A stretch of DNA of 63,929 nucleotides, counting the filler, from Octopus bimaculoides (Eukaryota): assembly GCF_001194135.2 (NCBI RefSeq). It is 9 parts of 8 records of this genome, joined end to end, with 100 filler letters (N's around TTAATTAATTAA, not from the genome) between each part and the next. Parts side by side here need not be neighbours in the genome. Positions count along the whole stretch, not along the records: positions 9,276 to 11,866 come from NC_068982.1; positions 11,967 to 22,415 come from NW_026351510.1; positions 22,516 to 25,373 come from NW_026405165.1; positions 25,474 to 36,791 come from NC_068982.1; positions 36,892 to 41,805 come from NC_069001.1; positions 41,906 to 56,773 come from NC_069005.1; positions 56,874 to 62,796 come from NW_026358742.1; 2 more parts are not named here. The stretch is one strand, 5' to 3'. Of the stretch, positions 1 to 63,929 are shown piece after piece. The notes below the pieces were generated by a model, which did not search any database, was not told the origin of the DNA, and worked only from the letters and a program-made list of their open reading frames with translations. How positions within the stretch are numbered: position 1 is the stretch's first letter; every line of letters starts with the position of its first letter. A program made the position numbers and the translations under genes.

Positions 1-59
1 CAAGGTGCCACGCAGTGGGACTGAACCTGGGACCATGTGGCTGATATATATATATATAT

Positions 60-185
60 ATATATTCTTTTATTCTTTTACTAAGATTTTAGTCGAAGAA
101 ATCGACCCCAGGACTTATTCTTTGTAAGCCTAGTACTTATTGTATCGGTCTATTTGGCCGAACCGCTAAATTGCGGGGACATAAA
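60..185 (-). mobile_element. SINE family A (tRNA-derived, bipartite), 3' tail fragment; a head fragment lies at 1-40
   Basis: Matches in reverse the tail of the full copy at 31169-31563 (gaccccaggacttattctttgtaagcctagtacttat). Confidence 0.85.
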
Positions 186-474
186 TACATGAATATATAC
201 ATGTTTCGTTTTGGGATTTGGTTTGCAAGATTCTTTATGTGAGTTTGTCTGTTGAAGCATATTCTGTTGTGTCTGGGGAGAGTCATTCTCTTTTAGTGCC
301 TTATAATTTAACACACACACCGGTAAAATGTTCACTTATTTTATTTTTATTTTTCAAAAAAATTTTCGTTGCGTCTTGCAACCTTTAAATAGTTTTGACT
401 TATAACTACTGAAAAGGATTCGGTGACACTGAACAGCACTCGAGCATGTTTCTTCTATTATTGCCTTGGGTCAA

Positions 475-630
475 GGCAGTGAGCTAGCAGAATCGTTAGC
501 ACGCTTGGCAAAATGCATAGTGGTATTTCTTCCGGCATCACGTTTTGAGCTTAAATTCCACCGAAGTCGACTTAGCCTGCCATTTTTTCGGGATCGATAA
601 ATTAAGAACTAGTGAATAACTGGGATCGAT
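475..630 (+). mobile_element. SINE family B (tRNA-derived)
   Basis: gagctagcagaatcgttagcacg...ccgaagtcgacttagcc...gggatcgataaattaag; same family as the TSD-bounded copy at 37036-37254. Confidence 0.85.
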
Positions 631-720
631 GCAATGTGTGCCTGTACGTATGTGTATACACGCACGCGTCTGTGTGTATGGTCATTTGTACACAAACAAA
701 TGCATCAATATTTCATGTAG

Positions 721-820
721 ATGAGGTTGTCTTGAAGGATTATCTAAGATTCTGTTTACCAGGATGTGATCTGCTCGCTCAAAAATATTACACTAGCCAA
801 TTGGAAAATAATCTTTCTTG
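721..820 (+). CDS. Candidate isolated coding exon, product unknown (DEVVLKDYLRFCLPGCDLLAQKYYTSQLENNLS)
   Basis: ttcatgtag| acceptor, 100 nt open in phase 1 to 2, TTG|GTGAGT donor, non-repetitive sequence; no partner exon or homology identified. Confidence 0.3.
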
Positions 821-914
821 GTGAGTTCCTTCAACTCGCTAGATATAGCAAGCAAATCGCCTTCAAATCGGATATCATGCCATCAAAAACGAATACAAAT
901 ATTTTTTTCTACTC

Positions 915-1095
915 TAGGCCCAAGGCCCTGAATTTTTGGAGAGGGGGCCAGTCGATTACATCGACCCCAGTACTCTACTGGTACTTAATTTATCGACTCC
1001 GAAAGGATAAAAGGCAAAGTCAACCTCGGCGGAATTTGAATTCAGAACATAAAGACGGACGAAATACCGCAAAGCATTTCGCCAGCGTGCGGCCT
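915..1095 (-). mobile_element. SINE family B
   Basis: Reverse-complement match (atcgaccccagtac...aaaggcaaagtcaacctcggcggaatttgaa). Confidence 0.85.
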
Positions 1096-1324
1096 TAACA
1101 AATACAAATATTAAAAAGAAAATACTTAATGAATAGTACACGATGTGACAAATTAGATGGTCATGGCTTGAATGTCATTTTAACAATGACTTGTGATAAA
1201 AGCTGAGAAAATGTCTGAGGCACAGTTACAACAACGTCACACGTCAACAACAATAACAACTATAATAACAAGAACCAAACCACAACAAAAGCAAGATGGC
1301 CACTTCCAACACCGAAACTAATTT

Positions 1325-1540
1325 CGGTTTCAAATTTTGGCACAAGGCCAGCAATTTCGGAGAACGGGATAAATCGATTATATCGACCCTATTAATCAGC
1401 TGGTACTTATTTCATTTGACCCCGAAAGGATGAAAGGCAAAGTCAGCTCCGGTAGCATTCGAACGCAGACACATAAAGACGGACAAAATGCCGCCAAGCA
1501 TTCTGTTCCGGCGTGCTAAAGGTTCCGCCGGCTCGCCGCA
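1325..1540 (-). mobile_element. SINE family B
   Basis: Reverse-complement match (ggcacaaggccagcaatt...gaccccgaaaggatgaaaggcaaagtc). Confidence 0.85.
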
Positions 1541-2125
1541 CAACAGAACTAATACCAGCAACATCTATACCAACAACAACAACGACGAAGACAACAACAA
1601 CAGTAACAGCACACAGCAATTGTCATCCGCGCAAATCCTTCCAGCAACCGGATGACCTCTTACGAAAAATCCCTCCAAGCAGTCAGTCAGCCAAACAACC
1701 AACCGACTAACAAGCCAACCAACAGGCCTACAAACGACCAGCCAACTACCACAACCTCTGTGTCTGTGTGTCTGTCCCAGAACTGTTGATTTGTTGCTTG
1801 TCCTTCCTGCACCTACCAAAGCTTGGAACACACAGACACCTTCTCACCTATGCATTCTGCAAGCCATTTACAGGTACTCAGACGCATAAACGCATAGGTA
1901 ATTCCATATTCCGAAGTTACAATACGCAGATATATGTAGGTATGCACGTGTATCATGATCATGTGTGTGTTTCTGCGAGTGTGTGTGGGTTGAGTTGTGT
2001 GTTGTGTGTGTGTGAGTGTGTGTGTAGGGGGCACTATGCATATATATAAACGTTCATACATACAGATATATGTGTATGTATGCTGGTATACGTGTGATGC
2101 GTGCGTAGGTATGTATTTGTAAGCA

Positions 2126-2157
<32 letters not shown>

Positions 2158-3116
2158 NNNNNNNNNNNNNNNNNNNNNNNNNNNNNNNNNNNNNNNNNNN
2201 NNNNNNNNNNNNNNNNNNNNNNNNNNNNNNNNNNNNNNNNNNNNNNNNNNNNNNNNNNNNNNNNNNNNNNNNNNNNNNNNNNNNNNNNNNNNNNNNNNNN
2301 NNNNNNNNNNNNNNNNNNNNNNNNNNNNNNNNNNNNNNNNNNNNNNNNNNNNNNNNNNNNNNNNNNNNNNNNNNNNNNNNNNNNNNNNNNNNNNNNNNNN
2401 NNNNNNNNNNNNNNNNNNNNNNNNNNNNNNNNNNNNNNNNNNNNNNNNNNNNNNNNNNNNNNNNNNNNNNNNNNNNNNNNNNNNNNNNNNNNNNNNNNNN
2501 NNNNNNNNNNNNNNNNNNNNNNNNNNNNNNNNNNNNNNNNNNNNNNNNNNNNNNNNNNNNNNNNNNNNNNNNNNNNNNNNNNNNNNNNNNNNNNNNNNNN
2601 NNNNNNNNNNNNNNNNNNNNNNNNNNNNNNNNNNNNNNNNNNNNNNNNNNNNNNNNNNNNNNNNNNNNNNNNNNNNNNNNNNNNNNNNNNNNNNNNNNNN
2701 NNNNNNNNNNNNNNNNNNNNNNNNNNNNNNNNNNNNNNNNNNNNNNNNNNNNNNNNNNNNNNNNNNNNNNNNNNNNNNNNNNNNNNNNNNNNNNNNNNNN
2801 NNNNNNNNNNNNNNNNNNNNNNNNNNNNNNNNNNNNNNNNNNNNNNNNNNNNNNNNNNNNNNNNNNNNNNNNNNNNNNNNNNNNNNNNNNNNNNNNNNNN
2901 NNNNNNNNNNNNNNNNNNNNNNNNNNNNNNNNNNNNNNNNNNNNNNNNNNNNNNNNNNNNNNNNNNNNNNNNNNNNNNNNNNNNNNNNNNNNNNNNNNNN
3001 NNNNNNNNNNNNNNNNNNNNNNNNNNNNNNNNTCTCTCTCTCTCTTCTACTCACTCACTCTCACTTTCACACACTCACAGGCGCGCGCGCTCACATACAT
3101 ATGTATATATGTCTCA

Positions 3117-3240
3117 CATGGTTCCGGGTTCAGTCTCGCTGCGTGGCACCTTGGGCAAGTGTTTTCTACTATAGCCGCGGGCCGACCAAAGCCTTGTGAG
3201 TGGATTTGATAGACGGAAACTGAAGGAAGCCCGTCGTATA
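3117..3240 (+). mobile_element. SINE family A head followed by a (TA)/(TG) microsatellite
   Basis: cacatggttccgggttcagtc...ggcaccttgggcaagtg...gacggaaactgaaggaagcccgtcg. Confidence 0.9.
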
Positions 3241-3455
3241 CATGTATATATATGTGTGTGCGTGTCTGTGTTTGTCCACCCACCCACACACACACACATA
3301 TATATATACAGAAAGAGAGAAGGATACATATATATATACACAGATATATATGCATATATATACATATTGATATATAAACATATATATATATATACATAGA
3401 TATATATATATGAATATATATATATATAAATATATATATGAATATATATATATGA

Positions 3456-3542
<87 letters not shown>

Positions 3543-3639
3543 CATATACACATATGTATGCATGCATGCATGCATATATGTATGTATGTATGTATGTATG
3601 TTAGTAAATCACGGACCCTCCCGTCGTTAGACGACATAT

Positions 3640-3912
3640 GAAGGCTCGAGAATTTGTTGCCCAGCAACCACAGAGATGATTTGTTTATAGTGATCAAATG
3701 TTTGTGCACACATAAGCTAACTCCCTTCCTTCAAATCGACATTACCTATACAGGTGCACCATGTGCCACATGTCAGATGACGAGATTATCGCAGAGCAAC
3801 GTGAAATGAAGGGCTTTGCTCAAGAATACAACACAACACCCGGTCTGGGAATCGAACCCACGAACTAGCAATCTTGAGTGCAATACTCTAACCACTAAGC
3901 CATGCGCTTTCA
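3640..3912 (-). mobile_element. tRNA-derived SINE with CORE-like segment (different tail from families A and C)
   Basis: Minus strand reads gcgcatggcttagtggttagag (A box)...gggttcgattccc (B box)...gtgttgtattcttgagcaaag. Confidence 0.8.
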
Positions 3913-4339
3913 TATAAATATACATGCGTGTGTGTGTGTGTATGTATGCACATATTTATGTATGTATATATATGTATGTGCGTATATATATATATATTCG
4001 CAATGATTGTGTGCGTATGTGTATGTGGGCGCGTGTGCGAGTATTGACTTATATTATTGCAATGAAACCACAAGCCTTGTGAAATACAGCTACCCAGGGT
4101 TTCCTGGTCAAAATATTGATTTATTTCACCATTTTTCGCGCTGATGAAATGCTGCGTTAGAAGCAGTTGATGCTTGAATGCGAACGCTCATATTGAAACA
4201 GACAGAAAGAAATACAGAGATAAAACACGGACGACACATCCAACTTTGCAACAAATATTACCCTTATCAAATTTACGTGTATAGATTGGAATAGTTTAGA
4301 TGTATCCGGTGAGCTATCTTTAATTTTCTCTAAAATGCA

Positions 4340-4830
4340 TTTTTCAAAATGTGGACGTAAAGAAAAGTTTCGTTCCTTTAACTTGCAGTCATGGAATGTT
4401 CTTAGGTTGTTTAAAAGTTACCGTTTTTCGAGTGAACATATCAAACATTTTTCTGACCCGTTAGTGCAGGGTTTGGTCTTGGAAAAGATTTTCCATTTGA
4501 TGTCGTAGTTAATGCATTCGTCTTTAAGTTTCCAGATTAAAAAAAACGAGAGGGTTGATGTATATGTCTTCTGATGGTACATAAAGGTCGATAGATGGTT
4601 GTTGTATGTGGATTTAAACATTCCTGCCACTGGTCCAATGTAACGTTTGATCTCTGGTTGACTGTCATCATAGTATGCTGATGCCCTTGCTTCATTAACA
4701 ACGGAGGATATATCGCATGCCTGCTCTACATGAGATTTGGGCTATTCTCTGTATGAGCATCCGGAACAGCTGCGATTGGTCGGTTCTTTATTGGTATAGA
4801 TCTTCGCATTATAAGCCAAGGAAAAGTAAT
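4340..4830 (-). mobile_element. Penelope-like element GIY-YIG endonuclease remnant, Naiad/Chlamys-like type
   Basis: Minus-strand translation: SVVNEARAS...IKRYIGPVAGMFKSTYNNHLSTF...STLS...IWKLKDECINYDIKWKIFSKTKPCTNGSEKCLICSLEK; stops and indels present. Confidence 0.8.
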
Positions 4831-5039
4831 TTTAATCCTGTTTCTATTAAATTTCGTTTTGGATCTAAGGGTGTTAGGAAAGTGAATATCGAATAGGTGA
4901 AAAAATATTGCATATGTGAGTGTATGTATGTGTGTGAATGTGTGTGTGAGTGTGTGAGTGTATGTGTATGTATGTGTGTGTGTGCGCGCATATGTGTGTA
5001 GATGTACGTATATGTCTATGTGCGTGTGTCATTGTGTTT

Positions 5040-5225
5040 GTGCTTGTCCTACACCGCCGCTTGTCAACTGGTGCAGACTTGAGTATGTACCCGTAACTTA
5101 GCAATTCGGTATAAAAGATCGATATGATAAATATCACATCTTAAAAGGTAAGTAGCGATGTCGATCTGTTCGACTAAACACATCTGGTCACAATCCAATG
5201 ACTAAAACAAGTAAAAGATAAAAGA
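5040..5225 (+). mobile_element. SINE family A 3' tail (degenerate)
   Basis: ccgcttgtcaactggtg...cccgtaacttagcaattcgg...aatgactaaaacaagtaaaagataaaag. Confidence 0.8.
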
Positions 5226-5536
5226 AATGTGTGTGAGTTGGGGGGGGTCTGTCCTTGTTTTTGTATACATTCGCTACTTTCTTCCAAGGAATCTAGTGCT
5301 CTTAGCTTAGATTTTCCTTGGGGCTAGCCAGAGTAGAGCAGTGTCGAGTATAACCAGCCGAAGCTGCAAAGATAATCTGGAACTCGACTGACGAATGAAA
5401 ACTCCCGTTCTTGTTTTTCATGTCCCTGTTTGTATCATCTAACTGTCTGGATGTCTTGTTGTCACCTGATGCGTTCTTGTCCCATTTTTTGTATTCTTAC
5501 ACACACACACGTACAAACACACACACACACACATAC

Positions 5537-5559
<23 letters not shown>

Positions 5560-5567
<8 letters not shown>

Positions 5568-6650
5568 AATAATATATAAATATATGCATATATACATACA
5601 TATGTGTATAAACCTACATATATATGTATATATACATACATATATGGGTACAGGACATGAAAAAAAACGCAGAAAATGAGAAACGAAAGCATAAAAACAA
5701 AAACATAGAAAATGAACTTTTTCGAACAACGAAAAAAAAAACAAAACAAACAGAGAACCGAGACATGCAACATAAAGAACATTCCCTTCATCAGTTGTCC
5801 CTTCTATGTTTTTGTTTTTATGATGTCCTGTACCCATATATGCATGTATATATACATATATATGTACGTATGTACATATATGTATGTATATATTCATACA
5901 CTTATATATTATTTATATTACTATATAATCGAACGCCACGCGTCCTTTTCTATGTCTATCTAACTCCCTCTCTTGTTCTTCTTCTCTGTTTTTCTCTCCC
6001 ACCCTTTCCCTATTCTTCTCCTCTCCCCTTCACCGTTCCCTCGCTCTCACTCTTCCTCCTTGACTCTCTCGTCGCTGACACGTGACGAAAGGCAATCTAT
6101 CTTTCTTTCTTCCACTTCCTTCGTAAAGACAAGACGTGCTTTAACCTGTCTCTTCTCATAGCTCGTCTACCGAGCATTCATAATAATTTTTCTATCGTCT
6201 TGGCTTAACAGCCCTCACCGTTTGTTTTTAATATCTTGTTCTCACTGTCCTGTTTTTGTTATCACTTTCACCATCCGCAAAAAATCCCAAATTTTATTTC
6301 ATTTGCTTTGCGGGAAAGACTATTTCAACAAAGTCGCGTATTGTCCTTACCTTCAAAATGCGGAGTAGATGAAACAGGGACAACTGATGAAGGGAAATAT
6401 TCTTTATGTTGCATGTCTCGTTTCTCTGCTTGTTTTATTTTTTCGTTGTTCAAAAAAAAGTTCATTTTCTATGTTTTTGTTTTTATGCTTTCGTTTCTCA
6501 TTGTGTCTACGCTTTTCTGATGTCCTTTAACCATATATGCATGTACATATACATATATATGTAGGTATGTATATATATATGTAGGTATATATGCATATAT
6601 TTATATATTATTTATATTATTATATATGATCGAACGCCACGCATTCTTTT
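5560..6650. repeat. Inverted plus partial direct copies of a ~270-bp repeat (PLE pseudo-LTR-like arrangement)
   Basis: 5560-5801 is the reverse complement of ~6377-6600; 5803-5948 is a direct copy of the 3' part of 6377-6650; contains caactgatgaaggga (hammerhead 5' half only). Confidence 0.7.
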
Positions 6651-6663
6651 CCAAGTAAGTTTA

Positions 6664-6695
<32 letters not shown>

Positions 6696-6747
6696 GCGAG
6701 TAAAAATAAATACAAAAAAGGGGTTTTGTATGATTGTGTATAGAGGA

Positions 6748-7119
6748 ATATATTATTTTGTTTAAAAGAGTTCCAACACTGTCTGTTTTTTATGTTTTAT
6801 TTATATTCCTGCAGAACCAATGTGGGATATAGAATATGGAATATACAATATATAATATAATATACAATATATAATATAAAATAAAAATGGATGGTACAAT
6901 GAAATAAAGTATTGAATGTCTTATTGAATATATGGAATATGTCTTATTGAATAGATGAAATTCAATACTTTATTTCATTGTACCATCCATTTTTATTTTA
7001 TATTATATATTGTATATTATATTATATATTGTATATTCCATATTCTATATCCCACATTGGTTCTGCAGGAATATAAATAAAACATAAAAAACAGACAGTG
7101 TTGGAACTCTTTTAAACAA

Positions 7120-7129
<10 letters not shown>
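6748..7129. repeat. Long near-perfect inverted repeat (~170-bp arms, ~42-bp spacer)
   Basis: Arms 6748-6917 and 6960-7129 are reverse complements apart from one slip in the AT-rich tract. Confidence 0.95.
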
Positions 7130-7150
<21 letters not shown>

Positions 7151-7154
7151 CCTA

Positions 7155-7455
7155 CACATTTAAAACTGAGTAACCATATTCATAACGGTGAGTTACTAAC
7201 AAAATGCAACATATCTGGTATTGAAGCCATCCTCATCAAAATATAACTTAGATGGCCAGGTCATGTCTCACATATGAGTGATACCAGAATTCCGAAGCAA
7301 CTTCTCTTTGGCCAATTCCCAACAGGAAGGTCAGTTGGAAGGCCACTCTTGCACTTCAAAGACAAACTAAAAGATAATCGGAAGCGATGCAACTTCCGCT
7401 TTTCTTCCTGGGAAAACAAAGTATTAGAACATGTGCATGATGGTGTGTGGTGTGT
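7155..7455 (+). mobile_element. RTE/BovB-type LINE, C-terminal remnant
   Basis: KCNISGIEAILIK*LRWPGHVSHMSDTRIPKQLLFGQFPTGRSVGRPLLHFKDKLKDN matches the RTE ORF end motif LRW.GHV.RM...RLPKQLL.G. Confidence 0.85.
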
Positions 7456-7781
7456 GTACTGAGTTGAACAGTGTGTAGGGATGCTCGTATAGTGATATGT
7501 GTGGTGAGGCTATTGAATGGTATGTGTGAGTGTGTGGATAATAGTGTGTGATGTAGGTGCTGAGAAGTGTTGGTTGCAAGTGTGTGTGTAGGTGGGTAGG
7601 TGTTTGTGAGTGAGTGTGTAATGGTGTGTGAAGTGAGTAATGAGTGGAACAGTGTGTATAGGTATTTGTATAGTGGTGTGTGTGTGTGGTGAAGGTACTG
7701 AGGTAGGCAGTATGCAGGTGTGTAGGTGGAGGCGAGGGGTAAGTGATTGTGGGAATGTGTGGGAATTTGTGTGAGGTGGTG

Positions 7782-8035
7782 TCAGATGAAGAGGGGTAGG
7801 GAGTTGAGCCAATATGGTGCAAAGGAACAAAAGTTGAGGATTAATTCCTGTTTACAGCGAAAGCGAGAGTCTGGGTGGCCCCTGTGCAGAGATGGCTCGA
7901 TCACAGATAGATGTTGTAGTGAATGGCCGGTATGGCGGAAATAGCGCGAGACTGAGGTGTCATAGCAAGTCTGATGTCTTGGAGCTGCTCCACGAACTGG
8001 TCAGTCGACTGGTGTCCCGTTTTACAATGTACAGT

Positions 8036-8083
<48 letters not shown>

Positions 8084-8470
8084 CAGAGACAGAGACAGAG
8101 ACAGAACGGGAGAGAGCGAGAGCGGGAGAGAGAGAGAGAGAGAGAGCAGGATGTGCAGTAAATAACGTTACTAAAGGTGCAGGTAAAGGAATCGGCGATG
8201 TGATAAGGACGGTGGTGGGTGCCAGTGAAGATAGTGGCGTGGAGTGGTAGGAGTAGGTGCGACAGCGTGGGCGGCGGCAGGGGAAGTAGCCAGGCTGGGA
8301 GGCAGGGGTAGGGAAGAAACTTTGAACCAAGAGGTCACGTAAGTTATGGGCTCATTTGAAAGACGGAAGTGAGGTTAGGAAAGATGTACGAGGTGGAGGG
8401 ATCGAGCTGGAGTCGCCGGAAAGCTCGGAGAATGGTGCGCTGGAGGGGTAGGGTGGTAGATGAGGGGAAA
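7782..8470 (-). mobile_element. Penelope-like element (Neptune-like) linker and GIY-YIG remnant, split by a (CT)n microsatellite
   Basis: Minus strand: LPLQRTILRAFRRLQLDPST..IFP...NLRDLLVQS...PGYFPCRRPRCRT...SFTCTFSNVIYCTSCS[(CT)n]SLYI.KTG..TDQFVEQLQDIR...FRHTGHSLQHLSV...KQELIL...APYWLN; frameshifted. Confidence 0.85.
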
Positions 8471-9175
8471 GAGGGATATACAAAAACTGAAAATATTCAG
8501 AAGATAAACACTCATATACAAAAATATATGTATTTATATATAATGGCAAATAAATTTACATGGAGTCTAAAAACTACAGAAAACGTAGCGGAGAAGAAAT
8601 TGTTTATTAGCTATTTGCCAATCTTCTCTTCCTAACAACGGAAGCCGGTTTACGGTAATGTCTATAAGCATTCATCTACTGGTTGCATCTCCATGACATT
8701 TTTCACACACCATCTGCTAATTATGAATATTACAACTGTTACGAAATTCTAAGTTCCCTGAAACAGCTGTCGAGTAAAAAAAAAAAAACATGCGTTCTCC
8801 CCTTGGTTTCTGTACTTTTTATACTCCATATAAATTTATTTGTAAATATATATATAAATATCTACATGGTTGTACATAAGTGTTTATCTTTTGAATATTT
8901 ATTTCCTTTTTTTCTTTTTGTATATCCCTATATATCTACCGATATGTGCATACGTATGCATATATGTTTATATATGTCAAGCTTAATCGCGTTTATCTGG
9001 TTCACCATCTCCATATTATTTCACTTGGATTTCTCTTATAACCACTCTTTTCCATGCGGACTTAGTTCTCGATAAAGACACCGGAGTATCAGTTCAAATC
9101 AGTTGAGCACTATTACATGTTTTCTATATTGAACATCTCTAGATCTCACCTGCTAACAATATATATATATATATA

Positions 9176-9275
9176 NNNNNNNNNNNNNNNNNNNNNNNNN
9201 NNNNNNNNNNNNNNNNNNNTTAATTAATTAANNNNNNNNNNNNNNNNNNNNNNNNNNNNNNNNNNNNNNNNNNNN
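9176..9275. other. Assembly gap with artificial linker (44 N + TTAATTAATTAA + 44 N); seven more at ~11911, 22460, 25418, 36836, 41850, 56818 and 62841
   Basis: Identical palindromic all-frame-stop 12-mer centred in 100-bp gaps. Confidence 0.97.
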
Positions 9276-9633
9276 CATCAGTAGTGCTTTTACCTGGCAC
9301 GAACCCAAACTGCATCTCATCTAAATTGATTCGCTCCCTAATTAGTTGGGCTATGACCCTCTCTGTAACTTTCATAACCTGATCTAACAGCTTGATGCCT
9401 CTGTAATTATTTGTATCTAAAGCGTCCCCTTTACCTTTGTAGCAGTTGACTATGATGCTGCTACACCAGTCATAGGGTATGACTCCTTCGTGTATCACCT
9501 GGTTCGTAATACGGGTGACTAGGCTATAGCCAACACTGCCAGATATTTTGAGCATCTCTGCAGTGATTCCTGATGGGCCGGGGGCTTTCCCGGTCTTCAT
9601 ACTCTTAATTGCTTTATCTACCCTAGTCAATCT
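9276..9633 (-). mobile_element. RTE-clade LINE reverse transcriptase, N-terminal fragment
   Basis: VDKAIKSMKTGKAPGPSGITAEMLK...DWCSSIIVNCYKGKGDALDTNNYRGIKLLDQVMKVTERVI...MQFGFVPGKSTTD; runs into a gap. Confidence 0.95.
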
Positions 9634-9725
9634 AAACATGAACAAGCAAGAAAAAAAACAACAACAACATGAGGACATGGAATAAGTACAGTGTTATTGG
9701 ACGCTCAGGAAAGAAAAGAAAGAGG

Positions 9726-9760
9726 ATTTCACGTTTCGAGCGGAGCTCTTCATCAGAAAT
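9726..9760 (-). ncRNA. Minimal type-I hammerhead-like motif (probably inactive, H17=G)
   Basis: attt CTGATGA A GAGC tcc GCTC GAAA CG TG aaat. Confidence 0.6.
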
Positions 9761-10224
9761 ATAGAAAAAGTCCAAAGAAGGGAAGACAGAGAAAGAAAAT
9801 CGCCAACGATACACACACGGTCATCAGTAGCAACTCTAGCACATGGGCTGTTCGGGCTTAGCCCGAGTATAAATTTAGCAACGTGAACCTGTATTTGCAA
9901 GCTGATTTAATTTCTGCCAACACTGACTTCAAGTATGTAATTGCGGCCAATAACTCAGGCTCTTTTTATTGAGCCTGGTTCCAATTCATTTATTCTTGTT
10001 CAACATCTGGCGGTCATCTTTGAGGCGCCCTGTATCAAAAAATATCATTCGTAGCAGACATTCTCTCGACATCGTTCACACATGCCTGACTTGGGCTCAG
10101 AAGTTACAGCACGAGTTGTTATCTATAATCATAAAAATTAAAAGAAATTCAAATTCAATGTTTTCAAGAAAAGTTTCTGTTCTACAATATTCTTAAAGGA
10201 ACAAAAAATTATCCAGTAACTCAG

Positions 10225-10480
10225 ACTAATACGAACAAGCCTAGTAGGTGTAAAGGACTAAATTACATCTCTTGTCAAGAGTACAGGTGATAGTCAGATC
10301 AGTGATGTTTGTTGTGCACTCTGCTTTCATTATTTGATTGCTGTTATCCAGCAACTTGGACTAATACAAACAAGCCTGGTAGGTGTAAAGGATAAACTGA
10401 CATCTCTTGTCAAGAGTACAGGCGACAGTCAGATCGCTAATGTTTGCTTTGCACTCCATTTTCATTATTTGATTGCATCT
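10225..10480 (+). repeat. ~134-bp tandem duplication, possibly an hAT transposase remnant
   Basis: Two diverged copies starting actaatac(g/a)aacaagcct; translation TSLVGVKDKLTSLVK...ALHFHYLI weakly resembles the hAT MVG...GLV.L...HC.IH region. Confidence 0.45.
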
Positions 10481-10584
10481 GTGTGTAAAGATCAATTGTG
10501 TTTTGCGTGGTTGCCTTATTTTTACCCTTAGCTTAGAAATGGGGAAAGACAGAGTGGTAGATACAAAAAATAAGCCATTTGGGT

Positions 10585-11835
10585 TAGAAATATTACGGAT
10601 GCCTGTGTGCAAACAGCTGTGCTACACAGCAGTGAGACATGGATTGTGACAGCCAAGGACATGCATAGGCTTGAAAGAAATGAAGCCAGTATGCTTTGCT
10701 GGATGTGCAATGTCAGTGTGCATGTTCAACAGAGTGTAAGCATCTTGAGAGTAAAGTTAGGCATAAGAGGCATCAGATGTAGTGTGCAAGAGAGACGACT
10801 GCACTGGTACNNNNNNNNNNNNNNNNNNNNNNNNNNNNNNNNNNNNNNNNNNNNNNNNNNNNNNNNNNNNNNNNNNNNNNNNNNNNNNNNNNNNNNNNNN
10901 NNNNNNNNNNNNNNNNTTGTGACAGCCAAGGACATGCATAGGCTTGAAAGAAATGAAGCCAGTATGCTTTGCTGGATGTGCAATGTCAGTGTGCATGTTC
11001 AACAGAGTGTAAGCATCTTGAGAGTAAAGTTAGGCATAAGAGGCATCAGATGTAGTGTGCAAGAGAGACGACTGCACTGGTACAGTCATGTGATGTGTAA
11101 CGAAGTGCCAATCTCTAACTGTGAAGGGAACCTGTGGTAGAGGTCGACTCTGGAAGACATGGTACGGTGTGGTGAAGCATGAGCTTTGAACTTTGAGCCT
11201 CACAGAAGCAATGACTAGTGAACAAGACCTTTAGTGATATGCTGTGCTTGAGAGGTATGCTGTGATATGCTTGAGTGATATGCTGTGCTTGAGAGGACCG
11301 ATCAAGCCAAGTGCACCCATGTTAGTGGCATGAAAAGTACACCTTTCGAGTGTTGGGCCTCACGGAGGCAAAGTGGCTGAGTTCCTTTCAAGTGTTGGGC
11401 CTCACAGAGACAAAATGGCTGAGTTCCTTTTGAGTGTTGGGCCTCATAGTGGCAAACTCGCTGAGTTACTTTCGAGTGTTGAGCCTCATGGAGGCAATGA
11501 CCAAGACCTTTGGCATTATGCCGTGCTCGAGAAGACAACCCATCAAGCTGAGCAAAATTGCAGTTGTGACAGATACTGGTGTCACATCAATTGGCACCCA
11601 TGCCAGTAGCATGCAAAAGCACCATGGTGTCACACAAATGGCGCCTGTGCCAGTGACATGTAAAAGCACCCAATACACTCTCAGAGTGGTTGGCTTTAGG
11701 AAGGGCTTCCAACCGTAGAAAACCATGCCAAATCAAACTGGAGTCTGGTGCAGCCTGCCAGCCCAGTCAAACTGTCCAACCCATGCCAGTATGGATAACA
11801 GACATTAAATGATGATGATGATGATGATGATGATG

Positions 11836-11838
<3 letters not shown>
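10585..11838 (+). mobile_element. RTE-clade LINE 3' end (ORF C-terminus, 3' UTR, (GAT)n tail)
   Basis: VLHSSETWIVTAKDMHRLERNEASMLCWMCNV...QERRLHWYSHV; 3' UTR ends cagacattaaatgatgatgatg. Confidence 0.9.
11340..11500 (+). repeat. Minisatellite, ~4 copies of a ~39-bp unit inside the RTE 3' UTR
   Basis: Repeated unit cctttcgagtgttgggcctcacggaggcaaagtggctgagtt. Confidence 0.85.
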
Positions 11839-11866
<28 letters not shown>

Positions 11867-11966
11867 NNNNNNNNNNNNNNNNNNNNNNNNNNNNNNNNNN
11901 NNNNNNNNNNTTAATTAATTAANNNNNNNNNNNNNNNNNNNNNNNNNNNNNNNNNNNNNNNNNNNN

Positions 11967-11999
<33 letters not shown>

Positions 12000-12289
12000 T
12001 GAGTGGGAAAATATGTTATTTTAAGATATGAAATACAATCTATAAATTTACCGAAGACCGTGTATTTACAACATATTTACTTCAGGAAGCCATAGCGGAA
12101 GATAGTGAGTGCGTATATGATGTGCCGCGAAGAAAGGTAAAAATTAAGACTTAAGCGAAATTGATTACTGGGGAATGGTAACTACGTTACACAGCACAAT
12201 TCTGCAAGTGCAGCTTTACCCTTCCCATATACAGATTTTTCGGCCTAAATTTTGACGTTTGGTTTGGTGTCCTTTTTTTTTCAGGAACA

Positions 12290-13149
12290 GCTTGGTGTAA
12301 TGGTGAACAATCAACAGTATTGGAGAGCATTGAGACTAAAGCTGTACCTCAGAAAAGTCAGCTGATACAACGAATTGGAAGCCATGTGAATATTGGAAAA
12401 GAGTTGCCTGCATCATGTTGATTCACGCCAGGTCTAAAAATGCCGACATATTGACTGTTCCTCAATGCACTCTGGACCTTGTAAAGGCTGTAAGACGTGA
12501 CACGGATATCATGAAAACCAAATCCCTACCAAACTGCAATGGTCTTTGGACGTATCTGCAATAAGGGAGACGTTATGCTTCCCCAAATCTTTGAACGAGA
12601 CCTTAAGCTCATTTCAAATGGCTGTGTGAATCTGGTGCAGAATGTGATCTAACCTTGGCTGGAAAGATTGTTGTCCGCAGGCTATATGTGTCCGCAGGCT
12701 ATATGTGTGGAGGTAGGGTTCGGCCCCTTGCCATACCTTAGGAAAGAGTCAGAAGTGGTTATCTGAAAATGTGTACGATTTCCCCTGTCCCAGTGTCTGG
12801 CCTTCTAATTCCCTCGATTGTAATCGTATGGTATACTATATGTAGAGCGTAGCTGCGAAAGACACCAATCTCTCTACCAGCAACACCAAGGCCGAGCTGG
12901 TAGCCAAGATCGAGGAGGTGTTCAAGGATTTTCCCAGAAACGTAACAGGAAATTCATACACTAGGTTTCTGAACCATTTTGAGGCTATGGTGAAAGATTA
13001 GGGCAGCTACTCTGAGTAAACTGTTTCCAATCAGCCATGGTTTACTTGATATATATTTTGATTTTTTAAAATACTTTATTTTTGGATGGGTTATTTTGTT
13101 TTCGTTTTCTTTAATTCAGACTTTCAAGTTTAGCCCGAAAACCCTGCAA
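12290..13149 (+). mobile_element. maT (DD37D) Tc1/mariner-superfamily transposon remnant
   Basis: MKTKSLP..MVFGRICNKGDVMLP...VW..[D>G]SAPCHT..KSQKWLSEN.YDF...VWPSNSLDCNRM[D>V]YY; 37 residues between the inferred second and third catalytic positions; 17-bp internal tandem duplication at 12672-12705. Confidence 0.8.
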
Positions 13150-13778
13150 ATCGCTAATTATAGCAGACAGATCCTTCCAATCCGTATTCTTTCTGACTTC
13201 AAAGGAAAAAAGTCTCGACCCAATGAAATTGAAGTTTATTGCACGCGGTCTGTTAAGTTTCCAGAAATAGCAGCTAATTCATGATAAAACAGTACCGTAC
13301 TGTTTGAAATAAGGTGGAGTGTATTAGATAAATGCCACATTAGATTTACACAAAGACGAGGCGGTAAAGCGGTGAAAACCTTTCATCGTATGTCTGTTCG
13401 ATGATGACTGACATAGCGTAAACAACAACAAGAACAAGAACAAGAGCAGCAACAGCAGCAGCAGCAAAAGCAGCTACAGCAACATCAACTAAAATCGAAA
13501 GCAACAGAAGACGGCGACATGAATATCTGAAGGGACGATATAAATAAACTCCCAAGCAAAGAGGACATTTAAAAGAATATGTATCTAAGAAAACTTCATT
13601 TTTAAGTGTTGTTAAGTGTTACATGAATGGCAGAGGTGATAAGAAAATGTGTCAGGAGCTCCTTTGCAATTTATTATTATTATTTTGTTCTTTTTTATAT
13701 ACATACATACTTACAAACACATGCATACATACATTTATATAGCTATAGGTATACATACACATACCAATGTGTAAATAA

Positions 13779-13977
13779 TTATTACTGACAGAGGCAGTGT
13801 AAATACCAAAAGGTAATCTTTATATCCAACTTAACGTGGATGTTATATTGGAACGCTGAATACTGTGTAATTATGAAAGGTTTTCTCAGGGTACATTCTG
13901 CAGTATTCGGTGTTCTAACATGATATCTATGTTAAGATTGCCTTTTGGTATTGATACTACTTCTGTCAGTAATAATA
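13779..13977. mobile_element. Fold-back MITE-like element with ~42-bp terminal inverted repeats
   Basis: attattactgacagaggcagtgtaaataccaaaaggtaatctt versus the reverse complement of aagattgccttttggtattgatactacttctgtcagtaataat; related copy at 32318-32556. Confidence 0.75.
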
Positions 13978-14409
13978 ATTTTGTAATAAACCTGCTGGCT
14001 ATTTGCGGCATCAGTGCCTGAAAAGTCGATGGAATTATATATATACCCTCAGCAATGATATTTGGCTGGTATGCGGCAGCGGATGTCTGCCACTGAAGAG
14101 TCGGGGCACGCTGACATCACGTGATCTGGCAATTTCGACGCCCGTAGCAGAAGATTTTCGTCTGCCAGTGAAATAAATGCGTGCTTTTATGCACCATCCA
14201 TCCATAGAAGAGGTGGTTTCAAGGTAGATATATATATATTTGGCGTTCTGATACAACATCCATATGAAGTTTGACATTAAGATAGGTATTTGTATATAAG
14301 TGTGTGTGTGTGTGTGTGTGTGTATACACAGACACACACATATATATATATATACACACACATCTCTCTCTCTTTCTCATACGAATAAATTCATATATAT
14401 TGGCACACC

Positions 14410-14660
14410 GATCAATGGAACAGTCTGCTCGTGATATTAATGTGCAAGTGGCTTAGCACTCCGCAAACACGTGTACCCTTATCGTAGTTCTCAGGGAGAT
14501 TCAGCGTGACACAGAGTGTGACAATGCTGGCCCTTTAATATAGAGGTATTACTCATTTTTGCAAGCTGAGTGTGTTCAAGAACACAACGTGCGGCCAGGT
14601 ATTGAACTCACGACCTTACGACCATGAGCCGAATGCCCTAACCTTTCAGCCGCGCACCTT
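14410..14660 (-). mobile_element. tRNA-derived SINE (further family)
   Basis: Minus strand aaggtgcgcggctgaaaggttagggcattcggctcatggtcgtaaggtcgtgagttcaatacc, then a CORE-like gttgtgttcttgaa segment. Confidence 0.75.
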
Positions 14661-14697
14661 CTCATTCATATATATATAGTTATGCATAGGTATGTTT

Positions 14698-14741
<44 letters not shown>

Positions 14742-16044
14742 ATAAAAGATAGAACTCAATACAAAATATATTACGTATTTTAATACAGTTTTCAGGAGAG
14801 GTGAAATCTTTGCTTTGAGTTTCCCCAATTAGTTACGTCAAATCTCTGAACAATATACCAATTAGAATGCAAAGAATCTTTTTTCGAAGGAGACACACTG
14901 GATATGCAGCAAGTATAGAGGGGTAATTTACGTTTAAATTTCCTTAAAATTATACAGCGCTCATATTTTACTTCTTTTCTTGTTCATTACTCCCCTCGTC
15001 TTTTATATCAGTAATGCATTCAAAATTCCACCTTTTTAGCAAGCTGAAAATGAGCACGAGCCGTGTTTTGATGCAGGCCTCTCTGCCTCCAGATGTCTCA
15101 CCTTAGATGTGTTTCTAGGTGAAAGTGTAGGATGTTTGACAAGCAGTCTCTGTCTGCTCGCAACTAGAGAGAGGCACCTGAAACAATTAGCGACACATGG
15201 AATATGGTTACTAAACCATATTCCTTCGCAGGTGATGGTTCGTTCTCTGCTAATAATGACAGCTTTTATTTCCTCTGCTTAATGAACAATCCATCACAAA
15301 TCAGAGCCAGTAAGAGAATTTGTAATAGCGTAGCTTAGGGGAGGGGCAACGATTTTATGGCGACGGTACTTGTCGGTTTGTTGTATAAGAATGTGTGTGG
15401 TTGGGGCTCGACAAACTCAAAGGACGCCACGGGCGGCTTATATTCTACCAGCTCCACCGAGAACCCGCATGCTGCTTCGTCTCGTGTATGATTTTCTTAC
15501 AAAGCAATTCAGTCAGTGTATATATCATCCTCACAATATCCTTACTGATACTAACATCTAATGATTACAAAACACTTGCAAGTCCTTCAAAAAGTAATTA
15601 CCACTATATCAGTATTTTAGTTCAGTCGTTTATCAACAAATATCCTTCGCTAGATAAAACCTATACGAGCAAACTCTTTTCCTTCTCTAATCTACCACAA
15701 TGTAAATCCTAACTACTATCAATTGTTTGCATCCACTTTCATTCATCTATATAACTTATAATAATAATTCTTTTTCGAAATTTCTCTATTCTTCATCTAA
15801 CATGGTTTTTCTCCTGGCGGTAATCGTCGATTTTATGGAAACACCTATATTAAGTACTCAACATAATCTACACATACGTTCTCTTTGAAAATTTCATACT
15901 ACATTTGTTTTGTTTTTTTCTTAGACGCTACTAGTATGTAGTTCAAAAAATGTATGCATACATGTATAGTTTTGGATGTACGCGTATCAGTGAGTGTATG
16001 CATATATAAAAATCATATCAGATATATAAATATATACATATATG

Positions 16045-16085
<41 letters not shown>

Positions 16086-16629
16086 NNNNNNNNNNNNNNN
16101 NNNNNNNNNNNNNNNNNNNNNNNNNNNNNNNNNNNNNNNNNNNNNNNNNNNNNNNNNNNNNNNNNNNNNNNNNNNNNNNNNNNNNNNNNNNNNNNNNNNN
16201 NNNNNNNNNNNNNNNNNNNNNNNNNNNNNNNNNNNNNNNNNNNNNNNNNNNNNNNNNNNNNNNNNNNNNNNNNNNNNNNNNNNNNNNNNNNNNNNNNNNN
16301 NNNNNNNNNNNNNNNNNNNNNNNNNNNNNNNNNNNNNNNNNNNNNNNNNNNNNNNNNNNNNNNNNNNNNNNNNNNNNNNNNNNNNNNNNNNNNNNNNNNN
16401 NNNNNNNNNNNNNNNNNNNNNNNNNNNNNNNNNNNNNNNNNNNNNNNNNNNNNNNNNNNNNNNNNNNNNNNNNNNNNNNNNNNNNNNNNNNNNNNNNNNN
16501 NNNNNNNNNNNNNNNNNNNNNNNNNNNNNNNNNNNNNNNNNNNNNNNNNNNNNNNNNNNNNNNNNNNNNNNNNNNNNNNNNNNNNNNNNNNNNNNNNNNN
16601 TATATATATATGCATACTTATATTTATTC

Positions 16630-16676
<47 letters not shown>

Positions 16677-16938
16677 CTTATATTTATTCACATATATATA
16701 TATATATATATATGAATACACATATACACATTTACACACATATACGCTCCGAAGTACACTCACACACTACACACACACTACACACACACTACACACACAC
16801 TATACACACAAACACTACACACACACTATACACACACACACTACACACACACGCACACACATACACACACACCGCTCTCACGGCGGTCTTGGATTAAATG
16901 TATATTCAAGGTATTCGTTCAAGATCTAAAGAACTTAC

Positions 16939-17042
16939 AACAACCGCGGTTAGTTTCCTTGCCAAATTCTTATGAACCTTGCCAAGTTCCCCAAATTCAC
17001 TGCTTACTTTTCTAGTTTTCTTTTGCTTTCCAATTAACTATC
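16939..17042 (-). CDS. Candidate exon D of a putative minus-strand gene; GA-TAG then 33 open codons (LIGKQKKTRKVSSEFGELGKVHKNLARKLTAVV)
   Basis: ttttgtttttttgtag| acceptor, tandem acceptor gatag| 5 nt downstream, GTT|GTAAGT donor. Confidence 0.3.
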
Positions 17043-17227
17043 CTACAAAAAAACAAAAAAAACATGAAGGTTTGAGATTCACTTTGAATTCTAAACTAAA
17101 AATTTTAGCAATATTAAAATCTACTACGAATGCTTCAACTTATATATGTACGTAGAAACGTCCGAGGCTCTTGTCTCATCTCTGTTATATTTGCGCGCTT
17201 AAATTTTTTGAGATGAATTTATAAGCC

Positions 17228-17259
<32 letters not shown>

Positions 17260-17268
<9 letters not shown>

Positions 17269-17480
17269 TGTTTTATCATTCAACTGTTTCAATCATTGGA
17301 CTATGGCCATGCTGGGGCACCACCTTCAAGGGTTTAGTCGAAAATATTCGGCTTCGATACTTATTTTGAAGTTTGGTGCTTATTCGGTCGGTATCTTTCT
17401 GCCGAACCGCTAATTTACAGTGACGTAAAGAAACCAATACTGGTTGTATAACTGTTGGATGGGCACAAGCAAAACACAGA
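17260..17480 (-). mobile_element. SINE family A 3' tail
   Basis: tgtttcaatcattggactatggccatgctggggcaccacc...gccgaaccgctaatttacag. Confidence 0.85.
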
Positions 17481-17553
17481 AACACATACATGTAAGTACA
17501 AACCCCCACACACACGCACAACTAAGTATATTGTTGACGTCATAAGATACATA

Positions 17554-18828
17554 CAGGGGTTGGACAAAATAATAGAAATACCTAGCACCATAGCATTATG
17601 ATTTCGAAATATCTATAAAACCACCAAAACCTTGTTTATTTTTGTGTTTTTTTTTAAATGTATTATTAGTATTGCATAACATGTTTTGCTAAAATTTCTG
17701 TTTCTTTTTTAGATATCATCAGAAAAAGGTAATCAAAATTCATTAAAATGACAGATCTATCGTATTTTCAAAGAGATCAAATTGTTGGTGCTTCTATGGC
17801 AGGTGCTAGCGTAATGAAAACAGCCGAAATGTTTCGTGTATCAGGAAGTACTGTCTCGAAAGTAACGACAGCCTTTGAGAAAGGGGGAAAAACCTCCTCG
17901 TCGAAACAAAACTCCGGAAGAAAACCGAAACTTTAAGATACGGACCTTCGGACTCTTACGCGAATTGTTAGAAAGGATCACAAAAGTACAGCTCCCAAAA
18001 TTACTTCAGAGCTTAATGACAACCTCAAGAACTCAGTTTCCACAAAAACTGTTCGCCGGGATTTGCAAAAAAGCCGTATTTCACGGGAGGGCTCCAATTA
18101 GAAAACCACTACTTTCAAAAACAAACGTTGCAAAGCGTTTAGAGTGGAGTAAAAACCTACAGAATTGGTCCCTAGAGCAGTGGAAGAATGTTATTTTCTC
18201 GGACGAGTCATCTTTTACCTTATTTCCGACCACCGGCCAAGTGTATGTGTTCTGACAGCCAAAAGAAGCATTTGACCCACACTGCCTTCTTCCAACTGTT
18301 AAACATGGAGGAGGATCTGTGATGATCTGGGAGACTATATTTTGGAAATCCACAGGCCCAATGGTTTCCTTTCATAGCAGAATTACTAGTCAAGACTAAG
18401 CATTTTATCTGATGAAATTCATCCTATGGTTGCGCAACTGTTTCCAGAGGGAAACGCAATCTTTCAGGCTGATAATGCACCAATTCACACAGCCAAAATT
18501 GTTACTGAATGGCACGAGGAACATTCTAGTGAAGTTGAACATCTTATCTGGCCAGCACAGTCCCCAGATCTCGATATTATTGAACATTGATGGTGCATTT
18601 TAGAAAAACAAGTAAGGAGTCGATATCCTCCACCATCATCAGTACAAGAACTGGAGAATGTTTTAGCTGAAAAATGGACAAAAATTCCTTTGGAAACAAT
18701 TCAAACTTTATATGAGTCTATACCTTGTAGAATTCAAGCTGTAATTACTACCAAAGGCGGTCCTACCTCATATTAATATAAATTTGTTCGAAATTTTAAG
18801 GTTTTTCCATTATTTTGTCCAACCCATG
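17554..18828 (+). mobile_element. Full-length Tc1-family transposon with DD36E spacing (Incomer-type); transposase inactivated
   Basis: TA target duplication; 30-bp TIRs CAGGGGTTGGACAAAATAATAGAAATACCT with 3 mismatches; FSDES...FQADNAPIH-(36 aa from D)-IIE. Confidence 0.95.
17748..18775 (+). pseudogene. Tc1-like transposase pseudogene (stops at ~17934, ~18253, ~18588; frameshifts near 18070 and 18397)
   Basis: MTDLSYFQRDQIVG...GRKPKL*...WKNVIFSDESSF...TVKHGGGSVMIW...WPAQSPDLDIIEH*W...KGGPTSY*. Confidence 0.95.
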
Positions 18829-18863
18829 TATGTATGTATGTATGTATGTATGTATGTCTGTCT

Positions 18864-19046
18864 AGGCACAGGCGTGGCTGTTTTGTAAGAATCATGCTCC
18901 TCAGCCACATGGTTCCGAGGCTCAGTCCCACTGTGTGGCACCTTGGGCAAGTGTCCTTTAATATAACCTCGGGCTGGCCAAAGATTTGTTAGTAGATGTG
19001 GTAGACGGAAGCTGAAAGAAGCCATCATATATATATATATATATGC

Positions 19047-19086
<40 letters not shown>

Positions 19087-19437
19087 GTGTGTGTGTGTGC
19101 GCGTGTGTGCGTGCGCGTGTGTGCNNNNNNNNNNTGTGTGTGTGTATGTATGTGTGTGTGTGTGTGCGCGTGTGTGCGTGCGCGTGTGTGCGTGCGCGTG
19201 TGTGCGTGCGCGTGTGTGCGTGCGCGTGTGTGTGTGCATGTGCGTGTCTCTTTATGTGTAAGTTTGTCACCCACCATCGCTTAACAACCGGTGTTGATAT
19301 GTTGGGCAAAGACAGTCTGATAGAATAAATACCAGGCTATTTATAAAAAAAGTCCTGGGCTCGATTTGTTCGACTAAAACCTTTGAAGCCGGTGTCCCAG
19401 CATGGCCGTAGTTCAATGACTGAAACAAGTAAAAGAA
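18864..19437 (+). mobile_element. SINE family A, near-complete, with expanded internal microsatellite
   Basis: ggcacaggcgtggctg head, (TA)(TG)(TGCG) tract, tail ending aatgactgaaacaagtaaaagaat. Confidence 0.9.
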
Positions 19438-19802
19438 TATATATTGTTGTCGAAGCTGTCGCGCAGTGGGAGTGAACTCGAAAGTGCGTGGCCAAAATGC
19501 AAGCTTCTTAAACATACGACCATGACCGCACCTATTGTGTAGCGTTTCTTTTTATATTATATATTTATGTGACTAGGCACACGCCCAAGTGAAGGAGTTT
19601 TTTTGAGCTGAACGTTCTACTTCAAGTGATTCCTCAAGAGTATTACATTACTGTTACATATAGATCCCACCCAGAAGGATGAATGGCAAAGTCATTTCCA
19701 GGGGAAAATGTTTATAAGAAAAATGAGTGAGAAATTGATCTTTTATTCATAACTGTTATCAAATATCTGCAAAACAAAGTTATATGCGATATATAAATAT
19801 AA

Positions 19803-19846
<44 letters not shown>

Positions 19847-19882
19847 GTATAAAATTTGCTTTATTGTTTAATCTTCACTTAC

Positions 19883-19959
19883 CTGGAAGAGAAGTGCTGT
19901 GCTCATTGACATCAATCTCCACTTCAAAGACTTTGCGTAACTTCCAGCTGGTTGCTAAC
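19883..19959 (-). CDS. Candidate exon C, product unknown (LATSWKLRKVFEVEIDVNEHSTSLP)
   Basis: tttaactgttatgtctagcag| acceptor, consensus CAG|GTAAGT donor, only one frame open (phase 2 to 1), unique sequence. Confidence 0.4.
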
Positions 19960-20329
19960 CTGCTAGACATAACAGTTAAATTTTACTATGCGTTACATCC
20001 TATCGGCTTATATATAATAATTTTTAACAGTCAAAATGTCAGATATTTCATGGGAACGTAAGGCAGAATTATACTGATTCCCGGGCTTGCTTAGTACTCA
20101 ATTTTTTTTATATCATCCGTTACGAAGCAACATAAAGGCTACTGTGGCAGGATTTGATCACTGGATGCAAATTGTACAAAGGCTTTTTGTCCGGCGTCCT
20201 TATGATTCAGTTAATTCGCTGCTCTCATTGACCTATATAATTGTTTCCTGATTAGGTACAATATAGCAATTTTGAAGGGAGACGTTCAGTCGATGACATC
20301 GACTGCAGTACTTATATTCGTTTCAAATC

Positions 20330-20530
20330 GTGGCACAAGGCTAGCAATTTCGAGGCAGGCTGTAAGTCGATTACATCGACCCCAGTCTTCAGCAGGTACT
20401 TGTTTATCGACTCCAAAAGGATGATAGGAAGAGTCGGCCACGGCGTCATTTAAACTTAGAACGTAATAAAAGTAGAAATGCCACTAAGTATTTTGGCCGG
20501 TGTGTTAACGATTCTGCCAGCTCACCAACT
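20330..20530 (-). mobile_element. SINE family B
   Basis: ggcacaaggctagcaatttcg...atcgaccccagt...gattctgccagctcacc. Confidence 0.85.
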
Positions 20531-20639
20531 TAATCCTCTGTACTTAAATTCGTACTTTATTTTATATAACTTATGTAGTTTAACAACTTAAGAAAAGATG
20601 TGAGCAAGGTGGAAATCCCAGAAGGTCGATGGTTTTGAA

Positions 20640-21370
20640 AAGAACAGGGTTCAGCTATTAATGCAGGCTTGGGTTTTCGAAACAACAGAGGTGAAGAAAG
20701 GAGGAGACGGGAAAGCGAACCTATGGTTATAAACATTACAAAATACAGATATTATACTGTGAGGGACGTTATGCCTATATTTGGGTATTTGAGGTTATTA
20801 AAATATCAGTTGGTCACAGGAATATTTTATCACAAACGATATTAAGGGAAGCAGAGCAAGTAAACATCTGAAATCACTGCAAGGAGAATAATGGACACCC
20901 AATGTAACGGAACTTTTGAACTTTGTTGTACAATAAAAGTAAATTGTCTGTAGCATTCATAAATTGCTTACGGCAGATAATTAAGTGCTATTTATTATGC
21001 TGCGTCTTTTTATATATATATTTTCTGTACTCCTCTTCATTGACATAAACTGTTTTATTATGCCAATTGTGCTCTACGGTGCAAAACGTTGGATGATATA
21101 AAGGAAATACAAGAAGATAGATATCGTTGAGCTATGGTTCATTTGCATATTGGGAAGGATAAGCTGCAAAGACAGTGTAGCAAACGCTGCAGCACTAGAA
21201 AAGCTGAAAGTCCAAAGACAGCTATTGTCGAGATTCAAGTCCAAAAAGGTATCATACTTGAGACATACAACGCAATACGTATCACTGCGCAAGACTACCC
21301 TGACATGAAATGTGGAGTAGGAGAGAGTAAGAAGTCATCAAAGACGCTTGCGAACTGACCGGAAACAAGA
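20640..21370 (+). mobile_element. Old RTE-clade LINE remnant
   Basis: IVLYGAKRWMI*RKYKKIDIVELWFICILGRISCKDSVANAAALEKLKVQRQLLSRFKSKKVSYLRH matches LYG.ETW....KI.AFE.W..R.L.ISW...TN.EVL; upstream GFRNNRG. Confidence 0.7.
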
Positions 21371-22569
21371 GTCTGGTTGATTGCATTGATGCAGTACAAC
21401 TAATAGGTAACTGCACACTTTTGGAAAGCCTACCCCAGTATATAGGGAGAGCACCTGATTAGCTTATAATGCATTTAAAAGGACTTTTTAACAAAGGAAA
21501 ATTAACAATAACGGCATCTCAAAAAGCCAATGGTAACGATTTTTGGGTAATTTACTGAACACACTCTTTTACCTTTTTCTCTTCCTCACTCTCCCTCTTT
21601 CTATTGAATTATGCATGTTCAGATGCTCCTTAACTCAATAGTAGAGAGCTGAAAATCTATTTATTCAGCTTGAACACGACGCAACACTAAATATATGAAC
21701 CATTAAATGCCTGAACGTATTCTCAATTACCTTCTTCACTAATTAGCCTAATTTTTTTTCAGACGTTTTCTATATATCGATCATTAAAAACTAAAGGTCA
21801 TTTTCCCGTACATTTAATATGACGATTCAGCTGCAAATGTCCCGGGGTTTCATGTATTTCCTCTTTTGGTCGAAGCAAGTAGATGTACGTGCTATACAAG
21901 GACGAAGAAAAACGACGCTTTTATGTTTTTCCTTGTCTTCTTTGTAATTCAATTGCTCTAAGCAAACCTGAAAAGTCGTAAAGGGGATAAGTGAACAAAT
22001 TATATCTAGAAGACTATTACGCATCTGGAGATTAGGTACACACCGCTATTAGGAAGATGAAAGCCAAGAGACCTTGAAAACTGTTGCAGAATTGTCGAAA
22101 TTCTCATCACGAATTCGAGTCGAGATAAGCTACCAATTAAATCAGCTATTGGACAACGTTGATACGATTAAATCCCAGCTGGCTGCGTATACTTGCAGAA
22201 CATCTGCGAAAATAACAATAGAAGTATGCAGAACAAAAAATAAATAAATGAATAGAATAACTTCAAAAGAGAAACCATATAAAGGAAAAGGCTCCTACAA
22301 ACAAACATATTTCGCTTTCTCCCCACCTCTCTACATAAATACATAGAGGTTCATAGATGTGTGTATATGTATGTATACATATGTAAATGTAAATATATAT
22401 ATATATATATATATANNNNNNNNNNNNNNNNNNNNNNNNNNNNNNNNNNNNNNNNNNNNTTAATTAATTAANNNNNNNNNNNNNNNNNNNNNNNNNNNNN
22501 NNNNNNNNNNNNNNNAACCACTGGGCCATTGCGCCTCCACTAACCAACTATACGATATAAAAGGACCTC

Positions 22570-22640
22570 AAGACTGTCCGTCACCCCCCCCCCTGTAGTG
22601 CAGGTCTCGCTCCCAGTGACTTCCGTATGTTCCCTAAAAT
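22570..22640 (+). mobile_element. mariner transposase fragment
   Basis: HPP(C)SAGLAPSDFRMFPK resembles HPPYSPDLAPSDFHLFPK. Confidence 0.6.
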
Positions 22641-23041
22641 TCTTCTCCTTATTCCTTTCGCCATATACTCTGTATGGTTTTTGCTATGACAAACTAAGGA
22701 ATCTTTTTTAAAAAATACTACTTGAAATTATTTGAATTTACATATCCTCTCTCTCTCACACTCTGTCTGTCTGTCTGCCTGCCTGTATTTCTCTTATTAT
22801 TAATACTCCTACCGTCACCATCAACACTACTGCTTTTAATAAATCATCAACTCTCCCTAAATTTCTTTGTCTCTCTTTCTCTTTTTCTTTCTCTCTCTCT
22901 ATCTATCCCTGTCTTCGCTACCACCCTCATCGTCTTTATGCCTACTATTATTCTCACTCCAGCACGAGGAAGTGTCATTGAATACTGAGAGCTGGAGTCA
23001 GTGTGACACACTGGCACACAGAAATTGGTTTTAACATTTAT

Positions 23042-23077
<36 letters not shown>

Positions 23078-23369
23078 NNNNNNNNNNCTCACCTGTCTGT
23101 CTTTTGTTTCTTGCTTTATTAATCATTTTGTACCATACATACATACATACATATATACATACATAAGTGTGTGTGTGTTTTTGTGTTTGTGTGCGTGTTT
23201 GTGAGTATAACCTAGATAGCTTATATATTTTTCGACCAAGGATTGGTCCAAGCCACGTCTAAATTCAATAGAAATACCCGATCGGTTTAGTTGAATTCTT
23301 ATAATGTCAAATTTTGCGGTATCATGGTCCATTCGAGTAGGGAGTTCTTGTTGAGTTGTATCCAAGTAT

Positions 23370-24060
23370 TAGTGGCTTATTTGGTATTCCTTGAAGAAAT
23401 TTGTCCAGATTCCGTGTAAAGCTGATGGGATACTCTTCCTCTTTGATCTGTTTCGGGACAATGTTAGATATGGCAGGGCCTGTTGAGGAAAAGAAATTGT
23501 GTTGCAGTGTATATATGTGTGTTGTGATCCTGGATTGGGTAGGGGACGTATGGCCCGTGGTGCCAGCTTTGGATGAATTTTGAAGCTAATGTTGAGGTCG
23601 TTTCAATAATGCTGGTGGTATATTCTCCACATCGTGCAAATGATGTATCGTTCGTGCGGCGCTGGCGAGAATAGAGTCTCAGTGCTTTAAGGCAGTTCCA
23701 AAACTCGAGATCAGTCATCCTCTTAATTTCGAAATGTTTTGTTTTGTATGTGGAGACCACTGTGGGCAGCAGTATTCGAGGTGTGGCCGTATAAAGGAGG
23801 GGAAAAGAGGGATGATAACACCTTGTTCTCTGGACCAGAAGATTCTTGGGATCCAAGAGCTCATCCTACGAGCTATATCGACCATATTGTTGATGTGGGC
23901 ACACCAACTGAGATTGTTATCAACGATTACTCCTGGGTCTCTGGTATTATTAGGTGCTGTGAGTGGTTTCCCTGAAGGGAGAGAGTATGACTGTTGTAGC
24001 ATAGTCTCTCCCAAAATGCATCAGCTAAAATTTTCTCAGCCCCGGCATCCGAAACTCTGA
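23370..24060 (-). mobile_element. CR1/L2-group LINE RT C-terminal remnant
   Basis: RDPGVIVDNNLSWCAHINNMVDIARRMSSWI.RIFWSRE..VIIPLF.SFIRPHLEYCCPQWSPH..QNI..L...LRLYS.QRR...LDKFLQGIP. Confidence 0.9.
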
Positions 24061-24318
24061 GTTTTATTATGACAACCAACGGATCTTTTTTAAAACGGGG
24101 GCCACATTTTTCATTAACGAAACACTTTGAAACTTGGAACACTGGTAGAATGTGTCATATAAAACATCTTTTTCTCTTAGTCTTCTTAAAAAAAAAAGAA
24201 ATCCATAAGTTATTCCATGTTAAAGTTGTCGTATTTCTGTAATTTCAACCAATCACTGACGTCCATTCAGCCGATATACATTAAGTGCCGACTACATAAA
24301 CAAACGATTCTGAAACAA

Positions 24319-24352
24319 TTAACCCTAACCCTAACCGTAGGGTTAGGGTTAA
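24319..24352. repeat. Hairpin of telomere-like repeats
   Basis: ttaaccctaacccta-accg-tagggttagggttaa, 15-bp perfect arms. Confidence 0.85.
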
Positions 24353-24795
24353 AGCAAATTTAAAATGAAAAAAGCAAATAAAACGAAGGTNNNNNNNNNN
24401 NNNNNNNNNNNNNNNNNNNNNNNNNNNNNNNNNNNNNNNNNNNNNNNNNNNNNNNNNNNNNNNNNNNNNNNNNNNNNNNNNNNNNNNNNNNNNNNNNNNN
24501 NNNNNNNNNNNNNNNNNNNNNNNNNNNNNNNNNNNNNNNNNNNNNNNNNNNNNNNNNNNNNNNNNNNNNNNNNNNNNNNNNNNNNNNNNNNNNNNNNNNN
24601 NNNNNNNNNNNNNNNNNNNNNNNNNNNNNNNNNNNNNNNNNNNNNNNNNNNNNNNNNNNNNNNNNNNNNNNNNNNNNNNNNNNNNNNNNNNNNNNNNNNN
24701 NNNNNNNNNNNNNNNNNNNNNNNNNNNNNNNNNNNNNNNNNNNNNNNNNNNNNNNNNNNNNNNNNNNNNNNNNNNNNNNNNNNNNNNNNNNNNNN

Positions 24796-24830
<35 letters not shown>

Positions 24831-25081
24831 ATTATACACGCTCACGAAAACATGAGTGGTCGCAGGTGTAAATATATAAACGTATGTGCATATATGTCTG
24901 TATGCCTTTAGATAGATAGATAAATAGAGAGAGGGGGAAGGAGGAAGAGAGAAAAAGAGACAGGGAAAGTGAGACAAAGTGAAAGAGATTTAGTCATGTG
25001 TGCGTAGCTGTACGTTCTAATATGCAGTGAAAGGTATGGAAAACAGGTCAGGCATAAACTGGAGGCTCGCTCAATAACTGT

Positions 25082-25116
25082 TGTCTGAAGAAGGCAACGA
25101 AGTCGAAACTGTCATG
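25082..25116 (+). ncRNA. Minimal hammerhead-like motif, canonical core, weak stem I
   Basis: tgt CTGAAGA A GGC aacgaa GTC GAAA C t G TC atg. Confidence 0.45.
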
Positions 25117-25183
25117 TCATTGCTAATGTTTAACTTCTATGGGTAAATGTATATGTACAAACGAACGTGTGTGTGTACCCACA

Positions 25184-25219
<36 letters not shown>

Positions 25220-25267
25220 GATATACATATATACATAGATACACAGGCACACGCACGCATTCGTATG

Positions 25268-25304
<37 letters not shown>

Positions 25305-25876
25305 GTGTGCATGTGTATATATTTGTATGTATATATTTGTATATATATATGTATATATATATATGTATATATANNNNNNNNNNNNNNNNNNNNNNNNNNN
25401 NNNNNNNNNNNNNNNNNTTAATTAATTAANNNNNNNNNNNNNNNNNNNNNNNNNNNNNNNNNNNNNNNNNNNNATATATATAAGTGTCTGTATATATGTT
25501 TATGTATCTATATATATAGATACATACTTATAAATATATATGTGTACATATTTATACATACAATACATACACACACACTCATATAAATAAATATGAGAAA
25601 TTTTATATCCATTAACAGTTTTGAAGTGATAAAATATTTAATTATTTCTTCCACATAAAACACTTTATTTAAGAGAGGTCGGTATTATCGTAATGTCGTA
25701 TCATCGATTAACCGAGCTTTGATACATTTCAAGAATTTATCATATATTTCTGTTATTCTAGTAAAATAATATATTCAGTCTGGGACAGAGTTTCATTGGT
25801 ATGCACTCAACAGAATCTTTAATCCGATGGCGATGACATCATTTAATACCAAGATTCAAATTTCATACACACATAC

Positions 25877-26008
25877 ATGAATTTTTCAAAATATCTTAAT
25901 AGTTTGTTGTGTGGGTGTGCTGTTGAGGCTAGACCACGGTGGTGACTGGTTGAATTGATGAATGAAAATCTGTTTCTTGAGCTGAGTGTAGAAGTAACTG
26001 AACAACAT
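25877..26008 (-). CDS. Candidate exon B, product unknown (CCSVTSTLSSRNRFSFINSTSHHRGLASTAHPHNKLLRYFEKF)
   Basis: aaacgtttgcag| acceptor, CAT|GTATGT donor, 132 nt open only in phase 2 to 2, compatible with candidate exon C. Confidence 0.3.
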
Positions 26009-26709
26009 CTGCAAACGTTTAACAGAGGATTTTAATATCACACAAATAGACAAACTGCGTTGGCCTTTTACAGATAACAACAGCGGTAATTACATACTAG
26101 GAGAGAGACACTGCTTGGAGTTTGTGGTAATCTATTGATACAAGGACCTGCAGTTTGGGTCATCTGGTTGGTTAAAAATGTGTTTTGTTTGGGGTTGTAT
26201 GAATGAAGAAACATAGCACTCAGCTGCCTCGACATTCTGCAATTAATTACTACGAAAAGCAGTTTTTATAGGGTGCAAAACAAGATACTAGAACATTAAA
26301 TGATGTGATGGCTTGACACTGATTGTGTGCTTAATAAACTGATCATGTGAAACTAATGTGGTTTGGTCATGATGTCTGACTGGTTACCATGAGGGTCAGC
26401 TTAGAATCTCTGTTTCAAATTATTCTTTTTGCTTTTGCTTTCAGTTTGGACTCAGTTCTCTGCTCTATGCAAATATTATAATGACATAAGCTCAGAGGTT
26501 GTTGATTGAGGAATTTTACGATTGGTATTTCAAGCATGACCATTCACATTCAACTTACCTTTAAGGTTAACTTAGTTAATGGTTAGAGAGAGAGAGAGGG
26601 AGGCAGAAAAAGAGAAATGCCTCCTTAGTGATGAAAGTGAGATGGCTCCTCTCACTCACTAACTCAGTCTTGATGGGTCATCTTATATGTACAGTAATGA
26701 TCTACCTAC

Positions 26710-26743
<34 letters not shown>

Positions 26744-27349
26744 GTCTATGGAGAGGAGGAGGAGATGATGATGATGATAATCATATCCGTTTATATTCTG
26801 AGTTTAAATTCCACCCTGGTTCGCTTTTGTGATTTGCTCAACCGAGGCTGATAAAATAAATTTCAGGATTGCTGTAATACACAATACCATAGAACGTGAT
26901 GTATTAGTGAGGTCACAGTTCAAAGAATAAAAGAATTAAAGAATTACAGACTAAAAGATATAGTCATGTTGTGGAATCATAATTGAAGGATTCACCCTAA
27001 GTTCTTTGTGCCACTGTATAAGAATTTAAATGATTGCACAGTTTCAAAGACATTTCTTTTTTTTTTCCTTTTCTTTTTTGTCAGAATTTGCTAAATTTGC
27101 CATCATGATAATGTGAAGAAACGGCCATTAAGAAAATGGATTTTAATTTGCATAGCGTGATGTAATTTGCATACTGGTGTTAGTTTAACAACAATTAGGA
27201 ATTACTTGTACACCAACAATTATCGTATGGAAAAATGTCAATGAGTAAAAGACAAAAAAATAAGCAACAGACAAAATTTGTTGTTCTAAAACAAGTAATT
27301 TTGATGTGGAATGAAAACTTGCAACTACACCTACAAGTTGTTGGTACAA

Positions 27350-27735
27350 CCATGGCTGTGTGGTTAGAAGTTTACTTCCCAACCACATGGTTCTGGGTTC
27401 AGTTCCACTTCTTGGAAACTTCAGCAGCTGTCGTTTACTGTAGCCTTGGACAGACCAAAGCCTTGTGAGTGGATTTTGGTAGACGGAAACTGAAAGGAGT
27501 CCATCGTATATACTTAATCTTTCTTTTACGTGTTACAGTCATTTGACTGCAGCCATGCTGGAGCACCATCTTTAGTCAAACAAATCAACCCCAGGACCTA
27601 TGTGTAAGCCTGTAAGCCTAGCCTAGTACTCATTCTATTGGTCTCTTTGACCGAATAGCTAAGTTACAGGGACGTAAACACACCAGCATCAGTTGTCAAG
27701 TGATGATGGTGGGGACAAGCTCAGATACACAAACA
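27350..27735. mobile_element. SINE family A head (+, 27350-27510) and a tail on the minus strand (27530-27735)
   Basis: catggctgtgtggttagaag...gacggaaactgaaagg; then cagtcatttgactgcagccatgctggagcacc... Confidence 0.85.
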
Positions 27736-27754
27736 AATATATTACATATGTATG

Positions 27755-27792
<38 letters not shown>

Positions 27793-27862
27793 AGGATTTC
27801 CTTTTCGTAATGAGATAAAAAAACCAAGGCTGTGTATAATATAGAACATTTATAAATAGAAG

Positions 27863-27910
27863 GTCTTACAGCTGTTTCCAGGATATTTATTATATCCCTT
27901 CATCGGAGAC
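27863..27910 (-). ncRNA. Minimal type-I hammerhead ribozyme, U4C core variant
   Basis: gtct CCGATGA a gggatat aataa atatcct g GAAA cagctg TA agac: 4-bp stem I, 7-bp stem II, palindromic stem III (ACAGCTGT), GUA triplet. Confidence 0.75.
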
Positions 27911-28589
27911 GGTGTGAGAGGATAATTAAGGAATAGTTAGTTTAGATAAGATAGGAAATAAAGAGTGAATGTAGAGATATTGTATTTGTAGATCCATTGT
28001 TTAGGCAGAATGGTATACATATAAGATTACAATACCTTGTGAGTAAAATCCAATATTCTTTAAGATTGGTCATTGCCTTTGTAAATCAATTATTAAGACC
28101 AAAGCCTTGCAAGTGGNNNNNNNNNNNNNNNNNNNNNNNNNNNNNNNNNNNNNNNNNNNNNNNNNNNNNNNNNNNNNNNNNNNNNNNNNNNNNNNNNNNN
28201 NNNNNNNNNNNNNNNNNNNNNNNNNNNNNNNNNNNNNNNNNNNNNNNNNNNNNNNNNNNNNNNNNNNNNNNNNNNNNNNNNNNNNNNNNNNNNNNNNNNN
28301 NNNNNNNNNNNNNNNNNNNNNNNNNNNNNNNNNNNNNNNNNNNNNNNNNNNNNNNNNNNNNNNNNNNNNNNNNNNNNNNNNNNNNNNNNNNNNNNNNNNN
28401 NNNNNNNNNNNNNNNNNNNNNNNNNNNNNNNNNNNNNNNNNNNNNNNNNNNNNNNNNNNNNNNNNNNNNNNNNNNNNNNNNNNNNNNNNNNNNNNNNNNN
28501 NNNNNNNNNTGGCCACAGTCAAATGACTGAAACAATTAAAAGAATAAAAGAATAACTCAGTGATTATTAGAAACCCAAGAAGAATCATA

Positions 28590-29110
28590 CACACTAGTTG
28601 ATTACATTGACCCCAGTACTTAACTGGTACATATTTCATTGGTAAAGGCACATGGTTCAGTGGTTAGAGCATTGGGCTCACTATCATGAGGTAGTGAGTT
28701 CAATTCCTGGATCTGTCTGTGTGTTGTGTTATTGAGCAAGACACTTTATTTCATGATGCTTCAGTTCACTCAGCTGTAGAAATGAATTGCCATGCTGTAT
28801 TGGCCCCTTTGCCTTTCCTTTGGATAACATCAGCGGCATGGAGAGAAGAGTCTGGTATGCATGAATGACTGTTGGGGTCTTCCATAAAACAACCGTACCC
28901 GGACATGTGCCTCAGTGGGGAACTTTCTAGGTGCAATCCCATGGACATTCATGACTGAAATGATGTCTTTACCCCTTATTTCATCAACCCCGAAATGATA
29001 AAAGGCAAAGTCTACCTTGGTGGCATTTGAACTCAAAATGTAAAAACCAGACGAAACAGCACTAACCATTTCATCTGACATCTTCACAATTCTACCAGCT
29101 CACCACAATT
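28590..29110 (-). mobile_element. SINE family B interrupted by a family C SINE
   Basis: Family B sequence resumes after the insert; tatttcat is duplicated at 28632-28639 and 28977-28984. Confidence 0.85.
28640..28976 (+). mobile_element. SINE family C (tRNA head plus CORE-like segment)
   Basis: catggttcagtggttagagc...gagttcaattcc...gtgttgtgttattgagcaagacactttatttc; homologous to 50195-50525. Confidence 0.9.
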
Positions 29111-29589
29111 CTACATAGCTTTATAATGGAAGGAGACTCAACAAATATATCTAAAATTCTCTGTAAGCATAGTATTTTCGCTTAGATGCCTAAATATATA
29201 ATTAACTTTATTAATATTTTTTTTTTTCCTCTCCATCTTACAATTTTACAAATGTTACATCATGTTGTTTTAAGGCTTCAATTTATGCACGGCTAAAATG
29301 ATACAAATATTTATATCCTTCTTCTCGAAATAATGGCACTGTTGGAAGATTTTAATGCTATAGAATACCATTTGCAATTAGGTATTAACATTGTATTCAT
29401 TGTTCTAGAGGCACGGTTTCTTAAGAATCATTCCATCAATGTAAAATGTAAGATATAATTTAAATACGATTCTCTACGTTGTATATTGAATAGAGATTGA
29501 ATGTGATAAATTTCATATTGATAAACCATTGTTATTATCTCTTGGCATTTAAGGCACCTAATCTGATTGTTTGAGTGTTACAGTCCCAT

Positions 29590-29714
29590 ATTTCATTTAA
29601 CCGTTACCTACTACTGCTGTTACACCTACCACTGCGACTACTGGTGGCGGCGCTGCTGTTGTCACTGCTGCTGCTGCTGCTACTACTACTACTAACAGCA
29701 GCAGCAGCACCACC

Positions 29715-29770
<56 letters not shown>

Positions 29771-30290
29771 CACTACTACTACTATCACCACAGTCACTAC
29801 TACTACTACGACAACTACCAACACCACCACCACCACCACCACCACAATTTCCATCATTGTCAATCCCTCCTCCATCTCTGCTGTTGGCCGTTATCTTCGT
29901 TTGCAAACTCTATCATTAACATCTCTCTCTCTCTCTCTTCCTCCTTGTTTTCCTTCTGCTAATCTGAATCATTGTTCTTCTTGTTGTTATCATCGTTGTC
30001 CTCATTATCAGTGTCGTCATGGTAACAATTAGACTCTGCGTTTTTATCGAGGCCACCATCACCCTTTATCATCATCTTCATCATTTGTAATCACCTTCAT
30101 CATCGTCGTCATCACCATCACCATCATCATCGTCATTGTAATCATTATTCTTCATTGTCGTCATCATCACCATCATCATCATAACAAACCCCAGCCACCA
30201 GCATCATCACAGCCATCAACACCCCACTCACCACCACCACCACCACCATCATCATCATCATTCATTATTGTCATTCTTTATCATTGTCAT
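29590..30290. repeat. Compound trinucleotide low-complexity tracts (CTA/CTG/CCA; CAT/CAC)
   Basis: Visible simple repeats; source of the poly-L/V/S ORFs in the track. Confidence 0.95.
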
Positions 30291-30369
30291 CATGTTTTTG
30301 TTATCATTGGTAATTCGTGATCTGTTTTTATTTCATTCTGATAATAAAGGGATGATTAGAATTATATAT

Positions 30370-30426
<57 letters not shown>

Positions 30427-30814
30427 TATATGTATATATGTATATATATGTGTGTATATTTGTTTCTTTATTATTCATTATTACATTGAAACAAAGAATA
30501 CCAGTGGATTTGTAAAATTGGAAGAACAACAGATAAAATAAAATAAGATAAAATATAGAAAAAAAAAACTCCCTTGCAATATTTTTTTCACATCTAGTTG
30601 TTAAATTCAAATCCGATAGGCATCAACTTTCTCTTTCATTCTTACCAGAGGCATGGAAGGAGATAAATGGTATACCAGTAAAATACTTGGGTTTGATGGG
30701 AATTGATTATGCTGTTATCCCCTTGAAATTTGCAGCCTTTTGCCTTTAGGGGAATTAATTCTTTAAAATTTTAGAATTACAAAATTTTAAAATCAGAAGA
30801 GATGGTCAGATGCA

Positions 30815-31140
30815 GGAATGGCTGTGTGGTATGATGTTTGCTTCCCAACCACATGGTTCTGGGTTCAGTCCCACTGCATGGCACCTTGCATAAGTGTCTT
30901 CTACTTTAGCCTCAGGCTGACCAAAACCATGTGAGTGGATTTAGTTGATGGAAACTGAAAGAAGCCCAGAATTTATATGTGTGTGTGTGTCTTTGTGAAT
31001 GTATGTGTGTGTGTGTTTTGAGGCTGTGTTTGTCTGTCCACCCCCTATCCCATCGCTTGACAAGCAGTGTTGGTTTGTTTACATCACTGTAACTTACCGG
31101 TTCAGCAAAAGAGACCAATAGAATTAACTGTTAGCCTTAA
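30815..31140 (+). mobile_element. SINE family A, 3'-truncated
   Basis: caggaatggctgtgtgg...gaaactgaaagaagccc...caaaagagaccaatagaat. Confidence 0.9.
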
Positions 31141-31168
31141 AGAAAAACAAAGAACAAAAATAAATATA

Positions 31169-31330
31169 GGCGCAGGAGTGGCTGTGTGGTAAGTAGCTTT
31201 CTTACTAACCACATGGTTCTGGGTTCAGTCCCACAGTGTAGCACCTTGGGTAATTGTCTTCTACTATAGCCTTGGGCCGACCAAAGCCTTGTGAGTGGAT
31301 CTGGTAGACAGAAACTGAAAGAAGCCCATC

Positions 31331-31369
<39 letters not shown>

Positions 31370-31563
31370 TATGTTTGTGTGTCTGTGTTTGTCCCCTCCA
31401 ACATCGCTTGATAACCGATGCTGATGTGTTTATGTCCCTGTCACTTAGCGATTCGGCAAGAGGAACCGATAGAATAAGTCCTGGGGTTGATTTGCTTGAC
31501 TAAAGGTGGTGCTCCAGCATAGCCACAGTCAAATGACTGAAACAAATAAAAGAATAAAAGAAT
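31169..31563 (+). mobile_element. SINE family A, reference full-length copy (tRNA-like head, CORE-like segment, internal (TA)n, ~190-bp tail)
   Basis: ggcgcaggagtggctgtgtggtaag...gggttcagtccc...gcaccttgggtaa...(TA)n...gactgaaacaaataaaagaataaaag. Confidence 0.9.
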
Positions 31564-31794
31564 TGGGGGTTGATTCATTCAACTAATTCTTCAAGGCAGT
31601 GCTCCAGTATGGTCGCAGTTTAATAACTGAAACAAGGAAAAAATAAAAAGATAAAATGTTAATTAAAGACCCTTAACGACCACTTTGCATAAAAGAATAA
31701 TAAAAGAAAATAAATTTCTTTCTATATTTCGGTTGAGAAAATTGTCCTGATTTTAAAATAACTAATAGCAACGGAAGCCATATTATTATTTTTT

Positions 31795-32142
31795 ATTTAC
31801 TTGTTTCAGTCATTTGACTGAGGCCATGCTGGAGCATCGCTTTTAGTCAAACAAATCGACCCCAGGACTTATTCTTTGTAAACCTAGTACTTATTCTATC
31901 GGTCTCTTATTTTTGCCGAACCGCTAAGTTAAGGGGACGTAAACAAACCAACATCGGTTGTCAAGCAATGGTGGTGGGGACAAACCCAGACACACACACA
32001 CATATATATATCGTTATATGTTGTTATATATTGTTATATTTTGCTCCATTTTTACAAAACTGTCCAATGAACGGAAACGTGAAACTCTGAGTAACAGTTT
32101 TTGTTCTATTTCTGCTGCTTTTAAATAAAGTATATATATACA

Positions 32143-32186
<44 letters not shown>

Positions 32187-32320
32187 CAATGGGCTTCTTT
32201 CAGTTTCTGTCTGCCAAATTCACTCACATTGGTCAGCTTGAGGCTATTGTTGAAGATACTTGGCCAAGGTGCCATGCAGTGGGACTGAACCCAGAACCAT
32301 GAGGTTGGTAAGCAAGCTAC
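31795..32320 (-). mobile_element. SINE family A, with an inserted hammerhead-bearing fragment and a head truncated by a MITE
   Basis: Tail 31795-31990 and head 32185-32320 on the minus strand. Confidence 0.85.
32060..32097 (+). ncRNA. Minimal type-I hammerhead-like motif (core CCAATGA, probably decayed)
   Basis: ctgt CCAATGA ACG gaaa CGT GAAA CTCTGAG TA acag: stems I, II and III all pair; the 3' half recurs at ~39697. Confidence 0.65.
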
Positions 32321-32556
32321 CAAAAAGCAATCTTTATATCCAACTTAAACTGTATGTAACATTAAAGCACTGAATATTGTGTTATTTACTTTGAGAGGAC
32401 CTCTCATATGAACGCAGCGCTAGCGTTAAAAGCATGCATGCTTTTATGCACCATGGATCCACATGAGAGGTCCTCTCAAGGTAAATGACAGAATTCAGTG
32501 CTCTAACAAGACATCCACTTGAAGATGGATTTAAAGATTGCCTTTTGGTATTAATA
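32318..32556. mobile_element. Fold-back MITE-like element with nested inverted repeats
   Basis: taccaaaaagcaatcttta/taaagattgccttttggta; agcactgaat/attcagtgct; ttgagaggacctctcat/atgagaggtcctctcaa. Confidence 0.8.
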
Positions 32557-32688
32557 CCACTTGGCACTAATCCCACCTTCAAATCCCAATGTCAATTTTC
32601 CCTTTCATTTTTTTTGATTTGATAAATACAGCAATAGTCCAGTCTCTCTATCTCGCTCTCACTGTCTCTCTCCCTCTCTCACTTTCTC

Positions 32689-32724
<36 letters not shown>

Positions 32725-32858
32725 ATGGAGTAATTACTATGAAGCATTGTGTAGAATATATTGTATAAAGGATTGTGGGTAAGGCCAGAACAATGCGAAG
32801 TAAATGCAAGGTAAATCACAAGAAAACAAATATGTGAATTAACGTAGACTTACCTTGT

Positions 32859-32954
32859 ATTCAATATTTTGGGGTTATGACCCCATTTGCAAGAAACTGA
32901 CGGCAACAATCATCAGTTTCTTGAAAATGGGGTCATAACCCCGAAATATTGAAT
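32859..32954. repeat. Fold-back (42-bp arms, 12-nt loop) formed by two opposed hammerhead-like copies
   Basis: Arms 32859-32900 and 32913-32954 with 2 mismatches. Confidence 0.9.
32918..32953 (+). ncRNA. Minimal type-I hammerhead-like motif, U3-A8 core variant
   Basis: ttc TTGAAAA T GGGG tcataa CCCC GAAA TA TT gaa. Confidence 0.55.
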
Positions 32955-32989
32955 TTAAAGTAACTCTAATTTTTTCTACTCTCAGCACC

Positions 32990-33190
32990 AGGCTTTGAAA
33001 ATTTTGGGGGGAAGGGGGTTAGTTGATTACATCAAGCCCCAGTGTGTAACTGGTATTTATTTCATCAACCCCGAAAGGATGAAAGGCAAAGTCGACCTCA
33101 GTGGAATTTGAACTCAGAATGTAGCAACGGGTGAAATACTGCTAAGCATTTTGTGCGGTGTGCTAATGGTTCTGCCAGCTCACCACCTTA
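32990..33190 (-). mobile_element. SINE family B, followed by a (TAA)n tract
   Basis: gattacatcaagccccagtg...aaaggcaaagtcgacctcagtggaatttgaactcagaa...ctgccagctcacc. Confidence 0.9.
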
Positions 33191-33195
33191 AAACA

Positions 33196-33260
<65 letters not shown>

Positions 33261-33398
33261 GTGAACAATCTGGTGTGTTTATTTTGATGGCCTACCAATG
33301 TATACAGTGCATTTCTCTGCTCTAGGTGTCAGGAAGACACTCAGCCACTCAGCAAGAAATGGAAACAGAATTGAAAGAAGATGATAATAATAATAATA

Positions 33399-33462
<64 letters not shown>

Positions 33463-34025
33463 TGATAATAATTGCAATATTAATGATTGTGGTTTCTGCT
33501 TTTATGACAAGGCTGGCCATTTAAGGGAAGAGGATTAATGGATGGCATCCCCCCCCCCACTTGACCTGTACTTTATTTAATTAAGGCCCATAAGGATGAA
33601 AGGCAAAGTTGACCTTGGCAGTATTTGAACTTGGAATGCAAAACAGCCGGAAAGAAAAAAAAAAAAAGAATGAGACATTGGCATTTTTCTGATGGTGTAA
33701 CAATTTTGCTTGTTCGCTACTCTGTATGATGATGATGACGATGATGATGGTGATGATGATAATGATGGTGGTTGTGACAATGATGATGAGAAAAGTGATG
33801 ATGATGATGATGATGTTGTTGATGGTGGCAGTGGTGGTGGTGGTGATGATGATGATGNNNNNNNNNNGTGCTGATAACAATGATGGTGATGATGATGATG
33901 ATGGGAATTGTAACAACGATGATGATGATGATGATGATGACGAACCATTTCTAAAGATATGTTTGTTTGTTTTTGCTTTTTAAGTTTAGCCTTTGTCTCA
34001 CAAGTTCCCACATTCCTTTCTGTAC

Positions 34026-34074
34026 TTCCAGATGTACCGCCATAATAAAGTTCTACTTGTCATAATGACTCCAT
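34026..34074 (-). CDS. Weak candidate exon (GVIMTSRTLLWRYIW)
   Basis: attgtgtttcttcag| acceptor, only phase 1 open, weak GAA|GTACAG donor; phase-compatible with candidate exon B. Confidence 0.15.
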
Positions 34075-34299
34075 CTGAAGAAACACAATAGCAGCCATGT
34101 TGGGGCAACAAATCCATTTATTCAGCTAATAGCCAAGATTTACTTTCGATCGAAAACAACAAATTCAAGAACGTAAGCAATTAATTTTTATTTCAAATAC
34201 ATTCAAAGATATTCTGAAGAAATAATTCGAGGAATTTGACTTAGAATAAATGAAATATTACTGAAAAATAACTAGCATTGTGTTGCAGTTCCTGCCATG

Positions 34300-34363
34300 C
34301 AAAGGGATTGCCATGTAATATATATATACACACACACACATATATATATATACACACATATAC

Positions 34364-34451
<88 letters not shown>

Positions 34452-34964
34452 ATATATATATGTATATATGTATGTATATATATGTATATATGTATATATA
34501 TATATGTATATATGTATATATATATATGTATATATGTATATATATATATGTATATATGTATATATATATATATGTATATATGTATATATATATATATATG
34601 TACACATATATATAAACATATATATATATATATAAATACACACACATATATATATATATATACACATATTATAAATGTATATATACATATTATGTATACA
34701 TATACATATGCATACACACATACGTATATATATACACACATATATATACACACACACACACATATATATATATACACATATATACATATATATATATTTT
34801 TATTAATTTATATACATACAAAAAACACACACATTCATATATATATCCAAGGTGCATGTGCATATATGCGTATATCTATAAACCCATCCACCCATCTATC
34901 TATCTATCTGTCTACCTATCTATCTATACAAACACACACACACACACATATTTGTATAGATATG

Positions 34965-34997
<33 letters not shown>

Positions 34998-35159
34998 TTG
35001 TATTGTCTGTGCATGCATTTGTGTATGCACACGCATGTGTGTGTGTGTGTGTGTGTGTGTGCATATATCTTGAACAATAACACCAAAGCCAGTCAATGTC
35101 ACATGAAGGAATTTGGTATTTAGAGACTAGAGAAACAGAGAATGTTTCTTGTATACATT

Positions 35160-35204
<45 letters not shown>

Positions 35205-35220
35205 TATATACGAATAATAT
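34300..35220. repeat. Large (TA)n/(TATG)/(CA) compound microsatellite
   Basis: Visible simple repeat; source of the poly-YI/IY ORFs. Confidence 0.95.
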
Positions 35221-35679
35221 ATATGTATATGTTTCCATGAAGCATTGTGTGGTGTATATATAAATGTTATAATTTGTTTCTATAAAGCCAGAACAATGTG
35301 AGATACAAANNNNNNNNNNNNNNNNNNNNNNNNNNNNNNNNNNNNNNNNNNNNNNNNNNNNNNNNNNNNNNNNNNNNNNNNNNNNNNNNNNNNNNNNNNN
35401 NNNNNNNNNNNNNNNNNNNNNNNNNNNNNNNNNNNNNNNNNNNNNNNNNNNNNNNNNNNNNNNNNNNNNNNNNNNNNNNNNNNNNNNNNNNNNNNNNNNN
35501 NNNNNNNNNNNNNNNNNNNNNNNNNNNNNNNNNNNNNNNNNNNNNNNNNNNNNNNNNNNNNNNNNNNNNNNNNNNNNNNNNNNNNNNNNNNNNNNNNNNN
35601 NNNNNNCCTCTCTCTCTCCTTCACTCTCCCTCTCTCACCTTCTCTGTTCTTCTCTCCTATTCCAGCTTACAAGGGTAAG

Positions 35680-35830
35680 CATAGCCATGTAGTTAAGACA
35701 CCGGCTTTGCAACAAATTGGCTTTGGGTTCAGTCCCACCACAGGTCACCTTGAGCAAATGTTTTCTACCATAGCCCTGAGATGATCAATGCCTTGTGAGT
35801 GAATCTGGTAGATGGAAACTGTATGGAAAC
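35680..35830 (+). mobile_element. SINE family A head
   Basis: gggttcagtcccacc...accttgagcaaatg...gatggaaactg. Confidence 0.8.
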
Positions 35831-35831
35831 C

Positions 35832-35872
<41 letters not shown>

Positions 35873-35876
35873 GTTC

Positions 35877-35912
35877 CTTTCTGTCGAAGAGCGTAGGCTT
35901 GAAACGTAAAAG
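35877..35912 (+). ncRNA. Minimal type-I hammerhead-like motif, A6U core, in a ~130-bp PLE-type repeat
   Basis: cttt CTGTCGA A GAGC gtag GCTT GAAA CG TA aaag. Confidence 0.6.
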
Positions 35913-36029
35913 ACTTTCTTACTTCCCAAGCATTAAACTAATACACCTGTTTGTTGCTTACACACCTGTCTTCATCGTTTATGTTTTTGTAAATTCTCAC
36001 TATATATAGGTATATATATACATATATAT

Positions 36030-36180
36030 ATACTTCCTGAGTTCAAATTCCGCCAAGGTTGACTTTGCTTTTTATCTTTTTGGGGTTCATAAATTAAGTA
36101 CCAGTTTCATACTGGGATCGATCTAATCGACTGGCCCCCTCCCCCAAAACTTCGAGCCTTGTGCCTAGAGTAGAAAACAA
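36030..36180 (+). mobile_element. SINE family B, 5'-truncated
   Basis: ctgagttcaaattccgccaaggttgactttgc...gatctaatcgactggccccctccccc...gtgcctagagtagaaaa. Confidence 0.85.
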
Positions 36181-36289
36181 AAATAAAATTATATACACAT
36201 GCAACTTGGAAATATATATATATATATTTGCCATGATAGATCGCTGACCACTACACACATTTTTTCTCTCCTTGTTTCTTTCCGTGTTC

Positions 36290-36325
36290 CTTTCTGTAGA
36301 AGATAATAGGCTCGAAACGTTAAAG
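36290..36325 (+). ncRNA. Second copy of the A6U hammerhead-like family (stem II damaged)
   Basis: cttt CTGTAGA A gata atag gctc GAAA CG TT aaag; downstream ~100 bp homologous to 35913-36000. Confidence 0.5.
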
Positions 36326-36752
36326 ACTTTCTCAATTCTCGAGTGTTATACCAATACATCTATTTGTTTTCTACACCACCTGTCTTCGTCTGTTGTTTTT
36401 TTGTGAATTCTCCCTATATATTAGTATGTGTGTATGTTTTTTGTATGTGTATAAATAAATATATTTACTTCAAAACTGGAAAACCTAGCTATCAAGCGAA
36501 GGAAGAAAACTCGCCTGTCCATAATTTCTTAAGAGGAATATTTCTAGAACTATCACCGGCGTTCTTGGGTTTTAAAAAAACCTTCTTTGCAGAGAACAGT
36601 TATCAATTTGAGAAACTGAAGAGATGTCTAGTTCATGCTAGATATGAAACCAATGGTTTTTTTCTAAGCTGCTACATTACACATGCAAAAATAAATAACT
36701 GCTCTATATTTTATAGGGTATGCTCTTCTCCTGATTTATGATCTTATAACGA

Positions 36753-36791
<39 letters not shown>

Positions 36792-36892
36792 NNNNNNNNN
36801 NNNNNNNNNNNNNNNNNNNNNNNNNNNNNNNNNNNTTAATTAATTAANNNNNNNNNNNNNNNNNNNNNNNNNNNNNNNNNNNNNNNNNNNNA

Positions 36893-37415
36893 GTGTGTGA
36901 CTTTGAACTGGTTGATCACCATCCCAATTCTCCTGATTTTCCCCCATCTAACTATCATCGGTTGCCCAAAATGACAAAATACTTGTCTAGGAACATGTGT
37001 CGCAGTGATAATGACGTAATATCTGTTGAAAATGAAGGCGGCGAGGAGCTGGCCGAGTGGTTAGCACGCCGGGGCGAAATGCTCAGCGGTATTTCGTCTG
37101 TCTTTACGTTGTGTGTTCAAGTTTCGCCGAGGTCGACTTTGCCTTTCATCCTTTTCGGGGGTCGATAAATTAAGCACCAGTTGCGTACTGGGGTCGATCT
37201 AATCGACTGGCCCCCTCCCCTAAAATTTCGGTCCTTGTGCCTAGAGAAGAAAGGAATATCTGTTGAAAATGACTTTTGTTGCCAATAGGATGAAGACTTC
37301 TTCATCAATGGAATCCAGGCATTGCAACACGGATGGAAGAAGTATGCGGACCGCAAGGGGAATTTTCTTGAAAAATAAACCACATTTGGTTACATTCCAT
37401 GAGAGTGTCTTGGTC
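36893..37415 (+). mobile_element. mariner transposase 3' remnant interrupted by a SINE
   Basis: FELVDHHPNSPDFPPSNYHRLPKMTKYL...SDNDVISVE[SINE]NDF..DEDFFINGIQALQHGWKKYADRKGNFLEK*. Confidence 0.85.
37036..37254 (+). mobile_element. SINE family B, young full-length copy with 18-bp target-site duplication
   Basis: TSD aatatctgttgaaaatga at 37018-37035 and 37255-37272; central ggtcgactttgcctttcatccttt.cggggtcgataaa resembles the Meta/MESC SINE core (from memory, unverified). Confidence 0.95.
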
Positions 37416-37559
37416 AGCCTATACACGCATATACATATGTGCATATTCGTGTTGTCATTGTTTGTTCCTACCTGACTCATAAGGGCTGGTTTCCCGGTTT
37501 CATTGGCGTATAGGTTCCCCTCCTGCACGGGACGCCAGTCCATCGCAGGTGTACTGCTA

Positions 37560-37750
37560 GATGGGAGTATCGCAAAAGGCCTGGTTGGAGGCCCAACCTT
37601 CCGAATTCTTTTACAGGGTTTAGAAAAAACTGAAGAGCCGCTGCAATAAGTGGGTGAATCCGAGAGGGGAATATGTTGAATAAAATCATAATTAACTGAT
37701 CCTCCTGTATTTTCTTTTAACCAAAGTCAGGAACTTTTCAGCAACCCCCA
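37560..37750 (+). mobile_element. 3' end of a second mariner family
   Basis: AWLEAQPSEFF..GLEKLKSRCNKWVNPRGEYVE*, followed by the TIR-like ggaacttttcagcaaccc. Confidence 0.7.
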
Positions 37751-38025
37751 CCCCCACAAAAGAGCGGCTCCGTCCATCCAGCTGCTTCACATTCCTCAAA
37801 AACTGGACAGAGAAGAAATCCAAACACACTGAAAAGTGGTGCTGCGGCATGGCCACAACCTCTAGTTGAAACCAACGAAAGATAAAAGATAAACGGTATA
37901 TGTGTACACACACACACCACACACACACACACACAAACACACATACAGATGAGTATATACAATGCATACATGTGTGCACACAAACACACACATACATATG
38001 TAGACGTGTGCATATACACATATAC

Positions 38026-38085
<60 letters not shown>

Positions 38086-38320
38086 CACAACGCAAACACG
38101 AACACACCGCATACTTACAGACGCTCATTTACTCAAACGCAGTTATGTACGCACTTTGCATATATAATGTGTAAATACAGATGTATGTATGTGTGTGCAT
38201 ATATATATATATATGTATGTGTGTATAGATAGATGTATATATAAACATATGTATATATATGTAGCGAAAAAGAGAGAGACCACCTGTGCATATATGTACA
38301 TGCGTGCATCTTATGTTTAT

Positions 38321-38377
<57 letters not shown>

Positions 38378-38617
38378 TATATACATATACATATATATAT
38401 ACATATATATATACATATACATATACATAAGTTTGTATGTATCTATATATCTATCTATTTTATCTCATTTCTCTTTCTTTCTCTCTCTCTCTCTATATAT
38501 ATATATACACATATACATACATACATACATACATACATATACATATATGTGTGTGTGTGTTTGTACATATATAAACCTATAGACACATATGTATACATAT
38601 ATACGCACACATACATG

Positions 38618-38666
<49 letters not shown>

Positions 38667-39468
38667 TACATATACATATATATATGTATACATATATATG
38701 TGTATGTGTGTATTGCCTGTATTTGGAGACTGGGTGGAGAGCGAGAGTTAGAGAGAGAGATAGAGAGATAGAGAGAGGGAGAGAGAGAAGGAGAGAGGGA
38801 GGGAGAGAGAGAGAGAGAGAAAGAGAGAATAAAAGAATGAAACTTGGAGACAGAGAGTGAGTCATAGAGTGAGAGATATTGAGTGGCCGGAAAGAGGCCA
38901 AAGAGAATTCTAGACACATATTGAGAAGGGGTAGTGGGATGCGGTTGGATATAAATAANNNNNNNNNNNNNNNNNNNNNNNNNNNNNNNNNNNNNNNNNN
39001 NNNNNNNNNNNNNNNNNNNNNNNNNNNNNNNNNNNNNNNNNNNNNNNNNNNNNNNNNNNNNNNNNNNNNNNNNNNNNNNNNNNNNNNNNNNNNNNNNNNN
39101 NNNNNNNNNNNNNNNNNNNNNNNNNNNNNNNNNNNNNNNNNNNNNNNNNNNNNNNNNNNNNNNNNNNNNNNNNNNNNNNNNNNNNNNNNNNNNNNNNNNN
39201 NNNNNNNNNNNNNNNNNNNNNNNNNNNNNNNNNNNNNNNNNNNNNNNNNNNNNNNNNNNNNNNNNNNNNNNNNNNNNNNNNNNCACAATGCAAACTTGCA
39301 GACACCTGTGTATGTATATATATATATATACGCAAATAGTTACATTATATATATATATATATATATTATATACTCATGTAATATATATGTCTCTCGCGAT
39401 CTCGCTCTCCTCTTTGTATATTATGTGTGCGTGCACGTATATATACTCACACAAAAAAATCATGCATA

Positions 39469-39513
<45 letters not shown>

Positions 39514-40469
39514 GCCTGTGTGTTTATATATATATATTTATACGTATATGTATATGTGTGCATGTATGTACGCTTGCATGTATGTGTATATATATATATA
39601 TATATATGCATGCATGTATGCATATGCATATCTATGTATATTTCTATGTTTGTATGCATGAAGCAATAAACCTGACGCAATACCTAAATTAATCAGGAAA
39701 CTCTGAGTAACAGGTTTATTGCATAAAAGTCAGTATTACTCCATTATAAATTGATTCATCACATGTATAAATGCATACATGTATACTCACATGGGTGTTT
39801 GTATATGTACGCGTGTATGTATACTTGTATAAATAAATATACAAACAAACATATGTGTCTATATATGTGTGTGCCTGTGTGTTTGTTTGCGTGTTCGTAT
39901 ACGTGCGTACACGCACACAAACGATAATTCTTAATGACAATACCTCGAAATCCTTTAAATAAATCATCCAATTCGAATTTCAGCCCCTCTTTGTAGAATA
40001 CAGGTGTATGGAGTCTTTTATCCGGCTATTCAATATCCGGAACGTGTGTAAAAACCGGATGCTGACATCAAGTGAAATATTTAAATATTCAAGCCGAATA
40101 ATTCTTATGGTTTCCGCTTTGGTTCAGGCGGAGCCACTGATGCAGAACGGTCGCTAATTCATCTGGTCACCATAAAGGCACCGTTTTCTCTTCGTGATGT
40201 CACAAGTACTTAGCCGCCATTTTAACCCTTTTATATCACGTGATGTTTGTCGTAGTTTTAGCCTGAGAAAAGTCTTGATCCAGCAGACCAATGAACAAAG
40301 ATACAAAGACGTTTCATGCGTGTCCATCGGGTTTGGTTTTATTTAGCCGTAGTGTATTTAAGGGTATATTTAATCAATAGCTGTTTGGTTAAGATACCCG
40401 TTTTGCAACCGCTTGGTTTCAGGGGTTCAGGCTAACCTGCGTGTGTCTTTTGCCATAGCCACAGGTCCT

Positions 40470-40626
40470 GTGATGAATTTCGTTAATGATAACTGTACGG
40501 AAGCCCTTCGCAACCACATAGTTCCCTGTTCAGTCTCACTTTGTGTCACCTCCGGCCAAAGCATTGTAAGTGGATTTGCTAAACGGAAAATGAAAGAAAC
40601 TTATATATGGTTTTATATATATATAA

Positions 40627-40665
<39 letters not shown>

Positions 40666-40880
40666 ATAGTGTTTGTTCCAGCACCAACGCCACCACCACT
40701 TGATAACCGGTGTTGGTTTGTTTACATCCCTGTAACCTAGCGGTTCGACGAAACGGACTGATAGAAGACGGGCATGCATCAGGGCTGCAAAATAAGCAAT
40801 GGGATGGATTCGTTCGATTAAAGCCCTCACATCGATGCCCTAGCATGGCCGCGGACCATTGACGAAAACTGGTAAAACAT
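40470..40880 (+). mobile_element. SINE family A, degenerate
   Basis: caaccacatagttccctgttcagtc...aaacggaaaatgaaagaaac...(TG)n...ccctgtaacctagcggttcg. Confidence 0.8.
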
Positions 40881-42107
40881 ATGCGATAAAAGATATACTT
40901 CGCTACTGTCGTCATTGCTTGTTGATGTTTGATCTTAGATCAGGTACAATCGACGAAGCACTAAGATAGTCCAACCGTGACCTACCCGCCCTTTTATATA
41001 TCCCAAGTTATAATGTGCATTTTGAAAGGGTTTCTTTCTTTGTCCTTCTCTTTATGCACATACAAACACACAAATATACGCACACACTTACACATCTACA
41101 GACACACATGCAACTGCACACACATATGTATATACACACATATACCCATGTACATATTTGAATGGATGTGTACATATTTAACTATATATCTACATGTGTT
41201 TATACACATACACACACAAGCACATATATGTACGGGCATACATATATAATACACACATATACATGTATGTATGTATGTATGTATATATATATATATATTA
41301 TATATATGAATATGTGTGGGTAATGATGCTGTAACGTGAAGGTGCGTTGTTAGGGGCATGTAGGGGAGATATAAGTGAACTTCACCTGTTCGAGAAATGA
41401 CAGAAACCATGGCAACCATTTTGCATCCCCCTACACATATACGTACATACAAATATATACATATATATATATATCTATCTATATATATGATATATATATA
41501 TATGTATATAATATATATGTATATATATGTATATATATATGTGCATATATATAAACGTATTTACATATATAAGCATATATATGTATGCATACACATACAT
41601 ATATGTTTGTATGTATGTATGTATGTATGTATGTATGAAGCAAAAACAGAAAAGAGGACAGTCTACTCAGAGAAATGTCCAAGACGACTCCTGTCTTTGA
41701 ACAACCTCTAGACTGGAGACAGGTAGTCTGGATGTGCTTGTATTCATTCTTCTCTCTTGATCAATTCCGGAAGAGAGGAATTTAAGGAATAAAGAAAAAA
41801 AAAAGNNNNNNNNNNNNNNNNNNNNNNNNNNNNNNNNNNNNNNNNNNNNTTAATTAATTAANNNNNNNNNNNNNNNNNNNNNNNNNNNNNNNNNNNNNNN
41901 NNNNNCTAATAAATTAAGTTTCCTCTTGACTATGGAGAAGACATAAAAACATCAGATGGATCTGAGTGGATTAAGTGGGAAAAAAATTTTAGTAATGACC
42001 TTTGTGCCTTAACCGATGAAAATGTCAACTGAAAGAAAATTGGAACATTATTGCATTTATTTGTTTGCAATTATTTATTATTATTATTATTATTCATTTA
42101 TTAATAG

Positions 42108-42740
42108 GCAGTGAGCTGGCAGAATCCTTAGCACGTCGGGCAAAATGCTTAGCGCTATTTCGTCTGTCTTCGCGTTCTGAGTTCAAATTCCGCTGAGGTC
42201 AACTTTGCCTTTCGTCCTTTTGGTGGTGGGGGGGGTCGATAAAATAAGTACCAGTCAGAAACTGATGTTGATGTAATCAACTGACCTCCCCCCTCCACTC
42301 CTGACCTTGCTGGCCTTCTGCCAAAATCTGAAATCATTATTATTATTATTATTAAGGTGGCAAACTGGCAGGATAGTTAGCACATCGGACAAAATGCTTA
42401 GCGGCTGTATGTTCTGAGGTCAGATTCCACTGAGGTCAAATTTGCTTTTCATCCTTTCAGGATTGATAAAATAAGTACCAGTTGAGCACTAGGATTGATG
42501 TAACCGACATGCCTCCTTCCCCAGAATTTCAGGCTTGTGCCTATAGTAGAAAGGATTATTATTATTATTAATAATAATAATAATAATAATATTTTATTAA
42601 GGCAGTGGAATGGATTGGTAGACTTGAGTGTTGGACAAAATACCTTACTGTTTTTCTTCCAGCTCTTTACATTCTGTGTTCAAATCCTGCCGAGTTTAAT
42701 TTCACCTTTGACCCTTCCTGGGTCCGATAAAGTAGATTTT
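42108..42740 (+). mobile_element. Three head-to-tail SINE family B copies separated by (TTA)n tails
   Basis: Copies start at ~42108, ~42355 and ~42600, each directly after an attattatt tract. Confidence 0.85.
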
Positions 42741-42789
42741 CAAATATTTTTTATTATTTCTGAATTGCTTATATTTTTCAATTCAAAGA

Positions 42790-43140
42790 AATAAATAAAT
42801 AAAAGTAAAGGCCACTTTCTTCTGTCGTAGTTCAACATTTCTCATGGCACCAGCAGACAAAATGGAAAAGGGCGTTGCCCTGGAGGAAGGTGTGCTGGAA
42901 CAGCCACTCTGACTCATGGGGCCTTACACTTGTGGACCGCATTCTCTGCTCCAGTAACGGTGGGCAGGGATATGGTCCAGGGGCCAAGAATGCCTGAGGT
43001 CTCAACTGCCACATGTTCAACCATACCTTGACAGTGTGCTTTTCTCAGCTTGCCGAGCAGCAGAGCCTGGGCTGGTAGCTGACACATGTGGTGTTGTGTC
43101 AGTCAAAATTCTTCTCCAACAGTGGCATGACATCTTGTCT
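42790..43140 (-). mobile_element. CRE-like non-LTR retrotransposon 3' end (restriction-like endonuclease region)
   Basis: DTTPHVSATSPGSAARQAEK...RY; VAVETSGILGP; EQRMRS..PHESEWLFQH..QGNA: matches the H..S...G.AA..AE..K..KY, P.AVET.G..GP and E..WLFQRIS.A.QRGNA motifs; frameshifted. Confidence 0.7.
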
Positions 43141-43743
43141 TTTTCTTTTCACTTCATTGGGACATCTCAAATGAAATGATTCTGGAATGTTTTACAACTC
43201 GGCGAAGCTCAATTTGGTTTTTACAGTTGTCATTAGACACTGTGTTAATTATGAAAATAATGTTCTCAAGCAAGGATTTAATTAATAATAAACAACCCTC
43301 TAACTCTTCTCTTTCTCTCTCTCTCAGAGCTTTAACTTCTAGAGACGGCATACTTCTGCTTCCAGCTGTTGACTTCAGGTCTGTCTGAATATTGCTTTCA
43401 CATAGTAATAAGGTATGTTTTGAGCCCTTATTAAAAAGTAAAATTTAATTTTTTAATGAAAAATCATTATCTGATACTTGATTAATTTAGTTTATCTAAT
43501 TATGAACAGCTAACGTGTCGATTTAATCTGTGGCAGGTCCAAGTTTTTAAAGAGGGGGATCCTGGCATGTCGCTGAAACAACCAGAGAATCAGTATTGTA
43601 CTTTGCTTGAGTGAGTAACAAAACAGAACTGATAACTTCTTGTGAAAGGCAGGATACAGCAGAAATGATTTGGTCTGAAAGAAATACCAGGCAATCCTTA
43701 GTGTATAATGGACATGTAGAAAGTGAGAAACTGAGAGAGAACC

Positions 43744-43972
43744 TTAACCCTTTCATTACTGTACTTCTGTTGAGATGCTCTGTGTTTCTTTCAATTAATT
43801 TTAAATATAACAAAGAATTTAGTAAAATAACTTAGTTATCATCAAGCTAGTGTTAGGAACATAAATTGTGACTAAGGTCTGGTGGAAGATTTTAATTCAA
43901 AACTTTTGAAAACAAGAATTTGTACTACAGAGCCAGAGCTGGTTTCAGCTGGGTTGGTATCGAAAGCGTTAA
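43744..43972. mobile_element. TTAA-flanked MITE (piggyBac-like ends)
   Basis: ttaaccctttcattac ... gtatcgaaagcgttaa; related degenerate copy at 44210-44443. Confidence 0.75.
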
Positions 43973-45204
43973 GACTACCTATTCTTGTAAATTCTGGAAA
44001 TGCAGTTCTTGATAAAAGCAATAGCTTCTCTCTCTTGCTAGATGGAACTTTACTGTAGGTGTACATAAGGAGCAGCATATTTCAAAGAATACGTACTCCT
44101 GGGGTTTGCAATAAGAGGGATATCCTGAAAATAACTGGACCGATAGACTTTCCTTTTTTCTAGTTGTGGACCCTTTGTGGTTATAAATTGACCGTTCAAG
44201 TATCCATTATCAAGCCTTTCATAACCATACTTCTGTTAAAATACGCTGCCTTTGTTTCAATTAATTTTGAAAATAATAAAGAATTCAGTAAATTAAATTT
44301 GTTATTATTAATCTGGTGTTTTTAACATTAATTAACATGAAATTTTGATGGAAGGTTTAAATTTAGATCTCTTTAAAAACAGGAAGTTTGTCCCATCGTA
44401 CCAGGATTGGTAGTTTCAGGTGGGTTAGTATCAAAAGGGTTAAATTAATTATGTTTTAATAAGCAACTTACAGCCATTTCTGCCCCTGGTTACAGTTGGT
44501 TTCCTTAATGCCAAAGTTACAAGCTAATTCCAAATTAGTTAATTGAATTCTGTTAATTCCATTGTGATAGATATAAATGATTAGTTAATTGCATTATAAT
44601 TAGTAATAATCAAATGATATCCACTGCTTCTGTACCTCATTTAAATGTTTTCATGTCAACGACTCATTCGATCAGGCCTTATGTATGTTTATTTTAGATA
44701 TAGATATATAATATGCCTGAGGTATTCTGCTGGGCAAGAATTTTTGAATCACAACAGAGTGAGGCAACAGCTTTATACAAATATACTCTAAAACATGGTT
44801 TGAGTACTTTTTTTTATTTGTTAAGCCAAAAATGTTTGTATCTGCATTATGTTCGGCCACTAGAGTTTGAGGACCGTCTAGTCATCTTGGGTGAAGAATG
44901 ACTGATGACTTACAAGTTGACTGTGTTTAAGCGAAAAAGGGTCGCACACGCCGTCAGCTGTCACCCTCACCCTCACTCTCTCATCCATGAGCATCTTCTA
45001 TCCAGTGGCAAGGTCAGGACAAGTGGGGATAGAGACAGATGCAGTGAACATCTTATTTGCCTCGTGTTACTCCCTGCGTTTCTCTTTATGTTCTGAGTTT
45101 GAATCCTGCCAGGTTTAATTTTTGCCTTTCATCCCTCCCGGATCAAATAAATTAGATTTTCAAAGTTTTTTAAAATCTTTTCTTAATTGCTTTTATGTTT
45201 CAAT

Positions 45205-45500
45205 TCGAAGAAATAAAAGTAAAGGCCACTTTCTTCTATCATAGTTTTCAACATTTCTCATGGCACCAGCTGACAAAATGGAAAAGGTGTTGCCCTGGAG
45301 AACAATGAGGGAGATGTGCTGGAAGAGCCACTCTGACTCAACTCGGTCACCCACTGCATCTGGAGAAGCAGTAGATGAGTAAGGTGTCTTGCTTGCTTCA
45401 CCTTGCTTTCTGCACTCCACAATGCGTTGCTGCAGCTGCCTTCCTCTCCCTTCAACCATGAAGGTTTCTCCTGCAGAGTCTGCCAGAAGACTCTATCTAT
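45205..45500 (-). mobile_element. Second CRE-like 3' fragment
   Basis: AVGDRVESEWLFQHISLIVLQGNTFSILSAG; shares its 3' region and SINE junction with 42665-42915. Confidence 0.7.
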
Positions 45501-46467
45501 CTATATGTACGTGTGTGTGTCTATGTATATATGTATCTACTATAGATTTATTGAATAAAAACAAGTCCCTGTTAATTTCCTTATTAGCTCTTTTGACTCT
45601 GGGATAAAATGACTTTATATTTAATTGTATTAACCGAAAAACACAGATGGAACCACCATTATTGCTTTGCCTCTCACTATGGTTTTACTTATATTTAGTA
45701 CAAATTGTTATGTTTATTAGTTTGTTTAATTATCTTTGAATGCTGTGTTGTTAAGAAAATTTAACTGTGTGCCTAATTAGATCCGACAATCTGTTATATG
45801 CTTGTTAATTAATCTCAACAGTTGAAATAAGCTTTTATTAATCATTATAACTAGTTTGTGTGTGTAATATATATAATCTTTATATGTATGTATGGATTGA
45901 TATATATGTTTTGGTATGTATCGGTGTTTATATGTACGTTTGTATATATACATGTATACATACATGTGTGTGTATATAATTTGTTTAGAAGAAAAAGAAA
46001 AAAATGGCTTTTGTTTAAATAAATATTTAAATTTCATACAGCAGACAACAATTTACTAATCCACCTTCAGAGATTTATTATGTATATATTTAGTCCTTAA
46101 GATCAATTTTTAGAAACTAGTATATATACATATAACAGCAAGATGATTTAGTTTAAGCTTCCAGTGTCAGCTTGGATGGGTCTATGCCTTGCATATGAGA
46201 TGTATTTTAATAAATAGATGGATACTCCTTTAGTTTGCATTGCTACAAATAGTTTCACTTTCCCAAGGCTCTTCAGGTTATTTCTTATAATTCCATTTAT
46301 TTGTTGATTGTTAAAATCACAATGGCTATAAATCTCTGTTCAATCCTTTTCTTGTTCTCTTTTGAATGATGTCTTTGTGTTCGTTGGTTGTTTATATTTG
46401 AATTATTTCTGTATTTGTATGCTCCTTCCTGCAAATATTCAGATGTCTGTATGTTTGTGTCAGTATA

Positions 46468-46818
46468 GGTGCAGGTGTGTCTGTTTGGTAAGAGGCTTGC
46501 GTCCCAACCACATGGTTCTGGGTACAGTCCCACTGCGTGGCACCACAGAATACTTAGAACCCCAGTTCATCTGAGTCTACACTGGACTAACTGTGCCCTG
46601 TACATTCTACCATTACCCACTCCTATTGTTCTATCACTCCAGTTTACTGCCTACCCTCATACTCTTGCTCCTTTTCCTTTTACATATCCTGGGTCTGTAT
46701 CATTGCTCCTTAGTCATGTTGCTTTCTATCAGTCTCCTATCTTCTTGGCCATAGCTTCAGGCCAACCAAAGCCTTGTGTGGATTTGGTAGACGGAAACTG
46801 AAAGAAGCCCATCATATA

Positions 46819-46879
<61 letters not shown>

Positions 46880-47065
46880 GTGTGTATTTGTCCCTCACTG
46901 CTTGACAATTGGTGTTGCTGTGTTTACATCCCTGTAATTCAGTAGTTTGGCAAAAGAGTCTAATGGAGTGGGTACCTGGCTTAACAAAAAATAAGTCCTG
47001 GGGTCAATTCATTTGACTGAAAGTTCTTCAAGGTGGTGCCCCAGTATGACCGCAGTCTGAAGCTA
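46468..47065 (+). mobile_element. SINE family A with a ~195-bp pyrimidine-rich insertion (46544-46738) in the head
   Basis: Head stops at cccactgcgtggcacc and resumes at cttcttggccatagc. Confidence 0.85.
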
Positions 47066-47546
47066 GTAAAAGATATTCATATGAACTAGTGTGTGTGCAT
47101 GCATCTATATTATTGTATTTATGTGGATGTAAATGTATTGGTTTATTGCAAGTATCGTATCTGGACAATTACCCTCTCCGATATATTAAGTTTTAAATCC
47201 TCATCTGTTGTTCCTCAGGGGTTATTGTCCATGATGGGGGCCGGGGAGTAAATGTCCTAGACTCGCAAGTATATATATCTATGTCAACTGTAGCTACAAA
47301 CTGCCAGTTGTTGAAGACTTCCGTGAACGAAGGGAGGTTACTCTAATTTCATTACACGTCTGTCCTGAAGTTCTTATTGAAGAGAGAAGATAGTTGAAAC
47401 TAAAATCTGTGAAAGAAATCTATTTTCCAGAGGTCGGGTTTCTATTGTTATATCTATAATGTTTATCAGTAAATACTTATTGATTTAGCAATGGAAGGAG
47501 GTCCCTGCTTACTGTTATTCAATCAATTAGACATAGAATAACTAAT

Positions 47547-47762
47547 TTAACCATTTTACTGCAGAAAGCAATTTTATATATCAATCTATCTTTTCCTAAG
47601 GAACGTCATGTTTGAAACTATTTTATTGTTGAGATATGTCATGTTTATTGAGACAATGTGACTTGCAGAAAATACTGTTTTATTTTCTTTTTTTTTCTGG
47701 TAGATATTTTGTCATAGTTTCTGGAATAATCATGAGATTTAATTTTGCAATGAAAGGGTTAA
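47547..47762. mobile_element. TTAA-flanked MITE (piggyBac-like ends)
   Basis: ttaaccattttactgc ... gcaatgaaagggttaa. Confidence 0.6.
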
Positions 47763-48681
47763 AAGAATTATAGAATAATTAGAAATTAACATGTAAATAA
47801 AAGTAAAAAGGAAAATAAATAAATATACGTAGTGTTGGGAACTTGTGTTACTCCTCCCGGAATGTCATTCGCGAAGGAATATCCACTTGTTAATTGAAAT
47901 ATAAATATTTTAGATAGACACTTGTATTTTTTTGTACTAACTACTCTATTTTTCTTGTTGCTTATATTGCTTTTAATTCCTAGTAATGAACAGGTATAAA
48001 TATAGATATAAATATATGAGATGTATATAAAATTTACCATGTAAATGAATGACTGTTTCTTTTTTTTTTTTGAATTTTGAATCTTGTGATAACTGCTTGG
48101 AAAATACTCAGGCTGTATTTCTGTTTTTACATGTATATATGTATGTATGTGTGTGTATATATATATATCTATATATATTTATATAATATTGTTTGTACAG
48201 TTAGATGTACAACTGCTGCTAGTGAGTTAAGAGCTCCATGTGGAGCATTATTGTCCACTCTACAAGTACAGTGGTGTGGTTAATACTGTACTTAGTAGTA
48301 TTGCTGGTTATAATAATATAAAGACCAAATGTAAGAGAAATTATAGTAAACACAAGTTTGTGTCATTTGTTCCCTACTTGTGTGTTTCGTGTTTCACTAT
48401 TGTTGTTTTCGTCCTTTACATTGGATGTTCAAAAGTGCAATAGGATGCTGAGCCACAAGAAACACTTTATCGCATCATATTACAAGGAGGCATTTTATCT
48501 GAGTAACATAATGCAAACAGAATGTTCCGCTGATGATCCGTTGCGGTTCAGTGTCCGATCGCACTTTGAACATCCAATGCGGAAGTTGCAAATAACAATA
48601 ATGGTGAAATATATATATATATAAGAACAAATAATACAAACTTGCGTTAATCATTTCTCATATATATAAATATATAAATTC

Positions 48682-48732
<51 letters not shown>

Positions 48733-48733
48733 T

Positions 48734-48817
48734 GCATAACTATACAAGAATGCCTCATGTTATCTACCGTAGTGTTTATTATAGTAGTTAATGTGAGGCA
48801 TTCTTGTATAGTTATGC
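48734..48817. repeat. Perfect 24-bp inverted repeat with 36-nt spacer
   Basis: gcataactatacaagaatgcctca / tgaggcattcttgtatagttatgc. Confidence 0.9.
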
Positions 48818-49352
48818 CCATATATATATATAAATAGATAAATATGATTTAGGGAAAAACAATAAATTCTTCCCTATGAATTTTTTTCACGATAACTACT
48901 TGATAAATTCTTATATAAGAGTTTATCCTAATATTGTATAAATATATATATATATAATATATGTGTGTATGTGTGCACACATACACAATTATACCCCATG
49001 TATTTGTTGAAATTTTCATTTGAAAAGAGAGTTTTACAACTGAATAAACCTCTGAACTCTATCTAATAATAATAATAATGATAATATAATTTGTACATAG
49101 TAGGAAACATGTATCATGTATCATATTGTTTATACTATTTGTTTGTTTTCTTGTTTTGTTGGAGTTTTTTTTTTTTTTTTATGTAACAGCATAATATTGT
49201 GTTGTAATAAAAGTAGACTGCTATTGATTAGTATTGTCTGTTGTTTTGTTCTGGAAAAGACAAATTGTTTTAATAAGTGTAGGCATAGTTGTGGAGTGAA
49301 AAAGTTTCCTTTGCAGCCATGCTTCACTTGTGTTCATTTCCATTGTGTTGCC

Positions 49353-49701
49353 CAGTGTTTCTCAACCATTTTTTACTCATGGACTCCTTGGATTCATATT
49401 TTACTCAAATGGAGCCCTGTAGTTATACAATATTAAAAAAAATAATACTATTATGTTTTTATACNNNNNNNNNNNNNNNNNNNNNNNNNNNNNNNNNNNN
49501 NNNNNNNNNNNNNNNNNNNNNNNNNNNNNNNNNNNNNNNNNNNNNNNNNNNNNNNNNNNNNNNNNNNNNNNNNNNNNNNNNNNNNNNNNNNNNNNNNNNN
49601 NNNNNNNNNNNNNNNNNNNNNNNNNNNNNNNNNNNNNNNNNNNNNNNNNNNNNNATTTGGTAGACAGAAACTGAAAGAAGCCCATCATGTATGTATGTAT
49701 G

Positions 49702-49744
<43 letters not shown>

Positions 49745-50104
49745 TTGTGTCTGTGTTTGTTCCCCACCACCACTTGACAACTGGTGTTGCTGTGTTTACG
49801 CCCCTGTGTCTTAGCAGTTTGGGAAAAGGGACCGATAGAACAAGTACCCGCCTTAAAAAAAAAAAGTACCGGGGTCAATTCATTTGTCTAAAAATTCTAG
49901 GCGTTGCCCCAGCATGGCCACAGTCTAATGACTGAAACAAGTAAAAGATAAAAAGTAAATCAAATATCATTCGGAATTGTATAAAAAATTGTTAAAATAT
50001 TTGGTGTATTGTACACGTATAAGGAATTTATTACATATAAACTTCAACAACAAAGTCTTATATGAATCCCCAAATGTCGTGTGGACCCACGTTGAGAACC
50101 ACTG
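49353..50104. mobile_element. hAT-type non-autonomous element containing a nested SINE A (tail 49660-49950)
   Basis: Ends cagtgtttctcaacc and gttgagaaccactg; no clear 8-bp TSD. Confidence 0.6.
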
Positions 50105-50194
50105 ATGCAACATCTTGTTAACCCCTAGACGTTATTGACTCAAACCTTAGGACTCATAGGGCCAGTTACTCAGTTTCCATGGCCTGTAAGTGAA

Positions 50195-50525
50195 GACGCA
50201 TGGCTCAGTGGTTAGAGCGTCGAGCTTACGATTGTGAGGTTGCGAGTTCGAATCCCGGACCGGCTGCGTGTTGTGTTCTTGAGCAAGACACTTTATTTCG
50301 CGCTGCTCCAGTTCACTCAGCTGTAGAAATGAGTTGCGACGTCACCGGTGCCAAGCTGTATCGGCCCCTTTGCCTTTCCCTTGGATAACACTGGTGGCGT
50401 GGAGAGGGGAGGTCGTTATGCATGGGCGACTGCTGGTCTTCCATAAGCAACCTTGCCCGGACTTGTGCCTGGGAGGGTAACTTTCTAGGTGCAATCCCAT
50501 GGTCAGTCATGACCGAAGGGGGTCT
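50195..50525 (+). mobile_element. SINE family C, well preserved
   Basis: A box TGGCTCAGTGG, B box GTTCGAATCC, CORE-like gttgtgttcttgagcaagacactttatttc. Confidence 0.9.
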
Positions 50526-50849
50526 GAGCAAGTAGCCAAGACCGCAACATTCTTCCTGAATGGCAGGTTTGGTTCAGTGTAGGGTTACTCGTTTGCGGTT
50601 GAGTAGACTGAAGTAACATGAAATGAAGAGTTTTGTTCATGAACACAACACACCGCCACATCTGTGAATCAAAACCATGTTCTTGCAGTCAGGAGTGCAA
50701 TACCCTAACCACAGGGCCATGTGATTTCACTGTAGCATCTTGGGCAATTTTTTTTTTTTTTTTTTACTGTAGCCTTAGATCAAACAATGAATTGTCAAAG
50801 AATTTGATAGGCAGAATAGAAACAGTATGAAAAACCAAAATATAACCTT

Positions 50850-51000
50850 ACCTTTTACTTGTTTGTCATTGGACTAAGCCCATGCTGGGGCACCACCTTG
50901 GAGTCTGTTTTATTTTTAAGTTTAGTACTTATTTTTCTCAGTCTCTTTATCCAAACAACTAAGTTATGGGGGTGTAAACAAACCAACACAGGTTGTCATG
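50850..51000 (-). mobile_element. SINE family A tail
   Basis: cttttacttgtttgtcattggactaagcccatgctggggcaccacc. Confidence 0.75.
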
Positions 51001-51304
51001 CAGGAAGGCAACAAAATTAGACACACAGACATATTTCACTCACAAGGCATTGGTCAGTGTGTGTGTGTGTATATATATATATACATATGTTATTAACTAC
51101 ATATACTTAATGTATATGCTTTGTGTATTTACCAGGGGCTGCAATAGTGTGGCGGAATATATATACTTTCAAACTGCTAGGTGTGAAACACCTCAGACAT
51201 GGACAGGAGAGATAACTCGAGTGTTTTGCATATATATATATATATATATATAACACCACCTCTGGTTCTGTGATACAAAGCATCACATTTTAAAATATTC
51301 ATAT

Positions 51305-51502
51305 TTAATCTTTAGCATTGAAATCAGCCATATCAGGCCAAAACACTCAGCATCTTTTATATTCAAACTGGCCAGATCCAGCATTTTACACCTACTCTGC
51401 AATGTCATTCTAAAAATAAACATTAACATCATTGAAATCTTGAAGACTATGTGAAAAATAAGCATTATGTTTGATGAAGTAATCTGGATGTTAAAGGATT
51501 AA
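51305..51502. mobile_element. TTAA-flanked MITE (piggyBac-like ends)
   Basis: ttaatctttagcatt ... ggatgttaaaggattaa; one end of the same family occurs reversed at ~53995-54072. Confidence 0.65.
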
Positions 51503-52355
51503 GTTTTATGTTAGGATATTTCAATTGAAATACACTGACTTGATTTCAATTAATTTTGAAAATAATGGATGATTTAGTAAAATAATGGAGCAAAATTAAT
51601 GTAAAAAAAAAAAATGGAAATGAATTCAGTACAAATCAAAGACAGTTTGAATAACACATTTATTCAGAGCTGGCATTCTTAAAGCATCTCTCCACAATCT
51701 TGGAGAATTTAGCTTAATTAACAGAAGGAAAATTCCTCACATTTAAAGAGAAATGCAATTTTTCCTTCTTTTAACAGACTGACAGGAATATAAAGTGGAA
51801 CAGAAGATTTTACTTATCAGTTTAGAAAAAAAAAAAAAATTTCAATTTGGTTGGAAAGTCTGAATTTCTTTCAGTTCATTATAAAATAAGATAAACAAAA
51901 AAAAATATTTGCTTAATTACCAAATATTGAATATTTGGTAATTAATTATGTATTCGCTGTTATGATCCAATAACAACCATTCTTTAATGGTTCCATAGCA
52001 GGAAACAGACTTTGTCAAGCAATTCTCGCCAATATGCCATGTTCTTCAGTAAGCTGTTCTCCTCAAAGACAGGCAGTCCAACAGGTGGTGCTGGTAGCCG
52101 CTGTGCTAAGACCAAAAGAGTATGTTTGCTGCCATAGCAATACAACNNNNNNNNNNNNNNNNNNNNNNNNNNNNNNNNNNNNNNNNNNNNNNNNNNNNNN
52201 NNNNNNNNNNNNNNNNNNNNNNNNNNNNNNNNNNNNNNNNNNNNNNNNNNNNNNNNNNNNNNNNNNNNNNNNNNNNNNNNNNNNNNNNNNNNNNNNNNNN
52301 NNNNNNNNNNNNNNNNNNNNNNNNNNNNNNNNNNNNNNNNNNNNNNNNNNNNNNN

Positions 52356-52720
52356 CCTCCTCCTCCTCCTCATCATCGTTTAACGTCCGCCTTCCATGCT
52401 AGCATGGGTTGGACGATTTGACTGAGGACTGGTGAAACCGGATGGCTACACCAGGCTCCAATCTGATCTGGCAGAGTTTCTACGGCTGGATGCCCTTCCT
52501 AACACCAACCACTCAGAGAGTGTAGTGGGTGCTTTTACGTGCCACTGGCATGAGGGCGGCCAGTTAGGCGGTACTGGCAACGGCCACGCTCAAAATGGTG
52601 CTTTTTACGTGCCACCTGCACAGGTGCCAATTTAGCGGCACTGGCAACGATCTCGCTCGAATGGTTTTTAACGTGCCAGTAAGGCGACACTGGTAACAAT
52701 CATGCCCAAATGGTGCTATT
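52356..52720 (-). mobile_element. RTE-type 3' UTR/tail with internal ~60-70-bp tandem repeats
   Basis: catcatcgtttaacgtccgcc...ggatgcccttcctaac, homologous to 11700-11838. Confidence 0.85.
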
Positions 52721-53049
52721 TACTTATCCCTTCCCCCAAACATGCTGGCTTTGTGCTAAAATTCAAAATCAATACTACTACTAGATAAATTGGTCAATTA
52801 CGAAGAATTTATAAATTTCAAGAGAACATGAAATAATTCTTTTTTGGAACAGTGGATCTCCAAGCAGATGATAAAGCTATAAATTATAGTATGTAAATGT
52901 TAAGTTAAAAAACCCTTTGGCTAGAAAAGACTGAAGGTTGCCTATTGGCACTAGAACTTACGTCTGTAAAGATGACGGGGGCTCTACCATCGGACCAAAG
53001 CAATCCTTTGAATTTCTCCATTCATTTTTAGAAGTTTTATACTTACCAA

Positions 53050-53325
53050 TAAAATTGTTTACATGGACTTTGGGTGGTTCTTAAGAAAGAACATGGATGT
53101 CCTCAAAGGTTCAGATCCCTGCACGAAGGAAAGCAGGCCCTTGTAGTACAAAATAACAATACCTCATGCAAGCTTGTGGTGACAAATGGAGTTACACAAG
53201 GTGGGATGCTTGCTCCAGCACTGTTCTCTTTTTACCTTGCAGCAGTGTTGGAATTTGCTTTGAGGAAGTTGTAGAGGGAATCTGCATCCAGGCACAGCAT
53301 GATGCTGATCTGTACAATGCAGTAC
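53050..53325 (+). mobile_element. RTE/BovB-type RT remnant
   Basis: GCPQRFRSLHEGKQALV...VTNGVTQGGMLAPALFSFYLAAVL..A...GICIQ..HDADLYN resembles GCP.KF....H.GM.A.V...NGVKQGCVLAP.LF. Confidence 0.85.
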
Positions 53326-53498
53326 AATGACAGAACTCCTGTCATCTTTACAGGAGATGTGAGTTCAAACCCCATGAGGATCCTTTGACTTTTTCTGTCC
53401 AAAGGGCTTTTTTTTTTAAACCCACTATTTACACCCTATTGTTTATAGTTTCAAAGTTGACTTATTAACACCACAGAACAGCAGAAATTTTGACTTAC

Positions 53499-53533
53499 CT
53501 ATCCGAGCACATTTCCAGAATGTACCTAGGAAA
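53499..53533 (-). CDS. Candidate small exon (FPRYILEMCSD or FLGTFWKCARI depending on phase)
   Basis: Long poly-T tract plus ccag| acceptor (alternative cctag| 8 nt downstream) and TAG|GTAAGT donor. Confidence 0.3.
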
Positions 53534-53744
53534 CTGGAAATTGAAAAAAAAAAAAAAAAAAAAGAGCATTATTAAAGCATCTCCATAATATTAGTTACAG
53601 GGGAGGAAAATTATATAGTAGGTTATTACCACATAAGAATGAATAAATTTCTAGTAGCCTTAACGGGCAAGCTGGCAGAATCGTTAGCATGCTGGACAAA
53701 ATGCGTAGCAGCATTTTGTCCATCTTTATGTTTTGAGTTCAAAT

Positions 53745-53965
53745 TTGACTGAGGACTGGTGAAACCAGATGGCTACACCAGACTCCAATTTGATTTGGCA
53801 GAGTTTCTACAGCTGGATGCCCTTCTTAACGCCATATCATCATCATCATCATCATCATCGTTTAACGTCCGCTTTCCATGCTAGCATGGGTTGGACGATT
53901 TGACTGAGGACTGGTGAAACCGGATGGCTACACCAGGCTCCAATCTAATTTGGCAGAGTTTCTAC
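53745..53965 (-). mobile_element. Two adjacent RTE-type 3' tail fragments around a (CAT)n tract
   Basis: atttgactgaggactggtgaaacc.gatggctacaccag occurs twice. Confidence 0.85.
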
Positions 53966-54549
53966 ATGCATATATATATATACATCAGTAAAAGACTGAT
54001 CTAGCTAGTTTGAACATAAAGCAGGTAAAATATCTGGGCTGGATACGGCCAGTCTAAATGCTAAAAGGTTAAAATTGCGACAACTCAAACAAATATACAA
54101 TTAACAAGTCCAAAAGCAAATGAAGAATTAAATTAAAACTGATTTCAATAATACATACCCTTGTTTATTTTTGTCCAGGAGGGAAGGGAAAAATGCTCGC
54201 AGATATGTACAGGTACAGATCAACAACAACACTACTGTCAACAAACTTTGGAAGTTGAACAAAGCAGACTGCAATAAGAACAAAAATAATACATTAAGTA
54301 ACGATGATGCTGATAATGACGAGGAGGTATTCAGAGAAACTTATGGAAACATAACCAAGTAAAATCCCCAGCTGGCAACCAGTAGGGTGGAGGCTGTCCT
54401 CTCAACCAATATACTGCTGTAGGTGCTGCTGGATGACAAACTCTGGTGGTTATGTTATTCCATACTTTCCGCTGAAATTTTCAGGATGACATAGGACCGA
54501 GATGCCTGGCAGCTTGTTGTACTCAAGAAGACCCATACTCCACAGAAGA

Positions 54550-54775
54550 AGTATTAAGACTGGTCCCTCTCTGCTAGTGCCATGTAAAAAAGTGTCTGTG
54601 CAGTTCTACATAAAAGCACTCATATGGTGCCATGTAAAAGCACCCAGCACACTCTGTGAAGTGGTTGGCATTAGGAAGGGCATCCAACCGTAGAAACCAT
54701 GCCAAACCAGACTGGAGTCTGGTGCAGCTTACAGTTTGTCAGCTCTGGTCTTTAACGGACATTAAATGATGATAT
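54550..54775 (+). mobile_element. RTE-type 3' tail
   Basis: catgtaaaagcacccagcacactctgtgaagtggttggcattaggaagggcatcca...ggacattaaatgatgat. Confidence 0.85.
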
Positions 54776-54776
54776 A

Positions 54777-55090
54777 TAACGGGCTTCTTTTAGTTTCCGT
54801 CTATAAAATCCACTAATAAGGTTTTGGTCGGCCCAGGGATGTACTAGAGGATACTTACCCAAGGTGCCACACAATGGGACTGAACTAAGAATCATATGGT
54901 TTGGAAGCAAACTTATTAACACAGAGCCATGCCTGCACCAGTTTGTTTTATTTTTTTTGTAACGAAATGGATTCAGACTTAGCCCAGTGGTTCAGAAGTT
55001 TGCTTCTCAACTACTAGATCGATTCCACTACGTGGCACCTTGAACAAGTATCTTCTACTATCATCACTTCTTTGTGTAGACGGAAACTGC
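54777..55090. mobile_element. Two SINE family A heads, one on each strand (-, 54777-54937; +, 54985-55090)
   Basis: gggcttcttttagtttccgtct...ccaaggtgccacac; cacgtggcaccttgaacaagtatcttctactat. Confidence 0.8.
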
Positions 55091-55731
55091 GTGAATCGGT
55101 TACATAACAGGAAAAAATGCTGATAAACGATGCGTCAAGCAAAAAATGCTTTCCTCTTTTCTCTTGCCATCAGAAATGTAGTGTAATAATTAGTGATTGT
55201 ACTGTTGGGCACAGTTAACCAACAAACGACGCTATTGTTCACAATATGCTTGATGTATAATATAAAATGTAATGTACGATAGGTTAGCCTTTGAACCCTG
55301 GTTGCGTTAGACACCCGAATGTACGTCAAACCATGTAAGGTAAAGTTTAACGAACAAGAAACAGTGTCGTTTACAAGGTTTCGTGTATTTATAAAAGTTG
55401 GCAAATTTAGAGAGAAATTTTTCCTTTTACTTTCTCTCTCTCCCATGAAATGTTTCTCTCAAAACGTCAGCAAACTCAGCCATTATTTCAAATTACATAG
55501 ACACACACACACACATACATATATTCGAAACGCCGGTGTTAAAATGGGGGTAGCTGATGAATGAAAATGTTCTCTGTGGCTTGTGTGTTTTCTGTACTCT
55601 GGTTATTATTATTTTTTTTGTCCACGTTTTGTTTGCAATGTCCTGTACGCAGATATGCACCTATATATACAGGTAGACGTAGGTGTGCACATACCTGTAC
55701 GTATATATGCATATACTCATTTATTATTTGT

Positions 55732-55764
<33 letters not shown>

Positions 55765-56889
55765 ATTGTCTTTTAAATAATAACTGGTTGATATTATCTG
55801 TGAGTACAAGAGGATTCCATTCCACTTTCTACGAGAATTAATATTTCTTTATAAATTTAGATATTAAAGACAAACTGGAAAATGTGTCGATAAAAATTGA
55901 TACACACACACACACACTCATATACATACAGACGCACGCACACACACACACTATAGTATTCTGAGACACTCACACACTATAGTAATCCTGAGGCACTCGC
56001 ATCCTCCTCGAAATCGAAACCAAATTCCAAGAAGTAAGGCACTATTTGCCAATTATATATATTCGGAAATAAAGCAACGATACAAAATTTAGTTTGATAA
56101 GCGACCCTGGGCTGCGAAACTAGGTTTACTTTCAAAATTGATGCCAGTAGCTATTTGAAAGCACCGTCAAAAGTAATGTTATATACTTCTCACTAGGGTC
56201 GGCCCAGCAGCATTGTAGATCCTTAGGGATCATCACTGGACCCTGTAGCATTTCTTTATTGACAGCAAGCCTCAGCATACATAGATCAGAACTGCACCAC
56301 CACCTTCTCAAATTCGACTCCCCCTCCTGTATCTGTCCAGGATATAAGACCGCTGTGGTTATCCCACAGAACGAAAAACCTTGCTAGAAGTGTTTTCTCC
56401 TTGCGACAACACCCAAAAAGAACTTTTGATTGCGAACTGGATTTTGCTGACGTAAACTAACGTTAATTTCTTCAGACTCCGGTGCTCTATATTTTGTATA
56501 ATAGTCTTACATGTAACAAGGAACGGCTCCTTCCGTTTTGAGTTCGAATTCCACCGAGGCCAACTTTGCGTTTCAACTCTCCCCTGTCGATAAAATAACG
56601 GACTATTCAATCAGATGTGATTTTCTTTCTATTCGAATGACATAACATTCTATTAAACTTAGCATCGAACAGCAAATACTCGTTAAATATTTTTCATTTA
56701 ATAATGTTACAACTTTACATTAAGGAGTGAAGCGAATTATTTCCTGTAATTCAGGCCGCTTCGTGATCTCTGCNNNNNNNNNNNNNNNNNNNNNNNNNNN
56801 NNNNNNNNNNNNNNNNNTTAATTAATTAANNNNNNNNNNNNNNNNNNNNNNNNNNNNNNNNNNNNNNNNNNNNATGAGGAATTATGTAT

Positions 56890-57045
56890 ATTATTTACAT
56901 TTGACGGATATTTGTCCTCATCATGTATGTTGTTAACATAACGTTTCGGCTGATATAGCCTCCTGATGAAAGCTTGAGCGTATATAAGTTGAAACGTTGT
57001 GTTAACAAAGAAGATGACGACAAATATCCGTCAAATGTAAATAAT
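56890..57045. repeat. Fold-back whose junction lies inside a hammerhead motif
   Basis: attatttacatttgacggatatttgtc...aacgtttc versus gaaacgtt...gacaaatatccgtcaaatgtaaataat. Confidence 0.85.
56960..57001 (+). ncRNA. Minimal type-I hammerhead motif with canonical core; stem I damaged
   Basis: ctc CTGATGA A AGCTT gagcgtatat AAGTT GAAA CG TT gtg. Confidence 0.65.
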
Positions 57046-57053
57046 GTATACAA

Positions 57054-57112
<59 letters not shown>

Positions 57113-57169
57113 ATACATACACGCACATAGGCAGGTACAAAGACACATATATGTACTTTTGAGTACTCT

Positions 57170-58440
57170 TAGTTCGAGAGACATACAGCGGTGGCTGTCA
57201 TTTCATATAATTTATGATTTAATAGCTTTATGCAATTATTCTTCTAGGTTTAGGTAACATCTTTTTAACATTTGCTTCATCTTATCTCGTTATAATGCCA
57301 TAAATTCTTTTAACATTTATTAACATTTACGGCCTTTGACGTTCATAATAATCCATAATAATTCTTTTAACATTTTAATATCGCACCCTATATTTCCCAT
57401 TAAAAAAAAATTATTGATATAGTAGTCATGTAACATATCTACAGAACCTATATGATTTAAATTTATTTGCTTTCATCTCAATAATATGGCAATACTGGTT
57501 AATAGAAATGCTGGGATTCTGAGTTCTTGTAATTTTATTAGGAATATCAGTTGTGTTTTTCCTTTTCTTTTATTTATGGCCTTTCAATTCGTAACATCAT
57601 TACATCTGTATAGAGGTCCTTTCCAAATTGCGATATTTATCTAATGCAAATTTAGAAATACATTTTTTGTCGACACTAATTACTGTTTAAACTCCTTTCA
57701 TTAGTCTAGTATACGCAATTACTTGTCTGTACCAATACCGTTTTCGTCTTTACACTTTTGAGTATTGTCTCCGTTAGATTTCTCGTATTTTATTTGCATT
57801 TAACTATTTATAAGTCGTGGTTGCTGGCACTTTGATAATGCCTATCACTCTATATTATTTGCTTCCTTTTACGTTCTCTGGCTTGTTTCTCCTTTTGCTT
57901 TTCGTAGAAACCTTTCCATTTGACCTTCCAGTATTATCCTCGAATCATCTCCCCTAACTAAAGCTAAGGTTCTATCACTTCTTCACTAATTAATAGGAGG
58001 ACCTTATTAAGTGGCATGAAGTAAATGAAGAAATAATGTTGGCATTTGTTAACCATATCACTCCCTTGGTGTACTAAATAACATGACACAGTAAATGTTT
58101 TTGTTTTTCCAGAAGAACGTTGGCAACTGTCTTCGAATATGTTTGGTGGTGTCAAATATCATGCTTAGTACCTCCTGTCTGCTGGTATACGAGCCTGTTT
58201 TGCTAGTACCTTCGTTTATGAATGAGGCCGCTATAATTCTATAACTTTTGACCTCCTTTTGCTATCCCCCTTCAGAGATAGAAGGACGAAGTTTAAATTT
58301 TTGTCCCTACGTTTCTTGTTGCTAATTGAAAGTTTCTCTTGGTGTGGATATCTCGATTAATCAGCAAGTCACTGCTCGCTTATGTATTTTTGCTAAACCT
58401 GATGTGTTGAGATTTATGTAATGTATTACATAATCTTTTG
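57170..58440 (-). mobile_element. Heavily decayed RTE-type LINE (APE C-terminus and linker)
   Basis: Fragmentary motifs only: ISN-like, PAD.G.KH (cf. YPGAD.GSDH), RKAKGE, KCKDENG, LYTD, MKANK; many stops and frameshifts. Confidence 0.5.
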
Positions 58441-59081
58441 AACGTTTTGGATACTACATACCAGGCATGTGTATGTCGCAACACAATTGTAGCAGTATAA
58501 AATCACTCATTCGTCTATTTCATTATTTATATACGTATGTATATATTTATGCATATATATATGTGTTTGTGCGTGTGTGTGTGCGCGCGATTGTATTTGT
58601 GTGCGTGTATCTGTGTGTACTTTATAATATAATTTATTTTTTTTATTCATGAAAGCTTCCTTGTAACGTAAACTAATATATATATCGCAATGTTTATTTC
58701 AAACAGTGTGAGATCAACGTTTATAATGCAATCTCGTTAAGCGCTGAAAACGCTTTATGTGTACATATACGATGAAACTGAATGTGGGATAAAGAAATAA
58801 TAAAGAGATGTAATATAAACAAATTGAAAATATTGATATTATACGTAATTTGATATGATATATTGTAAAATTATCTAATTTAAATACAGGTAAATTTCAC
58901 TGAAAAGAATTAAATTTCTAACCGGAATGCAATAGATGCTTGTAATATTTGCATTTCGTTCGTAGTAAATATCGAAGGCACAGATCTTTCAGAAGAGGGA
59001 GAATACAAACAATGTCACGTGAACATTGCAACAATGTACGCTTTTCTATTAAACATTACGTAAAATAAAGGTTTCAAATTT

Positions 59082-59965
59082 TGATACAAGGCCAGCAATT
59101 TTGAGGGGGGAAGCAAGTCAATTACATTGACCTCAGTATTCTAATGTTACTTATTGCATCAATTCCGAATTGATTAAATGCAAAGTCGACTTCGTTGGAA
59201 TTTGAACTCAGAACGGACGAAATGCCACTGTTTTACAGGTTTTTCAATTCGTAACATTTTTACAGGTCTGCTAACGATTCTGACAGCTTCCCGTCTTAAA
59301 GCTGGTAATAATAGTGGTTTTACATTGTCAAAAGGCTAATACTTTCGAGGCTGGTGTATGTCGATTACACTGGCCCCAGTACTCAACTGGTACTTAATTT
59401 ATCGACCTCTTTGTGATGAAAAGCAAAGTCGATCTCGGCGGAATGTAAACTCAGATCTTAAATACGGACCAAATGCGCCTAAGTATCTTGCACGGCCAGT
59501 TCGCCTTAATCATAGGTAAAATAATCCCTCTTACGAAAGGCACAAAGCTTGACATTTTGAGAGAGGGCACTAATGGATTACATCGACTCCAGCGTTTCAC
59601 TGGTACATAATCTATCGACCCCGAAAGGATTAAAGGCAAAGTCGACCTCGGCGGAATATGAACTCAGGACATAGACACAGATGGAATGTTGCTAAGCATT
59701 TTTCCCAGCGTCCTAATGATTCTACCAGCTTGCCGCCTTAACGCTGGCAACAATATTAGTCTTAAGGTTTTGTACAAAGCCGGAAATTTTGAAGCTGGGT
59801 ATAAGTCGATTATATCGATCCCGGTGCTCGACTGGTACTTATTTCATCGACCCCGATATAACGAAAGGCAAAGTTACTCTCGGCGGAATTTGAGCTCAGA
59901 ACATAAATACGGACGAGATGCTTCTAAGCATTTTGCACGTCGTGTTAACGATTTTGCTAGCTAGC
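59082..59965 (-). mobile_element. Tandem array of four diverged SINE family B copies
   Basis: Units ~59082-59298, 59318-59510, 59535-59742 and 59765-59965, each with gcaaagtcgac.tcggcggaat. Confidence 0.9.
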
Positions 59966-62054
59966 CATCTCAGTCATACGTAAAATAATGCTAAGCCAAA
60001 AAACGTAATCTTAGAAAACTAAGTAAAAGAAAAAATGTATCAAATACAAGGAATTGTCTAATAAAAAATTATTGGATGTCAAAGTATATGTTATCTGCAC
60101 TGAGAACTACCATATGTAAAACATGTATCTAATGGAACAATCAGCTCATTAAAAGAAATATGTGAATTAAGGTTTCGTTTAATTCCTAAAGAACAAATTG
60201 CTATGCGCGAAGAAAAACTCAAGAGAATGTCAGAGATCTTACGTCAAACAGTATAAAGAAAATATACTTTTGGATTGCCGATAGGATTGGCTCTTTGTAA
60301 TTATAAATTGTTGTTAAAATATAAAATCTGTGAATATTGTATATAATAAATACATCTATTTTAAATAAAATGATATATTATTGGCTTATATATGTGTTGT
60401 GAAATTACATAAATAATTATATAATATTTCATATAATTTAAACCAAAGAAAAGCAAATCTCTTTGAAAATATAGGTACTTATCCTTCTAAAGACTAGAAT
60501 AGCGAAGATATATGATTTATTTCCCTAAATTATATGAAAAATAATGCCATGTATACAACAAAGTCTAAGAGTAACAAACGTAAGAGGAAAATAGCAACAG
60601 AAACACGTATGTTTAAAATGTTATAAATATATTAAAGAAGATCAAATAACATATATGTTATATGACATAAGCTAGAGGGAAGAATTGTTAACATGGAAAC
60701 AATGACAAATCAATGACGTAGGAAGGAAGCTGTTCTTGAAAGTTAAGTCTAGTGCTGAAATACAGATCCAAGAACTAGAATAATGTCGTAAAACTTACGT
60801 GAGATAGATGTTTTGCATTTATGTTTTGAATTCAGAAGCAACATATTTTACATGTAATAACAGTGCATCTAACTTTAAATCCATACTTAAACACGGCATT
60901 TTAACGAAACGATAGATGTTCTAGGTATAATCAATAAAATATGTTAGAATTGTTGCATCCTACATTACGTACAAATCCGATATATCTTTTTCGCATACTG
61001 CATATTCTGCTCTATAGTATTTTAATGCAATGGAAGATGATAACAACTCGAGTATTACATCATTCAATTTAGGGCTGAGAATTACCGACTTTTACAGCTG
61101 CCCTCAACTATGAAACTCCATTATTTTTATAAAAATACAAACATTGCCATTACAATACATGCAAGAATATCTATTATTGTTTGTGACAGTTCTATCATGA
61201 ACGTGAAATATTCAACTATGATAACCGGTGTGATTATAGGATCGGATGGATAATATCGGATTGTATATGATAAATTCTTTGGACGATAAATGGCCCTTTG
61301 GCATTTGGGAGTTTTCTCGATCATATAGATTCCGTAATAGCTATGATACCCTTTTAAAACGTGAAATGAAGTTGTTTATTTTCTAACATACGAAGGTTAT
61401 TTTAACACCATCAACATTTTTTATGTCACTCAAAAGGTAAATAATTCACAACATAAACGAAAACTTTACAAAACCTGCTATCTGCAATGTGTTCAAAAAT
61501 ATTTTAACCCCCGAAATCTAGCAACAGTGTAGTGGAATCTTTTTATTGATATTCTTCAATTTCATCGTGTAGTGATTAAGATAGCCCTCATCCAAAATCA
61601 TTTTACATAAAAGTAAAACACTAATTAAATGGGAATTTACACATGCCACATATGGAAAACAAAGGTAGAACTTGAATGATAGAATCTGCGCTTCATAAGT
61701 TCTAAGTATTAAACTCATCGAGAAACATCTCCCACTATACAACGAGTAAGCAAATTAATAGAATGAAATTTATCATTTACTTAAAATTTTGCATAAGATA
61801 CGTGTAATTATAATTTCACCGGATCAGCATTCGTGGCTAATTATCAACATATTGTAAAAGGTAATTGAATCGTTATCAGGAAGTCTTCCTGCGGAAAAAA
61901 TTATCAGAACTTAGCTCGTATAATGCGTCAAATAAAACCATTAAAATATCTTCCCTATATTATTTTAATCCCTAGATTTTTACAGAAAACTTAGCACGCG
62001 CATAATGATACATCGCTATCTAAAATCTACGATAAATGCAATTTAATATATAAC

Positions 62055-62245
62055 GTTGAGCTAGCAGAATCGTTAACACACCGGGAAAAATGCTTAGCGC
62101 CATTTCGTCCGTTTTTACATTCTGAGTTCATATTCTGCCGAGATCGACTTTGCCTTTCATCATTTCAGGTGTCTATAAAAGTACTGGGGTCAATGCAATC
62201 GACTTACCCCTTCCACAAAATTGCTAGTAAGGTACCAAATCTGAA
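62055..62245 (+). mobile_element. SINE family B
   Basis: gagctagcagaatcgttaacacaccggg...gatcgactttgcctttcat. Confidence 0.9.
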
Positions 62246-62544
62246 ATTAATATAAAACATTTCTTTCGGATTTGATAGCAACCTCAGTTTGGAAACATCG
62301 GTAACCGAGATTCATCCAGGCGTCAATAGGTGGTGGCCACTCTGATATTTCTTGTGGTATTTTGTCCAGGTACCGTCTGTGGTTCCGTGGTCTTTTTCTT
62401 TTATGGTTTCTTTCGGAACAATGTTGAAAAAGTCATAACCGATTGAAATAATTCAGTGTTGTTAATAAAATCTTATCCTATATGGTTCTGGGGCAAATTC
62501 TTTAGTGTCAAGAAACTGATACTGCTATTGTTTGAACTACATTG

Positions 62545-62755
62545 GTTTCAAATTTTGTCACAAGGCCAGCAATTGAGGGGTAAGTCGATCACGTCATCAC
62601 CAATGATCAACTGGTACTTATTTTATCGACCTCGAGAGAATGAAATGCAAGGTTTTTTTTCTGGCTGGAATTTGAACCCAAAACGTGAAGACGGACGATA
62701 TACTGCCAACCATTTTTGCCGGGGTACTAACTATTCTGCCAAATCACCACCTTAT
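62545..62755 (-). mobile_element. SINE family B
   Basis: tttcaaattttgtcacaaggccagcaatt...actggtacttattttatcgacc. Confidence 0.85.
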
Positions 62756-63050
62756 CGTTCGATCAATAATGCAGGGGTCACGGTGGGTAGGAGAAANNNN
62801 NNNNNNNNNNNNNNNNNNNNNNNNNNNNNNNNNNNNNNNNTTAATTAATTAANNNNNNNNNNNNNNNNNNNNNNNNNNNNNNNNNNNNNNNNNNNNAAAT
62901 AGTAAATGAGTATATGCATATATACATATATATATATATATATATACGTATAGATGTAAGTATGTACATAAACGTATGTATATATGCGTATATATATGTG
63001 TGTATGTCTGTGTGTGTGTGTGCGCGTGCGCGTGTGTGTGTGTATGAACA

Positions 63051-63082
<32 letters not shown>

Positions 63083-63866
63083 CATATGGTGGTGGGGGGG
63101 GCAGTGATGGTGGTGGTGTTGGTAGTAATTGTGGTGATGATGCTGATGGTGGTGGTAGTGGTACATTAATGTAATGTAACGTAATGTAATATAAAGCTGA
63201 AGCAAATTAACACCAAATATACAGTGCATGTGTTTTTATTGGCTAAACTGTCAATATGACCATACAAGAATATATATATGTGTGTGTGNNNNNNNNNNCC
63301 AAATATACAGTGCATGTGTTTTTATTGGCTAAACTGTCAATATGACCATACAAGAATATATATATGTGTGTGTGTGTGTGTGTGTTTATATACACGTGCA
63401 TATGCATACATACATACATGACTGTGTATAATAAAATAAAAGATGGACAGGTAGTTGTAAGGCATCAAGGCGTGTGTATATATCTACGTGTGTGAATGCG
63501 TGTGTATGTACGTAGATGTATACATGATGTATGTGTGTTTATATATATATATAATATTTATATACACACATACACTGACATATATATACACACACATACA
63601 TATAATTGAATATCTACATAGATATATATGTAGACATATATATATGAACATATATTTACATATATACATAAGTATATATATGTATGTATATGTAAAAACA
63701 TACATATATATCTATATTTACTTATATATATGTGTATCTTCATACATATATATATGTATGTATATCTACATATATATTTATATAACATATATATATATAT
63801 ATATATGCCTGCATAAATCACTATATATATGTATATATACATATATGTGGGTGCATGTGCATGTGT

Positions 63867-63899
<33 letters not shown>

Positions 63900-63929
63900 A
63901 TAAAGATATGTATACATATATATATATAT

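What the first reader, a model, noticed from the sequence alone, without database searches (positions are those of the whole stretch)
9726..57001. A hidden set of eight minimal hammerhead-ribozyme motifs from several Penelope-type families, with multiple core variants
Seen: eight stem I-core-stem II-GAAA-stem III-NUN-stem I architectures at 9726(-), 25082(+), 27863(-), 32060(+), 32918(+), 35877(+), 36290(+) and 56960(+), about one per 7 kb of called sequence. All have a very short, mostly palindromic stem III (ACGT, AATATT, ACAGCTGT, ACTCTGAGT), and most carry one extra nucleotide between A9 and stem II. Established: PLE pseudo-LTRs carry minimal type-I hammerheads thought to cleave as dimers, and an extra residue after A9 is known from a viroid hammerhead. 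Inference: short non-autonomous hammerhead-bearing PLE derivatives (retrozyme-like) are a major repeat class here and are sampling core variants. Any still-active sense-strand copies inside introns could cleave host pre-mRNA.
Basis: partly seen in the sequence, partly recalled or inferred. Interest (0 to 1): 0.75.

Follow-up and report, generated by a model that had tools for sequence, protein, structure and literature searches.

The report
Penelope-element hammerheads with lineage-fixed core variants
Seven of the eight motifs, plus a ninth that was missed, are small hammerhead-shaped RNA motifs at the cut-off ends of Penelope-type jumping genes, a known arrangement; the unusual part is one family of thousands of copies in which a normally fixed core letter (A6) is U, which likely slows but does not abolish self-cutting, and cutting is untested.

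Summary
All eight motifs are at the stated coordinates and exceed chance (3 exact-core hits vs 0.025 shuffled). A ninth (36610-36664) was missed. Seven belong to six dispersed repeat families; 25082 is single-copy. Four families (A, B, F, G) continue upstream, on the same strand, into Penelope-like-element (PLE) endonuclease and/or RT frames. So these are mostly PLE 3'-end/pLTR remnants, not tandem retrozymes. Minimal PLE hammerheads, the extra base after A9, palindromic stem III and U3-A8 are published. The variants are mostly fixed per lineage: A6U (family A, about 7,000 exact copies, estimated), U4C (B, C), U3-A8 (D), G17 (an E subfamily); G5A at 32060 is likely CpG decay. Several window copies are damaged or locked in fold-backs. 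Genome-wide density is about 1 per 50 kb, not 1 per 7 kb. Family G has a tRNA-like A/B-box head at which most short copies start. No host intron and no cleavage ends were seen. The scan already noted the A6U lineage and the tRNA-headed PLE on other DNA. Verdict: known kind with a testable variant; interest 0.4.

The parts
9726..9760 (-). Family E minimal hammerhead: canonical core, extra A, ACGU palindrome, G at the cleavage position 17. Part of a ~200-nt remnant (about 9620-9825).
   Evidence: (2,559 first-look candidates), 28, 106: G17 in 18 of 19 best-hit copies, but in 0 of 10 A6-type matches among the first 100, so G17 marks a subfamily. ORF not reached; over 800 nt of CA-rich sequence upstream in several copies.
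25082..25116 (+). Single-copy hammerhead-like motif: canonical core, G10.1-C11.1, GUC triplet, weak stem I with two G-U pairs. Probably an old decayed copy; chance not excluded.
   Evidence: 1 match in the genome; folds into an alternative hairpin.
27863..27910 (-). Family B hammerhead with lineage-level U4C core and an 8-nt palindromic stem III, at the 3' end of a Nematis-like PLE. The element runs from the gap at 28117 to (TA)n near 27790.
   Evidence: 2,666 candidates; C4 in 22 of 24 best hits; sense EN fragment about 1.05 kb upstream in L372 and L376, 2 of 8 loci.
32059..32098 (+). Family C hammerhead: family core has U4C; this copy also has G5A (CpG site), predicted inactive.
   Evidence: (505 candidates), 17, 106: C4 in 24 of 24; G5 in 11 and A5 in 13 of 24 query-biased best hits. 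EN with a CxC-x5-C linker upstream but inverted in L033 and L036.
32860..32895 (-). Broken inverted partner of the family D hammerhead (head-to-head insertion).
32918..32953 (+). Family D hammerhead with U3-A8 compensatory core, inside a fold-back that would mask it in RNA.
   Evidence: 581 candidates; U3 in 15 of 15, A8 in 13 of 15 best hits; fold-back -72 kcal/mol, z -13.7. ORF link not found.
35877..35912 (+). Family A hammerhead, A6U core (C7/A17 subfamily), 5'-truncated at (TA)n just upstream of stem I.
36230..36421 (+). Family A ~190-nt remnant between (TA)n tracts. Hammerhead at 36290-36325 with A6U core; stem II privately damaged.
   Evidence: 3,212 candidates; 36304 and 36305 differ in nearly all family reads. 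Neptune-like RT, CxxC linker and GIY-YIG collinear upstream in L181; RT thumb in L307.
36610..36664 (+).
   Evidence: 254 candidates; RT with GLYRDD motif, CxC-x5-C linker and GIY-YIG collinear, ending about 130 nt upstream in L126, L130, L142, L143.
56874..57062 (.). Family G head-to-head remnant. Hammerhead at 56960-57001(+) with the stem I 5' strand altered at the inversion junction. The family is a Penelope/Poseidon-like PLE with a tRNA-like head upstream of the hammerhead; the head is absent from this copy.
   Evidence: 1,529 candidates; fold-back -66.9 kcal/mol.

Best explanation
Seven of the eight motifs and a ninth are minimal type I hammerhead motifs inside short, 5'-truncated or inverted end-pieces of repeats, four families of which join Penelope-like retrotransposon reading frames, and they were likely left by target-primed reverse transcription from uncut RNA, with each lineage's core variant fixed in its source element. 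Shown: family membership; ORF linkage for A, B, F, G; (TA)n or AT-rich ends; head-to-head inversions; copies that run straight across the cleavage site; U at position 6 in 96 of 100 and 88 of 100 exact-pattern matches. Inferred: reverse transcription starts downstream of the hammerhead and mostly stops early. The short units with fixed 5' ends (young A, E, G) are run-off copies from a transcript start inside the pLTR, in G at a tRNA-derived Pol III-type promoter. The hammerheads work, if at all, slowly, as dimers through the palindromic stem III or with help from the PLE protein. A6U is a tolerated, slow variant under weak selection, not a dead relic. Most genomic copies are silent passengers.
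For: Families. ORF links: F; G (head and hammerhead follow the EN in 21 of 30 loci); A; B. Inversions: (14 of 30). A6U: 2,943 exact matches, control 0; first 100: U6 96, C6 4, A6 0, G17 0; 4,837 matches, control 0; first 100: U6 88, A6 10, C6 1, G6 1, G17 0; 7 of 7 family A copies in unselected genome stretches have U6. In that lineage N7 takes all four bases and N17 takes U, A or C while the stems stay paired. Across 17 motifs stem I is 96% and stem II 100% paired, vs 45% and 62% when strands are swapped between families (partly circular). 5'-end pile-ups: G; A and E. Published: PMC4209133 (min-HHR, extra nt, palindrome, U3-A8, solo truncated copies, opposite-strand pairs); PMC8557442 ((TA)n bias, inverted 5' copies, linker motifs); PMC11167929 (internal RT initiation; catalytic HHR mutants do not affect insertion in vitro; HHR is protein-assisted).
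Against: No cleavage was shown; single motifs fold no better than shuffles (z +1.6 to -1.7). Pfam and PDB gave no significant hit for the ORF fragments, so RT/GIY-YIG and clade labels rest on motifs I read in the translations (partly recalled; linker motifs as described in PMC8557442). D and E were not linked to an ORF; C only through an inverted piece in 2 copies. Best-hit tallies for B, C, D and E are biased towards the window's own letters, and unbiased counts for B and C were not obtained. An E subfamily with G17 spread, and 7 of 18 close F copies show G at 16.1 (alignment in a T run), which fits no selection for cleavage as well as weak selection. The first-100 lists come from one contig only.
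Confidence: 0.82

Rival explanations
1. The variant hammerheads (A6U, U4C plus CpG decay, G17) are catalytically dead. The shape persists only by descent or as a binding/priming structure for the PLE protein, and lineages spread without any cleavage. This differs from the best explanation only in whether the variants cut.
For: HHR mutants do not impair PAc insertion in vitro (PMC11167929, passages). A6C gives kobs below 0.1/min (PMC3088659 section 8). G17 subfamily of E. Hundreds of RNA reads carry a family A derivative lacking the first half of the core (joint 36255>36310).
Against: In family A, N17 changed among U, A and C but is G in 0 of the 200 listed matches; the youngest-looking, most uniform subfamily has the GUC triplet; the other core positions and the stems hold across copies 72-91% identical to the probes. 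The deleted form was not found in any fetched locus, so it may be one expressed copy.
Confidence: 0.35
2. The short copies are independent non-autonomous elements (SINE- or retrozyme-like) with their own transcription and possibly circular RNA, mobilised in trans by PLE proteins.
For: Defined 5' ends: G, 36 of 50 head alignments start within -18..+4 of the tRNA-like position 1; E, 14 of 21 targeted and 5 of 6 untargeted at -59..-79; young A, 19 of 25 at -62..-78 (conditional on the query). G has A- and B-box motifs and aligns with the genome's tRNAs (best tRNA-Arg(UCU), z 9.1).
Against: The same sequences are the ends of ORF-bearing elements. No tandem arrays. B, C and F are a truncation continuum. 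RNA reads lie on both strands and 72-77% run on into unlike flanks. Rfam scores the head only 10.9 bits (E 9.1) and ARAGORN finds no tRNA in 12 loci.
Confidence: 0.2
3. The motifs are chance matches in AT-rich, repeat-rich DNA.
For: The two-mismatch descriptor class gives 2.3 hits in shuffles; 25082 is single-copy; folding energies are unremarkable.
Against: Exact-core excess (3 vs 0.025 in the window; 9 vs 0 in 854 kb), thousands of exact copies with 0 control matches, and position downstream of PLE ORFs.
Confidence: 0.02
4. Some copies have been co-opted to cleave host pre-mRNA from within introns.
For: Family A and G sequences are abundant in RNA-seq as parts of longer transcripts; 35877 and 36290 are same-strand, 413 nt apart and share the ACGU palindrome.
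Against: No host exon recognised in the window; stem II of 36290 is broken; D and G copies are sequestered in fold-backs; almost no reads between 36448 and 36750; copies decay like neutral DNA; vertebrate retrozymes are reported depleted from introns (bioRxiv 10.64898/2026.07.22.740005, abstract).
Confidence: 0.03

Closest known systems
[quoted passage not shown]
   Same: Short stem I, extra nucleotide between 9 and 10.1, palindromic minimal stem III, many heterogeneous families per genome, mostly solo truncated copies, opposite-strand pairs, U3-A8 family.
   Different: The published consensus is CUGANGA with NUH. Here one very large lineage has U6, two have C4, and one subfamily has G17. No A6U core appeared in the searchable supplement.
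EN+ PLE clades Neptune, Nematis and Penelope/Poseidon (Craig et al. 2021, PMC8557442, passages; Frangieh et al. 2024, PMC11167929, passages)
   Same: RT then C-terminal GIY-YIG, Zn-finger-like linker in A, B, C, F, hammerhead near the 3' end, (TA)n targets, inverted 5'-truncated copies; in G an open frame runs through the hammerhead as in PAc.
   Different: Family G carries a tRNA-like A/B-box segment and an (AAT)n tract between the EN stop and the hammerhead, which I did not find described. Clade labels here are by motif, without a tree.
Non-LTR retrozymes (bioRxiv 10.64898/2026.07.22.740005, part 1 of 5 read; PMC7229834, search listing only)
   Same: Short, non-coding, type I hammerhead, PLE-related.
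   Different: Defined as tandem head-to-tail units with a hammerhead in each; not the case at any of these loci.
Natural hammerhead core variants (Perreault et al. 2011, PMC3088659, section 8 and passages)
   Same: U4C (viroid) and U3-A8 are known natural variants; A6C shows position 6 can vary with low activity.
   Different: A6U is not mentioned in the text I read, and here it is fixed in thousands of copies. Lunse et al. 2017 on PLE hammerhead variants could not be read and may cover it.
Schistosoma SINE-like hammerhead elements (review PMC6765202, section 11 part 2 read)
   Same: Pol III-type promoter joined to a hammerhead (family G).
   Different: In G the tRNA-like head is built into the terminal repeat of a protein-coding PLE, upstream of the hammerhead.

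Membership tests
Minimal type I hammerhead (min-HHR) | Stem I - CUGANGA - stem II - GAAA - short stem III - NUH - stem I order | tested here: met
   Order met in all nine. Exact core at 9726, 25082, 36610, 56960; variant core at the others.
Minimal type I hammerhead (min-HHR) | Invariant core letters (A6, U4, G5, H17) | tested here: not met
   Not met for family A (U6), B and C (C4), the 32060 copy (A5) and the 9726 subfamily (G17). These are filed as variants that may work like min-HHRs, not as canonical members.
Minimal type I hammerhead (min-HHR) | Stem pairing kept across different sequences | tested here: met
   stem I 96% vs 45% swapped, stem II 100% vs 62%. Partly circular, since the motifs were found by pairing.
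Minimal type I hammerhead (min-HHR) | Palindromic A15.1-U16.1 segment allowing dimer stem III | tested here: met
   Fully palindromic in all seven window families and 25082.
Minimal type I hammerhead (min-HHR) | Self-cleavage after position 17 | not testable with these tools
   Needs an assay. Standard RNA-seq showed no end pile-ups but cannot show such ends reliably.
EN+ Penelope-like element | RT plus C-terminal GIY-YIG frame collinear upstream of the hammerhead | tested here: met
   A (L181) and F: RT and EN. G: EN collinear, N-terminal part with DKG in L299/L357 across an assembly gap. B: EN in 2 loci. Identified by motifs; Pfam gave no significant hit.
EN+ Penelope-like element | Same, for families C, D and E | tested here: inconclusive
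   C: inverted EN in 2 copies. E: ORF not reached; one Neptune-like RT 332 nt upstream across a microsatellite (L124). D: no upstream sequence recovered.
EN+ Penelope-like element | 5'-truncated and inverted (head-to-head) insertions, (TA)n or AT-rich targets | tested here: met
EN+ Penelope-like element | Full pLTR-ORF-pLTR copy and RT phylogeny | not tested
   Long copies are broken by assembly gaps; no tree was built.
Non-LTR retrozyme | Head-to-tail tandem units, each with a hammerhead | tested here: not met
   No tandem array overlaps any motif; neighbours are solo or head-to-head.
Non-LTR retrozyme | Circular RNA | tested here: inconclusive
   No end-to-start joint among those listed (43 joints not shown); libraries are not suited.
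tRNA-derived SINE (family G short copies) | tRNA-related head with A and B boxes and a defined 5' end | tested here: met
   Rfam match only weak; ARAGORN none.
tRNA-derived SINE (family G short copies) | Independent of an autonomous element; Pol III transcription | tested here: inconclusive
   The head is part of the autonomous element (27 of 30 EN loci). No T4 run in 896 + 611 nt of G ORF, but shuffles give P(0) of 0.29 and 0.46.

The most novel reading that the evidence does not exclude
The largest hammerhead lineage seen in this genome (Neptune-like family A) has run for several subfamily generations on an A6U catalytic core that still cleaves in vivo, completed by dimerisation or by the element's own protein. 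It is a natural functional variant at a position held to be near-invariant. Next to it, a Poseidon-like lineage drives its whole RNA from a captured tRNA (Pol III) promoter placed just upstream of its hammerhead.
Probability: 0.3. Interest if true: 0.62.

Novelty: new variant of a known kind. Interest (0 to 1): 0.4.

Why it matters
Why PLEs keep a hammerhead is open: it is almost universal in canonical PLEs, yet dispensable for insertion in vitro (PMC11167929). One genome with sister lineages that differ at single core positions (A6 vs U6, H17 vs G17, U4 vs C4, C3-G8 vs U3-A8), each with hundreds to thousands of copies, is a ready natural panel: measure cleavage per lineage and compare it with amplification success. 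If A6U cleaves, hammerhead descriptors miss a large class. If it does not, cleavage is dispensable for PLE spread in vivo. The bulk observation, many minimal hammerheads from several PLE families in an animal genome, has been known since 2014.

Tried and rejected
Rfam scan of the window: the 150 listed matches are microsatellite-driven miRNA-type hits, none a hammerhead; 8 family G loci gave 0 at gathering score. Pfam on 7 ORF fragments and PDB on 1: nothing significant. Long 'open frames' of family G were assembly gaps, so no full-length element was seen. The EN next to family B in L065 belongs to another hammerhead family; rejected as B's ORF, and B was linked later. L124's RT cannot be assigned to E. 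MAFFT across families misregistered the stems, so pairs were counted from coordinates. My first idea that G is a free-standing SINE was dropped when the EN frame was found directly upstream. Sequencing runs: no RNA holder listed on record; raw reads of three runs with the same species label were laid instead. They show no strand bias and no start or end pile-ups, which says nothing on cleavage. T-run test for Pol III: not significant. Unbiased genome-wide counts of position 4/5 variants in B and C were not obtained, so G5A as pure CpG decay versus a subfamily stays open. Lunse et al. 2017 is not held. Literature searches for A6U and for a tRNA/Pol III pLTR found no description; bioRxiv supplements and one PMC4209133 supplement could not be seen.

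Full report
Setting. The window is a pack of nine stretches, 28-43% GC and rich in microsatellites. Its genome G000 has 2.34 Gb in 145,327 contigs. It looks like an animal; earlier scan notes call it octopus-like, which I did not test. Six of the nine motifs lie in one 11.3-kb stretch (25474-36791).

Observation. All eight architectures are at the stated places. A descriptor (stem I, core, optional extra base, stem II, GAAA, palindromic stem III, U-N17, stem I) gave 3 exact-core, 5 one-mismatch and 8 two-mismatch hits. The means in 40 local dinucleotide shuffles were 0.025, 0.33 and 2.3. It also found a ninth and best-formed motif at 36610-36664(+). Folded alone, none of the nine beats shuffles (z +1.6 to -1.7), as expected for minimal hammerheads.

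Density. In 100 evenly spaced 10-kb stretches (854,203 called bases) a stricter descriptor gave 18 hits vs 2.2 shuffled; canonical cores were 9 vs 0 and A6U 3 vs 0.1. The window has 6 in 59,870 bases (P=0.002, post hoc). By BLAST, families A, B, C and E gave 16 hits there, one spurious, and G gave 6 copies. That is about one per 40-55 kb, roughly 40,000-50,000 copies genome-wide (extrapolation) and well under 1% of bases at 200-300 nt each. One per 7 kb is a property of this pack.

Families. DNA searches gave these first-look candidate counts (not copy numbers): A (35877, 36290) 3,212; B (27863) 2,666; C (32060) 505; D (32918) 581; E (9726) 2,559; F (36610) 254; G (56960) 1,529. 25082 has one match by DNA search and by pattern; it is probably an old relic, and chance is not excluded. 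Most copies of A-E end at or near (TA)n; G ends in AT-rich DNA. Head-to-head pairs are common in C, D and G. The window's D and G copies are such fold-backs (-72 and -67 kcal/mol), which would hide the ribozyme in a transcript.

Link to PLE proteins. F: RT (GLYRDD), a CxC-x5-C linker and GIY-YIG run collinearly to about 130 nt before the hammerhead in several copies. A: locus L181 from the unselected sample has RT (YIDD), a CxxC-type linker, GIY-YIG, a CA-rich UTR and then the A6U hammerhead; L307 agrees. B: a sense EN fragment lies about 1.05 kb upstream in 2 of 8 loci. G: 30 loci fetched by the EN C-terminus carry the tRNA-like head in 27 and head plus hammerhead in 21; the N-terminal region with DKG was seen in L299/L357. 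C: an EN lies upstream but inverted in two copies that are 83% alike over 1.3 kb. D and E were not linked. Pfam and PDB did not recognise these fragments. The labels Neptune-like (A), Nematis-like (B, C, F) and Poseidon-like (G) rest on motifs, partly from PMC8557442 and partly recalled.

Core variants. A6U is a lineage trait. Exact patterns with positions 6, 7, loop II and 17 left free gave 2,943 matches (4-nt loop) and 4,837 (3-nt loop), with 0 controls. The first 100 listed had U6 in 96 and 88 and G17 in none. That extrapolates to about 7,000 exact U6 copies, a lower bound; the lists come from one contig. All 7 family A copies in the unselected sample have U6. N7 takes all four bases and N17 takes U, A or C, so the tolerant positions move while the rest holds. 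In best-hit sets, which are biased towards the query, B has C4 in 22 of 24, C has C4 in 24 of 24, D has U3 in 15 of 15 and A8 in 13 of 15, and E has G17 in 18 of 19. G17 is absent from the 10 A6-type matches, so it marks a subfamily. C4 creates a CpG; the window's G5A (13 of 24 best hits) is most simply its decay, and T4 forms occur in unselected partner copies, but an unbiased count was not obtained. Across 17 motifs (7 window families, 25082 and 9 others from the genome) stems differ in sequence yet pair 96% and 100%, vs 45% and 62% when swapped; this is partly circular.

Short units and family G. 5' ends form a continuum in B, C and F but pile up in E (-59 to -79 from the core) and young A (-62 to -78). 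In G, about 25 nt after the EN stop comes a tRNA-like segment with A- and B-box motifs, then (AAT)n, then the hammerhead. 36 of 50 head alignments start within -18..+4 of its first base (30 loci were fetched with the head as query, and some loci count twice). RNA depth steps up about 2.5- to 3-fold there, with loose ends, which reflects the genomic copies. The head aligns with the genome's tRNAs (best z 9.1 of 20 compared), weakly with Rfam (10.9 bits) and is not called by ARAGORN. An open frame runs through the G hammerhead, as in the anole element PAc. I infer that these units are run-off copies from a transcript start in the pLTR. Whether G's start is a Pol III promoter, and whether it serves the whole element, is untested.

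Mechanism. Shown: intact copies read straight across the cleavage site, so the template was uncut or religated RNA. From the literature (PMC11167929, passages): PLE reverse transcription starts internally, hammerhead mutants do not block insertion in vitro, and the hammerhead needs the protein. Inferred: the motifs are passengers of target-primed insertion; selection acts only on source elements and is weak; A6U is likely slow rather than dead. A6C gives under 0.1/min (PMC3088659). The dead-relic rival stays serious (G17 subfamily; a core-deleted A derivative in reads).

RNA. In three raw RNA runs of one study, 6,197-8,910 reads per 11.5-12.9 million lay on family G, on both strands, with 72-75% running into unlike flanks and no start or end pile-ups. 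The family A/F stretch behaves alike, and family F has almost no reads. This shows embedded copies in host RNA, not cleavage. I recognised no host exon among the long ORFs, so the intron idea is unsupported.

Comparison. PMC4209133 already describes thousands of minimal hammerheads per metazoan genome in many families, the extra base, palindromic stem III, solo truncated copies, opposite-strand pairs and U3-A8; its supplement includes molluscs. U4C is known from a viroid (PMC3088659). Retrozymes are tandem by definition (bioRxiv 10.64898/2026.07.22.740005), which is not met here. A6U and a tRNA-headed pLTR were not found in print, but Lunse et al. 2017 could not be read. The scan has noted both before on other DNA, including A6U lineages in probable sharks; those notes are unreviewed and are not counted as support.

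Verdict. The feature is real, the kind is known, and one variant lineage is worth an assay. Novelty: new variant of a known kind. Interest 0.4.

Noticed in passing
window 4406-4825 (-): Decayed GIY-YIG endonuclease fragment with a Cys linker (25% identical to the family F EN, E 2e-10), with stops and frameshifts; no hammerhead found downstream.
   Followed up: partly
window 9220-9693 (-), 10574-11140 (+), 23464-23865 (-): Fragments that look like non-LTR (RTE-like) reverse transcriptase; the family E remnant abuts the first.
   Followed up: no
window 36255-36310, in RNA reads: Hundreds of reads in three runs join 36255 to 36310 with 12 other letters between: an expressed family A derivative lacking stem I 5', the first core segment and part of stem II. 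Not found in fetched loci.
   Followed up: partly
L033 and L036 (family C): Two copies, 83% alike over 1.3 kb, share the same inverted EN piece fused to the UTR: a twin-priming-like inversion that was itself copied, or an old duplication.
   Followed up: partly
L363, L366; L189, L197, L203, L207, L218, L219, L222, L224, L320: At least eight further hammerhead families in this genome, one downstream of a Nematis-like EN, one with U3-A8 and one with U4C.
   Followed up: partly
window 36040-36185: A different, very abundant short repeat gives read depth of 1,300-1,750 per direction at its highest in RNA-seq, far above the hammerhead families.
   Followed up: no
L243, L248, L249, L250, L255 (family G): The (AAT)n tract between the tRNA-like head and the hammerhead varies from about 10 to 140 nt and is often interrupted by other retroelement fragments, so it may be an insertion target.
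   Followed up: no
window 47384: Two-mismatch descriptor hit with a poor core; probably chance.
   Followed up: no
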